From Camelus dromedarius (taxonomy: Eukaryota): a stretch of 64,000 nt of DNA. This document shows, piece after piece, positions 1-64,000 of this stretch (its first letter is position 1; each line of letters begins with the position of its first letter). The DNA lies in NCBI RefSeq assembly GCF_036321535.1, contig NC_087436.1, positions 4,092,001 to 4,156,000 of the forward strand. The letters are read 5' to 3'. The notes beneath the pieces were generated by a model that was given only the letters and a program-made list of their open reading frames with translations, was not told the DNA's origin and made no database searches. A program made the translations under genes and the position numbers.

Positions 1-229
1 GAGAATTAAAGACATGAAGCAACATTTCCTCAAAAGTCATCCATTGTGTAGTTGTTAATAAGGGTCAAATGCAGACTTGAATAGACTAAATCAAACATTC
101 ATCATCGGATTTTAAAATCCTTTAAAATAAAAATTCTTGCTGTCTTTGTTCTTCATTTCAGGGTTCACTTGGTGATAATAATAGTAACCAAAGCAATAGC
201 AAACCCTTACAGAACTCTGTCCTGCTGTT

Positions 230-520
230 CCAGGAACTCTGTGTTCACGACAACCCAATGAGGTGACACTTTACAGGAAGGACAGTCATTAATCACACAG
301 CTAGTAAATGCAGAGCTGGGACTTGAACCCAAGCTGTCTGGCCCCAGAGCCCCCTCTCAGGCCCTTCACTGCAGCTCATCACTTGGCATGCCCGACACAG
401 GCCAGCATTAAGGAGCAGCATGACCTTGGCCAAGGCTGTTTCACCGCTTGGTCTCTGTTTCCTCATCTGTAGAATGGGGGTGTGGGCAGTGAATTCTGTG
501 AGCTCAGTGGTCACTTCCTC
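230..520. mobile_element. MIR SINE remnants (others near 5.5, 24.6, 29.7, 34.7, 58.6 and 62.7 kb)
   Basis: CACACAGCTAGTAAATGCAGAGCTGGGACTTGAACCCA and TTTCCTCATCTGTAGAATGGGG MIR core motifs. Confidence 0.65.
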
Positions 521-2384
521 CAGCTCTGCTATAGTATTGCTTTAAGTTAATTTAGTAAGTATCTGAGACTCTGAATGGGCCACCCTGGCTCTTTGCTAGG
601 ACCTGGGTTATGGAGAAAAGTAAGATCAGCCTGCTTCTCCAAGGAGCCTGTGTCCCTCCACGGGAAGCAGCTGCGAGGCCCAGGCTCCCTCGCTGGCGGT
701 CGGGGGCTGGGCAGGGAAGTCTGATAGAAGATGGAGGCAGAGCCCTTCCGAGAACAGTGTTGGCCACACAGCTCTCAGGAACGGGAGCGTCTGTCCAGGC
801 TGCTGAGAGGGGGGTCCTCGTGAGGCCAGCAGCCCCCCTCCCCCAAATTAAGCCCTCAGGACAAAGATCCAGCCATCCCTGCAGTGTCACCATAGAGCCA
901 GTCCATCCTCATCACTGTGCCCCTGTGCTCCTTTGTCCTGGGGCCTCTCTTCCCCCTACACCCAGAATACTCTTCTCCCTCTCTTCTCTGAGTGTCCCCT
1001 CACTTCACCCGTGGTCCCTGCTTCCTGGGCCACCATCACTGGAGTTGACGCTTTGCACCTTCACACCCCCCGTTTGATCAGGAGCCTGGGTTGGCCTCCT
1101 TGTGCTCACTTTCCACCTTCAGATGATTGCTCCTCCTCTCTTGGGAGCACCTGGAAAACCCAGATCCATTCCTAGCAGTGCCTGCCACCCTGGCCTCCCT
1201 GCTCATCTGCCACAGTCAGGAGCACCTGGACCACCAGCTCTGTATTGCCTCGCCTCCTACCATTAAGACGTCAAAGTTGATTCTCCCTCCACCACCCAGT
1301 ATGTTCATTTTAGGGTCTTCTTCCCTGTCTGCCTGAGCCAGCCACCCCCCATTCACCCTACCCCCGGGCTCATACCCGGGCGTGTCTCCACCCCAGGTCC
1401 AGCCTCTCTCCTTTAAGTGCCCACCTCTAGCCATCCAGCTGCTTCTCCACCAGCCTCCTTGGCCCTCATTCACCCTCACTAAGGCATCATGCACTGACTC
1501 CTCTGCTTTCCTGCCTGTCCACGTTCCTCTTACTTCCACTTCCCCACCTTCCAGCTCTGCATCCACAGTCAGCACTCTCTTTATGACAAACAAAACCCCC
1601 TTGAGCCTTGACCTTTTCAGTTCCTCACCAGGCCAACTTCCATCTCGGTTCACCCAGCTCTATTTGTTCTGAGCCTGCAGGCAGCAGGCTCTCCCAGCAC
1701 AGGTTTCTAAGACTACAAATCAATGCCCACCGTGTTGCCACTGCCAGGCAATCCTCCAGGATTTCTCTAGTGAGCACATTTCCCCACTTATCACTCAGTG
1801 GTGTCAACATTCTCTGCTCTCTGCACACCTCTAACCTTCCCTCTGTCTCTTCCCTGACTCCCAGCAGATGGCCTTGCCTCCTGCTTCAGAGAGAATGACA
1901 TGTCACTGGAAAGGAACTCGCTCACCTGCAGCAAATCTGCTCACCTCACCTTTTATCTGTCCCTCTCCCACCTGGACTCTAGCTGTAGTTGTTCTTAATT
2001 CAGTGAGTTTAGTTGACATATATATACACAGTTAAAAGCATAGCACACTATTGCCTACCTTCTAGGGCTTATTGTTTCAATTTAACATAGAGTGTGTGAT
2101 TCATCCACTTCGCTGCATGTACCTGCAGTTCATTTGTTTTAACTGATCTTAAGTGTTGTATGTGTGAAAGTAACACAAGGCAAGGGTAATCCAGGATTCA
2201 GGATGCTGGTTACTTCCTGTGAGAAGAGGCCAAGTGCAGGATAGGACACAGTATGTCACTGTCAATAGTCCTGTTCTGATGCTGGGTGATAGGTTCACAA
2301 CTGTTTCTTATAATATTAATTTTAATACATAAATACTTCTCAAAGGCACCTAAGGTGAGACTGTGTCATGAACCAAGACATACA

Positions 2385-2690
2385 ATGGGTAATATTACAT
2401 CATTATTGTTATGTAATCTTGTTATAAAATATATTAATCATAATCCTACATTGTTATGTATTATATATTATATAGATGCATGAATTATATATTATGTATA
2501 TAAATACCTACATATGTATTATATACTGATAATAAATAAACAAAACATAATATGGTAGTATATCTACTATTATGTATTATTTAATAAATAATAACATGCT
2601 ATATCCTGTTATATGACATGGCACCTAATCTTTAATCAAATAAATATATGCCACAAATCAAGTAAATGGTAATTAATAAAATTAAATGAA
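2385..2690. repeat. AT-rich low-complexity tract
   Basis: Repeated ATTGTTATGTA/TATATTA motifs, very low GC. Confidence 0.7.
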
Positions 2691-5055
2691 AAGGCCCACA
2701 GCTTTTAACGCCGACACCGCTCCAGCTGTCACTGTGATTTCTCTTCCCTTTCATGGCCGAGGCCCTCACAGTGCTGTCCGTTCCCCCTTTCATCTCCTTA
2801 TCCTGAACCTTCCTCCTCCTCCCATCCCATGCTGCCTTCTGCCCCGTGGCCCCTCTAGTCACCAGCGGCCTCTGGGGCACTGACCTGCGGGCACGGTCTC
2901 AGGCCCCAGCTCACCTGCCTGTCCGCCGCCTCTGCCACCGCTGGTGGGGGCGGGGCGGGGGTCAGAGTGCACCCCTTGTCCTGGAAGAGAACACAGCACA
3001 GACTGTGACCAGCAGCAGGTGTGGCCGGGAACTGCAGGACTTGGGGGAGAGCCAGACTGTCTGCATCCAGACCTGGGGCACTTGGAGTGTGAAGAAGCCC
3101 CGTCCTCACTGCCCCTGAAGTGAGGAAAACACCCTCAGGTGAGTTAAAGTGCTTATGACCTAGGTCTGTTGGCTGGAAAGGACAAACGGGCCCCTAAGGG
3201 GAGGGTAGATGATGTTCCAGGCCCCACCAAAGCCCTAAGGGCTGGCGGGGAACCAGGCTGGACGCTCCACTGGACCCGGTGCCCCCACAGGGCTGGGGCC
3301 TTCGGGAACAAGCAGAAAGCCCTCTGTCTCTGGGGGGAACGGGGCAGTGTGGGAGCATCCCTGCAGTGAGTCAAGTGACGTCAGGGCTTGTGGGATCCGT
3401 TTTTATGGCCACACCGAGCCTCCGCAGAAGCCACGGCAGGAGTGGATTCCTGTCTCTCCAGGTGCCATCTTGTCTGAGTTCCAGGATTCAGACCCGATCC
3501 CCTGGGGTGCTAGGACAGTTATACACAGAGGCGGCTCGGGGAGGCCTCAAGAGGGTGGTAATGGCCTTCCTGCCAACACGATTACACAAAGATCAATCAA
3601 TCGATGGGAAGTAAATAAGAACCATGGTCACATCTGGACCCCAAGCTTAGATGTGGTATATGGGTGACATTTATCGACAATCCGGCGAGGTTCTGGTCAG
3701 AGCTAGAGGCCAGGGCAACAAGATGGGAGTGGCACTAAGGAGCACTGTGGTGCAGAGGCTAGACTGGGGGTCTGCAGGTTCCTCCCAGGAGGAGCCTCAG
3801 AGTTTTGGAGGTGGCTAATGTGCCTGCTTCGTGTCACCAGCAAGTGATGCCACCTGCGGAAAATCAGCTATAATCCTGAGCCGGGTCAGCCCTGGGTGAT
3901 GTGATAAAGGCTCCTACAAGAGGGAGCACCAGGCGGATAGTGAACCAACCAACAGGCTGATGCGTTTCTGGCCTGTGTTTATCATGCTTTCATAGCCAAG
4001 AATGAGGAGAGAGTTGAATGGCTCACCATGAAGATTTTAACAACTTAAGAGGGTTCCGTGTCTCACTGCATTTCAGTGTCACCTGGAGGAATTCAGGAGG
4101 TGTTTAGACCCAGTGGAGACTAACGGCATCTTAGTTCCTCATCAATCTGGCAAACCCACCAGCCCTCTATGGCCAGACCTTGTCAAGTGCCTTCCCTTGT
4201 AACAAAACCCTTTCCACCCACGCCTGTGGTATGCTTTTATTTTTTTTAATTAATGGGAATGAAGATACCTTACAGCCTCCTCAGACCTTTCCTTGGGGCT
4301 TCTGCCCTTAGACCCCGGCAAGTGGGCCCTCTGCCCTGGGTCCTGCACTACAGAGGGTCCCTCTGGCCCTGACACTCTGGCCACGCCCTCCATGGGGTGG
4401 AGTCAGCAGGGCCAAGGGGACACGGTCATTGGCTCCGCCCCGTGCTCTAGAAACCCAGGACCCCAAATGCCCTGTCTCAGCAGCCCCTGACCCATTTCTA
4501 GTGCCTGCATCAGCTCTCCCTGGAGTTCAGATTCCTAGGACTCATAGAGAGGCCAAAGCATAGCTGTTTGCATGAAGGGTATGAGCAGAGCCCGGACATG
4601 AGGTCTGAGTGTCCCCCTGTGCACATCCAAGGCCCCTTGTGGCAAGGGATGGACCCAGCATTGGGAAGAAAAGGATCAGGCTAGTGATCAGAGACTGGGA
4701 ATCAGCTCTCCCCACATGCTCACTTTCTTTGCCGGACTCCCCTGTGTCTGGGAATTCTAAATTTGAACCTGGCCTTCCCCCTTATAATGAATATATATTT
4801 GTAAAGGCAGGAGTTTAGACCCTACTACACTTAACATGTTTACATGTATAGGATGTGAGCTCCCAGGTATGCTCCGGCCCTGCACTTCCAAAGGTGCAGA
4901 GCAGTTATGTTGGCTCTACTGAGACTGTAAGTGGTAAAGACCATCTCCAGAGAGGAGGGGTTCCTGCTTCACCCTCCAAAGTCAGGATCTTCTGAGTGGA
5001 TAAAGCAATGGACACTGTGACCCTCAATTGTAAATTGATTTAGAATAACGCCAAA

Positions 5056-5110
5056 GTGTGTAAGACGTGTGTGGACGCATGCACGCACCTGGGGATGTGT
5101 GTGGTACATG

Positions 5111-5159
<49 letters not shown>

Positions 5160-5345
5160 ATGCTCATGCCTGGGGATGTATGTGGTTCTGTATGTTATGT
5201 ATGTGTGTGTGCCTGAGGACCTGTGTGGTTGTGTGTATGTTATGAGTGTGTGTGTGTTACATGACTCCATGTGTGTGTGCCCGTGGGGATGTATGTGGAG
5301 CAGAGCCAGTGTGTCTGCACATGTGTTTGTGTGTACATGCATGTA
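5056..5345. repeat. (TG)n microsatellite with degenerate TG-rich flanks
   Basis: Pure TG run ~5113-5158. Confidence 0.95.
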
Positions 5346-6350
5346 TTAGTTTTAATAGTAGAAGCTGTCCTTTAGAATTATGAAGTAGTAAAAATTGTAC
5401 GATGTCCTTTGCTGTGTAATTCAAAATTAAAATAATCTTCAATCACCAGAAATTTAGTCCCCCTCAGATTCTGATTTTTTTTTCCATATTGATTATGTCT
5501 TCATTTTACTGATGAGGAAACTGTAGCTTAGAGATGTTAACTGACTCAACCAAGAACATGGAGCTAGCGAGCCCAGGACCAGGACGCAGTCCAAGCCGCG
5601 CTGCTCCAGAGGCCTGGAGCCCTGCTCACGATCACACGTGGCCTCTTGGCCGGGGAACAGATTCTGATGGGCTGTGCCCAGCGTGCAGGCTGCCCAAGCC
5701 GGGGACTCGGGAAGCCGGGCGGAGAGTACCAGACAGCAGACAAGAGTGAAGGGCTGCTCAGAAGTCAGATAGGTTCCTAGGTCTTGGATGAGGAAGGAGG
5801 CTCACTGATAATCCTTGATCCCTTTGCTGGTGGCTAAAAGGGACCAAGGCCCACGAGAGCACTTCTGGGAGCTGCCTGCCAAAACCTGGAAAAGGACTGC
5901 TCAGGACTGGCTCTGCAGTAGGAGCAGGGGAAGGAAATGTCGCTTCCTGGTGGACATCCTTGGTGATGGCTGTAGGAGGCCTAGCAGCCTTGGCATAGAG
6001 GTGGCAGGACAAGGTCCTAGTGGATGATCGTTTTCAAGGGTCTTAAAAATCATTGCTTCATATATTTTATCCATTTTGTGGTTTATTGTAGGGTGGCAAA
6101 TATGGTCAATGTTACTCCATATTACCTGGATTAATTAATTTTTTTATTGTTAATTTTCTCTTCAGTGATTTGGAAGCTATATTACCTCTTAATGAAAATT
6201 CTCTCTAAATTTTTAAAAATCATCTCTAAGTTCATAACTTGATATGCAATTGGACCAGTATTCCTATAAGAGTCTCAAAAATGAAATAATCTATTAGATC
6301 CTGTTCCTCAATAATGAAAAATTTAGCATATTTTACCTCTCTGCTGTTCC

Positions 6351-6354
<4 letters not shown>

Positions 6355-6402
<48 letters not shown>

Positions 6403-6406
6403 TGTG
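6355..6406. repeat. (TG)n microsatellite
   Basis: Direct observation. Confidence 0.95.
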
Positions 6407-7539
6407 CTCCAGTTACTTTTTAGACAGTTGCTTTAAGTTTGTTACATTAACAAAGAAAATATAGGTATAAACATCTTGGATTTCATTGCTCACTACCACT
6501 ATTTAATCCCATGTGTTTCCCACTTCTGAGTTATTTACTTATCGGGATTTCCCAATCAACTGGACACATGATTAATTTTTTTCAAGCGGTTGACTTGGAA
6601 CACTTACATATCTATATGCAGATTTATGTTCTCCTCATCAACAACTCTCAGTGTGTTGTTCATAGCCCAAACCTTATTTTAAATTAAGGCATTGTCTTTC
6701 ATCACCAAAAAAAAAATTCTTAATTTAAGGTGCTGTCTTTTTATGGCTGGCTAGTCTTGTATGCTGAATGGATATTAAAAGAGATTTCCTTAACCTCCAT
6801 CCTTCTTTTTGCCATAACTCGAATTCATTGAGAAGCATGTTTTTACCATTTATCAGATGGGCTTCCACTTTGACTTCTGCTTTAAACCATCACCCCACTC
6901 TTTTTCTCCATGCTTATTCCTGAAAAAGTGAGCTCTCTATCGGTTTAAAGGTGGTTCCTGTTAAAGATGTGTGACTCCCTGTCCAAAGGTCCAAAGGAAG
7001 AGAAAAGGAAAGATTCCTGTTTCTGGTGGTTACATTTTGTCAGGTTAGAGATCTAGTTATCCCTGTGGCTGCGGTGGAATCTGCAATATCTTGGCACAGA
7101 GTTTCCTTTTTCTGGCTTACTAGGGGAGCCGCATTAGCTGGGGTCACAGCGCTGTGGCCGTTGTCAGGATCCCGGGGCTGAGGCAGCCCCTCTCCCTCCT
7201 TGTTATTTTGATCTTGCAAACTGGGTCCCAGCTATGTGAACCCTGCACCTGGCGGCCAGGATCGCCCCCCATGCACCGTGTCCCCAGTTCCTTGGCGTCC
7301 CTCACTGCTATCAGCTAGTTCCAGTAAGAGTACGAGATGGCTTCCACTGCGGTCCTTCCTCCTTCCTCTCCAGGCAGGCCCTCCTTTCCCACTAGTTGGC
7401 CCTAAGCCTTCTCTCCTGCGCTACATACGCTGACGGAATTCCTCAGGGTTTCCAACAGGTAGATGGCGCTCTTCTATGTTTGGACCCCTTCAGTGCTTGC
7501 AGTGGAAATTTAGGAGGTGGGAAGGAGGAGCTTGGGGGT

Positions 7540-7997
7540 TCTCCGTATCTAGGGGCTCTCTATCCAGCAGATTCAACTAACTGTAGATTGAAAATACTCG
7601 GGAAAAAACACAAAGTTTCAAAAAGCAACACTTGAATTTGCCATACACTGGCAACTTCTTACATAGCATTCATGTTGTATTAGATACCAGAAGTAACCTG
7701 GAGATAATTTAAAGTACACAGGAGGACACAGCAAAAGAGAAACTGACAACAAATATACGTGTATATTCATGTATAACTGAAAACTTGTGCTGTATGCTGG
7801 AATTTGATACAACGTTGTAAAATGACTATATCTCAATAAAAAAAGTTTGTATATATAAAAAAAAAGTAGATGGGAGGATGTACATGAGTCCCATGCAAGT
7901 CCTATGTCATTTTATACAAGACATGTCAGCATCCATGGATGTTGACGTCTGGGGGGAGTCCTGGAACCAGTGCCCCATGGTTACCAAGGAATGACTG
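7540..7997 (-). mobile_element. MER2/Tigger DNA transposon interrupted by a short L1 3' tail (~7730-7865)
   Basis: GGGGAGTCCTGGAACCAGTGCCCCATGG...GACTG terminus; the inserted L1 tail ends in AATAAA + A-run with degenerate flanking repeats AAAGTA..GGAGGA. Confidence 0.65.
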
Positions 7998-8204
7998 GAG
8001 GCCCAGGCTCCTTATCCCAGCCTGTCAGGTCCCCATGTGGTCTGAATCCTACCTGTACCACACTTCCCTTGTCACTCTCCTCCAGCCCTGGCAGACTGCC
8101 CTCTGATTCTTGAACAGGCCACACCCACTGCGCTTCATGTCCAGCCCCTAGAAATACCCATTACTTTCTGAGAATGGCTCTGCTTTCACAAAATGGGCTG
8201 CATT

Positions 8205-8850
8205 GTCACTAGAGAAGACAGTGTGGAGGTTCCTTTAAAAACTGAAAATGGACTTAACTCATGATCCAGCCTTCCCACTCCTGGACATATGTCAGAAGAA
8301 AACTCTAATTCAAAAAGTCACATGCACCTCAATGCTCACAGCAGCACTATTTGTAATAGCCAGGACATGGCAACAACCCAAATGTCCATCAGCAGCTGAC
8401 TGGATAAAGAAGTAGTAGTATATTTATACAATGGAATACTACTCAGCCATGAAAAAACAAAACAATGTCACTTGCAGTAACATAGAAGGACGTAGAGATA
8501 GTCATTCTAAGTGAAGTAAGCCAGAAAAAGAGAAAAATGCCATATGATTTCACTTATATGTGGAATCTAAAAAAAGACACAAATGAACTTAACTACAAAA
8601 GAGAAACAGACCCACAGACATAGAGAAACAAACTTACGGTTCCCAGGGAGAGAAGGGGATGGGAAGGGATAAAAATGGGGATTCAAAAAGTGCCCCTCTT
8701 GGGGAGTGATGGAAATGTTAGCTATCTTGATCGTGGTGATGGTTTTCTGGGTGTAGACATTTATCAAATTCATCAAATAGAACATGTGAAATATGTGTAT
8801 TTTACTGTACAGGAATCATACCACAATAAACGTGCCTGTAAAAAAACAAG
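8205..8850 (+). mobile_element. LINE-1 3' fragment joined to an older L1MC/ME-like 3' end
   Basis: CAGCAGCACTATTTGTAATAGCC...ATGGAATACTACTCAGCCAT...CACTTATATGTGGAATCT, followed by GGTGATGG/AAATATGTG-type L1M tail with AATAAA. Confidence 0.8.
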
Positions 8851-10960
8851 AAAAGATTGGCTGCATTTTGTCCTATGTTTTTATGTGTCTTCAGTGAGTG
8901 GGTCTTCAAGTTTCTGGTCTGCCATATTTTCTGAACCAGAAGTGCCCTGCTTCCCTTTTCTTTGTTAAACTGTCAGTGGGTGGCATTTATTCCCGTGGCT
9001 TCAACTGCTCTCTGTCCACTGATTAACTGTCAAATCTTTTCCAGCATGGACATCTCAGTTCAGTCCCAGAAATATAATTGACAAGTAGACATTCCCATTT
9101 TATTAGCCCATAAAAATCTCAAGCTCTGTATGTTTGGATTTACACTCGCTCAGAACTAGGTTTACTTCTTCAAACAATGGCATCACTATCCCATCTGTTT
9201 TCCGTGCCATACATCTGGGGGTTTTCCTTTCCTTTTCCACTCCCTCACCCCCGTCAGTACTACAATTCTGTTCCTTAATGTCCCCCAACTAAGTCCCTGC
9301 CCCTCGCTCCCCACTGCATTAATTCCCACCCCTTGCTAGTCTCCCCAGTGCTGTTCTTTAGAGTGAACAATCCACTTTGCTTACTTTTAATGACTAATCT
9401 GTGTCACTCTCCACCTTAAAACCCCAAAGAATTCCCCACTGCGTATGTGAGGAAGTCCACGCTCCCTGATTTAACGTCACACCTTCTCATAACCTAGTTG
9501 CTGCTTTTTTCAGCCTCAGCTTCCGTTAGTTCCCCACAGCCTCTAGCCTCACTGACCTTCCTTCCCTAAGTGCAAAGTGCTCTTAGACACGACCAGACCT
9601 CTGCACGAGACACGCAAGCTGCCGAGAATCCCGTCCCCACCACGCACTCTCCTGGTCTAGAGATTTGCTGGAATCCTTCAGATGTCAGTGCAGAAAGCAT
9701 TTCCTCTCTGACACCTTCCCTATCTTCTAGAACCCTGCCCCAGGCAGTGTAAGGGCCCCTCTGAACATACAGTATACATGATGCCAAGGGACTCTTACCA
9801 CATTGTTTTGAAAACCTATTTAAATTTGTCTCTTCCACGACACACTGTGATCTCCTTGAGGGATGGGGGCTGTGTGGTATTTGTCTAGACAGCTGATGTC
9901 TGGCACAGACCCCAGGCCATCGGAAACAGTCTGCTGACTCATCAAGAATTGTCGTCTTTGCGACGTAAGAAAGACTACATGATCTCTGATTTTACACCAT
10001 CCGGCAAGGGTCAAAATAATTTCACATAGAACTACACAGGCAAAATATGTGTATTCTTTTCCTCTTTGTGAGCCCAAGATCATAGGCATCCTGGAACGTA
10101 GGTGTCACTCTAAGCTGTCTGTCCCCTAGGCTGGCACGTCCAGCTTCAACGTATTTTTTAGAAGTTGTAGGGATACATGTACATCACCCCGTCTTAGAGC
10201 AAATGGCGCTTCAGCCTGACCAAGTTTAATGTCCATATAAAAATCAGAAATCTTCCAAACTGAAGCCTGAAGAAACATTTCCCGTCTCTCCTTCCAGTCT
10301 GTCTGCCATCTGCATCCCACATCCCCACTGCTCATCTGCGTCAGGCCACCTTCTATCTGGAAACATTTTCGGTGGGACACTTGGATGAGAACTAATTACA
10401 GCAGTTATGAAAATGGTCCCATGAACGTACACTCTGCACAACAAGGATGCTTTGACCGGAGGCTTTAGCCGTGGCCTTCAAGGTCTGTTCACGTGTTATG
10501 CCTGGTTTCCCTGCAGACGTTCTGCAGAAAATCAAGCCTGCAGTTAAAGTCATAGAAGGCCCAAGAAATCCAGCAAAGTGGAGTGAATTTCATCTCCTTG
10601 GGAACATTTTTGAAAACCATTCACTAATAGGAAGAAGAGCTTTAAGAGGTTCGTTTCAGAGCAGATGATGTCCAACTGCAGGTGGGTCAGTTTTGTCACT
10701 GTTGCCCGCTAGTTGGCTTTCTGCTGCTTCTAACACACCGCTGTTTAGAGAAGTGGCCTGAGTCAACCCTCAGAGCAGAAAGGTGAGCTGGGCCTGGAGA
10801 GAGCCAAGCTCCTCTGCTGTGTAGTAACCCTCTGAGAAAGAAGGGATGGCCCAAGGCTTCCTCTGACTCTCTCCCTCAGTTATAAACTCTATGAAGGGAA
10901 AATGGAACAAAAAATCTTAATTCAATGTGGTATTGTCAAAGTATAAAAATTATTGTCTTT

Positions 10961-11130
10961 GGAGGGGATGGTATAGTTCAAGGGGTAGAGTACGTGCTGG
11001 GTTCAATTCGCAGTACCTCAATGTAAAAAAATAATAAGAAAAATTCTTTAAAAAAAAGAAAAAGAACAAAGAAGAAAAGAGATCTAAAACAATCCAAGTT
11101 TAAAAAGAAAAAAAAGTATTTTAAAAATAG
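10961..11130 (+). mobile_element. tRNA-derived SINE (Vic-1-like), internally deleted
   Basis: GGTATAGTTCAAGGGGTAGAG...GGGTTCAATTC A/B boxes and long A-rich tail; ~18 nt of the core missing relative to other copies in the window. Confidence 0.7.
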
Positions 11131-12689
11131 TAATCAGCTCGGTCTTTTGCTAGATTAGGAGTTTGGGATTAACAGGTACACACTACTATGTATAAAATAA
11201 ATAACCAACTCCCAGGTCCTTAATAACCTAGTTCAACCTGAATCCTTTCTCTTTTTTCCCATAAGCAACCCGTGGAAGCATCTGAAATTCTCATCTTATA
11301 AAAGAATTCATTTAAAGGCGGTTTGAAAGTTACTGGTTAAAAGAGTTATTTGTGGTTCCATGAATATAGGTCTAGTAAGAATGACAGACAATAAAGCAGT
11401 AAGCAAATAAATATATGACGTACTGCCAGGTACTAATAATTGCCAGAAAGAAACATAAAGCATATTAGGAGAGAAAATGATTGAATAGGAAATATGTGCA
11501 TGCTATTTTAAATAATGTGGTCAGATAAGTCCTCTCTGAGGGTAAAATAATTTGAACAAAGTCCTGAATGAAGCAAAAGAATAAGCCACGTAGGTAACAG
11601 ACAAGAAAAGCCTCCCAGGCCGGGAGAAGTGTAAGTAGGAGACTTGGAGTTACAAACACTGCTGTCCTGGTGGGGACCATCTGGGCGGGGAAGATGGGCT
11701 GGAGCAGAACGGTGAGAACTGAGGCTGCAGAGATGGGTGAGGGACCGGATCACACAGGGCCTTGGTAGGGACTCTGGATATCCTTCTGAATACAATGGAA
11801 AATCACGAGAGTATTTTGCAAAGCGGAACAACTTGATCCGATTCATACTTTAATAAGAACTTTGTGGGTAACATATGGGGAATAAGCAATGGAAGCAGGG
11901 CAAAGTAAGCTGATGGGAAGCCAATGGGAAGAGTGCTGCCTACCTGGAGAGAGACACCGAGGTTGGGCTGGGATGATGGCGGGAGACGGGCTGACAGGGG
12001 GACACGATTTGACAGTAACGGTCACAGGCCTTAATGCTCAAGTTGGACACAGACACAGAGTGGTTCAGGGTGATGGGTATGTGATATTTGGTGCTGAGTC
12101 GCAGTTTTTGTGCAGAGACCTGACAGGAGAATAAAGGGGACGTTGACGTCAGTAAGAAGGGTTGGTGGGTGTTGACTTCCCCCTAGAGCCGCGTCTCTGT
12201 TTCTCTGTAGATGAAGTCAGCAGAGCAGGGATGGGTGTTCCTACTTCTGCAGAGAATTGCGTGTCCTCCTCATCGACAAATTCGAGAGGCCGACCTGCCC
12301 ATCCAATTGCAACATCTTGAATCTGCTTCTTTCTATCCAGGAGGAGATTTCCAACTAAGATGTCAATCAAAAATTCCCGTGTCCAGAGTTAGAGCTGTGT
12401 GCCTTTGGGATGATCTCAGAGATGCCTCCACAGAGGCTCGGTGTGCTCTCTCTCCCTCAGAGCACACAGTTCCCTTTAGTCCAGTGGGTCTCAGCAGAGA
12501 ATATTTCACAAATAGCCCCTCTCAGGCCCTGGGGACCAACCTCCCGCTTGGCCGAGCTCTGAAAATGAGCACGAGTTCCGGGCAAAGGGCCTTCTCCAGG
12601 GCGCCATCTGGCAGATTACATGAGGACAGTGTACAAAAGAGTGGGAGGGTTGATGGTATAAATGGATTTTAATTTTTGCTCTGCGTCTG

Positions 12690-13290
12690 ATTCTGCCCTT
12701 CCGTTTTGTTAAGGAAGTGTTCTTAGGCCAGACATGGTTCTCCTTTTTTCTTTCTAATTGATCATCCAAGAGGTTTAGATAGGGTATTTCTTTTAGGGTA
12801 AGAATCTTTACAAAAAAAACTTGCAAATAGCGTCTTGTTAGGCATTTGGACAAGACAACCAGTAAATTCTCCCAGCAGTATTGAACTCCCTTGTTCCTCC
12901 AGGGGGTATCCAAAGGTATACATGTTCCAAATCTGACCCAAAACCAATGAGTCTTTTCTTTTTTTTAAGCACCTCACCATGGACAAAAGATGTCACTAAA
13001 GAAGCTGAGAAAAGAGAAGGTCCCCATCATCCAGAGTCCCTCCCAAAGAGCCCACAGAAGTAAAGAGGAGATGAACGAGAGAAACTGTTTATTTATACAC
13101 ACGCAGGAGCCAACCAGAAAAATAACTACCATGTTAAATGGTGAAAGTTAAAGGATTTTTTTTATCAACCTAACTTAATAGGGCAAAGGGAGAGGAGAGA
13201 AATGGCTTCCATGACAGGTTTTCTTCTACATCTATTGAATCTCAGGTATCTTCAGCTTAAAGTGCTTTTGTATTAACCGTGGGTTCCATC
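12690..13290. mobile_element. Old ERV LTR-like fragments
   Basis: Terminal segment TTCTACATCTATTGAATCTCAGGTATCTTCAGCTTAAA resembles MER4-group LTR ends. Confidence 0.35.
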
Positions 13291-14200
13291 TGACTTTCCA
13301 TTCCTCAAACTTTGTTCTTCTTTTTCAAGATTCACTCATGTATTCTGAGCCCCTGGATTTTCCACGTGAATTTTAGATTGATTGTCAATTCCTGCAAAAC
13401 ACCACCTGGGATTTGGGTAGGCATTCTTTGAATCCTTAGATCTATTCATGGACTATTGTCATCTTAGTAGAATGAAGCCTTCTGATCCATGAATATGGGA
13501 TTATTCTCTGTGAATGTAGGTCTTAATTTCTCTCAACAGAATCTCTCATCTATTGTAGTCTTCAGTGTCCAAGTCTGGGACTTCTTCCTCACCTCTATTG
13601 GATGCTGATTCAGAAGAGATACGACCTCCTGTAGAACGTCTGCTGCCACGGAGCTGACATGGAACTGAGTCCTGAGAAGGCTTTAAATTATTTTAAAAAT
13701 AAGATTAATGTACTTTAATTACTCCATAGATGAGTAATGAATGGGTCACATTAACATAGGATTTTAATCCTTTTAGAATTAGTGGAGTAATACAGACACA
13801 TTACAAAAAATTGAAATATTGCCTAAAAGAAGAGATTTGTAATTCCCACCCACAGAGGTGACTGTCATGAATGATTTGGTCCTTATGTCTCAGTCTCTGT
13901 GTCTCTCAGTATGTCTCTCTCCATCTCTGTCTCTCACACACTCACAATCAGATCAATTTACATCTATATTGATTTCACACATATGTGGTAGTGAAGATGG
14001 GACCCTGGGTGCAGACAGTGGGTCTGCATACTTCCACCCTGAGGCCTCCCTTGACTTTGGGTTGAGACCTGGCACCCACTTTTCCAACTGCACAGCATTC
14101 ATTCATCCACATGAACCAGAATGAGTGGACCCCATCCCCTCTCCATCAACATTAGTGTTGCTTTAATTCCGACTGTTTCAACCAGTGCTGTGATGAACAC

Positions 14201-15202
14201 CCTTGAAAAGGCATCTTTGAATAGGTGTGTAAGGATTTTAGTGGGATGAACTGTAAGGATCAGAACTTCTGGGGAAGAGATGCGTCTGTGGCCCTTTGAT
14301 GTGTCCTGCACCCTCTTGTCCTGAAGAGGAGCGTCCCTTCACTCTTCCCTCCAGGGGATCGGCTGGAGCCTCTGCCTGCTTACATTGTCACCAGGGCTGG
14401 TTGTCACCTGACTAAAGACCCGCCAGTGTGATGGTGACCGGTGCTCTCTCTGCAGTGTTTCTGTCTGCCTGTGTTCTCACCTGAGAGGTCAAGCATCTCT
14501 AACACAAACTGGCCACCTGCATTGCCTCTCATTGGAACTGCCCATGTATCTTCTGTTTCTGTTTAGAACACTGCGTTTTGAAAGGATTTTGGACTACAGG
14601 GATAGGAAACCTTTCTCCAACCTTGGGTTATGAGGAATGCGTTTTCCAGGTTGTGGTTTGTCTTTCAAGCAGTTTTCCTGGGCTTTTGCTAATTTTTTTT
14701 TATTTGTTTGGTTTCGTTTTTGCCACAGGAAGAGCTAAGCATCTCCCTTCTGTCTTCTGGCTGTGGTGTCACAGGGGGAACAGCAGTGTCTACCCTGAGA
14801 TTATGCACAGAGTTACTAAAAGGGCTTCATTTTGTACATCACATCTTTAATCCCCCTGGATATCCCCTCAAAATAATAAAAATGCTGCTTTAAGTGAAAA
14901 CAAACAAACAAAAATCAACAGCCCCAGCTTAAAACATGTGGGCAGGGACAAAAAAACACCTTTTTTAAAGTTTCATTGACAGGGAACACCCAGGAGAGGT
15001 AAAGACACGCAGAGAGAAAGAGGAATTGTGGTTGTCAGGGGCTGGGTGAGGAGGGAGGGGAGTGCGCGCTCTGCATCCATAGTTTCACTTTGAGGAAAGA
15101 AATAGTGTGAAACTAGATGGTAGTAATGGTCGCACAACTTTGTGAATGCCCCTAATGCTCCTGAATTGCACAATTTAAAAGAGGAAAAGTCTATATTTTA
15201 TT
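14201..15202 (+). repeat. ~1 kb direct repeat, copy 1 (built of decayed old L1 fragments)
   Basis: Collinear with 17876-18848, e.g. TTGTCACCAGGGCTGGTTGTCACC and GAAGAGCTAAGCATCTCCCTTCTG occur in both copies. Confidence 0.9.
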
Positions 15203-15304
15203 AATGAAACTCTAAAAAGCAAAATAAAGAATGCCATAAATGATGTGAAACAAACAAAGGAAATTAAAGAAAACCAAACAAAAACATGTCCAGTGGAAGG
15301 GATG

Positions 15305-15609
15305 TCATTTGGGAGGGGGAGGGGACTGATGGTGGGATTTTGGAGAACATTTTGGAGAAGAATGTGTGGGTGCATGCAGAGGGGGCTGTGCCCCAGGGGG
15401 TGGAGATGCCTGAACTGGTTCTCCGTTGCCCAGCAGTCCAGGTGCAGATTCAGGGTCAGGGGGAGCTGCAGGAGCAGCAGGAGGGAGCTCGGGGTCCCCT
15501 GCTGGACCCAGATCGTCCTTTTGTTGGTCTCTGACAACTTCCCCTGCCCCTGCCTCCTCTGTAACTATTGGATGTGGACAGAGTTTTAAGTCTTGTGGAA
15601 GAGCTCATG
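15305..15609 (-). pseudogene. RALGDS-like Pro/Ala-rich linker exon (truncated)
   Basis: Strong acceptor tttttcctctctcacag| at 15610/15609, phase 1. TGA at 15607-15605, then ALPQDLKLCPHP...GDPELPPAAPAAPPDPESAPG...SPPPPK* ending at 15305. Confidence 0.6.
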
Positions 15610-15870
15610 CTGTGAGAGAGGAAAAATTTACCCACCTGCCTCCATTTCCATGTGCCTCTTCAAGGACAGAAGCCTTCCCAGAACTTTCCAGACAGCTCCC
15701 ACCCAGAAAGTGCCCACAGGATGTGTTCTGTGACTGAATTTTTCCAGACAGGTGGTCTGAGGCCATTCTTTGCTCTGGTCCCAACAGTAGCCTCTGGGGA
15801 CACCTCCCTGTGTGGCCCAGCCCTCACCCCTCCCTCACCTACACACCTGCACCAGCCCTGCATTTCTGAC

Positions 15871-15985
15871 CTTCGGGCTCTGCTTCGGGGGCTCCTGGTC
15901 CTCCAACTGACTTGCAGCGAGATGGGCACGGTGCTCCAGGTCAGAGCCGGGTGTGCTGAGCTACCCGTCAGCCCCGGGCAGGTCC
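15871..15985 (-). pseudogene. 3' part of the RALGDS-like REM-domain-end exon
   Basis: *LSTPGSDLEHRAHLAASQLEDQEP then a 1-nt shift to EAEPE, ending GAA G|gtcaga (phase 1). TAG occupies the position of a Gln. Confidence 0.85.
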
Positions 15986-16077
15986 CTGGGGAGAGCCCTG
16001 TGTGATGGCTGGGTCAGAGGCGTGCCCCACTGATTTCTGGGCAATGGTGGTGGGGACCCCTCCATATCCAGACCCAC

Positions 16078-16185
16078 CTGGAGCCTGCGCTGGCCCTCAG
16101 AAGAGTGGCACACCAGCCCTTCACTTGGGGAGGGGGCGTTGGTGTTCTTACTCAACAGCTCCTGTTCAATATGTGGTATCTGGCT
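16078..16185 (-). pseudogene. RALGDS-like exon homologous to RALGDS exon 2
   Basis: ttgcag|AGC...CTC CAG|gtgggt, 108 nt, phase 0-0, SQIPHIEQELLSKNTNAPSPSEGLVCHSSEGQRRLQ. Confidence 0.75.
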
Positions 16186-16591
16186 CTGCAATGACAGTGA
16201 CCAGCAGCTGACCCGGCCTGGAAGTCTCAGAGCCCTGCCAGGCCAGGAACACTCCTGATTCTGTCCACTCGACCCTCTGCTGCCAGACCAGACCGGGACC
16301 TTGTTCAGCTCAGACACCCGGGAGGGAAAAGACATACCCAGAGAGCATGGGCTCCACCTTGGGCAGCAGGACCCTTCCCAGGCTCTCCACATCCCATCCA
16401 GCCAGCTTTGACCTGGGTTGTGGATGTGACCGGCCCTGCAGGGCTCTGATCTACTCTTGCTTGAGGCAGAAACCCATTCCCAACATGACTGCTCCACCTC
16501 AACCAGCCTTAAAAGGGCCGTGGGTCTACCTGGGTGGGATCTGAGTGGTGGCCCGGCCTGGGCGGGCCTGCCCTGGGCCTCCCTGTGTTAC

Positions 16592-16730
16592 CTTTGGGTC
16601 TCTCTGGCCAAAAGGCCAGAGGCGCCTTGGGTGAGACCTGACCCAACACCGGCAGCGTTGGTACAGCCCCTCGCTGCGGGCTTTCCGGGGGCTGCAGCCT
16701 CGGGATACTGGGATGCAGCAGAAAATGCTT
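16592..16730 (-). pseudogene. RALGDS-like N-terminal exon
   Basis: acag|AAGC ATT TTC TGC TGC...GAC CCA AAG|gtaac; 45 codons IFCCIPVSRGCSPRKARSEGLYQRCRCWVRSHPRRLWPFGQRDPK. Matches the recalled MF(S)CC.P.S.G...RRLWPF.RR N-terminus of expanded mammalian RALGDS-like genes. ATT at 16726-16724 occupies the position of the expected ATG. Confidence 0.75.
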
Positions 16731-16840
16731 CTGTCTCCAAACAAGTGAGTTGAGTAGGTACTTCTCTACAGAGTGGGTGCCTGGTGACTTCGGTTCCAAG
16801 TTCTGTTGGGCTCTATTGCCAGGGAAGTGAGGTCACTTAC

Positions 16841-16880
16841 TGGGGTCAACTTATCCAAGCTTCCTCCTGACACATAACTC
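16841..16880 (-). pseudogene. Putative non-coding first exon of the RALGDS-like copy (5' end approximate)
   Basis: Strong donor CCA|GTAAGT at 16841/16840 on minus, ~110 nt intron to the next acceptor, and a CCAAT box at ~16902-16906 just upstream. Confidence 0.45.
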
Positions 16881-17875
16881 CCCAAGGGCCTTTCTGGGCT
16901 GCCAATCTCTCATTTCTCACTCCATGCCATGTCCACACACAGTGACTCCAACTCAGCCCCCCCCCCATTGCCCTGGAGAGGCCTGGATGCAGCCAGTGCC
17001 GCAGCTCTGAGGACTCAGCTGGGTTTAGACCTGGCTCTCCCCACTCAGCAGTGCTGTCACCTTGGACAAGCCACGTGCCTCTCAGGGTCTCCCCAATTCC
17101 CCATCAGCACAGTGGGGATCATTCTGGCCCCTGCTTCCTAGAGAAGCCATCCTGTCTCTAGACCTAGAAACACCTACTGCATCTGTCACCCCCATGGGCT
17201 GGCTTCACAGGGAGCTCGTGCACAGACTCAGCAAAGGAAGGGCCCCACAGAGGGCTGGTGCAGCGCAGAGCACATGTCACACAGGCCTGGGTCTGCCCTG
17301 AGGTCTGGAGAAAGTCACTTTCCTTGCTGCTTGCTTCCCAGCTCCCAGTCGTGAGACTGAAATTAAATACAACTCTGACATCGTCCGCTCTGGCATGCAA
17401 CCTCCTAGGTCATTCTGTCATGTTGACATACAGGCCCAGTGTCCCATCTCGGCCTCTGTGGTGGGCTGCCCCACAATGGCTTCCTATTTTTTGCCTTCTG
17501 TTCCCATGCCATTGTGTGAACCCCACACCCTCCCCTGGAGGGTGGATGGACTTTGGGACCAGGTTCTGACATGTAGACTGACTTGTGAAAATGTGCTTGA
17601 GTTCCACTCCTTCCCAGCTCCAGTGTTCCTTCTCTCTGTCTCTGTCTCTCAGTGCCTCTCTCTCTGTCTTGTCTCTCTCTCTGTTTCTCTGTCTCCCCCT
17701 GCTTCTCTGTGTTTCAGTCTTTCTGTCTCTTTTCCTATATGTATGTGTGTATATATTTATGTGTATATGGGTGTATATATGTGTGTGTATTGTTCGGGCC
17801 CAGGGCAGGTCACTTCTGAAAATCCCTTGATGACATATTGATTATTTTGAATTCATGTTACTGAAGAAAAATTAT

Positions 17876-18848
17876 CCTTGAAAATTGTGCAAGCACTTTG
17901 GTGGGATCTGCTCTAAGGATCAGCACTGCTAGGGAAGGGATGCACCTGTGGTACTTTGATGTATCCTGCCCCTTGTTCTGCCGGAGAGGAGCGTCCATTT
18001 GCTCTTCCCTCCAGGGGGCCTCCTGGGGTCTCTGCCTGCTCACGTTGTCACCAGGGCTGGTTGTCACCGGGCTAAAGACCTGCCAGTGTGATGGTGGCCA
18101 ATGCTGTCTCTGCAGTCTGTCCATCTGCCTGTGTCCTCACCTGAGAGGTCGAGAATCTCTAGCAGACACTGGCCACCTGCACTGCCTCTCGTTGGAACTG
18201 CCTGTGTGTGTTTTGTTTCTTTTCAGAACACTGGGCTTCAAGAGGTTTTTGGACCACAGGGATGTGAAGCTTTTCTCCGACCTTGGGTCATGAGGAAAGC
18301 TTTTTCCAGGCTGTGGTTTTTCTTTCCAGCTGTCTTTCTTGGCCTTTGTTTTCTGCTTTAGTTTGGTTTTATTTTGCCACAAGAAGAGCTAAGCATCTCC
18401 CTTCTGGCTCTGGTTTCACACTTAGAACAGCAGTGCCTACCCCGAGATTATGCAGAGTTACTAAAAGGGCTTCATTTGGTACGTCTCATCTTTAATCCAT
18501 CTGGATTTTCCTCTCAAAATACAAAAATGCTAATTCACGTGAAAACAAACAAACAAAAAATTCACCCGTCCCTACTTAAGATATATGGGCAAACAAACAA
18601 AAAGCCACCTTTTATATGATTTCATTGATAGGGAACCTCCAGGATTGGTAAAGACATAGAGAGAGAAAGGGGATTAGGGCTTGTCATGGGCTGGGGGAGG
18701 TAGGATGTGGGGTGCACTTTGTACACAAGCTTTTACGTTGAGGAAGGAAATAGTCTGAAACCAGTGGTGTTGGTCTCACAGCATTGTGAATGCACTTAAT
18801 GCTCCTTAAAATTGCACAATTTAAAATGGGAAAAGGCTAAACTTTATT
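17876..18848 (+). repeat. ~1 kb direct repeat, copy 2
   Basis: Collinear with 14201-15202; roughly 80% identity by eye. Confidence 0.9.
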
Positions 18849-18879
18849 CTTATAAACTTAAAACAAAAATGGAATATAA

Positions 18880-19590
18880 TATAATAGAAAAGAAAAACAT
18901 CTGACTCCATAGAAGATCTGTCCTTTTGGCTTTAACCCTGTGCCCTCTTTTCTAGGCTTAGTCTTACTAGCTCTGCACATTTTGTAAAACAGTGTTGTCT
19001 TTAGCCTGAAATATACAGGAGAGCCTATTTTCAAGGCTCTGATCTTTAAGGATATTACCACTTTTGCACTTATATAAAGACAAAAAGATGCAGAATACAA
19101 AATTACTTTTGTTTTGTTAGAGGTTTTACAGAGCCACTATGACCTGGTCTACATAGACAGCTGCAGACCAAGATAATGGCGGACTACTATCTTGGAGAAC
19201 CATCTTCCCCAATTCAGACTTCAGGCTCCTTTTCTGCTAAAAAGGGGAGGGGCTGTGGTTGGTTGTTGCAAACTTCTTGGTGTAGGATTTCTTTGTTCTT
19301 GGAATCCTTTGCAGATGTCCACGTGGGTCAGATCATGGTGTTCCTGTAAAACCTGCAACCAAACAAACTTGTTCTATTCTGCAACTTGTTATCTTTATAG
19401 GAGTGCAAAAGTGTTAATATCCTTAACGTTCATAGTTTTGAAAATAGGCTCTCCTGTTTATTTCGGCTAAAGGCAACATTGTTTTACAAAAGGTGCAGAG
19501 CTAGCAAGACTAAGCCTAGAAAACAGGGCAGAGGGTTAAAGGAAAAGGCACAGATCCAATATGGAGTCAGATTTGTTCTTCTCTATTACA
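18880..19590. mobile_element. Two ERV1-type LTR 5' portions fused in opposite orientation (inverted repeat)
   Basis: 18880-19167 begins TATAATAGAAAAGAAAAACATCTGACTCCATA. 19168-19590 ends TATGGAGTCAGATTTGTTCTTCTCTATTACA, the reverse complement of the same LTR start. Confidence 0.85.
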
Positions 19591-20699
19591 GTGCCTTTTG
19601 GTGAGAGCTAAGAGGATGATTCCTGGGTGGGTCCTCCACTGTCCCAGGCTGGAGTTCAGGCAGGATCTCTGCCAGATTCACCATGACTTTGGACCTGATC
19701 TCCCACAGAGAAAGTGACAATTACTGGATTAAAGTTACCTGTCAAAATCCCTTCAATTGCAGGTAAACTATAACACAGCAGGGGATGTCTCATTGGCCAG
19801 TCAACTGCCAGTCTCCCCTGATGCAAGGGACCAGCGTGGCGGCCGGATCCATGGTGGCCTGGCCAGTGCACCTTCCTACTTTGCTCTCCAGCCTTGGCTT
19901 CCTAACTTTGACACTTTAAAAGCTCCCATCCCTCTTCCCTCTGGCCTGGTGTGAATGAACAAGGTCCCTGCACCCACCTGGGCTGAGGCCAGGCCACACA
20001 CACAGCCCCATGCACACAGCCCACCATCTGCTGTCTGCCCCTGGGCTCAAGTGCACACTCTGAACTCCCCCACCTCAAAGGTCTGCGTGCCAGTGCCTCC
20101 GCCCTAAGGGTCCAGACCACCATCAGGACCATCAAACACCCAAGGCCCACAGGCCAGTGGCTGGCAGCCTGGGATCACCCTGACCCATAGGGTCAGTTGA
20201 GGAACAGGGTGCAGGGATCAGGGTGCCAGGGCAGGAATTGGAACAGCCTTCAGTCCAGCCTGCCTCGCCCTGTAGCCTCAGACATTAAATATGAAGGTGC
20301 ACACTAGGCTGGATCCCCCACTGGTGGCAGTAGTCATCATTACTGGAGCCCGGATTTCCCCACCCCAACCACAGGGTGAGGGGTGAGGGAGTGAGCTCAG
20401 GGTAGGGGTGCACTCAGAGTGAAGGGGATCCCATGGTGAGGGGGTACAGGTTGTGGGGTGTGGGGCCCGCTTAGAATGGAACTGACCTGGCTGAGAGGTG
20501 AGGGGGACAATTTCAGGATGTTGGGCGTCCTGTGGTGAGGCATGAGGGGTAAGCTTGTGGGTGTAGGGGCCATAGGTTAGGACCTAGCAGGATGGAGTGT
20601 CAGGGCAGGGACCTCAGTGTGAGGAGAAGGAGCCCTGTCTTCAAGGTCTGGTGGGACACTGGGCCTGGCCAGGGGTGGGAGGGTAGTAACAGGGAGGGG

Positions 20700-21450
20700 A
20701 AGGTGAGCAGGGGAAGTGGGGCTGGCGGGGTGTGGCCTGGCCCAGGGCAGTCGTGGTTCTAGTTCAGTTCCAGGACCCAGTCGGTGGCGGGGTGAAGGCT
20801 CTGGGGATGGAGACCCGGCGGGACGAGCAGGAGGGGCACCACCTGGCTCCTCCCGGCCCCAGTGGCCAGGGCCGGTAAAGCAGGAGACCCACCCGGGCAG
20901 TTTGCGCTGCAGGCGGGAGGAGGAGGGGAGCGCACGTGCAGACGGACAGACGCGCGGACGCCGGAACCCGCCCAGAATGCGTGGAAGCTGGCGGGAGCCA
21001 GTTGCTCCTGGACCAGCTCCTGGAAGAGGAACACGGCTTGGGGTCTGGGCCGCCGCTTGCCCTCGGTTCGGCTGCTGCTGCCGGGCAGTTAAGGGGGCGC
21101 TGGTGGGGGCCCGCTGCTCGGGGAGCCGGCGGGTGACGCCTGGGCTGTGCGGCTGAGGAGGCGCACAGGGAGGGGTGCGGAGGTGAGGTCCAGGCCGCGC
21201 GTCCAGTTAGGACCCTGAGGCGGGTCCCAGCCGCCGCTGTAGTTCGTGGTAATCCCGCTATTAGTAGTTCCTGAACCCTGCGTTTTTGCCGCCGCTTATG
21301 TCCGGGTTTAGAAGAGCAGGCACAGCCCCGGGAGGTGGGAGGGCACCGGACGGCTCCGGAGCATCTCCGACTGGCCCTCAGACCATGGCCTGCTCCTGGG
21401 AGGCGGGTGCAGTGCGGGCGCGGGGCCTCGGATGGAATGGGGGCTGCCCC
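20700..21450. promoter_or_regulatory. CpG island / promoter-like region
   Basis: Sharp rise in GC and CpG density. Contains GCGCACGTGC (E-box/NRF1-like, ~20930), CCGGAA ETS-like core (~20961), GC boxes, and candidate donor GGAG|GTGAGG (+) at ~21182. Confidence 0.75.
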
Positions 21451-22250
21451 ATGTGAGCCCCTGGATTTGCTCCCATCTTCCCCGCGGCCTGACCTTGGAG
21501 GCGGCCTCTAAATCCCCAGGTTCTTGTGACTCAGGTTACAGGTCAGGCTGCTCCTGGGAGGTGGGCGCGTTGCGATCAGTGTGCTGGGATGGCTGTAGCA
21601 GCAGCGGGAAATGGTTGCAACCCCTGCGCTCTCACAAGGCAGCCCCAATCCCACCATCGCAGCCGCCGCCATTCCCTGACAGCACAGCACCCGCCTTCCA
21701 GGAGCAGGCTGACCTGTAACCTGAGTTCCACAAACCTGGGGCAGCAGAGGCCAAGCTCAGGCTATGTGCTGGGGAGTTTGAAGCAAATCCACAGGCACCC
21801 ATGGGCGGACCCCATAACCAGCCACTGCCTTCTACCACACAGCGCCCTCCTCCCGGTAGCAGGCTGACCTGGGGACCGTGCCTGGAGCAGCAGAGGCCGA
21901 ACCCTGGACAGGCCGTGGGGGAGATGGGGGCAAATCGACCAGCTTGCCAGGTCGCTGCCCATCTCCCTGCCGCTGTCCCAGGTTCGTGGACCACTTGTTT
22001 TCAAGTCAGTGGGTTCCTGAGAGGCAGGCGCGGTGCAGTCAGGAGGTGGGGGCTGCGGGGAGGGGTGCTGCCCCAGGGGGAGCAGGTGGACTTGCTCCCA
22101 TCTCCCCCAGGGCCAGACCTGGGTACGGCCTCTGCTGCCCCAGGTTTGCAGGACACATGTCATGTCAGCCTGTCCCTGGGAGGAGGGCTCAGGTTACTCG
22201 GGGCAGCCTCAGTGGCTGAGAAGGGTTTTAGAAGTGGGCTCTAGCCCAGC
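21330..22250. repeat. Degenerate GC-rich tandem array with an internal inverted segment (possibly L1 5'UTR monomers)
   Basis: Recurrent motifs CTGCTCCTGGGAGGCGGG, GCTCCCATCTCCCC and CCCCAGGTT occur in forward orientation, and in reverse orientation at ~21630-21945. Confidence 0.65.
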
Positions 22251-22309
22251 ATAACTAACTCTCCTTTCTTCTCTTGCTTCCTCAGTTGGTGGCTGTATCG
22301 GCTTTTTCT

Positions 22310-23425
22310 TTATAGGTAATTGCTGGATAATGAACATAGGTTTCTGTGCTATACAGAAGAAACTTTATTTAAAATCTATTTTTATATATAGTGGCTAAAA
22401 TTTGTAAATCTCCCAGATTTATCCCTTCCCATCCCCTTTCCCGGTAACCTTAAGATTGTTTACTAAGTCTGCAAGTCTGTTTCTGTTTTGTAGATGAGTT
22501 CACAGTGTCTTTTTCTCTCTTTTTTTGGATTGCACATATGAGTGGTATCATTTGGTATTTTTCTGTTTCTGGCTGCTTTCACTTAGAATGACGATCTCTA
22601 GCTCCATCCATGTTGCTGCAAATGGTTTTATTTTGTCCTTTTCATGCTAGAGTAGTATTCCAGTGTATAAATATACCACAACTTCTTTATCCAGTCATCT
22701 GTTGCTACATTTAGCTTGCCTCCATGTCTCAGCTATTGTATACAGTGGTGCTATGAATACTTGGGTGCAGGTATCTTTTCACATTGGAGTTCCTTCCAGT
22801 TATATACCCAAAAGTGGGATTGCTGGGTCATAGTGTAAGTCTATTTTTAGTTTTTTGAGTGATTTCCATGCTTTCCATAATGAGTACACCAAACTGGATT
22901 CCCACCAGCAGTGTAAGAGGGTACCCTACCCTCTTCTGCCTCTCTAGCATTTATCATTCATGAAATTCTGAGTGATGGCCATTCTGACTGGTGTGGGCTG
23001 ATACCCCACTGTAGTTTTGATTTGCATTTCTCAGTTTATTAGTGATACTGAGCATTTTTTCATGTGTCTATTGGCCATTTGTATCTTCATTGGAGAAATG
23101 CTTGTTTAGGTCTTCTGCCTATTTTTGGATTGAGGTTTTTTGTTGTTGTTGTTGTTATTAAGTTGTATGAGCTGTTTATATATTCTGAAAATTAAGCCTT
23201 TGTTAGTCGTATCATTTGCAAATATTTTCTCCTATTCGTAGGTTGATGTTTTCTTTTATTTATGGTTGCCTTTGCTGTGAAGAAAATTATGAGTTTAATT
23301 ACATCCCATTTGTTTGTTTTTTTCTCTTATTTCCATTGCCTGGGTAGATTGCCCTAGGAGAACGTTGCTAAGATTTATGTCAGATAATGTTTTGCCTATG
23401 TTTTCTTTTAGGAGATTTATCAAGT
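22310..23425 (-). mobile_element. LINE-1 3' portion (5'-truncated)
   Basis: Antisense L1 3'UTR plus ORF2 end; similar to 41700-42540. Confidence 0.88.
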
Positions 23426-26400
23426 CTTGTCCATCTGCAGCTTAAGCCTGTCCTCTAGATCTGTGCTTCAGTTTTGCATTTTGAGCTTCTTAGAGAACAC
23501 CTACTCATAGCTCATATGTCAGATTCAACATGTCTAAAGCTGATTTCATAATCTTTTTTCTTGCAGCGTCTCCACTTATTCAGTGGGATAATCATTCTTC
23601 TGGTCTTCAATAGCCAAAGGCTTGGAATGGTCTTTGATTCATCTTTCTCTCACCACCCTCCATATTTTGTCAGCTTCTGAAACTGTATGTTTTTGGTTTC
23701 AAGTGTCTATTCTGATTGCTGATACTCTGATGAAGAGCTTTCATCCCTGATACATGAATTTTTCCTTCTGTTGAATTCTTGGATATTCTCTCACCCCCCC
23801 TTTTCAGTCAACCTATTATTTTGACCTTCCAACATCTAGAGTCAAGTCAAAGACTTACCACAACCAGATCTCAGACAGGTAATGTCGACCCTCCATCATT
23901 TTGGCCTTACCTTATGTGTTCCAATCATTATGTGACTTAGCCTCCTAGGGTAACCTGTGCCTTATTAAAAACCAGGAGTCACCAGCCTTTTCCTATCCAG
24001 TCCTCAGTTAAAACAGCTTAGAATTGCCCTGAGAACTAGTTGGAGCCCCATCCCCTTCATAGAATCTTCCCTATTAACTCCAAATTCTTCTAGCTCCTCT
24101 TTGTATTCCTGCACTGTTTATGATCGGTAGCCTGTTATCTTGGCTTTGAGTACTGACTTGGTACCATTCCCGGGTGGTTTCCAATGTGTCTCCTCACTTA
24201 GCTGGTAACTGGAGAAGACTCCCTTGTTCAGCCTCCTTTATACCCCTCACCCTGCTTAGCATCGGGCAATAGCAGGCATCCAGGCAGTGCTTACCTACTT
24301 TATTTATTCGCAGGGGTGGTGGTGTGGAGTATAGCTAATAACTATCAATTCAGTGTTGCAATTAAAAAAGAAAGCCAAGAAAATCCATAAAACTTTATCT
24401 CCATGTTCAGTTTAGCGCTTTACCTCAACAGTTTTCTTAACTCTGTGTTTACATTCACATAGTGTTCAGTGCTTGTACAGTTCCCTGAGGCAAGCAGGTT
24501 AGATGTCATTAAGTTTGACTTTCACGTTACATTTCATATTGGATATATTTGTGGAATGACAAAACCTTCTTTTATAAGTAAACAGCCGGAAGCCCAGAGA
24601 GACTAAGGGCCTAACCCAGGGTCACCTGGTTAGTGTTTGGCACAGGCCAGGACTGCGGTTCATATCTTCCAGCTGCTCCTCTTCCAGTGCCTTTTCATTC
24701 CAGTGCTGGGAAATGTAGCCCCATCAGGCAAACGGCCAAGTCACATTGCTGCCCCTTTACCTGCCAGTGATGGCAGTGCTACAAAAAGTGGCAAAGGAAA
24801 GGTCAGAAATAGGAGTGATAAAAGACATGGAAGTGCTGGAAATGAATCCTCAGCCTCCACCTCCCTATTTGAGCGCCTCAGGTGTCCCACTCTGACAGTG
24901 CTGTTCATTGTTTATAACATAGTCTTTAAAATCAGACTGTTCTTTTATAGGACATGCTTTTATCCTGGTCCCTTTCCTGCTAGTAGTCACCGTCATGGGC
25001 AGAAAGTGCCTGACTGTGCTCTGTTTGTCACGTAGGTGGGAGGGAAAGTGGGAGACGGAGCAGGTTGAACTGAAGCTGAGCTTTTTACAGCTCTGTTGTT
25101 CTAGGACCAGAGCAGTTCCACTACTGCTTTCATCACCTCTCCACCTCCAAGTCCCAGCTACCCACTCCTGCCTGCTTCCGCACACGCCACGTCCTGGGGG
25201 AGGACAGGGTGGTGGGCAATGACCCCTCCGCCCTCCGCCCTGGGAGGTGCAGGAGTCTGCTTCAACTTTTGAGCTGTTTTGGTAGTTGGGCTTTTCCAGC
25301 CTTTCTAGACATCTGCTTTCCAGCTCTGGGAAATTGGAGATATAACTTAACCATACATGGACAATACTAATGTATTCAGTGGCATTAATGTGATGTTGTC
25401 TGTAAGGTGTTCTGTAACTGGATAGGAGGTTTCTTTTATCTCACAGTATGCTTCATATCCAATTCTAAAGGCATACAGGCTGCAGGTGTAATTCAAGTTC
25501 TTACATGTCTGTAAGGCAGACATGAACAGTATTTGGTAATATGACCATGTGTTCATAGATTACAGTTAGTCCACTGGCTCTGTATCTAATAAAAGTTTAA
25601 ATTCCAAACTCTTCAAGAAAATTTGTGGAACATGTCTTTTCGCCTGTAACTAGTTACAAAAACTGAAATCACAACTCTACCACAAGCAACAGTGTTTCCC
25701 AGTAGAGAAATCCCTCCACTTTTACAACCTCTAAGTAATGCGGTGGTTCTTTGGATGAGATGAGGGATGCCAGAGTATTTTGTTGGGAAACTAGAGTGGC
25801 ATGACAAGTATTCTGGGACTGGTTACAGTTGAATCTCTACTTCCTATATCCTGGACTGATTACAGAGGCAATTTTAGTGCAGTAACCAGCTTCTGAATGC
25901 AAGTGTAGCTAGGAAGACAACAGAGAAAATAGAAGGGATATAAAGTAATGGAGGGACTTCAGAGCAGTACAAATGGTGACTTTGACACCAGCAGCTGCTG
26001 ACATGAACTTGGCAGGAATTTGTGAGAAGTGGTGGGTGTCATTGCAAGCAGGAGATTTCTGCAGCTTTTGGGGTGAACAGGCAAAGGGGAGAGCAGATAT
26101 GGTGGTAACCCAGGGGCTATTTGTGTCCTGAATGTGAAAATGTCTGGTCCCCTGTTCAATTTTGCAGCCACAACTTCAAAAGACTCATGGCATTATTTCA
26201 ACCAGAAAACCATAAAAGCATAAACAACCTCTATTTCCCAAAGTGTTTGTTCTCGATCTGAGATGATTGTCCTGTGGTGGGAGGTAAGTGGGCGATGGGG
26301 CCTATTACATCACCCCCTTTCACTAAAAGTCTACCTTGCTGCTTTTCACCCTACTCCTAGAGGTGCTGTCATTCTGTTACACCTAGACCTGTAAGACGGG

Positions 26401-28189
26401 CTTGCCTGAATCCTCACATGAAGAGGGACGGTAGTGTGCAGTTTTAAAAAATTGCTTGGGTCATGGGGTCCTATGTTCCCTCCATTGGAAATCACTGTTC
26501 CAGAGCAAATAGTATGCATCTATAGAAACTATATTGTTTGTAAGATGTCTTCAGAAGTTTTGCAGTAGGTTTAAATATTTGCTTAGTGATGGCATCTTTA
26601 TTGTTTGAAGGAGGCAATCCTCACTAGGGGCTTTGTGTGCTTCCTGTCTGAGAGTTCCTTTACTGGCAGTAGAGTGTTCGTAGGCAGAGTTAGAAAGTTA
26701 CCTGGTCTGAGAAGCCGAATTTGCCCGCAGCTGGGAATTGGCAGAAGAGTCAGTTATGGAAGGAAGGCTTTAGGATTATCTGGTAGCAGAGTTCTGGGAT
26801 CCAAACCCTGAGAAACCTCAGCTTTTATAGAGTATGTTCTGTAGAAATAGGCTATTGGGTAATTTTAACACTTGTTATGGGATGTAGAGTTGGGGAAAGA
26901 CTTAAAAGTGAAAGAACCTTAAAAGAGAATCTCCAAATATTTTAAAGAAGACAGTAATCAGAATGAGAGCTTTTCTGGAAAAGACTAGTTCTTCACTTCA
27001 CAGGGGAAGCAGGGAGCAGGTGTAACTGCACTTACGGTAACTTAAAAGGTAAACCTCTCCCTCCCACTTAGCTGTTTCCTGGTGTCCGTTCATCTTCCAC
27101 ATCTGTAGTTTTAGACATGACGTGTCATTTTCTGGTACTCCATTCTGCTTCTGAGTGAGAGACTGACACAAAGTCACATAGCAATGGAAAAATTACGCAA
27201 AGGATTTTATTGTTAAAAATGTAGACCTGTGGCAGGGTGCTTCATTTGCAAGTGACTTTCAGTAAAGAGAACACTTAAAAGAATGCAGTGTTATTTCTTT
27301 TTTTATTCCTTTAAGCCTTTGAATAGAAGGTTTCTTTGCAGAGTTTCTGGTGTACATCAGAAAAAGCAGGAACTAAAAATAGCTTTAAGAAAGCACCAGT
27401 ATAGACGTTACTTATAGTATGGTATCGGTCTTAAAGTTAATTCTTTAAAGCAGGAAGTTGTAACTCTCAATTTCTTAAGCAAATATAAACATTCTTGCCT
27501 CTTAATGACATTCTTTGTGGGGTGAAGCTGCTTTTGCTTCCATTCTGAGCATTGAAAGGCCTTCTAGGATACTTCTAGCAGTCCTCAATATTTTATTTTC
27601 CCTCTGTTGTGAACTTATTAAACTTGAAGCAGATATAAATATCATTAACTTACTACATATGTAGATATTCAGTGTTACATAGTCAGAAAGTTTGTGTACA
27701 TCGCACATATCTACATAATTCCCCCCTTTCCAACTGTGTTCCTGATGAAAGAATGGTGGGAAATGGCATTATGGGGATATGTCTTACAGTACACAGTGTT
27801 TCCCCTGTTCCCTCTACCAGATCTGGATGTTCTTTCATCTTTCGGCTTCTAGATTTACTAGTTCTTTTTCTTAAGCCAGGTGTAACTCATCCCCTTGCTC
27901 GTACACACACAGACACACACACACACACACATTCTGCTGTAGGGAGTAGCGTGCACCATCCCATGCTCCTACTCCAGCTCTGATCCCACCCACTGGAGGC
28001 AGTGTCTTGCACGAATTCATTTGTAAGTTCCTTTTTAAAACTCGAGTGGTCGGGAAATAGGACTGATATCCACACCTAGTAGGTAGGCCCTAAAGGATAA
28101 CTTCTATGGTTAATGCCAGGTTATCTTAATGTTTGAGTACCTGGGTTTCATGGCTTCCTGTACCACCTGTGTGACCCATAATTCCCACA

Positions 28190-29150
28190 TTTCTGTCTCC
28201 CGCTAGACTTTTCTCTCCAACTCTGGACTCTTACAATCTTCTGCTGATTTGACATCTTCACTTGGAACTCTGATATCTTAAAACCAACATGTGTAAAAAC
28301 TGAGCTCTTGGTCCTCCTACCCCCCAAACTGGTTCTTTCTGCAGCCTCCCCATTCAGTTAGTGGAAACTTAATCCTTCCAGCTACTTGGGTCAAAAAACT
28401 TGGAGTTATTCTGACTCTCACTGACATACCACATGAATTCTGTCAATAGATCTGGTTTAACACTGCCTTTAAAACATATCCAGAGCCCAGCCACTTCTCA
28501 CCATGGCTCCTGCCTCCACTGCTGCTTCCCTGCCCTGAGCCACTGTCCTCTCCTCCTGCACAGCCCTTCTCATTGGCTTCCCTCCTTTCATCTCTGACCC
28601 GTTTCGACTATTCTCACCCAGCAGTCAAATGAGCCTTGAAAACCTAAGTTAGATTGTGTCGTCCTTCTGCAGTGCCTCCCCATTTCAATCCGGGTAAAAG
28701 CCACAGTCCTTACAACGTCCTCCAAGGCCGTACAGGATCTGCACTGACCCCTCTCCGCAGCTCCAGCTGTGCCCCCATTCTGGAACATGCGAGGTGCGCG
28801 CTGGCCTTGGTGATGGTTATTCCATCCACCTGGGACTTCTCACCTCATAGTCCTAGTTCTAACCTCAGTCCTCATTGTGGCCTGCTCTGGTATTTAATAC
28901 AACATCACCCTCATCCCATACCCTCAACTGTCTTTACCTTTCCCTTTATATATTTTCCATGGTTCCTCTTTCCTAACATGCCACCTCCTCTGCTGCTCTG
29001 TTGTGTGAATTGTCATCTCCACCCCCCACCCCAGCTAGACTCCAACCAAGCTCCGTGAGCACAGGACTTTTGTTTTGTTTATTGATCTAGTCCAAGTGCC
29101 TAGACTAGTCCTGGGTACATAGTAGGAAGTCAAAATTTATTTGCTGAATA
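28190..29150. mobile_element. LINE-2 (L2) 3' remnant; similar decayed L2 stretches at ~0.9-1.9, 9.0-9.9, 11.4-12.1, 23.5-24.3, 37.2-37.8 and 59.4-60.2 kb
   Basis: AACATGTGTAAAAACTGAGCTC...AAAACTTGGAGTTATTCTGACTC...ACATAGTAGGAAGTCAAAATTTATTTGCTGAATAG, a typical L2 end. Confidence 0.6.
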
Positions 29151-30207
29151 GATTAAAAGACTATTTTAGAAATGATTCATCCTTTCAGGAACGGGTGAGG
29201 AAAGGAAGCTGCATGAAGGAAAATGGTTCAGTAAATAATGATATTTGCCTGTTGTTCTTTGTGTGATATATATGTGTTTTAGTCTTAATTTGGTATCCCA
29301 GTTTCTTAATTTAATAGCTGTATTAAGGTGTAATTTACAGTCCATAAAATTCACACATTATAATTGTACAAGTCAGCCATTTTAGGTATTTCTACAGTTG
29401 TGCAACTGTGTCCTCAAAAAGTCCCCTTGTTTCCGTCCATATGTAGTTCGGCTTCCCCCCGGTGGCAACCTGATTTTATTTGTTTTTTTGGCAATCACAT
29501 CTCAAAAGAATAATTTATACAGCAGTACTAATATATATTTGCACTTTTAAAATTACACTTAAATATGAAATAAACGGTCATTGCTGAATGTAGGCAGCAG
29601 TATCAGACATCGGTGAGAAGAATGGACTTGAGTGTCAGACTGGCTGCAGTCTTACCCAGCTCCACCATTTACTAAGTTACCCAAATTATTTTCTGCCTCA
29701 AGCTCTTTATCTGTTATATAGGGGTAATAAAAGCAGCTTACAGAGTTGTTGTGAGGATTAAGCAAACAGGGAAACAAAATTTAGTACAGTGGCCAGCTTA
29801 TGTTATTACCTAAAATATAGCCTTGCAGGTATACAGGAAAATTCAAATCAGTTTCTAAAGTGTGTGTAAAATATGATCCAGTTCCTGCCTGGTTTGTAAA
29901 CACGTATGCCTACTGCAGAATGTAAAAGCAGACTAATTTCCAACAGAAAAGATCATTTCTCAGCATTTTTTCAAAGGTAGTTGCAAAATCATTTTTACTA
30001 AATTTTCTGTGCACATCTCTGACAGAGCTTTGACACCAGGGAGGTAATTATCTACTTTTTTGTTAAAATCATGCTGACCATCAGAAAGTGTTCTGAATTA
30101 TATTTTAGCCTTTATGTTGGGAAATATTGTGAGACTTCTAAATTAATGGGAGGAGGGGCATTCATTGTAGCTCTTATAGCCTGATAAGCCTGCACTAAAT
30201 TATCTTT

Positions 30208-30367
30208 TTTAAACTTTTTATTAAAGTAATTAGTTAATTTTTTGCAGGGGGGAGGTAATTAGGTTTTTATTTATTTATTTTATTTTTAGAAGAAGTACTG
30301 GGGATTGAACCCAGGCCCTTGTGCATGCTAAGAGTATGATCTTTCACTTGAGCTGTACCCTCCCCCC
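30208..30367 (-). mobile_element. tRNA-derived SINE (Vic-1-like) with TSD
   Basis: TSD TAAATTATCTTT at 30196-30207 and 30368-30379; B box GGGATTGAACCC. Confidence 0.9.
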
Positions 30368-30423
30368 TAAATTATCTTTAATAAGGTCTTTTTCTCTGTT
30401 TTGTTATTTTCTTTTATGTACAG

Positions 30424-30549
30424 ATGCACAAAGCAGGGTCATCAGAAGCCTCTCATTTCCAAAGATGATAATAGTGAAAAACATTGTGCAGTGACAGTGA
30501 ATCCTTGGCATATGAAGAAAGATTGTAAAGTCCTGAATGAATTAAGAAG
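30424..30549 (+). pseudogene. KLHL2: Isolated duplicated KLHL2 (Mayven) exon 2
   Basis: tacag|A TGC...AGA AG|gtattg, 126 nt, open frame CTKQGHQKPLISKDDNSEKHCAVTVNPWHMKKDCKVLNELR versus recalled human CTKQGHQKPLDSKDDNTEKHCPVTVNPWHMKKAFKVMNELR (6/41 differences). No KLHL2 exon 1 or BTB exon 3 seen in the window. Confidence 0.9.
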
Positions 30550-30731
30550 GTATTGTTACATTAACATACATGTAACCATGGCTCTCTTACCTTTTTTTTT
30601 CAGTTTATAATGAAGATACTCCCCACCCTTCAAGGTTGCTTTGTTTGATATAGGGAATATCTAAAGCCTTTTCTGCAAGTTTTTTAAGTAAGTAAGAGCA
30701 GGTAATTTATCAGAAGTGTGAATGGTGTCAT

Positions 30732-31020
30732 CTGCTCTGTCTAGTATGGTAGCCACCAGCCACATGTGGCTATGGTGAATTGAGATGTCCTATAAGAGGA
30801 AAATACAAAATAAATTTTCAAGACTTTGTACAACAAAAATAATGTAAAATATTTATTAATAAGTTTTAAAAGTGTTAATCACACTTTTGAAATGATAGTA
30901 TATTGGATATTTTGGGATAAATATAATTATTCCTGGAATTAAGTACACTTGTTCCTTTTTATTGTCTAAATGGGATTACTGGAAAATTGTGACTTGCACT
31001 ATGTTTCTATTGACAGTGCT
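30732..31020. mobile_element. MER33-like hAT-Charlie MITE
   Basis: GGTAGCCACCAGCCACATGTGGCTA...TTTCTATTGACAGTGCT termini. Confidence 0.7.
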
Positions 31021-31059
31021 TGCTTCTAACTTATTGCAAATAATATGAAAAGAAAACTT

Positions 31060-31535
31060 TGATTACAAATTTTGTAATTGTGTAGTTGATTTACATCATA
31101 TTAGTTTCAGGTGTACAACACAGAGGCTCAACATTTTTATAGATTATATTCCATTTAAAGTCACCATAAAATAATGGCTATATTTCCCTGTGCTGTATGA
31201 TGCAGCCCTGTAACCTATCCATTTTATATGTAGTAATTTTTACCTCTCAATCCCCTACCCCCTTCCTGCCTCCCCTCTCCTCCTTCTCCCCATTGGTAAC
31301 CACCAGTCTGTTCTGTGTACCTGTGAGTCTACTTCTGTTTTATTATAGTCATTAATTTGTTTTATTTTTTAGATATACATATAAGTTAATACATAGAATA
31401 CTTGTTTTTCTTTCTCTGACTTATTTCACTCAGCATAATACCCTGTAGGTCCATTCATGTTATTGCAAATGCCATTATTTTATGTTTTATGGCTGAGCAC
31501 TATTCCATTGTGTGTGTGGGTTCATGTGTATATAT

Positions 31536-31611
<76 letters not shown>

Positions 31612-31900
31612 ATATGTGTGTATATATATAAAATATACCACACCTTCTTTATCCAGTCATCTGTCAGTGAACATTTGGGTTGATTAAGTGTCTTGGCTAT
31701 TGTAAATAGTGCTGCTGTGAACATTGGGGTGCATGTGTCTTTTTGAATTATATTTTTCTCCAGACATATACCCATGAATGGGATTGCTGGATCACATGGA
31801 AGTCTATTTTTGTTTCCTAAGGAACCTCTATAATGTCCTCCATAGTGGCAGCACCAATTTACATTCCCATCAACTGAGTAGGAGGGTTCCTTTTTCTCTT
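31060..31900 (-). mobile_element. LINE-1 3' portion with embedded (TA)n
   Basis: ORF 31500-31775 (-) reads QKDTCTPMFTAALFTIAKT; L1 3'UTR at left. Confidence 0.88.
31545..31630. repeat. (TA)n microsatellite
   Basis: Pure TA run ~31545-31599 inside an L1. Confidence 0.95.
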
Positions 31901-32632
31901 AAAATGTCAAAAGTTCTCTACATTTATATACTTTCCTTTCAGTTTAGGACACAATTTGGCAAAAGCCAGATAGAATTTAATAGCAGCAAATACAATATTT
32001 TTTTTTAAATGGCCATGCATTATGGATAGATATGTTATTGATGAGTTGGTTCCCTGTATTTGTAGATGCAGAAGTTTTTATAGCTTCAGACATTTCAGTC
32101 TTGCAGAGAGAAAAATGTCTTTGCATTTTGCTGAACTTCTCCGGGTGGCTTTATCGAATTTGGTGCAGGCCTGCAGAGGTGAATACACATCCAAACCTGA
32201 ACCATTTGAATGTCTGCAAGATTTTAAGAGTCTAGAATGTCAGATCTGAACTATAACTCTGGTGAATGACATCATTAAGTGGACTCAAGAAAACTCCATT
32301 TGAGTGCAAAGCCTTTCATAAGCCAAAAAAGGCTTTGAAATTCTGGCAAAGCCAGAGACTTTTGTGCACCACATATGGCCACAAACCCATGGGGACAACC
32401 ACAGGCCTTCTGGAGTGCCAAGGGAATTCCATGTGAGGAGTCCAGAACTCACAGGAATCCAACAAGTCCCTGCCAGCCAGAGCACCTTCATTGCTACTGT
32501 GCTGTTTTGAGCAAATGCCTTTTCATCAGGTTCAAATTGGTTTGTTGTTATTTTTTTGCATAAAAAAATCAAACAACTTCTTGTTCCCTTGGTGAAAGTA
32601 AAAGCCTAACATTTTCTGATTTATTTTGACAG

Positions 32633-32697
32633 AGAAAACATGAGCCTATGAATCGAACCTCATCTGTGATGGTCTGCAGCTGGGAGCAACCTGATCA
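32633..32697 (+). pseudogene. ANO6: ANO6 pseudo-exon (~exon 4)
   Basis: RK..*AYESNLICDGLQLGAT*S (cf. RKRQAYESNLICHGLQLEATRS). 65 nt (1-nt deletion), TGA at 32641 and 32692, ag/gt present. Confidence 0.85.
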
Positions 32698-33576
32698 GTG
32701 TCAGTCCCTTTGCAGCCATTGGCTGGGAGCCTGCATGTTACCTGGAATGGTATTTGAAACATGTCACCCTAGCCGTACCTTCACTGTGGGCTGGGAGGCA
32801 AGTCAGTCAGGATCTGCATTATGGAATGTATGTTTCAGATCCAAAGCTAGGAGATCTTTTTTAATAGCCAGAGAATGTAGTCATAAATATATCTTTTAAT
32901 GTATTAATGCAAGAACCTTTTTAAAGATTTTTTTATTATAAAAATTTACCCCCCAAATTTGAAAATGAAAGAACAGTGGAATTAAAAATCATCTGTACCT
33001 TAATTATACATAAAGAAACTTAAAATCCTTCTAAACATTTTTTTTTGTTCAAATGTAGGTATTTTTCCCTTCCAAAAAGGAAAATTATTATTTCACATTT
33101 TTTTGCTTTTTCCTTTTATTATATATTCCATATCAATAAATATAATTATTTTAAATCCCTTTTAATGGCTGTTTAACACTATATTGAACAGATATATAAA
33201 TAGTCCTAGGTTTCAGAAATTTAAAAAATTGTCATTACAATACCACGGCAAAGAATATTATGGTGTTTCTAATTTTAGTTACTAATTTGGACTAAAAATT
33301 AATGTTTGCTTTTCTTCATGTAAAACAATGGTTATTTTATGAATGAACTCTAAGGATTTTAAATGACTTTTCAGTAATTTCAACAAAGAAGTTATCTTTA
33401 AGGCAAAAATCTATGATGGTTTGCAAATCTATTTTTATTATATCTTCACTTTTACCAGTGTTATATGTGTGTGTTTGCACAAGTGCTTTAACTACCAGCA
33501 ACGTAAGAAAAATCTGTGTACTAAAAATGTGAAAACAGTTAGTTTCCTCGTTTGTGTTTTCGTTCTCCCAATATAG

Positions 33577-33861
33577 GTTTTGGATGACAAGCTTGTATTT
33601 GAAAAGTACACACCATGTGGGAGGTGTTGTGTACATACGCTGAGATACTGCACATAAAATTGCCTCTGAGGCCCAATGATCTGAAAACCCGGTCCTCAGC
33701 CTTTGATAATTTCAGCTGTTTTATGAAAGCCCTCCAAGTAGATGAAAGTATCATCAAGCCGGAGCAAGTTTTTCATTGCCCTATTTGAGAAGAGCTGTGT
33801 GAATGACTTTTATATTCAGGATAGAGATACATTCTTCAATCCAGCCACCAGAAGCTGCATT
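33577..33861 (+). pseudogene. ANO6: ANO6 pseudo-exon (~exon 5)
   Basis: VLDDKLVF/KVHTMWEVLCTYAEILHIKLPLRPNDLKTRSSAF...VDESIIKPEQ/FFIALFEKSCVNDFYIQDRDTFFNPATRSCI. -1 and -2 frameshifts; atag| and |gtaagt intact. Confidence 0.93.
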
Positions 33862-34085
33862 GTAAGTCTAAACCGAGTTTAGCTGCTGTCTTGGGGGCGA
33901 TTTAGAACCTGCTGTTGAATTATCAGTGATTTGGTTTGGTTGGTTTGGTTTGGTTTTTAAAAGCTGCCCATAAAAAGGAAAAAAGTGAAAGAAAAGAAAT
34001 ATGCCTACAGATTCCTGTTAGGATAGTAAACAGTGGCTGGTTAGTTATCCTGTATAAACCACACACTCATTTAGAATCTTTTTAG

Positions 34086-34197
34086 GTTTACTTCATCCTT
34101 TCTCAGATCAAGTATCAAGGGACAGTGTTAAAAAAAATTCGGGATTAACAGGCTTGTGAGCTCCGGGATCTGCAAGGCAGCTTTCCCTCCCCATGGT
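34086..34197 (+). pseudogene. ANO6: ANO6 pseudo-exon (~exon 6)
   Basis: VYFILSQIKYQ.../FGINRLVSSGICKAAFPPHG. 112 nt (net -2 frameshift around an A-run); splice sites intact. Confidence 0.92.
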
Positions 34198-34476
34198 GTA
34201 AGTCAAATGGCAGAAATTACATAAAGCACATCATGTATCCTCCGGTGTTAACAGGAAAAGGCTAATCTTCTTGACCTTGTTTCTTCCTGGGTAAAATGAA
34301 GATAATATGTCAGGAGGCGACAAGCTCACTTAGGGCAGGAACCATGTTGTCTTGTTCACTGCGGAATCCCAGGCACCAGGAAGGCTGAGTTTAACGAGTG
34401 AGTGAACGAATGAACTGTAGTTCCCCCAGAGTTACCATGTGGGGCGGTGCCGATTAGCAGCTAAGAGCATAGACTC

Positions 34477-34630
34477 GAGAGGGGAGGGTACATCTCAAGT
34501 GATGGGGTGCATGCTTAGCACGCATACGGTCCTGGTTTCAGCCCTCAACACCTCCTCTAAAATAGACAAATAACCCTAATTACCTCCCCAGCCCCCACCA
34601 GAATTACCTTACTATCTCCCTGCCACCAAC

Positions 34631-34661
<31 letters not shown>

Positions 34662-34667
34662 GAGGCC
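34477..34667 (+). mobile_element. tRNA-derived SINE with TSD, inserted in a MIR
   Basis: TSD AAGAGC(A/G)TAGACTC at 34463-34476 and 34668-34681; polyA tail. Confidence 0.88.
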
Positions 34668-36431
34668 AAGAGCGTAGACTCAGGCTGGAACACCTGTGCT
34701 GGTTTCTAGCTGTCGACCTTGTAAAAGTCATTTAGCCTCTGTGTTTATCAAGTTCCTCATCAATAAAATGGGGATAATAATAGTACCCACCTCGTAGAGT
34801 TGCTAATGGGATTAATGAATCTGTGTCAATGTTAGAACAGCCCTGGCTAATAGGAAGTACTATGCATCTGTCAGCTCTTTTCATAATTACTGACAGATGT
34901 TATTATCAACCAAAGGAGTATTAGTTCTTTGTAAGGGAAATACATGTTAGACCATTTCATTTATAATTTTCTGTAATTCAGGATTTTTCCCTCTGAAATA
35001 CCATTTTCTGTCTGTGCACTAGGAAGCCACAGGGCTTTCCAAATTTCATCTGTCTGGGTTCTTGTCATTATGGCAATACTGCAGAGTGTTGACATTTTTT
35101 AGGGACTCCGTCTGAGATGACAGCAACCCCTCAAATTCAGGAGCACATCTCTAACTGATAACATCTCACATGAAATGACGTTTTCAAAATGTAACAGCTT
35201 CAGACGCCTAATGATGCCATAAATTCAAGGATGTTATATCTAAGCTCTTTAAATAAATCTTGTCATTGAAATAAAGGAAATACTGTATTATAGCGCTCTA
35301 TGACTTTGTTATCTTTGCTATCCATTTATCTGACTCTCTAAGACCAAAGAAAGCAAAGACTGAGATTGATCATTAGTACTGTGTGGTACACGTATATGTG
35401 GATGAAGGCAATACTGAAATGCACTGTTTAAGATATTAAAATGGACACTAAACAGCTGCTTGATGCACATGCATGAACAGAACAGGGAGCTGGGTGCAGG
35501 GAGCAGACACTGAGCTTCCTTGATCAGAGACCCAGCATAGCAGTCCAGCCCAGCAGTCCACCTGTTTTATATTAATGTCCCTGCAAAATTAGCAGTGAGA
35601 GTCTGAAATGAACTTTGGGGACACTGGCAAACAGCTGTCATGATTACTAATGTGGGACACCAGGATCCTACAGTGTTTAGTTGGCATCTGCGCACAACCA
35701 GTTCTTTTCCACTAAAGCCTGTTGTAATTGCTGGTCTCACATCCAGGCTGAGGAATCATCTTATGTGGTGTTTGGGAGGGAAGTAAGTGGAGTCAGGACC
35801 CATGTTAAGGCTGGGTGGGTAATAATCTGTTTCTAGTACAGGAGAAAGGAAAGTAGGTCAGGTGGGAAGGAGAATGACTGGATTTAAATTTTGTTTCTTG
35901 AGTAAGCTAAATATATAACATCATGTCAGTTATCTTTGTTGTTTATATTCCATGTGCTGTCACTGAATAACTACTGAGTTGTGGGGACAAAAAAGCCTGG
36001 GTTTTAGAATTGACCCTGCCCCTAACCTGCCAGAGTCCAGGTTCCTCTGGGTGTCCAAGGAGGGGGCTGGACCATCAGGTGTCCATCCACTGCAGCAGTT
36101 TGGGCACTTGGGTGGCCTAGTTTTTTGCTGTGGAAGACTGGCCCGGTTGTAGGACATTAAGCATCTGCAAGGCTCTCACCAGGTACCCACGGTGGTCCCA
36201 GGAATGTAACATCCAAGCGTTCCTTTCCACCCACTTTTGCAAATGACCCTCAAAGGGTTAGTATTAATACTGGGTGAGAATTATGAAAAATTATATGGTA
36301 CCTCCATCCCTCCTGGCAAGTTAGGGCCTCTTATTTACAAATGACCACGAAGTGTTAGCACCACATTTTATCAACAGAACATGTGAACACGTGGTGACAG
36401 TGATGCTCACCTGTTTGCTTCTGCTTCCCAG

Positions 36432-36546
36432 TGCAACTTCAGCCTCCGTCAGAGGACCTCATCTGCCCCAGCGAACAGGGCCTTCTGTACAGGGAATGGG
36501 CTCCTCCTCGAAGCATAGACAAGAAGTAGCCCTTAGATCTCATCAG
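36432..36546 (+). pseudogene. ANO6: ANO6 pseudo-exon (~exon 7)
   Basis: CNFS/SEDLICPSEQGLLYREWAPPRSIDKK*PLDLI. -1 frameshift and TAG at 36527-36529; cccag| and |gtgagc intact. Confidence 0.92.
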
Positions 36547-36559
36547 GTGAGCTGCTGTG

Positions 36560-37020
36560 GAGAGCACTCCAGTGGGAAGGGCTCAGGGTTGCCCTCATGG
36601 CATCTGAGTGTGACAGTCCTCCAAGAGTGTTACCAACCAGGAAGCTCACAGGAGCTCTGAGCTATGTTGCCCCAAGTTTTTACTGGAGGCTTTATTACAA
36701 AGACATGATTTACTGGGTCACTACCGACGTGGCTAACCCAAACCCTAACCGTAACTCAAACCTTTACTTAGCCCTAACCGTTGAGCCCCTTCCTCCCCTG
36801 GTGGTCACTCACTTGTCACACAGCTCAAAGCCCCACTCCTCTAATCACATGGTTGGTGTCTCTGGCTGGCCAGTCCCCATCCTGAGTCATCCCATGAACA
36901 CAAGCCAACCAAGGGTCCACCATGAATAGCAAAGACACTACTATCTTGGGAAATTTCAAGGCTTTAGTGGTTGCCGTCCAGGAACTGGGACCAAAGACCT
37001 ACCAAATTCTTCATTAAACA
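36560..37020. mobile_element. MER21-like LTR fragment
   Basis: Recognisable MER21-type segments CCAACCAGGAAGCTCAC...TTTTACTGGAGGC...CTCTAATCACATGGTTGG...CAAAGACAC. Confidence 0.6.
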
Positions 37021-38764
37021 GGAGTAAATGTTAGGTTTCACTTAAATTATAAAATAAGAGAGAAATTCTCACTGCTTTGCTGTATCTGCTGCTCGACATC
37101 GTTTCACTACACCACGTGACTGTAATGTAGCGCTCAGCATGTGTCTTCTCAGAGCAGCAGTGCCGGCTGCTTCCCGGGATCTTATGCAGTTTGGGCAAGG
37201 CTGCTGGGGGGAGGGAGGCCAAGGACAACCGAGCAAACAAAAATAATTGGGTGAATAAGGAAACAATGTAAGATTGAAATGAAGGAAGTAACACAGTGTT
37301 GAGATGGGAGACTTGGGGGGAAGTGAGTCAAGAAAGCTATCTTTGAGTAGGTTACATGTGAGCTGAGATGGTGATAAGGAGGCTGGACTTTGAGGATCTG
37401 GGAAAAGTCACCCCAGGAATAGAGGCAGCTTGTCCATTGGCCCCGAGGCACAAATGTGCTCAGCAGGTTTGAGGAGATACTGGAGCCAGCGCTGGTGAGA
37501 GTGATGAGACGTGAGGTTTAGAAGGGCATCAGGAGCACGGAAAGGAGTGTAGACTCTAAGTGCAGTGAGAAGCAGTCATGATAGTTTAAGCACTAAAGTA
37601 ATTTTCTCCCACTTACATTTTGCAAAGATAATGTGGAGAATGAATTGCAGGGACCCAGGAAGCAGGGAGGCCGGGTAGGAGGCTCTTGGAGTGGGCCAGA
37701 TGAGAGATGGTGGGAGCCAGGGAGGAATGCGTTTGGGGAGTGGGGCTGACAGGATGCAGTTATGGGCTGGGTGTGGATGGTGAGGAGAAGAGGAGGGTCA
37801 AGGTAGCCCCAGGTCGGCCTGGAGCCAGGTGCCTGTTGTTTCTAAGCTCAGCGCCCCATGCAGGTGCCCACCTACTTGGGCAAACCTCTTAACCTTCAAA
37901 GTGAGGGTTTTAAAACACGGAAGTCTTTTTTTTGTTTATTTCACATATTATGGAAAGATTCAAACATGTACAGAAGTAGAGAGAACAGCACAGCCAGCCT
38001 GCCTGTATCAGTCACCCAGCTCCGGAATTATCAACTCCGAGTCACTGTTGTTGCATCTTTCATCTCCACCTCCTCCCCTCTCCCACTACGGGATCATTTT
38101 GAAGACAATCCTACATAACTTAACCTTTCATTAGTGAAATGACAAGGTCCCTTTCAAATACAATTGGAATATTCCTTTTTTTTTAGCGTTACAAAATAAT
38201 TCCCCGATTGTCACAAAAATACACTTTTAAGTAGTTTTGGGGTTGAAATCAGGATCCAGACTAGGTTCAGACATTGCAGCTAGCATATATCTCAAGTGGG
38301 TTCTAATCTATAATTTTCCTATTTCTCATTTTCCTTGAAATTGCTGAGGGGTTTCTCTATTTCCTGTTTGGGTGATTCCATTCTCCCCTGTGGTGTTAGA
38401 CTTGTTTCTCCATCCTATGTATTTGCTTTAGCTAAGTGATTTGATCCTCCCCTCAAAGCTTGATCTGATTGAGGTTCAACTTTGTGCAAGAATAATTGCT
38501 ATGTGAAGTTTTGTACTCCCAGCCTAAGGTACATAATGTCCAGTTGACTCTTTTTTTTGTGATGACACCAGCCAATAATGATTGTCACCCAGGATCATTA
38601 TTTCATAAGGGATTTTATTTCATGTGGTCATACTGTAATTTCCTCCCTCAATTATCAGCAGGATCACAGTCATGAAGAGGCACCTTCTCATTAACCCGGG
38701 TTATCCTGTAGAACACGGTTTTAAAAGAGGATGTTTGTACATATGTAAATATTTAAAGTTGATA

Positions 38765-38873
38765 CATTTTTCTTTTCTTTTTAATTTTTTTTCTAATGGA
38801 GGTACTGAAGATTGAATCTAGGACCTTATGCATGCTGAGCACACACTCTGCCACTGAGTGTACCCCATCCCCT
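38765..38873 (-). mobile_element. tRNA-derived SINE
   Basis: T-run + ATGGAGGTACTG..ATTGAA..TAGGACCTTATGCATGCT...CCACTGAG. Confidence 0.85.
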
Positions 38874-41317
38874 TTGAGATTCATATTTATATGATATTTT
38901 CCTTCTGTTATTTTTGTTTTATGTTATACAGTATTTGATGGCAGGGCAATGGGTTTGACGGCTCTTTAATCATTCTTTATGGGCTTTTGGGATTTGTGTG
39001 TGTGTTTGTGTTTGTAAAGAAAACAATTTTCCCACTATTTTAAGTATGTTTTGCTAAGGAAAATATGTTGATCTGTTCCCTGCTCCTGGTCCATGTGTTC
39101 CCTTTGTTGCTTCCCACTAGTGGCCCCTTGAGCTCTGTGACAAGTCTAGCGTGTCGTTAATCCAGGTTGAAGGAGACCTGAAGAGATTTATTCAAGGAGA
39201 TGAAATTTGTAGACAATGTATTGGAAAGTATTGAGAAAGTTATTCATTAGGAGAAGGTCTGGGGTTGAATTGTTAAGTGCACAGAAATCTAAGCTATGAA
39301 CCACCAAGCAATTATTAACTCCAGGGAAAACAAAGTAGGGAAGGAAAATGTAAGCCTAGCAGACAACTTGCTACAGCTGTGAACAGTCTGTACAGAGTCC
39401 TAATAATGTAAAGCAAGGATACTGAGCTGATCAAAATTATAATGTAATTGTATCAAAAGGTTGGAAGAACGAAGGTTTGGGTGTGTAGAGGAGATGGGGT
39501 TTGAAAGAGAGCTTAATCCTCATTTTCCAAAATAGATAGTTAAATAGGTGATACATAAAGCTGAAAAAGACAGTAGGCTGTGTTACAAGGATATTAGTCA
39601 GAGAAAGGGAGTAATTATTCCAAGAGTCAGCAGTAGGAGCTGAACGTGGTTGCTTCTGAACAGGAAATGGGGTGGTTGTTGGGAACTGCTCCTTTTTACA
39701 ATCGGTGTTCGAGAACTGTTTGACTCTTTAATGAATGTATGGTACAACTTTGATAAAAAAAATCAAAGCTGGATTTTGAAAAATTGATGTTAAGAATTGG
39801 GGTGTTTTTGACAGAGGGAGATAACAATCAGACAAAACTACATTTGAAGGGATCCTCATTATTCCTAGCCTTTCAGCAAGGACTAGGAGGCAGACATCTG
39901 TTTAAGGATCAAAAATTCTTTCTGACCTTCTTGCCGACATGTAAACTTTGGAAGTAATGAAATCCCCGTCACTGTAAATATCCAGGCAGAGGCTGCCTGA
40001 CCAACTCTCTAACTGTAGCAGGGTGTGTTTACCATTGGGCAGTTGGAGCAGGCAACATCTAACATTCTTTCAGTTTTGAATGTGGCATTTTCAGGACGGA
40101 AAGTTGACAAGAATGTATTACAAAAAGCTTAACAGGAAAGAGTCCAAGACATCTCAAACCCATTGCCAGGGTTTTCTCTGCCAGACATCATCCTGAGCCT
40201 GCCATCCTTGAGCCAGGCCACAAAGCCCAGTCACATGAGAATGAACACACTTTGCCCCTCCTATCTGATTTGGCATCGGGCTCAGAACTTTTCCCCATGG
40301 AATGGTCCATGCCCAGGTCTCTGACGATGGAGCTGGTCTCACAGCAGCCCTGTAAGCGCTGGTCCAGCCCGAGGGGGTACCTGCGTGAATTTTCCCAGGA
40401 CTGCAGGCTGTTCTCAGAGCTGAGTCCCCCCTAGGCTAAGCCCACGGGGCTCATCTCAGCTCCAGACAGAGCCGGAAGCCTCCGAGAGAACTCAGAGCTG
40501 AGGAAAGCCACAGGATTTACCCAGCACTGCCGCGTCAGCAGTGCGCCAGCTGAGGGAAGTTTCAGCAACGGCAAGACACACCTGAGCCGCCGCCTCATTG
40601 TTCCGCCTCATCCCTAAGCCCTCTGTCTGCCTGTCTGTGTCTGTCTCCCTTTCAGGACCAGCCTGGCACCGCTTCATGCCCTGCCTCCTTTCTTCTCATC
40701 TTGCCTCCCTGGCCTGTTCCATCTACTCCAGATTAACTGAGAAACATTGAAGAGTTTTTAAAACCTAGGAACAACAGACGTGCTAGATACAAAGAATACA
40801 GGGCAGTGCCTTCCTCAGCCACATCCCTCCTGCCCTCCCTGCCCTCTCCCATTCCCACAATGAGTTTTATAAATATTTTGTCACAGAGACATTGCACTCC
40901 CAGTTGTTATCATTATCAGCCATTTCCTTATTATCTGTGGTTTACGATGTGTTTGCTCCAGGGAAGTTCCCGAGATAAGGCAGGAGCAGATGACTGAGCC
41001 AGTTGTTGATGTCCACTTGTGTCAAGCCTGTTAAGAATGATCTTTGGGGGGATTTGTTGAATGTGCCAGACTGTCCAGTGAGTGTTGATGATCCACTGCA
41101 TCTGCTCCGGAGTCGGCCTCGTCCCCTCCTTTGCTCTGTTCTCATTTATCTCTCTTCAGCAGGTGAACCAGTGATCTGTACTTCTATGATACGTAAAATA
41201 CTTCTCATTTCACGGTAGAATTTGGGGGCTTCTATGAAAACGCGTATGTTTTAAGTGTGAATTGAGTCAGAGGTTTAAACTTAAAGCCCCCTTGATTTAG
41301 AATCAGAAATTAGTATG

Positions 41318-41450
41318 GTGGGAGGAGGGTATAGCTCAGTGCTAGAGTGCATGCCTAGCATGCATGAGGTCCTGGGTTCAATCCCCAATGTCTCCATTTA
41401 AAAAACAAATAAATAAACCTAATTATGCCCACCAAAAAAACAAAGAAAAA
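41318..41450 (+). mobile_element. tRNA-derived SINE with TSD
   Basis: GGGTATAGCTCAGTGCTAGAG...GGTCCTGGGTTCAATCCCC; TSD AGAAATTA(GT/AC)ATG at 41305-41317 and 41451-41463. Confidence 0.9.
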
Positions 41451-41521
41451 AGAAATTAACATGAGGATGAAGCTACAGAGTGATTGTGTGTCTTCTGAAA
41501 CTACCTTCTGTCTTTCTGCAG

Positions 41522-41656
41522 GAAATTCTATGGAGAGACGGTTGGAATCTACTTTGCTTGGCTGGGCTATTACACTCAGATGCTCCTCCTGGCAGCAGTC
41601 GTGGGGGTGACTTGCTTTCTGTATGGATATTTGAATCAAAATAACTGTACCTGGAG
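41522..41656 (+). pseudogene. ANO6: ANO6 exon (~exon 8, first TM helix), still open
   Basis: KFYGETVGIYFAWLGYYTQMLLLAAVVGVTCFLYGYLNQNNCTW, 135 nt, ctgcag| and |gtaact intact. Confidence 0.95.
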
Positions 41657-41684
41657 GTAACTTCTCTTTATTCCTTGTTACCGT

Positions 41685-44600
41685 GCTTACTTAACTTAGA
41701 ATGACATTCTCCAGGAACATCCATGTTGCTGAAAATGGCCCCATATTGTCAGTATTTATGGCCGAGTAGTATTCCATTGTATTAATATACAACTTCTTTA
41801 ACCAGTCATCCATTGATGGACATTTAGGCTGTCTCCATGTCTTGGCTATTGTAAATAGTGCTGCTATGAACATTGGGGTGCTGGTGTCATCCTGAAGTAG
41901 GGTTCTTTCAGGATATATGCCCAGGAGCGGGATTCCTGGGTCATATGGCAAGTCTATTCCTAATCTTTTGAGGAAACTCAATACTGTTTTCCACAGTGGC
42001 CGAACCAAACTGCATTCCCACCAGCAGTGTAGGAGGTTCCCCTTTCTCCACAGCCTCTCCAGCATTTGTCATTTGTGGATTTTTGAATGAAGGCCATTCT
42101 GACTGGTGTGAGGTGATACCTCATTGTAGTTTTGATTTGCATTTCTCTGATAATTAGTGATATTGAGCATTTTTTCATGTGCCCATTGATCATTTGTATG
42201 TCTTCCTTGGAGAATTGCTTGCTTAGGTCTTCTGCCCATTTTTGGATTGGGTTATTTGGTTGTTTCTTATTAAGTCATATGAGCTGCTTATATATTCTGG
42301 AGATCAAGCCTTTGTCAGTTTCATTTGAAAAAATGTTCTCCCATTCTGTAGGTTGTCTTTTTGTTTTACTTATGGTGTCCTTTGCTGTGCAGAAGCTTGT
42401 AAGTTTCATTAGGTCCCATTTGTTTATTCTTGCTTTTATTCCTATTGCTTGTGTAGGCTGCCCTAAGGGAACATTTCTGAGATGTATGTCAGATATTTTG
42501 CCTGTATTTTCTTGTAGGAGGTTTATTGTATCTTGTCTTATGTTTATCTTGCTGAAGAGACTGTCTTTATTCCATTGTATATTCTTGCCTCCTTTGTTGA
42601 AGATGAGTTGACCAAAAGTTTGTGGGTTCATTTCTGGGCTCTCTACTCTGTTCCATTGGTCTATATGTCTGTTTTTGTACCAATACCAAGCTGTCTTGAT
42701 GACTGTAACTCTATAGTATTGTCTCAAGTCTGGGAGAGTTATTCCTCCAGCCTCTTTCTTTTTTTCTTAAGTAATGCCCTGGAAATTCTATGTCTTTGAT
42801 GGTTCCATATAAATTTTATTGTGATTTGTTCTAGTTCTATGAAATCTGTCTGGGGTAATTTGACAGGGATTGCATTAAATCTGTAGATTGCCTTGAGCAG
42901 TGTGACCATTTTAACAATATTGATTCTTGCAATCCAAGAGCATGGGATACCTTTCCATTTCTTAAAATCTTCTTTAATTTCCTTCACCAATGGTTTATAG
43001 TTTTCTGTGTATAATTCTCTCACCTCTGTGGTTAGATTTATTCCTAGATATTTTATTACTTTGGGTGCTATTTTAAAGGGGATTGTTTCTTTACTTTCTT
43101 TTTCTGTTGATTCATCATTAGTGAAAAGAAATGCAACTGATTTTTGAACATTAATCTTGTAACCTGCTACTTTTCTAAATTCTTCGATCAGCTTTAGTAG
43201 TTTTTGTGTGGACCTTTTAGGGTTTTCTATATATAGTATTATGTCATCTGCATATAGTGACACTTTTACCTCTTCTTTTCCAACTTAGACCCCTTTTACT
43301 TCTCTTACTTGCCTGATTGTTGTGGCCAGGACTTCCAAGACTATGTTGAATAGGAGTGGTGATAGTGGGCATCCTTGTCTTGTCCCAGATTTTAGTGGGA
43401 AGCTTTTGAGTTTTTCACCGTTGGGTGCTATGCTGGCTGTAGGTTTGTCATATATAGCTTTTATGATGTTGAGATATGTTCCCTCAATACCCACTTGGGT
43501 GAGAATTTTTATCATAAATGGGTGTTGAATTTTATCAAAAGCTTTTCTGCATCTATTGAGATCATCATGTGGTTTTTGTCCTTTCTCTTGTTGATGTGAA
43601 GTATTACATTGATTGATTTGCTTATGTTGAACCACACTTGTGTCCCTGAGATGAACCCCATTTGAGCATGATGTATAATCTTTTTTATGTGCTGTTGGGT
43701 TCTATTTGCTTGTATTTTGGTAAGGAAATTTTGCATCTGTGTTCATCAGTGATATTGGTCTGTAATTCTTTTTTGGTGGTGCCTTTGCCTGGTTTTGGTA
43801 TCAGGGTGATGGTGGCTTCATAGAATGAGTTTGGGAATATTCCTTCTTTTCAATCATCTGGAAGAGTTTGAGAAGGACTTGTATGAGTTCTTCTTTGTAT
43901 GTGTGGTAGAATTCCCCGGTGAAGCTGTCCAGTCCTGGACTTTTATTTGTAGGGAGGTTTTTTTTTTTTACTGTTAATTCAATTTCATTCCTAGTGATCA
44001 GTTTGTTCAAGTGGACAGTTTCTTCTTGATTCAGTCTTGGTGGACTGTATGTATCCAGAAACTTCTTCATCTCCTCTAGGTTATCCATTTTTTTTTCCAT
44101 GTAGTTTTTCATGATATTCTCATATGATATTCTGTATTTCTATGTTATTTGTTGTAATTTCTCCATTTTCCTTTCTTATTTTGTAAATTTGTGCTCTCTC
44201 TTTTTTCTTCTTTGTGAGTTTTGCCAGAGGTTTGTCGATTTTATTTACTTTTTCAAAAATCTAGCTTTTGGTTTGATTGATTATTATTTTTTTTTTAATC
44301 TCTATTATATTTATTTCCTCCCTGATCTTTATTATTTCCTTCCTTCTGCTGACTTTTGGGTGTTTTTGGTCTTCTGTTTCTAGTTCTTTTAGCTGGTCAG
44401 TTAGGTTGTTTATTTGATATTGTGTTCTTCTTTTTTGAGGAAGGCCTGTATCGCTCTAAACTTTCCTCTTAGCACTGCTTTTGCTGCGTCCCATAAGTTT
44501 TGTGTGGTTGTGTTTTCATTTTCATTTGTCTCAAGGTATTCTTTAATTTCAACTTTGATTTCATCATTGACCCATTGGTTTTTTAGTACCATGTTGTTTA

Positions 44601-47330
44601 ATCTCTATGCTTTCCTTTTTTTCTCCTTTGTTTCTCTGTAGTTGATTTCTAGTTCCAATGGCATTGTGGTCAGTAAAGATGCTTGAGATAATTTCTCTCT
44701 TCTTAAAATTGTTGAGGCTTCTTTTGTGACCAAGTACATGATCAATCCTAGAAAATGTTCCACGTGCACTTGAATAGAATTTATATCCTATTTTGGGGGG
44801 TTGTAATGCTCTGGAAATATCCACTAAACCTAATTTTTCTATTGTATCATTTAATTTCTCTGTTGCCTTATTTATTTTCTGTCTGGAAGATCTGTCTAGT
44901 GATGTTAATGTGGTTTTAAAATTTCTGACAAGGATTGTATTTCCATCAATTTCCCCCTTTATCTCTGTTAGTAGTTGTTTTATGTACTTAGGTGCTCATG
45001 TTGGGTGCATATATATTAATGATGGTAGTATCCTCATCTTGTATTTCTCCTTTAATCATTATAAAATGTCTTTATTTACCTTTCTTTATGGCCCTCGTTT
45101 TAAAGTCAATTTTGTCTGAAATCAGTAGTGCTACACCTGCTTTTTTGGCATTTCCATTTGCATGGAATATACTTTTCTGTCCATTGACTCTCAATCTGTA
45201 TGTGTCCTTCTCCTTAAAGTATGTCTCTTGTATGCAGTGTATTGAAGGTTCTTGCTTTATTATCCAGTCTGCCACTCTGTCTTTTGACTGGAGCATTTAG
45301 TCCATTAACATTTACAGTAATTAATGATAGATGAGTGTTTATTGCTATTTTGAACTTATTTTTGCAGTCGATTTGGTATTTCTTCTTTGTTCCTTTCTTC
45401 TTCCTTTTGTGGTATGTTAATTTTCCTTTGTATTATCTTGGATTGTATTTAGTTTTTGTGACTCACTTGTAAGTTTTTGGCTTGTGGTTACACTGTTTTG
45501 TAAGTCTGTTAACCAGTTACTGTAACTGTGTGTACTAAACAGATAGTAATGTAATCTCAAACCCATCCTACCGAGAACAAAAAATTTAAAAAAAAAAAAA
45601 AAAAGAAGAAAGAAAAAATTACTCTATATTTTTTTGCCTCCCTCTCCCACTCAATGATTTAGAAGTCTTCTTTTACAAATTCATGTTCATTGTATTTGTA
45701 ATTCATGGTAGTTATCACCTTTCCAGTTATGAGTTCTCATTTCTGTAGCATCCTGCTTCTTTTCTATTTAGAGTAGACCTTTCAATATTTCTTTTAGCAT
45801 GGGTTTAGTGTTGCTAAATTCTTTTAGTCTTTGCTTCTCTGTGAAATTCTTTATATCTCCTTCTATTCTAAAGGATAGCCTTGCTGGAGAAAGTATCCTA
45901 GGCTGCATCCTTTTTTTCATTCAGGACTTTGAATATATCTTGCCACTCCCTTCTGACCTGTAGTGTTTCTGTAGAGAAATCAGCTGAGAGCCTTCTCTTG
46001 TAACTCACTCTTTGTTTTTCTCTTGCTGCCTTTAGGATCATTTCTTTATCCTTCAGTCTGGCCATCTTGATTATGATATGTCTTGGTGTGGGTCTCTTTG
46101 GGCTCTTCCTGTTTGGGAACCTCTGAGCCTCCTGTACTTGGGTGTCTGATTCCTTCTTTAGGTTTGGGAAGTTTTCACTCATGATTTCTTTAAATACCTT
46201 TTCCATCCCCTTTGTTCTTTCTTCCCCATCTGGAACCCCTATTATGCATAGATTGGCATGCTTTATATTATCCCATAGGTTCCTTATATTGTTTTCATTG
46301 TTTTTTATTTGTTTTTCTCTCAGCTGTTCTGATTGGGTGCTTTCTGTTGACCTGTCTTCTAGGTCACTTATTCGTTCCTCTGCATTATCTAGCCTGCTTT
46401 GTACAGCCTTTAGGTCAGATCTCATTTCAGCCAATGAATTTACCAATTCTACTTTGCTCTTCTTTATAACTTCTATTTTGTTTTTGACATATTTTATGTC
46501 TCTAAACACTATCTCTTTTAGTTCCTTCAGTAATTTGATCACTTCTTTTTTGAAATCTTGATCTAGTAGGCCATCAATGTCTATTTCATTGATCATTGTT
46601 TCAGGGCATTTCTCTTACTCTTTTAATTGGGAGTACTTCCTCTCCTTCTTCATACTGCTCATATCTCTCTGGCACTGTGCCTTAAGGAGTATCAGTTATC
46701 TATTTTGGTCCTCAAAGTATTTTATTTATTTATCTATCTAAAGCCTATGTGGGAATAAAACTTAAAAATAAGATAAGAGAGAGAGAGAATTTTAAAAGAA
46801 TGGAGGAAAAGAAGGTTTGAAAACAGTGTATAATCAATAATAGAAGAGCAAGTTGAAGCAGAATAGGAATTGAGTTGAGATGTCTTTTAAAAACCTTAAT
46901 AAAAAGAAGAAAAAAATCAAAACACAATATTTAAAACCTGTGAATAATCAATAACAGATCAAAAAGAAGAGAATTAAAAATGAAATGAGGACTGTAAACA
47001 TATAGAACTGTTTAAAAAGTAAAGATTAAAAAGTTACTAGAAAATAAAACAGATATAAAAAGATTTAAAAAACAAAGATGTGTTCTCCTAGAGACTGTGT
47101 GCTCTTAATGGTTTTATTGAGAGGTCTTTGTGTCTTTACCCTTTTTCACAAACTCAGCTTGCCCTGTTGGCCCCCTTGTCTGTGCTGCTCACAGTGTCTG
47201 TCAGCAAGAAGATCGCGCCCCTCCAACAGTGGGTCAGGTGCTGCTCTCCTTCGTCATGGGCAGGTGGGTCATTTCCCCTCCGGATGCCACAGTCAGTGCT
47301 GTACCAGTTGCTCCATATGTGGGCTCAACT
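41685..47330 (-). mobile_element. Near-full-length lineage-specific LINE-1, disrupted, lacking 3'UTR/polyA
   Basis: ORF1 remnant at 45898-46596 (NLCIIGVPDGEE...RPTPRHIIIKM). ORF2 remnants: endonuclease (IQET), RT ([24 protein letters not shown]) and C-terminal HCWWEC. Many frameshifts and a ~100-nt internal deletion near 42546. Confidence 0.95.
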
Positions 47331-47334
47331 TCAA

Positions 47335-50300
47335 GAATAACAGCTTTATGGAGATATAATTCACATACCATAAAATGCAGCCTTTGAAAGTGTGCATTAG
47401 TGTTTATGTACATTTCAGGGTTGTGTAGCCATCACCCCCAAAAGGAGCCAGTGCCCTTTAGTAAGTCACTCCCTAACCTTCCTTTCCCCTTGCCCCTAGC
47501 AGCCACCACTCTACTTTCTGCCTCTTCGGATTTGCCTGTTCTGGTCATTTCATATAAGTACAACCATGCAGTATGCTGCCTTTTTTGATTGTCGTCTTTC
47601 ATTTAGTGTGACGTTGTCAAGGCTCATCCATGGTGTAGCATATATCAGTACCCAAATTCCTTTTTGTGTTCAAATAATATGCCATTGTTATAAATACACC
47701 ACATTGCTTATCCATCCATCAGTTGATGATGAATAATTCTGCTGTAAATGCTCATGGACAAGTTTTTGTGTGAACACATATTTTCAGTTCTCTTGAGGAT
47801 ATATCAAAAAACGGAATTGCTGGGATGTATCCTACTTTTAACATTTTGAGGAATTGCTAAAGTAGTTTTTAAAGTGACTGCACCATTTTTTATTTCCAGT
47901 AGTAATTTATGAGAAGTCCAGTTTCTACACATCCTCATCAACATTTTTTGTTACCCGGTTTATATATACATATTTATATATCATATATCATATATAATTG
48001 TCATTCTAGTTGGTATGAAGTGGAATGTCATTATGCTTTTGATTTCTGTTTCCCTAATGCCTATTGATGTTGAACATCTTTTTATGTGCTTATTTCCCAT
48101 TCATATGTCTTCTTTGGAGAAACATCTATTCAAATTCTTTGCCCATTTTAATTGTATTTGTCTTTGTATTGTCAAGTTTTAAGTCTTCTTTTTCTATTCT
48201 GGATAAAAATCCCTTATCAGGGAAAATATTGGAAATATTTTCACCCATTCTGTGGATTATCTTCTTACTTTCTTGATGAAGTCCTTTGAAGCACAGAAGT
48301 TTTTAATTTTACCGAAGTCCACTTTACTTGATTTTTTTTTTTTCATTTGTTGTTTGTGATTTTGGTGTCATACTTTAGAATTATTTGTAATCCAAAGTCC
48401 TGAAGATTTTCTCATTGTTCATTTTCTAAAAGTTTTACAGTTTAAGGTCTGTGATTTATTTTGAGTTAATTTTCATAAATGATCTTAAGATAAAAGTTCA
48501 GTTTTCTTTCTTTCCAGGTGTATGTTCAGGCCTTCCCAACATTATTTTTGAAAAGATTTAATTTCCCCATTGGATTGTCATGGCACCTTTGTCAAAAATT
48601 AACTGGCTACGTGTAAGAGTTTGTTTAAGGACTCTCAGTTCTTTTCTCTCAATCTATTTGTCTGTCCTTTATGCAAGTACCACACCGTATGGATTACAGT
48701 TTGTCAGTGAGTTTTGAATTTGGAAACTTCAAAACTTTGTTCTTTTTCAAGATTGTTTTGACTATTCTGGGTATCTTGCATTTCCATATTAAATTTAGGA
48801 TCAGCTTGTTCATTTCTGCCAAAAAGCCAGAGTTGCATTGAATCTATAGGTCATTTTGAGGACAATTGCCATCCTAACAATAATAAGGCTTCTGATCCAT
48901 GAACACAGAAGAGCTTTCCATTTATTTTAGGTCATTTTTAAATTCTATCAGTAGTATTTTAGTTTTCAATATACAAGTTTCAGACATTTTTCTCAGTATT
49001 CCACATATTTTCTCAATATTCCTAAGTATTTTATTCTTTTTGATGCTATTGTAAATGAAAATGTTTCCTTCATTTTATTTTTAGATTATTCACTGCTGTT
49101 GTATAGAAATATAATTAGTTTTTTATATATTGATTTGTGTCTTACAATTTTGGTCAGACTGGGTTATTAATTCTAATAGGTTTTTTTTTCTTTTCTTTTC
49201 TCTCTATTTTCTTTGTGGATTCCTTGTGATTTCAATATATAATATCATGTCATCTGGAATGGAAATAGTTTATTTTTTCTTTGTAATCTAGAGGCTTTAT
49301 TTTCTTTGTCTGGTTGCTTTGACTAGAATCTGTAGTACAATGTTGATTTTGGGAGGATATAATTCAGTCTTTCACCATTATGTATGATCTTTGCTCCAGG
49401 TTTTTCATAGATGTTGTCTGTCAAGTTGAGGAAGTTCTCTTCTATTCCTAGTTTTTATCCATTTTTCTGTTAATATTGCATATTACATGAATTGACTTTT
49501 GTATGTTGAACTGCCTTTGCATACCTGGATACATCCCACTTAATTGTGGTCTATTTTATATGTTACTGGATTGGATTTGCTTGTATTCTGTTGAGGATTT
49601 TTGCATTTATTTTCATAAGAGATAGTCTTTAGCTTTCTTGTGATGCCTTTGTCTGCTTTTGGTATCAGTGTGATACTAGTCTCATTGAATGAATTGGGAA
49701 GTGTGCCCACCTCTTAATTTTTAGACGATTTTGTGAAGCATTTTTTTTTGTTTGTTTGCTTTTCTTTTTGTTTTTTCTTTAAGTAGTTGATGGAATTCAC
49801 CAGCAAAGCCATATGGGCCTAGCATTTCCTTGTGGGAATATTTGGGTTTACTATTTCAGTCACTACTTATTGTAGGATTATTTGAGTTTTCTATTTCTCC
49901 TTGAATTAGCTTCAGTCATTTATGTCCTTCTAGGAATTTATTCATTTCATCTAGATTATCTCATTTATTGGCTATATAAGTATTCATGGTATTCCCTTAT
50001 ATTCCTTGTTATTTTTGTAAGGACAGTTGTGACATCCTTCCTTTCACTTCTCATTTTATTAATTTGAATCTTCTCTCTTTTTTCTTCAGTGCTAGCTAAA
50101 AATTTGTCAATTTTCTTGATCTTTCCAAAGAACCAACTTTTCTTTTTGTTGATTATCCTCTATTGTTCATCTATACACTATTCCATTTATTTCTGCCTTT
50201 AGTATTTTGATTAGAATGTTTAATTCATTTACATTAATGTAATTTCTTATCAGGTTGAAGTTACATCTGCTATCTGCTTTCTATATGTCTTTTTTTTTTC

Positions 50301-52690
50301 CCATTCCTCTACTACTACACCTTTTTGTACAAAGTAGGCATTTTCAATGTGCCATTTTAATTTGTTGTTTATTTTATCTTTTTCTTCTCCTCCTCCTCCT
50401 CCTCTTCCTCCTCCTCCTTCTCCTCCATTACCCTGGAGATTATAATTAACATCTTGTTTTAAAGCAATCTAGTTCACATGAATGCCAACTTAATTTCAAT
50501 AGTACACAAAAAATTTGCTTTGGTATCAATCTTTTCCATCCCACTCCTCATGCTGTCACTGTCATACAAATTACACCTTTATGCATTTATAAGCTCATCT
50601 ACACAGTTTCATGAGTATTGTTTTATGCAGTTGTCTTTTACATCAAATAGAAGAAAACACTTACATGTAATACTCTATTTATACTGTTTTATTTTTTACT
50701 CATGTAGTTACCTCTACTAGTGCTCTTTATTTTTCAGGTGAGTGTCCTTTCATTTACACCTGCTGGACTATCCTTAGTATTTCTTGTAGGGCAGGCCTGC
50801 TAGCAATGGATTCTTTCAAATTTTGTTTTTGTAGGAGTGTCTTAATTTCTCCTTTAATTGTTTTGAAGAATCGTTTTACTGGCTATAAAATACTTGCTGA
50901 CAGTCTTTTCCTTTTATCACTTTGATGATACCATCCCACTGCCTTCTGGTCTCCATGGTTTTTGATGAGAAATCAACTGTCTTACTGAGGAGCCTTTTTA
51001 TATGTTGAGCCACTGTTCTCTTTCTGCTGTCAAGATACTTTGTTCTTGTCTTTTGGCACACTGAGTCTGATGTGCCTATTTTAGATCTCTACGTTTATAC
51101 CACGTTGAGTATGTTGAGATGCTGTGATGTACGAATTAATGTTTTCATCAAATTTGGGAAGTTTTCAGCCATTATTTCTTTATATATTCTTTCTACCCCT
51201 TTTTTTCTGTCCTTCCTTCTGCCGCTCCCATTATGTGTGTATTGGTATTGTTGATAGTGTCCCACCTATCTCTGACACAGTGTTCATTTTTTTTTCATTC
51301 CTTTTTCTTTCTGTTCCACAGACTGGATAATCTCAGTAGTTTTAAGTTAACAGACTTTTAGTTCAGCAAGTTCATATCTACAGAGAAACCTCTTATTGAA
51401 TTTTTCATGTTAGTCATTATATTTGTATCTCTAGAATTTCTAGTTGGTTTTTAATATAAATTTTTTCTATTATATTCTCTGTACAATGAGATATTCAGAT
51501 AATTTAATCCTTTAGGCATGGTTTCTGTTAGCTCTTTGAACATATATGTAATTGCTTATTTATGTATTTGTCTAGTAAGTCCAGTGTCTGGGCTTCCGCA
51601 GGGAGTTTCTATTGACTACTTTTTCCCCTGTGTTCTAGCCAAACTTTTCTGTTTCTTTGTACATCTTGTAATTTTCTGTTGAAAACTGGACATTTAAAAT
51701 ATTAAAATGCGGCAGATCTGAAAGAAGAGATTTTCCTCATCTCCAGGGTTTACCGTTGCTTCCGTTGTCATTGCTGCTGCAGCTATTTATTTAGTTACTT
51801 TCCTGAACAAATTCTGTAACGTCTGAATTCTTTATCATGCACAGCCATGAGATCTGTATGTGTGCAAAAAGCCTAGTTGTCATCACTGTAATAGTGATTG
51901 GACAGTGATTTCTTTCAATGCCTGGAGCCAATCATTTTATGAGCTGTTGCCAGGTGGCTGTGTGTCTGCGTGCTGAGGGATGCCCTCAGCACCGGCAGGC
52001 AGTCTGCAGCTCTTCCGTAGCCTTTAGTTCTTGCTTATGCAGAACCTCAAGTTCAGCCAGAGTTGAAGGCTGAAGATTTTCTCAGATCTTTCCTTGCCAT
52101 GTGCCACACATGTGTACGGCCTTCTACAATTCTCAGAATTTTTTGGAGCTTTTTAACCCTACCTCCACCCCCAGAAGGTCTCATTACTCAATTTTGTCTT
52201 CTAAGTTTCCTAGTCAGCATCTAGATAGCCTCTACTGGTACCACTGCCTCAGGCAGTTGTAATGTTAAATACTCACTGCTGATTCTTTTCCACAAACACT
52301 CTGGGGACAGGCTGTTTGCACAGCCTGAGTTTGAGATAGGTCAAAGAGTGACAGCTCTCTGGGGACGGATTTTTTGGGTAACTTCAAATCAATTCTGCCC
52401 CTACCTTGATTGTGAGACTGTTGCTTTTAAAGGCCACCATTTAGGTGAGGATACGGGGACGGGGGTATATCAAGTTACAATGCCACTAAACTCACTATCT
52501 TTATGGAGATTTAGCTGTTTTTTTTTTTCTCAAATAAATACTTCCCGGATTGCTGGAAGCCTTTGTTTAAATTCCAGAGTTCTGCAGAGGTAAATTTTGA
52601 CAAATTTTGCCATTGTCATTGCTTCATAGAGGAGTAAGTTTTCCAAGATTTTTACTCAGATATTCTAGAAGTGTATCCCATTTGCATTTG
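47335..52690 (-). mobile_element. Older L1M (L1MB/MC-like) LINE-1, decayed
   Basis: L1MB-type 3' end (ACAGCTTTATGGAGATATAATTCACATACC) at 47335, ORF2-like antisense sequence to ~50200, ORF1 remnant DFSSKTMETRRQWDGI at 50876-51061. Confidence 0.8.
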
Positions 52691-54049
52691 TTTTTAACTG
52701 AGTTGCTCGCAAGACTAACTAATTCTACAGCTCCAGCCCCATTCACATAAGAGTCCATCTTCATGGCTTCTCCTACAGGGAGCAGTGTGCAACCTGTTGT
52801 CAGTTTATTGTTTTTCTTATTAAAGCGTAGGAGTTTTTAAAAATATGCTCATGAATAGCCCTTTGTCATGTTTACACGTTACAAAACTTCCACTAGTCTG
52901 TGGCTATTTTTTTCCCTCACTTTTCGTTGCTTTAATGAAGTTCTCACTATTAAGGATTTTCAGTATAGCAGTATGTGGATGCTGATCACACGGGTGAGAC
53001 ATTCAACTACTGTCTAAACCTCAGTCTTTGCTCTAATTCATTGTCTAGAGTATCTGAACACATCTACTGAACCCCGTATACCAATGAATGCTGACAGCCC
53101 TAATTTAAAAAAAATGCTTTTTAAGTAAAGCAAAAAATATTACCTTTGACACTGGAAAAGACAAATCTCAAATTTCCTAGCTCATCTTGCTTTCTGTGAT
53201 CATTAGCTACATCATGTTTATAGATCCGACCGGCATAATGAGCTACTGATTTTATTTCATTGGATTTTAGAATGCAGAACACATTTCAGGCCCACTTATA
53301 TCACCATATGTGTAGCTTTAAGGATATGTACATATGATGATGTCTTTGTTTTAACTACCTTATTTTATTTTAAGTACCTACTGCTGTGAACCTCATTAAG
53401 GAAAGCCTGGAACTGCAGAACTGAAATTTTTCATACCACCATCATCCTGTAGCATCTCTTTTACACTTAGATGTTGTGTGGCAGAGTATTTTTCTGCTCC
53501 CTAGAAATGATCAATGTTGAAGGTGAAAAAAAAACTCTCCTCTAATAAGTATAGTCTAAATCACACACTTATCTGAACAATGGCCACCATTTTAGTCCAC
53601 ACCAATCCATCTACTCATACTGACTCAGAGTCCTCAATACAGACAATCCAGCACTGAAGTCAGGGTCCTCAGCACACGTTCTATCCCCTCCCCATTCCTT
53701 GTTGTTTCTGACCTACTTTTGTCCAACGCGTCCTGCCCGTCTTTTCGCTGCCTGACTGCAGTTTTTAATTTTTACCTTTGAGTTCCAGGTTGCACCTATT
53801 GATTTCCAGAGAAAGACCAGACACCTTGCTCATCAGGAGGTGCTGGGAGGATTTCAGGAAGCTGTTACCCTAACTCAATTGCAGATCAGTGAGTGGCTGT
53901 TGTGACCATTCCTTCTAGATCTCTGCCATGCCAGCTGCATCCACCCCAGCAAAATAACGTAGCTCCTCCAACGACCTCTGCCTCCATTCATCTGGGTTTC
54001 TGCTTTCAGTGGCACTCAGATGCTGCTGATGTGCATTATATATATATTT

Positions 54050-54270
54050 TTTTTTAACTGAAGTATAGTCAGTTGCAATGTGTTAATTTCTGATGTACAG
54101 CACAATATTCCAGTCATTCATATACACATATGTATGAATTCCTTTTCATATTGTTTTTCATTAAAGGTTATTACAAGATATTAAATATAGTTCCCTGTGC
54201 TATACAGAAGAAATTTAGGTTTTTTAGCTATTTTAATATATAGTAGTTAATATTTGCAAATCTCAATCTC
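54050..54270 (-). mobile_element. Short LINE-1 3' end
   Basis: T-run followed by ACTGAAGTATAGTCAGTT...TATAGTTCCCTGTGCTATACAG. Confidence 0.75.
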
Positions 54271-56560
54271 TGATGGGCATTTTTAAAGCCACATCTGGAA
54301 CCCTTGCTGCAGAAGAGTCTGAGAAATATATTTTCAACCTCATAGCCTTTTGGTTAGGAAGTTGGAATAAAGGCTGAGCTGGCTCACCTAACTTGTTTGC
54401 CTTTGTGAGTAAAGAGGACTGGAGTTTCAAGGCCCAATGAAATATCCCAGAATTTCAGTAGCAAACTCTTAAAGCAACCAAAATGCTCCCATCTACCAGA
54501 GCATGCCTTGTCCTTAGACACTGCTGGACATAACCACCAACGCTGTCTAAGGCATCGTCTTCATCTGGAGCACACCTTCTTCAGATGTCTAATATCCTGA
54601 TTAACAGTACAAGCTGGTTTGGATTCCAAAGGTCACAGGCAGACTTCTGCCTGACTTTGGTGTCTATATGCTCATTGAAGAGTCCTCTCTTAGATCAGTA
54701 AGGGCCGCCTGGTGTGTGGTTTGCCAGAGAATGTGGGTGCAGTGCTCCCTACCGGAGTCCTACCAGTTGTTTTATTGCAGGAAGAGAGAGAGCAAAAGAG
54801 ACAGAACAGGAAGTTCTTGTCCAGACTCAAATACAGCCACCCCCACCCAGGGCTCTTGCTCTGGGACACACAGCAGTGCAGGTCAGCAGTGACGTGGCCC
54901 TGGTGTATTCCAAAACATGGTGTGGTTGTACTGGGCTATCTGTGTCTTTCATGGACCCTGCAAAGTTCTCAGCTTTGTGAAATGGGGAACTAAGGAACAC
55001 CCACCCATGCCTGTAGCTCCCAGAGTTTGCACCCTTACAGGTTTTGAGGATTCGCTGGTAATTCATTCTTTTTCACCAAGTCATTTCTCAGTTACACGGC
55101 AGTCCTGTGACTTCCTTATCAGAACTGCTCCTTAAGATAGGGATTTAGTGAAAGATGCCATTTTACCCTGTAAGTTCATATTCAGGGAGGAGGAGGAAGA
55201 CAGCACAGATCAGAATTGCTGTTTTGCTTTTTTTGTTATTTTTTTCATTAGCCGTCTCCTGTTGTCAAATAGACACTGAGCAAATGAATGACTGTTACAC
55301 TCCCATTTGAAGGATGAGGAAAATGACACTCAGGGAGAGGAGGCAAACTTCCTGAGGTTTCAAAGACAAAAAGGGAAGAGCAAAGAATAAGATCCCTGCA
55401 AATTTCGTGGCTGTCATCAGCCTTTAGGTCAGTGACAGAGTGCTGTGTGTAGTAGTAAAGCTGTAGCATGACTTTAGAAGGGTGAAGATGTTCTTGTTTT
55501 TGTTGATACAATCACACTGTTTTGTCTGGGACTCTGAAAAAGAGAAATGGGTTAGAAAATGTTGGTTTCTCATCCTTGGTCCTTCCTCCCCCTCACAGAT
55601 ATGGACCCTTCCATCTGTAGCAGGAATAAGACAGCCCCAGCCTTCCCATCTCATGAGATCAGTACTCATTCATTTCATCCCTGCCCCCCTGTAGGTGATA
55701 AAGCACAGCATGATTTTCATGTCCTGCTTCACTGATTCTTGTGAAATTAGGTGTTTGAAGATAGAAACTCATGAAAGGAAGCTCCTTTTTTTTATATATA
55801 AAGTGCAGTAATTTTCTTAGCAGAGAAGGTAATTGAGGATTTTCTTCATTGAAAATCAATAGAGATTTCAAGAGCATCTGTATTTCTGATGCATAGATTA
55901 AAATGACAAAATCTAGAGGGATTACAGAAATACAAGGAAGACACCAAAAGTGTCTTTAAAGAGCTTTTCTAAGACTGGGCTTGTAAAGAGACTGTTAGTT
56001 GACAGAGACCCTCTTCTCACCCATAGTCCCTCTCCTTAGGTTGCAAAGGGCCAGCGTTTCCCCTGTGTGCAGTCCTGGTGCTTCAAGTGAGTTGTGGGGC
56101 AGGGCGGTGCACATGGTGCTGCCTTCAGTTTGTCCATCCTAAGTAACCCCTGGCAGTCAGAGGGCGAGTGTTTTGCAACCTCATAAACCAGCCGCCATGC
56201 TCTCCGGGGTGTGTGCTCATCTCAGCTCATCCCGGCTCAGGTGAAGGCAGAGCAGAGAGTGGTGGCAAGAGGTCAGCCATGAGTAGCAGGGAGCACCTGG
56301 AGTCAGCTGGGACCCAAGTGGCCAGGAGTTCCAGGTGGAATTCCCAGGACTTCCCACAGCTCATTCATTCAGCTAATACTTCTCCAGCACCTGTGATGTG
56401 CTGGAGGTTCCGTTGTGAACAGAACCAAATCCCTGCCCTCATGAAGTTGACGTTCTAGTGGACATGAGAAATGATACACGCAGAAGCAGATCCAGGTCAG
56501 GACACATGAGTGCTGTCAATTTTGGAGTGCACAAGGTGAGATCATTTGGGAAGGAATGTA

Positions 56561-57169
56561 TGATACAGGAAAATGTGGGGGAGGGGATGGCCGTATCCCA
56601 GGTCTTATTTGGGACCCTGGGATGCACCTCGCCAAGTGTGGGTCCTTGGTTTGCGCAGGAACGAATCCAAGAGAGAGCCACAGTTCAGTTAAGGTAGATT
56701 TATTCAGAGGGATATATACTCCATAGACAGAGTGGGCTGTTTCAGAAGGCAAGAGAAAGGCCATGAGGCGTGGGAGTTGGGTGCTCCAGTTTAAAGTAAA
56801 AGTAGATACACACTCCACAGACAGAGTGTGGGCTGTCTCCCTCAGCAGAGAGAGCAGCCACAAGGTGTGGGGTTAGTTTTTATGCACTCAGTATCTTCAT
56901 ATGCTAATAAGTGGGAGGACTATTCCAACCGCTTTGGGGAAGGTGTTGGGATTCCCAGAAATTGGGCCACCACTCACCCTTTGACATTTTATGGTCAGCC
57001 ATGAACCTGTCCTGGCACCTGTGGGAGTGCCATCTAGCATCCTGCTGTATTTTGGTGAGTGTGTATTGAAGCTCAAGTTCTACTGGGAGTTGACTTTTCC
57101 ATTGTTTTGGTGCTAATGGCTGTGCCATTCTTTTAATGCCTGTGCCCGGCCCCCTTCCCTCCTGTCTCA
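56561..57169 (-). mobile_element. Solo ERV1-class LTR
   Basis: Termini TGATACAGG...CCTGTCTCA, flanks tgta/tgaa (4-bp TSD with one mismatch), internal ~100-bp duplication, AATAAA on minus near 56700. Confidence 0.75.
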
Positions 57170-59140
57170 TGAAGGAGCTCTGGACTGATTGCACAATTGC
57201 AGATCAGGGGACAGAGTGGAAAGAACTTCATAAGTGGAAGGTGGAAGGCAGTGTTGGCAGTAGAATTGTCAAGTCAATTGTAAAGTAAGGGTCTTCTGTT
57301 TGCTGGGGGTACCTGGTGTCACATGAGGGAGCTGTGAGCCTTGGGGACTTCAGTGAGTGGGTGGCTCACTGTGTATACTGTGTTGCTTCTTAGGCGGCCC
57401 GAGGACAGTTGGCTTATAGGTGACCCATTCACTCAAGCAGTGGTCTCTTTGGGGATTTTCTGCATGTGAGGCTAACATGGGTCACATGGGGGGCAGGTCC
57501 GGCCAGTCACAGCTTGGTCCACAGTCACCTAGCACCCTCAAGACTTTCATCCCATGGATGTGTCACCTCCACCTGGATGGGGACAAGGGCACAAGTGGCG
57601 GGGCAGCTTCTCAGTGGTGGAGGCATTGCTCTCCAGACCCAACACTCAACAGCGTGGACCCCTGGTTTTGGCCACAGTCTTGGCTAGATGAGGCTGTTGG
57701 GTAGCTGAGCTCATGAGAGGTGGGTGCCATGCTTCCAATCTCACCAAAAGCTCTACTTTTGAAGGTTCCGGTCAGAGAGCCACAAATACTCCCTAGCCCA
57801 TAAACAAAGAACAGTATCTTTCAATTAGGGAAGGCACACAGAAGGAGAACGGATCATCCCGAGAGCAGGAGAGGCCAAATCAGTCCTGCCATCAGGGGTC
57901 TGACAGATGAGCCAGCTCAGTTCCTTTTACTAGTTGTTTACTTGGAGGATCTGGGGTATTTGGGTGACCTGAAAGTGTCAGGAAATAGTACACGAGGGCT
58001 TTTTAGATTTTGTGGTCCGGTGTTAACTCACCCCATTGTAGCTGTTGTGCAAGGAAACAAAACTTGGTGGACAACAGGCCATGGCCTCTGCTCCCTGATG
58101 GAGCCAGGAGATTACAATGCTAAGTACGACTGCGGGGGCATCATTTCTATGTTGAGAGGCCAGATGGCCTTACATATCTCTCATGCTGGATGTCTAAGTT
58201 GCAGAGGGAAACTGGATTCCATCCAGCTCTCCAGCCAAGGAGGAGACCAGAAGTGGCCTCCCCCACCAACTGTGAGCTCTTTGCCTCCACTGACAGCAGA
58301 ATCTATAGCAAAAAGCTGGGCTGCCACCTGCGTTTCCGTGTAAACATCTGAGTACCCACAGCAATGGCCTCGTGAGGGTTGGTGTGCCCAAGGAAGCGGT
58401 GTGTGGGACGGTGGGAGGAGTGCCAGGGTCAGACACCGGGAGGGCAGGCAGGCAGTGATGACATCTGTGCAGCGCAGGCACCATGGAACTGAGACAAAGG
58501 GAGGCGGGTTTGGAGCAGGGAGCCAGAGCATTGCCTTGTTGCTCGTAAGAAGATCCTGGGCTCTGGATCCAAGAAGTCATTGGCTTGATTCCTGACCCCA
58601 ACCCTCATCTTGGGCAAATGTTTGAAGCTTTCTGTGACTCTGTTTCTTGGTGTCCCAAATGGGGACAATAGTAGCAATTACCTCAGAGAGTCAGGAGGGC
58701 CTTTATAGATGTCATTTCATTACGCTCACAGCAGCCCACGACCACGGTTCTAGGTCCCCCAGTTTACACGTGGCAGACGGGTAACCTTTTAATCAGTAAT
58801 CATGCAGCTAAGAATGGTCAGAACCAGCATTTGAATTTGATCCCTGTGTCCAGGTTATTTCTATTCTCACTCAGTATTACTGGAAAACTAGCAAAGTTAG
58901 AACAAACACTGCTGGGAAGTGGGTGCTTGAAACATGTTTGTCATTTTCGCCATTGGGGAGTGTTGAGTTCACGTTCCTCACAGCCCGTCTGAGGCTCCCT
59001 GCGTCTCCGGCTGCCCCTGCTGGGGTCTGCAGGGCTCTGGGCAGCTTCTCCTTGATCTCTACCCCAAGGCTCTCTGCTCTCTACAGGTTGATTCTCAACC
59101 CTGACTGCTCAGTAGAGCTAATGTCTAAAAACAAGAAAAG

Positions 59141-59278
59141 TGGGGAGGGTACGGCTCAGTGGTAGAGCACGTGCTTAGTATGCAAGAGGTCCTGGGTTCA
59201 ATTCCCAGTACCTCCATTAAAATAAATAAATCTAACTACCCCCCCAAAAAAGGAAAGAAGTATTTAAAAAACAATAAA
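59141..59278 (+). mobile_element. tRNA-derived SINE inserted in a MER5-like element
   Basis: GGGGAGGGTACGGCTCAGTGGTAGAG...GGTTCAATTCCCAGTACCTCC + A-rich tail. Confidence 0.9.
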
Positions 59279-60635
59279 CAGTACAAAGTCCCCACTCCAG
59301 GCTGGGGCGCACTATAATTAAAAGGCTCCCAGATGCTTCCCATGTGCAGGACGGTGAGAGCTACCCCTCTACACCTCTTCTCGTGAGCTTGTCCACTCTC
59401 ACCCATTAGCCTCTTGAAACAGGAAAACTACTTGGCTCAGCCTAGAACTTTCTCCCGATTTCTAGACTTTTATTTGCTTACTGGACATCTCTCCTGGAGC
59501 CCACAGGCACCCAGCCACAACTGAATCTGTTGTCTCCTCTGATGACTTGCCCCTCTTCCTGCCCTTCTTATTTCAGGGAACGGCACTATAATTTAGGACA
59601 CTGCCAAAGCCAGAAATCTGGCCGGTATCTTTGACCTCTTCCTGCCCTTCCATCACACCTGTGGCCAATCCGTCCACCTGCAGAAATGTTTTCTTCTCTC
59701 TCCTCCTGGCGGGGCCTCAGCAGGCCTTCACATGAACCTGCCAATAGGTCTCCCTGCCTCCATCTTTTCTCTTTCTACATCACTTTGCATGTCTCCTCTA
59801 CCTTGGAGGTGCACAGAGTCCTGTGTGATGTGCACCTGTGATCTCTCCACCTGGTTGCCTCACCTGCCTCCCACACCCTGTGCTCGCTTCTAGACTATTT
59901 GCAGTTCCTGGAAGGGACCTGGCTCTCTTTGGCCTCCCTCCTTTGCATGTGCAGCTCCCCAGGGAGAAATGGCCTTAACATTATACCTTCACCTGATCAC
60001 TTCTAGGGCATCTCAGAACTCACCACAGTGGTTCCCTCCTCTGGGAGAGCCTTGGCTACAGTTCTGGTTCTCTGCCCCGAGCACCCTCTGCTGACTGTTA
60101 TCCAAGCCCTCTTAACACGCCTTCTCAGCCATCATTTCACGTTGACTCCTGTGCACCTAGGAGCTCCCAGAAGCAGGGACTGTGTCTTTTTTCTCTATTC
60201 TCAGAGCATGGTAGAGACTCAGGTATAATGGTGGAGGGAACAGTGGTTATTCTGGAATTTCTCTAGAGTTGGGGCCTAGGGGTAACAGTCTGGTTGGAAG
60301 AAGGGCTTAGGGGATTTACCCAGAAGCCACATTTTCAATTAACATTTCATGTTGTTTTTGTCTACTATTTGAAGTTACAAGTCTTAAAACAGAATGACGA
60401 TTTCTAAAAATTACTTTACCGAAGATTGAGGAAAATGGCAGTTTTCCACATTTAAGAATATTATTTTAATTTTGTGTGACTGGGGTGGTGGAAAATAGAA
60501 ATGCAGTTTCTACTAAAGCATTCTCATCCCCTTCCCCACCCTCAGGTCCTTCGGACAGAAGAGACAGAGGGATGTGAGGAGAAGGCTTGGAGGGTGGACC
60601 ATGTGCTGCTTTTAAATCATGACAGTTACTTGTGC

Positions 60636-60740
60636 TTTTTTTTAAATTTCTTTTTTAATGGAGGTACTGCGGCTTGAACCCAGGACCTTGTACATGCTTA
60701 GCACGTGCTCTACCACTGAGCTATACCCACCCTTCCCCCC
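60636..60740 (-). mobile_element. tRNA-derived SINE
   Basis: ATGGAGGTACTG..TTGAACCCAGGACC...CTACCACTGAGCTATACCC. Confidence 0.9.
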
Positions 60741-61066
60741 GATATTTGTGTTTTTAGTGGGCATAGTGTGCTGGTAGCAGGTACTTTAGCATCAGACACA
60801 GTCACCTGCCTCTGACCATCACGTTAATACCTTTCCCCTGAGCTAGAGAGCTAGATAGCCTGTTTTCCCAAGTTCAATAAATTATCTACATTTTTTTTCT
60901 TAAAAAAAAGGCATTAACTCATGTTTCTCTTTAGTATCACCTATAAATAAATGTGATTTTATAAACCATTTACCAAAGTGTTAAGGGTAATAAATATTAA
61001 GTACAGATCTCTGAAGCATCAGTCATCACTGAAGATCCACATTCTGCTGTTCTCTCTCTCTGTTGG

Positions 61067-61203
61067 TCACCATACTTCTGGAGTTCTGGAAGCGGCGCCA
61101 GGCAGAACTTGAGTACAAATGGGACACGGTTGCGCAGGAAAAACAAGTCCGGCCAGAATAGGAGGTGCCGTGTCCCCACGTGGAGATAGATGAGATTACC
61201 CAG
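61067..61203 (+). pseudogene. ANO6: ANO6 pseudo-exon (~exon 11)
   Basis: TILLEFWKRRQAELEYKWDTVAQEKQVRPE*EVPCPHVEIDEITQ. 6-nt deletion, TAG at 61159-61161, acceptor AG->GG and donor GT->GA. Confidence 0.93.
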
Positions 61204-61254
61204 GAAAAGCGGGTGCTGTTTAGATGCACTTTAGTCTGTTTACTTCTGGGCTTG

Positions 61255-61425
61255 TCAGCCTTGGCTACATGTTGGAATCACCAGGGGACCTTAAGAAATG
61301 TTGGTGCCTGGATTCCATCACTGCAAACTCTGATGGTACTTAGTGGCCTGGGGTGCATTCTGGCATAGGGAAGTTTTTAAAGCTCCTCTGGTTATTCTAA
61401 TGTGCAGCCAAGTTGAAGGAGCACT
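61255..61425. mobile_element. MER5A-like hAT MITE
   Basis: GGAATCACCAGGGG...AAAGCTCCTCTGGTTATTCTAATGTGCAGCCAAGTTGA. Confidence 0.6.
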
Positions 61426-63494
61426 GCCTGGAATGGTGGACACAGAAGAGAAGTGAGGTCCTTCCTTCATAATAACAGTAAAAAGGGGGAAAAGAAAAAG
61501 ACTGGTATAAGTGTATAAGAAAAGAGGCATTGATTTGTATCCTTTCATAACACCAATAAAAAAATGCAAAATATAAATTAGCCGCTATGACATGGATGTA
61601 GAAGGAAAGACACATTGGTTTTTATAGTTGACTCCCGTTTTTTCACATGTGCCTTCATTATTGCGGCCTCCTTTTCATTGTAGACTAGGTGCCCCTTTGT
61701 CTTTAATTAAGTCCCGGTCACTGCTCCCCCTTCCGTTTGGGATGTGCACAAAGCAGCATGGCTCTCATCCTAAAGTCACAGAAAGGGTAGAAGAAGCAGG
61801 GAATTCTTTGTTGAGGTGCCATCAGTATTTGAGCAGTGTTTGAGCTAGGCATTTTATATAATTGGAAGTGTAAATTTATTGCTGCCACTCCTGCTGCAAA
61901 ATTAAGAAAATAAAACTATATATCTTTGTATCAACATTCCAGAGCTATGAAAAGATGATTTTTGAGTCATCTGTATTATTGCTTCTTTCCATCAGCTGAG
62001 ATAATTTAGAGCTGATGGTACTTGTAGTCAGCAGCAGCAGGACAGTAGGTTGTGAGCATGAATAACTCTTGGAAAGAAAATGCTTTTACTAGGAGCATCT
62101 GAAAATGTCTCCAACTATAGATTTAATAAATTGAATCACAGATCTACGGAATGTTTGCACTGAAAAGGTCTGGAGGGAGCAGGTCAAACTCCTCTTTTTA
62201 TAAATGGAAAAAAATGAGGTTCAGCTACCAATAGAAAGTGACATTTGTCTTTTACAATGTAATAAGCTTCTAACAATCCCCATTATGAATAGTTCCCATT
62301 GTTTACAACTGAAGATGGGGGTCAAAGCATATGTTGGTGAAAGACTGTACATTCAGAGATGAAAGCTGAAACTTAGACAAAATTAGATGTTCATAATGTT
62401 TTTGAGTCCTGAAGAACAAAAACGTATCATATTGGCAACATACAAAAAATACTGAAGAAAAGTTTTTTGGTCATTTAAACTGCCAATTTTAAATTTTAAA
62501 TTGCCAACTAATAAGTTTAAGTTTTCATTGGAACAAGCTTGTTGAAAAATTGAAGATGAAGACTCATTTCACTTTATCATTTTTCCTTCTTTAAAAAATT
62601 AACTTTTTTTTAGTTTTTTAATTGAAGAGTTTTACTTTAATTGCAAATGCATGCTCCATTGTTTAGAGAGGCCAGCGTTGTGGTAGTGAGACCTTGGGAA
62701 TGAAGTTGCCTAAATTCATATTTGAACACAGCAGCTTGCTTCCTGAGTGATCTTGGACATCTTAAATTCTCTGTGCCATAGTTTCCTATAAAATAAGAAT
62801 AAGAGAGTTGCTTCCTCATGACTGTGATAAGGACGGGTTGAATTAATGTGCAGAATCTACTTGGAAGACTTCCTGGCACAGAGGAAGGGCCATGTACTTA
62901 GTGACAGCTATTATTATACTATATCTGCTTTTATTATCCAGGTAAAACTTGAGTCTTACTGATTTCATCTCTAAAAATGAAATCTAATCATAAACTCTAA
63001 ATTGGAAACTCTAAAACTTCATAGTTGTAGCTAATTAACACATAAAGCTCAACCAAGAAACACACAGTGGAGACCAGGTAGCTGCAGACACCTGTGAAAC
63101 TTTCTGTTCTGCACGGACTCTAAGCTGTCACTAGCGTCACTTCTGAAATCTAAGGCAAGCTCAGGAATACAGCTTTACAGCTTGGCCTCGTCAGGTACCC
63201 AGACCCCTAAGCTCAGACCATGGCAGGGAAACAATTTGCTGTTCACATGTGCACTTACAAAAAATAGTATTAAAATGAACACTGTACATATTTTGTTGTG
63301 TGTTTGACATCGTTAACAGAAAAGAAAAGGAAAAAAAAAAAAAGGAAAAAAACCCATGCAGTTACAAATAAGGAGGCTATGTCTGAAAATTATTATTTTT
63401 TTTTTAATTATGTTTAGGATTTAGTGGCCAGTTAGGAGACAAATCATTTCACTGGTGTAATCCCTTGATTGACTAAACTTGTTTTTTTAATTAG

Positions 63495-63570
63495 GAAGAA
63501 GAGCTTGTTCCCTTTACCACCTGGGGAAAGTGTATACATATAACCCTTTGTGCAAGTGCTCTTTTTCTGG
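63495..63570 (+). pseudogene. ANO6: ANO6 pseudo-exon (~exon 12)
   Basis: EEELVPFTTWGKCIHITLCASA/FFW. 76 nt (-2 frameshift); ttag| and |gtaaga intact. Confidence 0.92.
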
Positions 63571-64000
63571 GTAAGAACCTGCCACACACTTTTAAAATAT
63601 AATGTGAAATGCTGAGAAAACTGAAAGTCAAGCTGGGAACTATGTAGTCTCATAGAGAAAACTTTTTCCAGAGAACATCTGAGCCAACGCAGGGCGCCAC
63701 TCTGGAGGTTCCACAGTCTCTTCTGATCACAGTGCTTCCCCCAATTCTTTTCACCTCATTTGTTCAAATCAGATCAGTGGTTTAGGATTCTCCAGGGTCT
63801 GATTAAGAGACCAGATGGAGGCATTAAGAATTCTAAAATTTTCCAAGATTAACAACCAAGGTAAAATGTCTAAGATAGCCTAACAAAAGGATAGTAGGAA
63901 CTATCAAAAAAAAAAATAAAAGTAAAAACTATTGAAAGATATAAAAGATGCATTAGATCATCACATAATTCTAGATTAAAAGATCATATCTCCAAAATAT

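Follow-up and report, generated by a model that had tools for sequence, protein, structure and literature searches.

The window analyzed here (the whole stretch of 64,000 nucleotides, C1:4092001-4156000; all positions below are window positions) is very probably one copy of a high-copy camelid segmental-duplication unit of more than 64 kb, in which at least three ancestral pieces have been compounded. In order, the unit comprises a GC-rich block (1-22.3 kb), about 9 kb from KLHL2 and no less than 33 kb from ANO6, this last part beginning upstream of the exon that encodes residue 82. The features on which this reading is built are as follows:

1-22302, no strand: amplified GC-rich block ("block 3"), derived neither from the region upstream of KLHL2 nor from ANO6 (probes, blastn, Pfam)
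14205-15202, plus strand: left copy of a direct repeat found by self-BLAST; its partner, 79% identical, lies at 17866-18848
15308-15960, minus strand: relic named "RALGDS-like" in the initial annotation, with a proline-rich ORF (15308-15604) and a short ORF (15838-15960)
15406-15516 and 20083-20193, plus strand: further exons from the mapping of camelid gene models
20300-22250, plus strand: region of 65% GC, with a CpG observed/expected ratio of 0.44, that holds the first exons of camelid chimeric models
20909-21109, plus strand: those first exons; the Met of P0111 maps to 20977
22303-31511, plus strand: KLHL2-derived block that spans exon 2 together with part of intron 1 and about 1 kb of intron 2 (blastn, at least 16 other copies)
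30424-30549, plus strand: KLHL2 exon 2 (residues 10-50), with an open frame, an AG acceptor and a GT donor
31279-31600, plus strand: KLHL2/ANO6 junction, inside an L1 fragment common to both parents and adjoining a simple repeat
31279-64000, plus strand: ANO6-derived block, collinear with its parent and extending beyond the window end (blastn, at least 16 copies)
32632-32700, 33603-33864, 34099-34197 and 36425-36547, plus strand: ANO6 exons (residues 82-276), disrupted by stops and one frameshift and lacking 3 residues
41508-41654, plus strand: ANO6 exon (residues 272-320) in open frame, 84% identical
41687-47329, minus strand: L1 insertion, seen as a gap in the alignment with the ANO6 parent, with L1-type ORFs visible
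61042-61365, plus strand: distal ANO6 exon (residues 369-416 and beyond), interrupted by a stop and lacking 2 residues
63493-63597, plus strand: ANO6-derived exon of camelid ANO6-like and chimeric models (model mapping)

The parentage of two of the pieces follows directly from blastn alignments: 22303-31511 matches C1:11566907-11576102 at 84-86% identity over 9 kb, and 31279-64000 matches C11:50628866-50663796 at 83-86% identity, collinearly over 32 kb. The initial annotation had described a mosaic of intron-containing fragments from unlinked loci, and the alignments bear this out: duplicons from C1 11.57 Mb (KLHL2) and C11 50.63 Mb (ANO6) adjoin each other as in a mosaic segmental duplication, their content being unique gene sequence with introns that could be matched to the parental loci. 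Since the introns are kept and are collinear with those of the parents, an origin as a processed pseudogene is ruled out. When parental loci were sought, intact KLHL2 (11 exon matches on C1:11574960-11673298) and intact ANO6 (exons on C11 at 87-97% identity) were both found elsewhere; hence, the blocks in the window are duplicated fragments. The camelid attribution of the block likewise stands: one parental ANO6 exon is identical in 97 of 97 residues to ANO6 of the alpaca (Vicugna pacos), and the chimeric models closest to the block are those of Camelus ferus and V. pacos.

What remains of KLHL2 is a single exon, the pre-BTB exon 2, which is 85% identical to KLHL2 and open in all four copies checked. 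Neither Pfam nor protein alignment found BTB, BACK or Kelch exons in the window; judged from its sequence, and with the six Kelch repeats absent, this piece represents a gene fragment instead of a full gene of the BTB-BACK-Kelch type. The ANO6 exons, mapped by tblastn with alpaca ANO6 as the query, all lie on the plus strand. Two Pfam domains mark them, Anoct_dimer at 33603-33785 (E 2.3e-8) and Anoctamin at 41499-41657 (E 2.4e-13), and the exon at 41.5 kb matches ANO6 in many mammals at 73-89% identity. The window holds part of the dimerization domain of ANO6 and, in place of a complete Anoctamin transmembrane domain in open frame, profile positions 2-43 of 460. Given the broken ANO6 frame, the window copy is most likely a non-functional duplicate. 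The frameshift in the exon for residues 113-200 is absent from two of the four copies checked, so that a family-wide loss of function cannot be read from the window copy.

At the joint between the two gene pieces, the parental alignments of KLHL2 and ANO6 overlap at 31279-31511, and in a three-way alignment the informative sites change from KLHL2-like to ANO6-like between approximately 31300 and 31600, placing the breakpoint only to within about 300 bases, the simple repeat included. Support for the junction is indirect and comes from diverged paralogs and from gene models of other species. Briefly, we advance the following plausible course of events. The pieces would have been joined at repeats, and, as the KLHL2/ANO6 joint sits in an L1 fragment carried by both parents whose alignments overlap there, ectopic L1-L1 recombination is a plausible means. 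With both gene pieces about 15% diverged from their parents, this fusion is probably old. The L1 element at 41687-47329 is absent from the ANO6 parent and, judging by spacing, present in the copies on C20 and C13. The finished mosaic, together with this later L1 insertion, would then have been copied whole to many chromosomes, the copies now standing 1-9% apart.

Copies of the KLHL2–ANO6 block probably number from dozens to hundreds and are spread over many chromosomes. In the searches of the dromedary's own genome the best 17-40 candidates per search were scored; part of the first-look counts (244-475, and for one probe 3958) may come from repeats. For the probes 2500-5000, 11500-14200 and 15305-17305, the best 40 of 440, 475 and 244 candidates, respectively, were full-length without exception (40/40 including the own locus), the copies being 92-99% identical; the 40 scored matches of 28000-30700, again counting the own locus, were also all full-length. 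At least 16 other full-length copies each were recovered for 23450-32600 (93-98% identity) and 32600-41690 (91-98%). Every probe tested from 2.5 kb to 41.7 kb thus has many full-length copies at 91-99% identity. The 9 kb blocks exceed 1 kb, occur in two or more places at no less than 90% identity and are not transposons, i.e., they are segmental duplications. A single ANO6 exon was found in 46 copies on 24 contigs, with stops in 44 of them and none in the other 2.

Across more than 30 contigs, the copies keep a like order and spacing. For instance, the distance between the blocks at 15305 and 23450 measures 8145 in the window, compared with 8123, 8092 and 8122 in the copies on C6, C15 and C22, and the C20 and C13 copies could be traced from 2.5 kb to 64 kb. 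At the right-hand end, 54080-64000 is collinear in C20 (97.4%) and C13 (95.3%), the two copies in which amplification of the 47-64 kb portion was checked. Such agreement in order and spacing across contigs argues that the finished mosaic was amplified as a single unit of more than 64 kb. The initial annotation had instead pictured a mosaic duplication hub. Independent accretion at a local hub does not agree with the recurrence of junctions, order and spacing in every copy followed, which points to a single origin of the mosaic and its later spread as one unit.

Many of the copies are on small unplaced contigs, as might be seen if the juxtaposition or the copies themselves were mis-joined or over-expanded repeats in the assembly. 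Such an artifact is nevertheless highly improbable: the copies differ by 1-9% instead of being identical; the KLHL2-to-ANO6 join is spliced in gene models from the assemblies of two other species; and 40-46% of the sampled words of 29800-33000 are present in 16 of the sequencing runs listed, which are not recorded as RNA and come from three organisms and several studies.

The left block (1-22.3 kb) is of a different origin from the two gene pieces. The region upstream of the parental KLHL2 (C1:11560001-11566900) has no blastn match in it, and no Pfam family was found in it. The pair of direct repeats at 14205-15202 and 17866-18848 flanks the relic at 15308-15960. A distant relative of the block is present at C4:97.764-97.768 Mb (73-78% identity), where a single copy aligns to both direct repeats; no Pfam domain was found on the plus strand of this relative.

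On the strength of that relic, the initial annotation had proposed that an amplified RALGDS-like gene may be the core duplicon of the block, with pieces of KLHL2 and ANO6 accreting to it in the manner of NPIP or TBC1D3 in primates. The stretch 15305-17305 is itself real and highly amplified, and the diverged relative on C4 stands without KLHL2 or ANO6 parts within the 10 kb retrieved. Further, a short motif in the minus-strand ORF 15838-15960 may resemble RALGDS, and a 30-nt degenerate pattern of this motif has 61 genomic matches as against 0 in the control; its strict back-translated version has none in the genome. The domains that define such a gene are missing, however. A six-frame Pfam search of 15000-22400 with E up to 0.05 returned 0 families, and hence no RasGEF_N (REM) domain, and Pfam likewise gave neither a RasGEF (CDC25) catalytic domain nor an RA domain (PF00788) in the window. 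Several weak Pfam matches below cut-offs (LINC-PINT, WLS-like_TM, TMEM52, Anophelin, zf-C3HC4_2 and others) were taken as chance.

Protein searches tell the same story. The ORF 15308-15604 has one weak match, to a proline-rich protein. The 41-aa ORF 15838-15960 has 4 phmmer matches among 1.84 billion representatives, none of them RALGDS: two are short models devoid of domains (P0162 from Camelus ferus, and P0161) and two are unrelated proteins. No RALGDS protein was found in searches across 5.8 billion and 1.84 billion proteins; a search of the PDB had 0 matches with E up to 10, and the ESM Atlas yielded no usable match. Genome-wide, 47 of the 81 PF00617 candidates, all of which were scored, matched, with none in C1:4092001-4156000; the genome thus shows no amplification of RasGEF genes. 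Thus, of the three gene pieces that the initial annotation had placed, truncated or disabled, within 50 kb, those of KLHL2 and ANO6 are confirmed by the searches, and the RALGDS-like one, with 0 domains, is not.

The distribution of copies also speaks against such a core. The probes flanking 15305-17305 are equally or more multicopy, the left 15 kb of the window matching or exceeding the supposed core in amplification, and, far from any sign of independent accretion, the junction spacing is identical among copies. In terms of connectivity, all probes are multicopy and the copies are collinear wherever traced. We do not favor the core-duplicon idea for this stretch and consider it quite unlikely.

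The amplification of a finished unit, which we prefer, has a counterpart in gene models. Models from Camelus ferus (P0109, P0110) and Vicugna pacos (P0111) join the exon at 20.9-21.1 kb, KLHL2 exon 2 and ANO6 exons, and canonical splice sites flank KLHL2 exon 2 and several ANO6 exons. Splicing from the GC-rich block through KLHL2 exon 2 into the ANO6 exons would account for these chimeric transcript models in other camelids. They raise the possibility of an expressed camelid-specific chimeric family, made up of a GC-rich promoter, KLHL2 exon 2 and the ANO6 dimerization exons, of which at least some copies would encode a protein maintained by selection, the window copy having decayed. The models, 215-341 residues long, the splice sites kept, the open KLHL2 exon 2 (4/4) and the copies without the ANO6 frameshift (2/4) or without stops (2/46) are in line with it, as are two RNA-seq runs in which 62% and 44%, respectively, of the words of 29800-33000 occur. 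Against this, the models are automatic predictions; the window copy has several stops and a frameshift, in keeping with the stops in 44 of 46 exon copies; the substitutions are scattered and mostly residue-changing; and the words in the RNA runs far exceed the exon content and may reflect unspliced RNA or DNA carry-over. Hence, we regard such selected copies as rather unlikely. Small shares of the words of 29800-33000 also occur in tick and other metatranscriptome runs, to which no weight was given.

A broader proposal, which we offer as speculation and hold to be doubtful, is that the unit constitutes a camelid-specific ampliconic family of several hundred copies, amounting to about 1% of the genome if there are 250-475 copies of at least 64 kb. 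These might lie mainly near chromosome ends or centromeres, with the GC-rich block driving chimeric KLHL2-exon-2/ANO6 transcripts in reproductive tissue, as a non-primate counterpart of the core-duplicon families.

Most work on large mosaic duplications that span chromosomes and give rise to chimeric transcripts has been done in primates, where such duplications carry core duplicons such as NPIP/LCR16a, TBC1D3, GOLGA and NBPF. As in the primate mosaics, the duplicons in the window come from unlinked loci, adjoin one another with interspersed repeats at the joints, and have interchromosomal copies at 90-99% identity with chimeric transcripts, here in the form of gene models. In contrast to them, the camelid compound unit of more than 64 kb recurs whole with identical junctions, and its junction repeat is an L1 instead of an Alu. 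Moreover, a core duplicon in the primate sense is shared by many otherwise different mosaic blocks, is more connected than its flanks and carries an expressed, rapidly evolving gene family, whereas the camelid unit is known from sequence and gene models. The unit also resembles non-processed pseudogenes and chimeric fusion genes in its kept introns, partial copies, disabled frames and, in the models, two-gene splicing; its copy number is far higher than that of a typical duplicated pseudogene.

Within camelids, a study of the alpaca genome describes pseudogene-rich repetitive blocks, i.e., repeat-rich domains with multi-copy fragmented gene-derived sequences, attributed to segmental duplication followed by decay (PMC13751797, Chromosome Res 2026). 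Those named there, each present in 5-19 copies, are NEK10-like, ATF5, FMN2-like, uS3m-like, ACTB and ABHD17A-like sequences on chromosomes 17, 11 and 36 (PMC13751797). The present unit shares with them its camelid setting and its multi-copy gene fragments; it differs from them in lying on more than 30 contigs and in having models also in Camelus ferus. In the main text of PMC13751797, the words KLHL2, ANO6, anoctamin, kelch and RALGDS do not occur. None of the papers covered by our literature search gives an account of a KLHL2–ANO6 unit, which belongs to the already known class of mosaic segmental duplications.

A camelid family of this size, with clear parents and a repeat-mediated junction, provides an independent case for the study of the formation and spread of such blocks. 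In practice, camelid annotations such as "uncharacterized protein" or "anoctamin-6-like" that contain KLHL2-like and ANO6-like fragments are products of the unit, which will confound read mapping, copy-number calls and assembly.

The stretch (C1:4092001-4156000) is a real and probably old mosaic segmental duplication of KLHL2 and ANO6 pieces, with joints in repeats, that was amplified as a single unit of more than 64 kb; in the window, it comprises a left block (1-22302), a KLHL2-derived block (22303-31511) and an ANO6-derived block (31279-64000). The genome spans 2.31 Gb in 171 contigs (here C1, which holds the window, C4, C11, etc.), and the window is without any N. A Pfam scan of 366 stop-to-stop ORFs of at least 48 residues from 14.9-64 kb, minus three LINE areas, recovered two matches above the cut-off, Anoct_dimer and Anoctamin, with the exon bearing the latter having protein matches for 108 of 114 candidates, nearly all named ANO6 (73-89% identity).

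Features of the two gene-derived blocks
30424-30549, plus strand: KLHL2 exon (residues 10-50, 85% identical to KLHL2)
33603-33785, plus strand: Anoct_dimer (Pfam, E 2.3e-8)
41499-41657, plus strand: Anoctamin (Pfam, E 2.4e-13)
32632-32700, 33603-33864, 34099-34197, 36425-36547, 41508-41654, 61042-61365, plus strand: ANO6 exons (tblastn with alpaca ANO6)
41687-47329, minus strand: L1 with long open frames, without counterpart in the ANO6 parent

Across the ANO6 exons there are in-frame stops, a single frameshift and two small deletions, and the KLHL2 exon went unseen by Pfam because it lies upstream of the BTB domain; neither Pfam scans of ORFs nor protein alignment found further KLHL2 exons in the window. 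The KLHL2 and ANO6 fragments are truncated or disabled, as the initial annotation had held. The parental loci, whose location it had proposed as a check, both lie outside the window: KLHL2, with 11 exon matches, at C1:11574960-11673298 (plus strand, 75-97% identity), 7.4 Mb away, and ANO6 at C11:50631133-50667869 (plus strand, 87-97%), where one exon equals the Vicugna pacos protein at 97 of 97 residues. When 60 kb of parental KLHL2 and ANO6 DNA was aligned to the window, 22303-31511 matched C1:11566907-11576102 at 84-86% identity and 31279-64000 was collinear with C11:50628866-50663796 at 83-86%, which, with the many copies genome-wide, bears out mosaic duplication. The ANO6 parental segment 50646804-50652877 is missing from the window. 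Spacing indicates that the copies on C20 and C13 also contain the L1 at 41.7-47.3 kb, so its insertion is older than their split; the L1 includes a 238-residue frame at 45898-46614 and reverse-transcriptase-like ORFs at 42275-43701.

On its left, at 22303, the KLHL2 block begins within interspersed repeats. At the other edge, both parental alignments share 31279-31511, a stretch resembling other L1 fragments of the window; in a three-way alignment, the window is KLHL2-parent-like to ~31450, both parents fit 31300-31500, and after a simple repeat it is ANO6-parent-like from ~31580. These data fit a joint that would have formed by recombination between L1 copies, with the breakpoint placed within ~300 bases. 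Dinucleotide microsatellites occur at 5111-5165, 6353-6409 and 31500-31600, the last at this joint.

The best matches of the KLHL2-exon ORF are chimeric automatic gene models: from Camelus ferus, LOC116661728 ("uncharacterized protein", in versions of 270 and 332 residues, 94% identical and bearing Anoct_dimer) and LOC116661546 (215 residues), and from Vicugna pacos an "uncharacterized protein" that has 341 residues and is 86% identical.

Exons from these protein models mapped to the window
15406-15516, 20083-20193, 20909-21109, 30416-30586, plus strand: left and KLHL2-derived blocks
32086-32193, 32630-32830, 33569-33900, 36432-36515, 63495-63566, plus strand: ANO6-derived block

In the window, KLHL2 exon 2 is bounded by an AG acceptor and a GT donor, and its frame is open in all four copies compared. 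Of the ANO6 exons, those at 32630 and 33603 are preceded by AG acceptors; a GT donor follows the exon end at 33864, and GC comes after the GC-rich exon (21085) as well as after the exon end near 32797. For residues 113-200 of ANO6, the exon carries a frameshift in the window and C20 but none in C15 and C13, the last with one stop. At least part of 29800-33000 is present in 20 of the 24 sequencing runs listed; its sampled words are present at 62% and 44% in two RNA-seq runs, and at 40-46% in 16 runs without an RNA record, from three organisms. The shares in the RNA runs are larger than exons alone would account for in this region and do not demonstrate splicing.

Of the three gene pieces originally proposed, ANO6 (Pfam, tblastn) and KLHL2 (one exon) stand, but the RALGDS-like naming of the minus-strand relic (15308-15960) is not supported. 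Six-frame Pfam searches of 15000-22400 (stops as X) gave no family at E up to 0.05, and the minus-strand ORF 15308-15604, where that finding began, had one weak match among 2466 candidates, a proline-rich protein. The short minus-strand ORF 15838-15960 carries a ~20-residue motif that may correspond to the part of RALGDS preceding its proline-rich linker; phmmer with this ORF against 1.84 billion representatives returned four matches, none RALGDS: two short domain-less proteins (one unnamed, the other the Camelus ferus "predicted GPI-anchored protein 58") and two unrelated proteins. Searches of PDB and the ESM Atlas gave no usable match. Genome-wide, scoring of all 81 RasGEF (PF00617) candidates gave 47 matches, an ordinary complement, with none in the window; these are scattered loci, unlike the multicopy clusters from the duplicon probes. 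One RasGEF-domain locus, C1:7097400-7099283, 3 Mb from the window, shows exon matches of unusual length together with one TAG; this could represent an RGL-type gene or pseudogene, and the tests made showed no relation between it and the duplicon. The relic is real, highly amplified DNA, its RALGDS identity being unconfirmed.

The left block has another source, since nothing in 1-22300 corresponds to the 7 kb that precede the KLHL2 parental match. Among ORFs of at least 46 residues in 1-14.9 kb, 150 of 163 were scanned and gave no Pfam family (13 ORFs of 46-47 residues and the L1 area 8150-8900 were left out). A direct repeat pair flanks the relic, with 2.7 kb between.

Direct repeat pair (79% identical, ~1 kb each)
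14205-15202: first copy
17866-18848: second copy

Window 16804-14205 has a diverged relative, C4:97764238-97767529, which is 73-78% identical, lacks Pfam domains on its plus strand and contains one repeat copy only; given this, the unit's lineage gained the second copy through local duplication or acquired the two as an LTR-like pair. A GC-rich region at 20300-22250 (65% GC, CpG observed/expected 0.44) contains diverged internal direct and inverted repeats at 21398-22188 (72-76% identical).

Genomic copies of window segments (counts are floors; scored matches include the own locus)
2500-5000: 40 of 40 full-length, 92-96% identity (best 40 of 440 candidates)
11500-14200: 40 of 40 full-length, 92-99% (best 40 of 475)
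15305-17305: 40 of 40 full-length, 92-99% (best 40 of 244)
28000-30700: 40 of 40 full-length, 93-99% (best 40 of 3958, a number inflated by a repeat)
23450-32600: at least 16 other full-length copies, 93-98% (best 17 of 15401)
32600-41690: at least 16 other full-length copies, 91-98% (best 17 of 7298)

Further, 46 copies of one ANO6 exon (residues 76/100-201) are spread over 24 contigs at 63-83% protein identity, all but two of them (44) with a stop, and a 30-nt degenerate motif (15922-15951) has 61 genomic matches against none in the reversed control. The initial annotation envisaged a hub with the RALGDS-like gene as its possible core duplicon. Order and spacing are constant among copies on C6, C15, C22 and C20, arguing instead for one unit: the 15305-to-23450 distance is 8145 in the window versus 8123 (C6), 8092 (C15) and 8122 (C22). 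The C20 copy spans 2.5-64 kb of the window, and both copies compared distally keep the order of 54080-64000 (C20, 97.4%; C13, 95.3%). A RALGDS-like core duplicon is not favoured. Identity to C20 rises from 93% at 2.5-5 kb to 99% at 11.5-17.3 kb, then slips to 98% at 23-41 kb and 97.4% at 54-64 kb; the step from 93% to 99% places the left edge of the latest C1/C20 event at 5-11.5 kb. The KLHL2 and ANO6 pieces diverge by ~15% from their parents versus 1-9% between copies, and this sequence divergence suggests that the fusion is old and its spread later.

Pseudogene-rich repetitive blocks with NEK10-like, ATF5, FMN2-like, uS3m-like, ACTB and ABHD17A-like genes are described in alpaca (PMC13751797), in a main text that lacks KLHL2, ANO6, anoctamin, kelch and RALGDS. 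Full-text literature gave no paper on ANO6, KLHL2 and camel together, and by term search these gene names are absent from both the VicPac3.1 paper and a South American camelid copy-number preprint.

The copies may plausibly favour pericentromeric or terminal positions. On the five contigs of known length they lie at 0.25 and 4.1 Mb on C1 (123.3 Mb), 0.18 and 2.2 Mb on C4 (98.5 Mb), 66.7-72.5 Mb on C11 (73.0 Mb), 38.0-38.2 Mb on C20 (39.8 Mb) and 38.0-41.0 Mb on C13 (71.1 Mb), and small unplaced contigs carry many. Inverted pairs of unit copies, ~100-120 kb apart in a large palindrome-like layout, occur at C25:21627963-21658411 (plus) with 21756114-21786426 (minus) and C9:53087827-53126451 (plus) with 53249017-53287639 (minus). 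Finally, C27:26679915-26680220 and 26683142-26683276 hold a stop-free ANO6 exon (80% identical) and KLHL2 exon 2 (80%); its divergence exceeds that of the other copies, and it could be a member that arose early or has been better kept.
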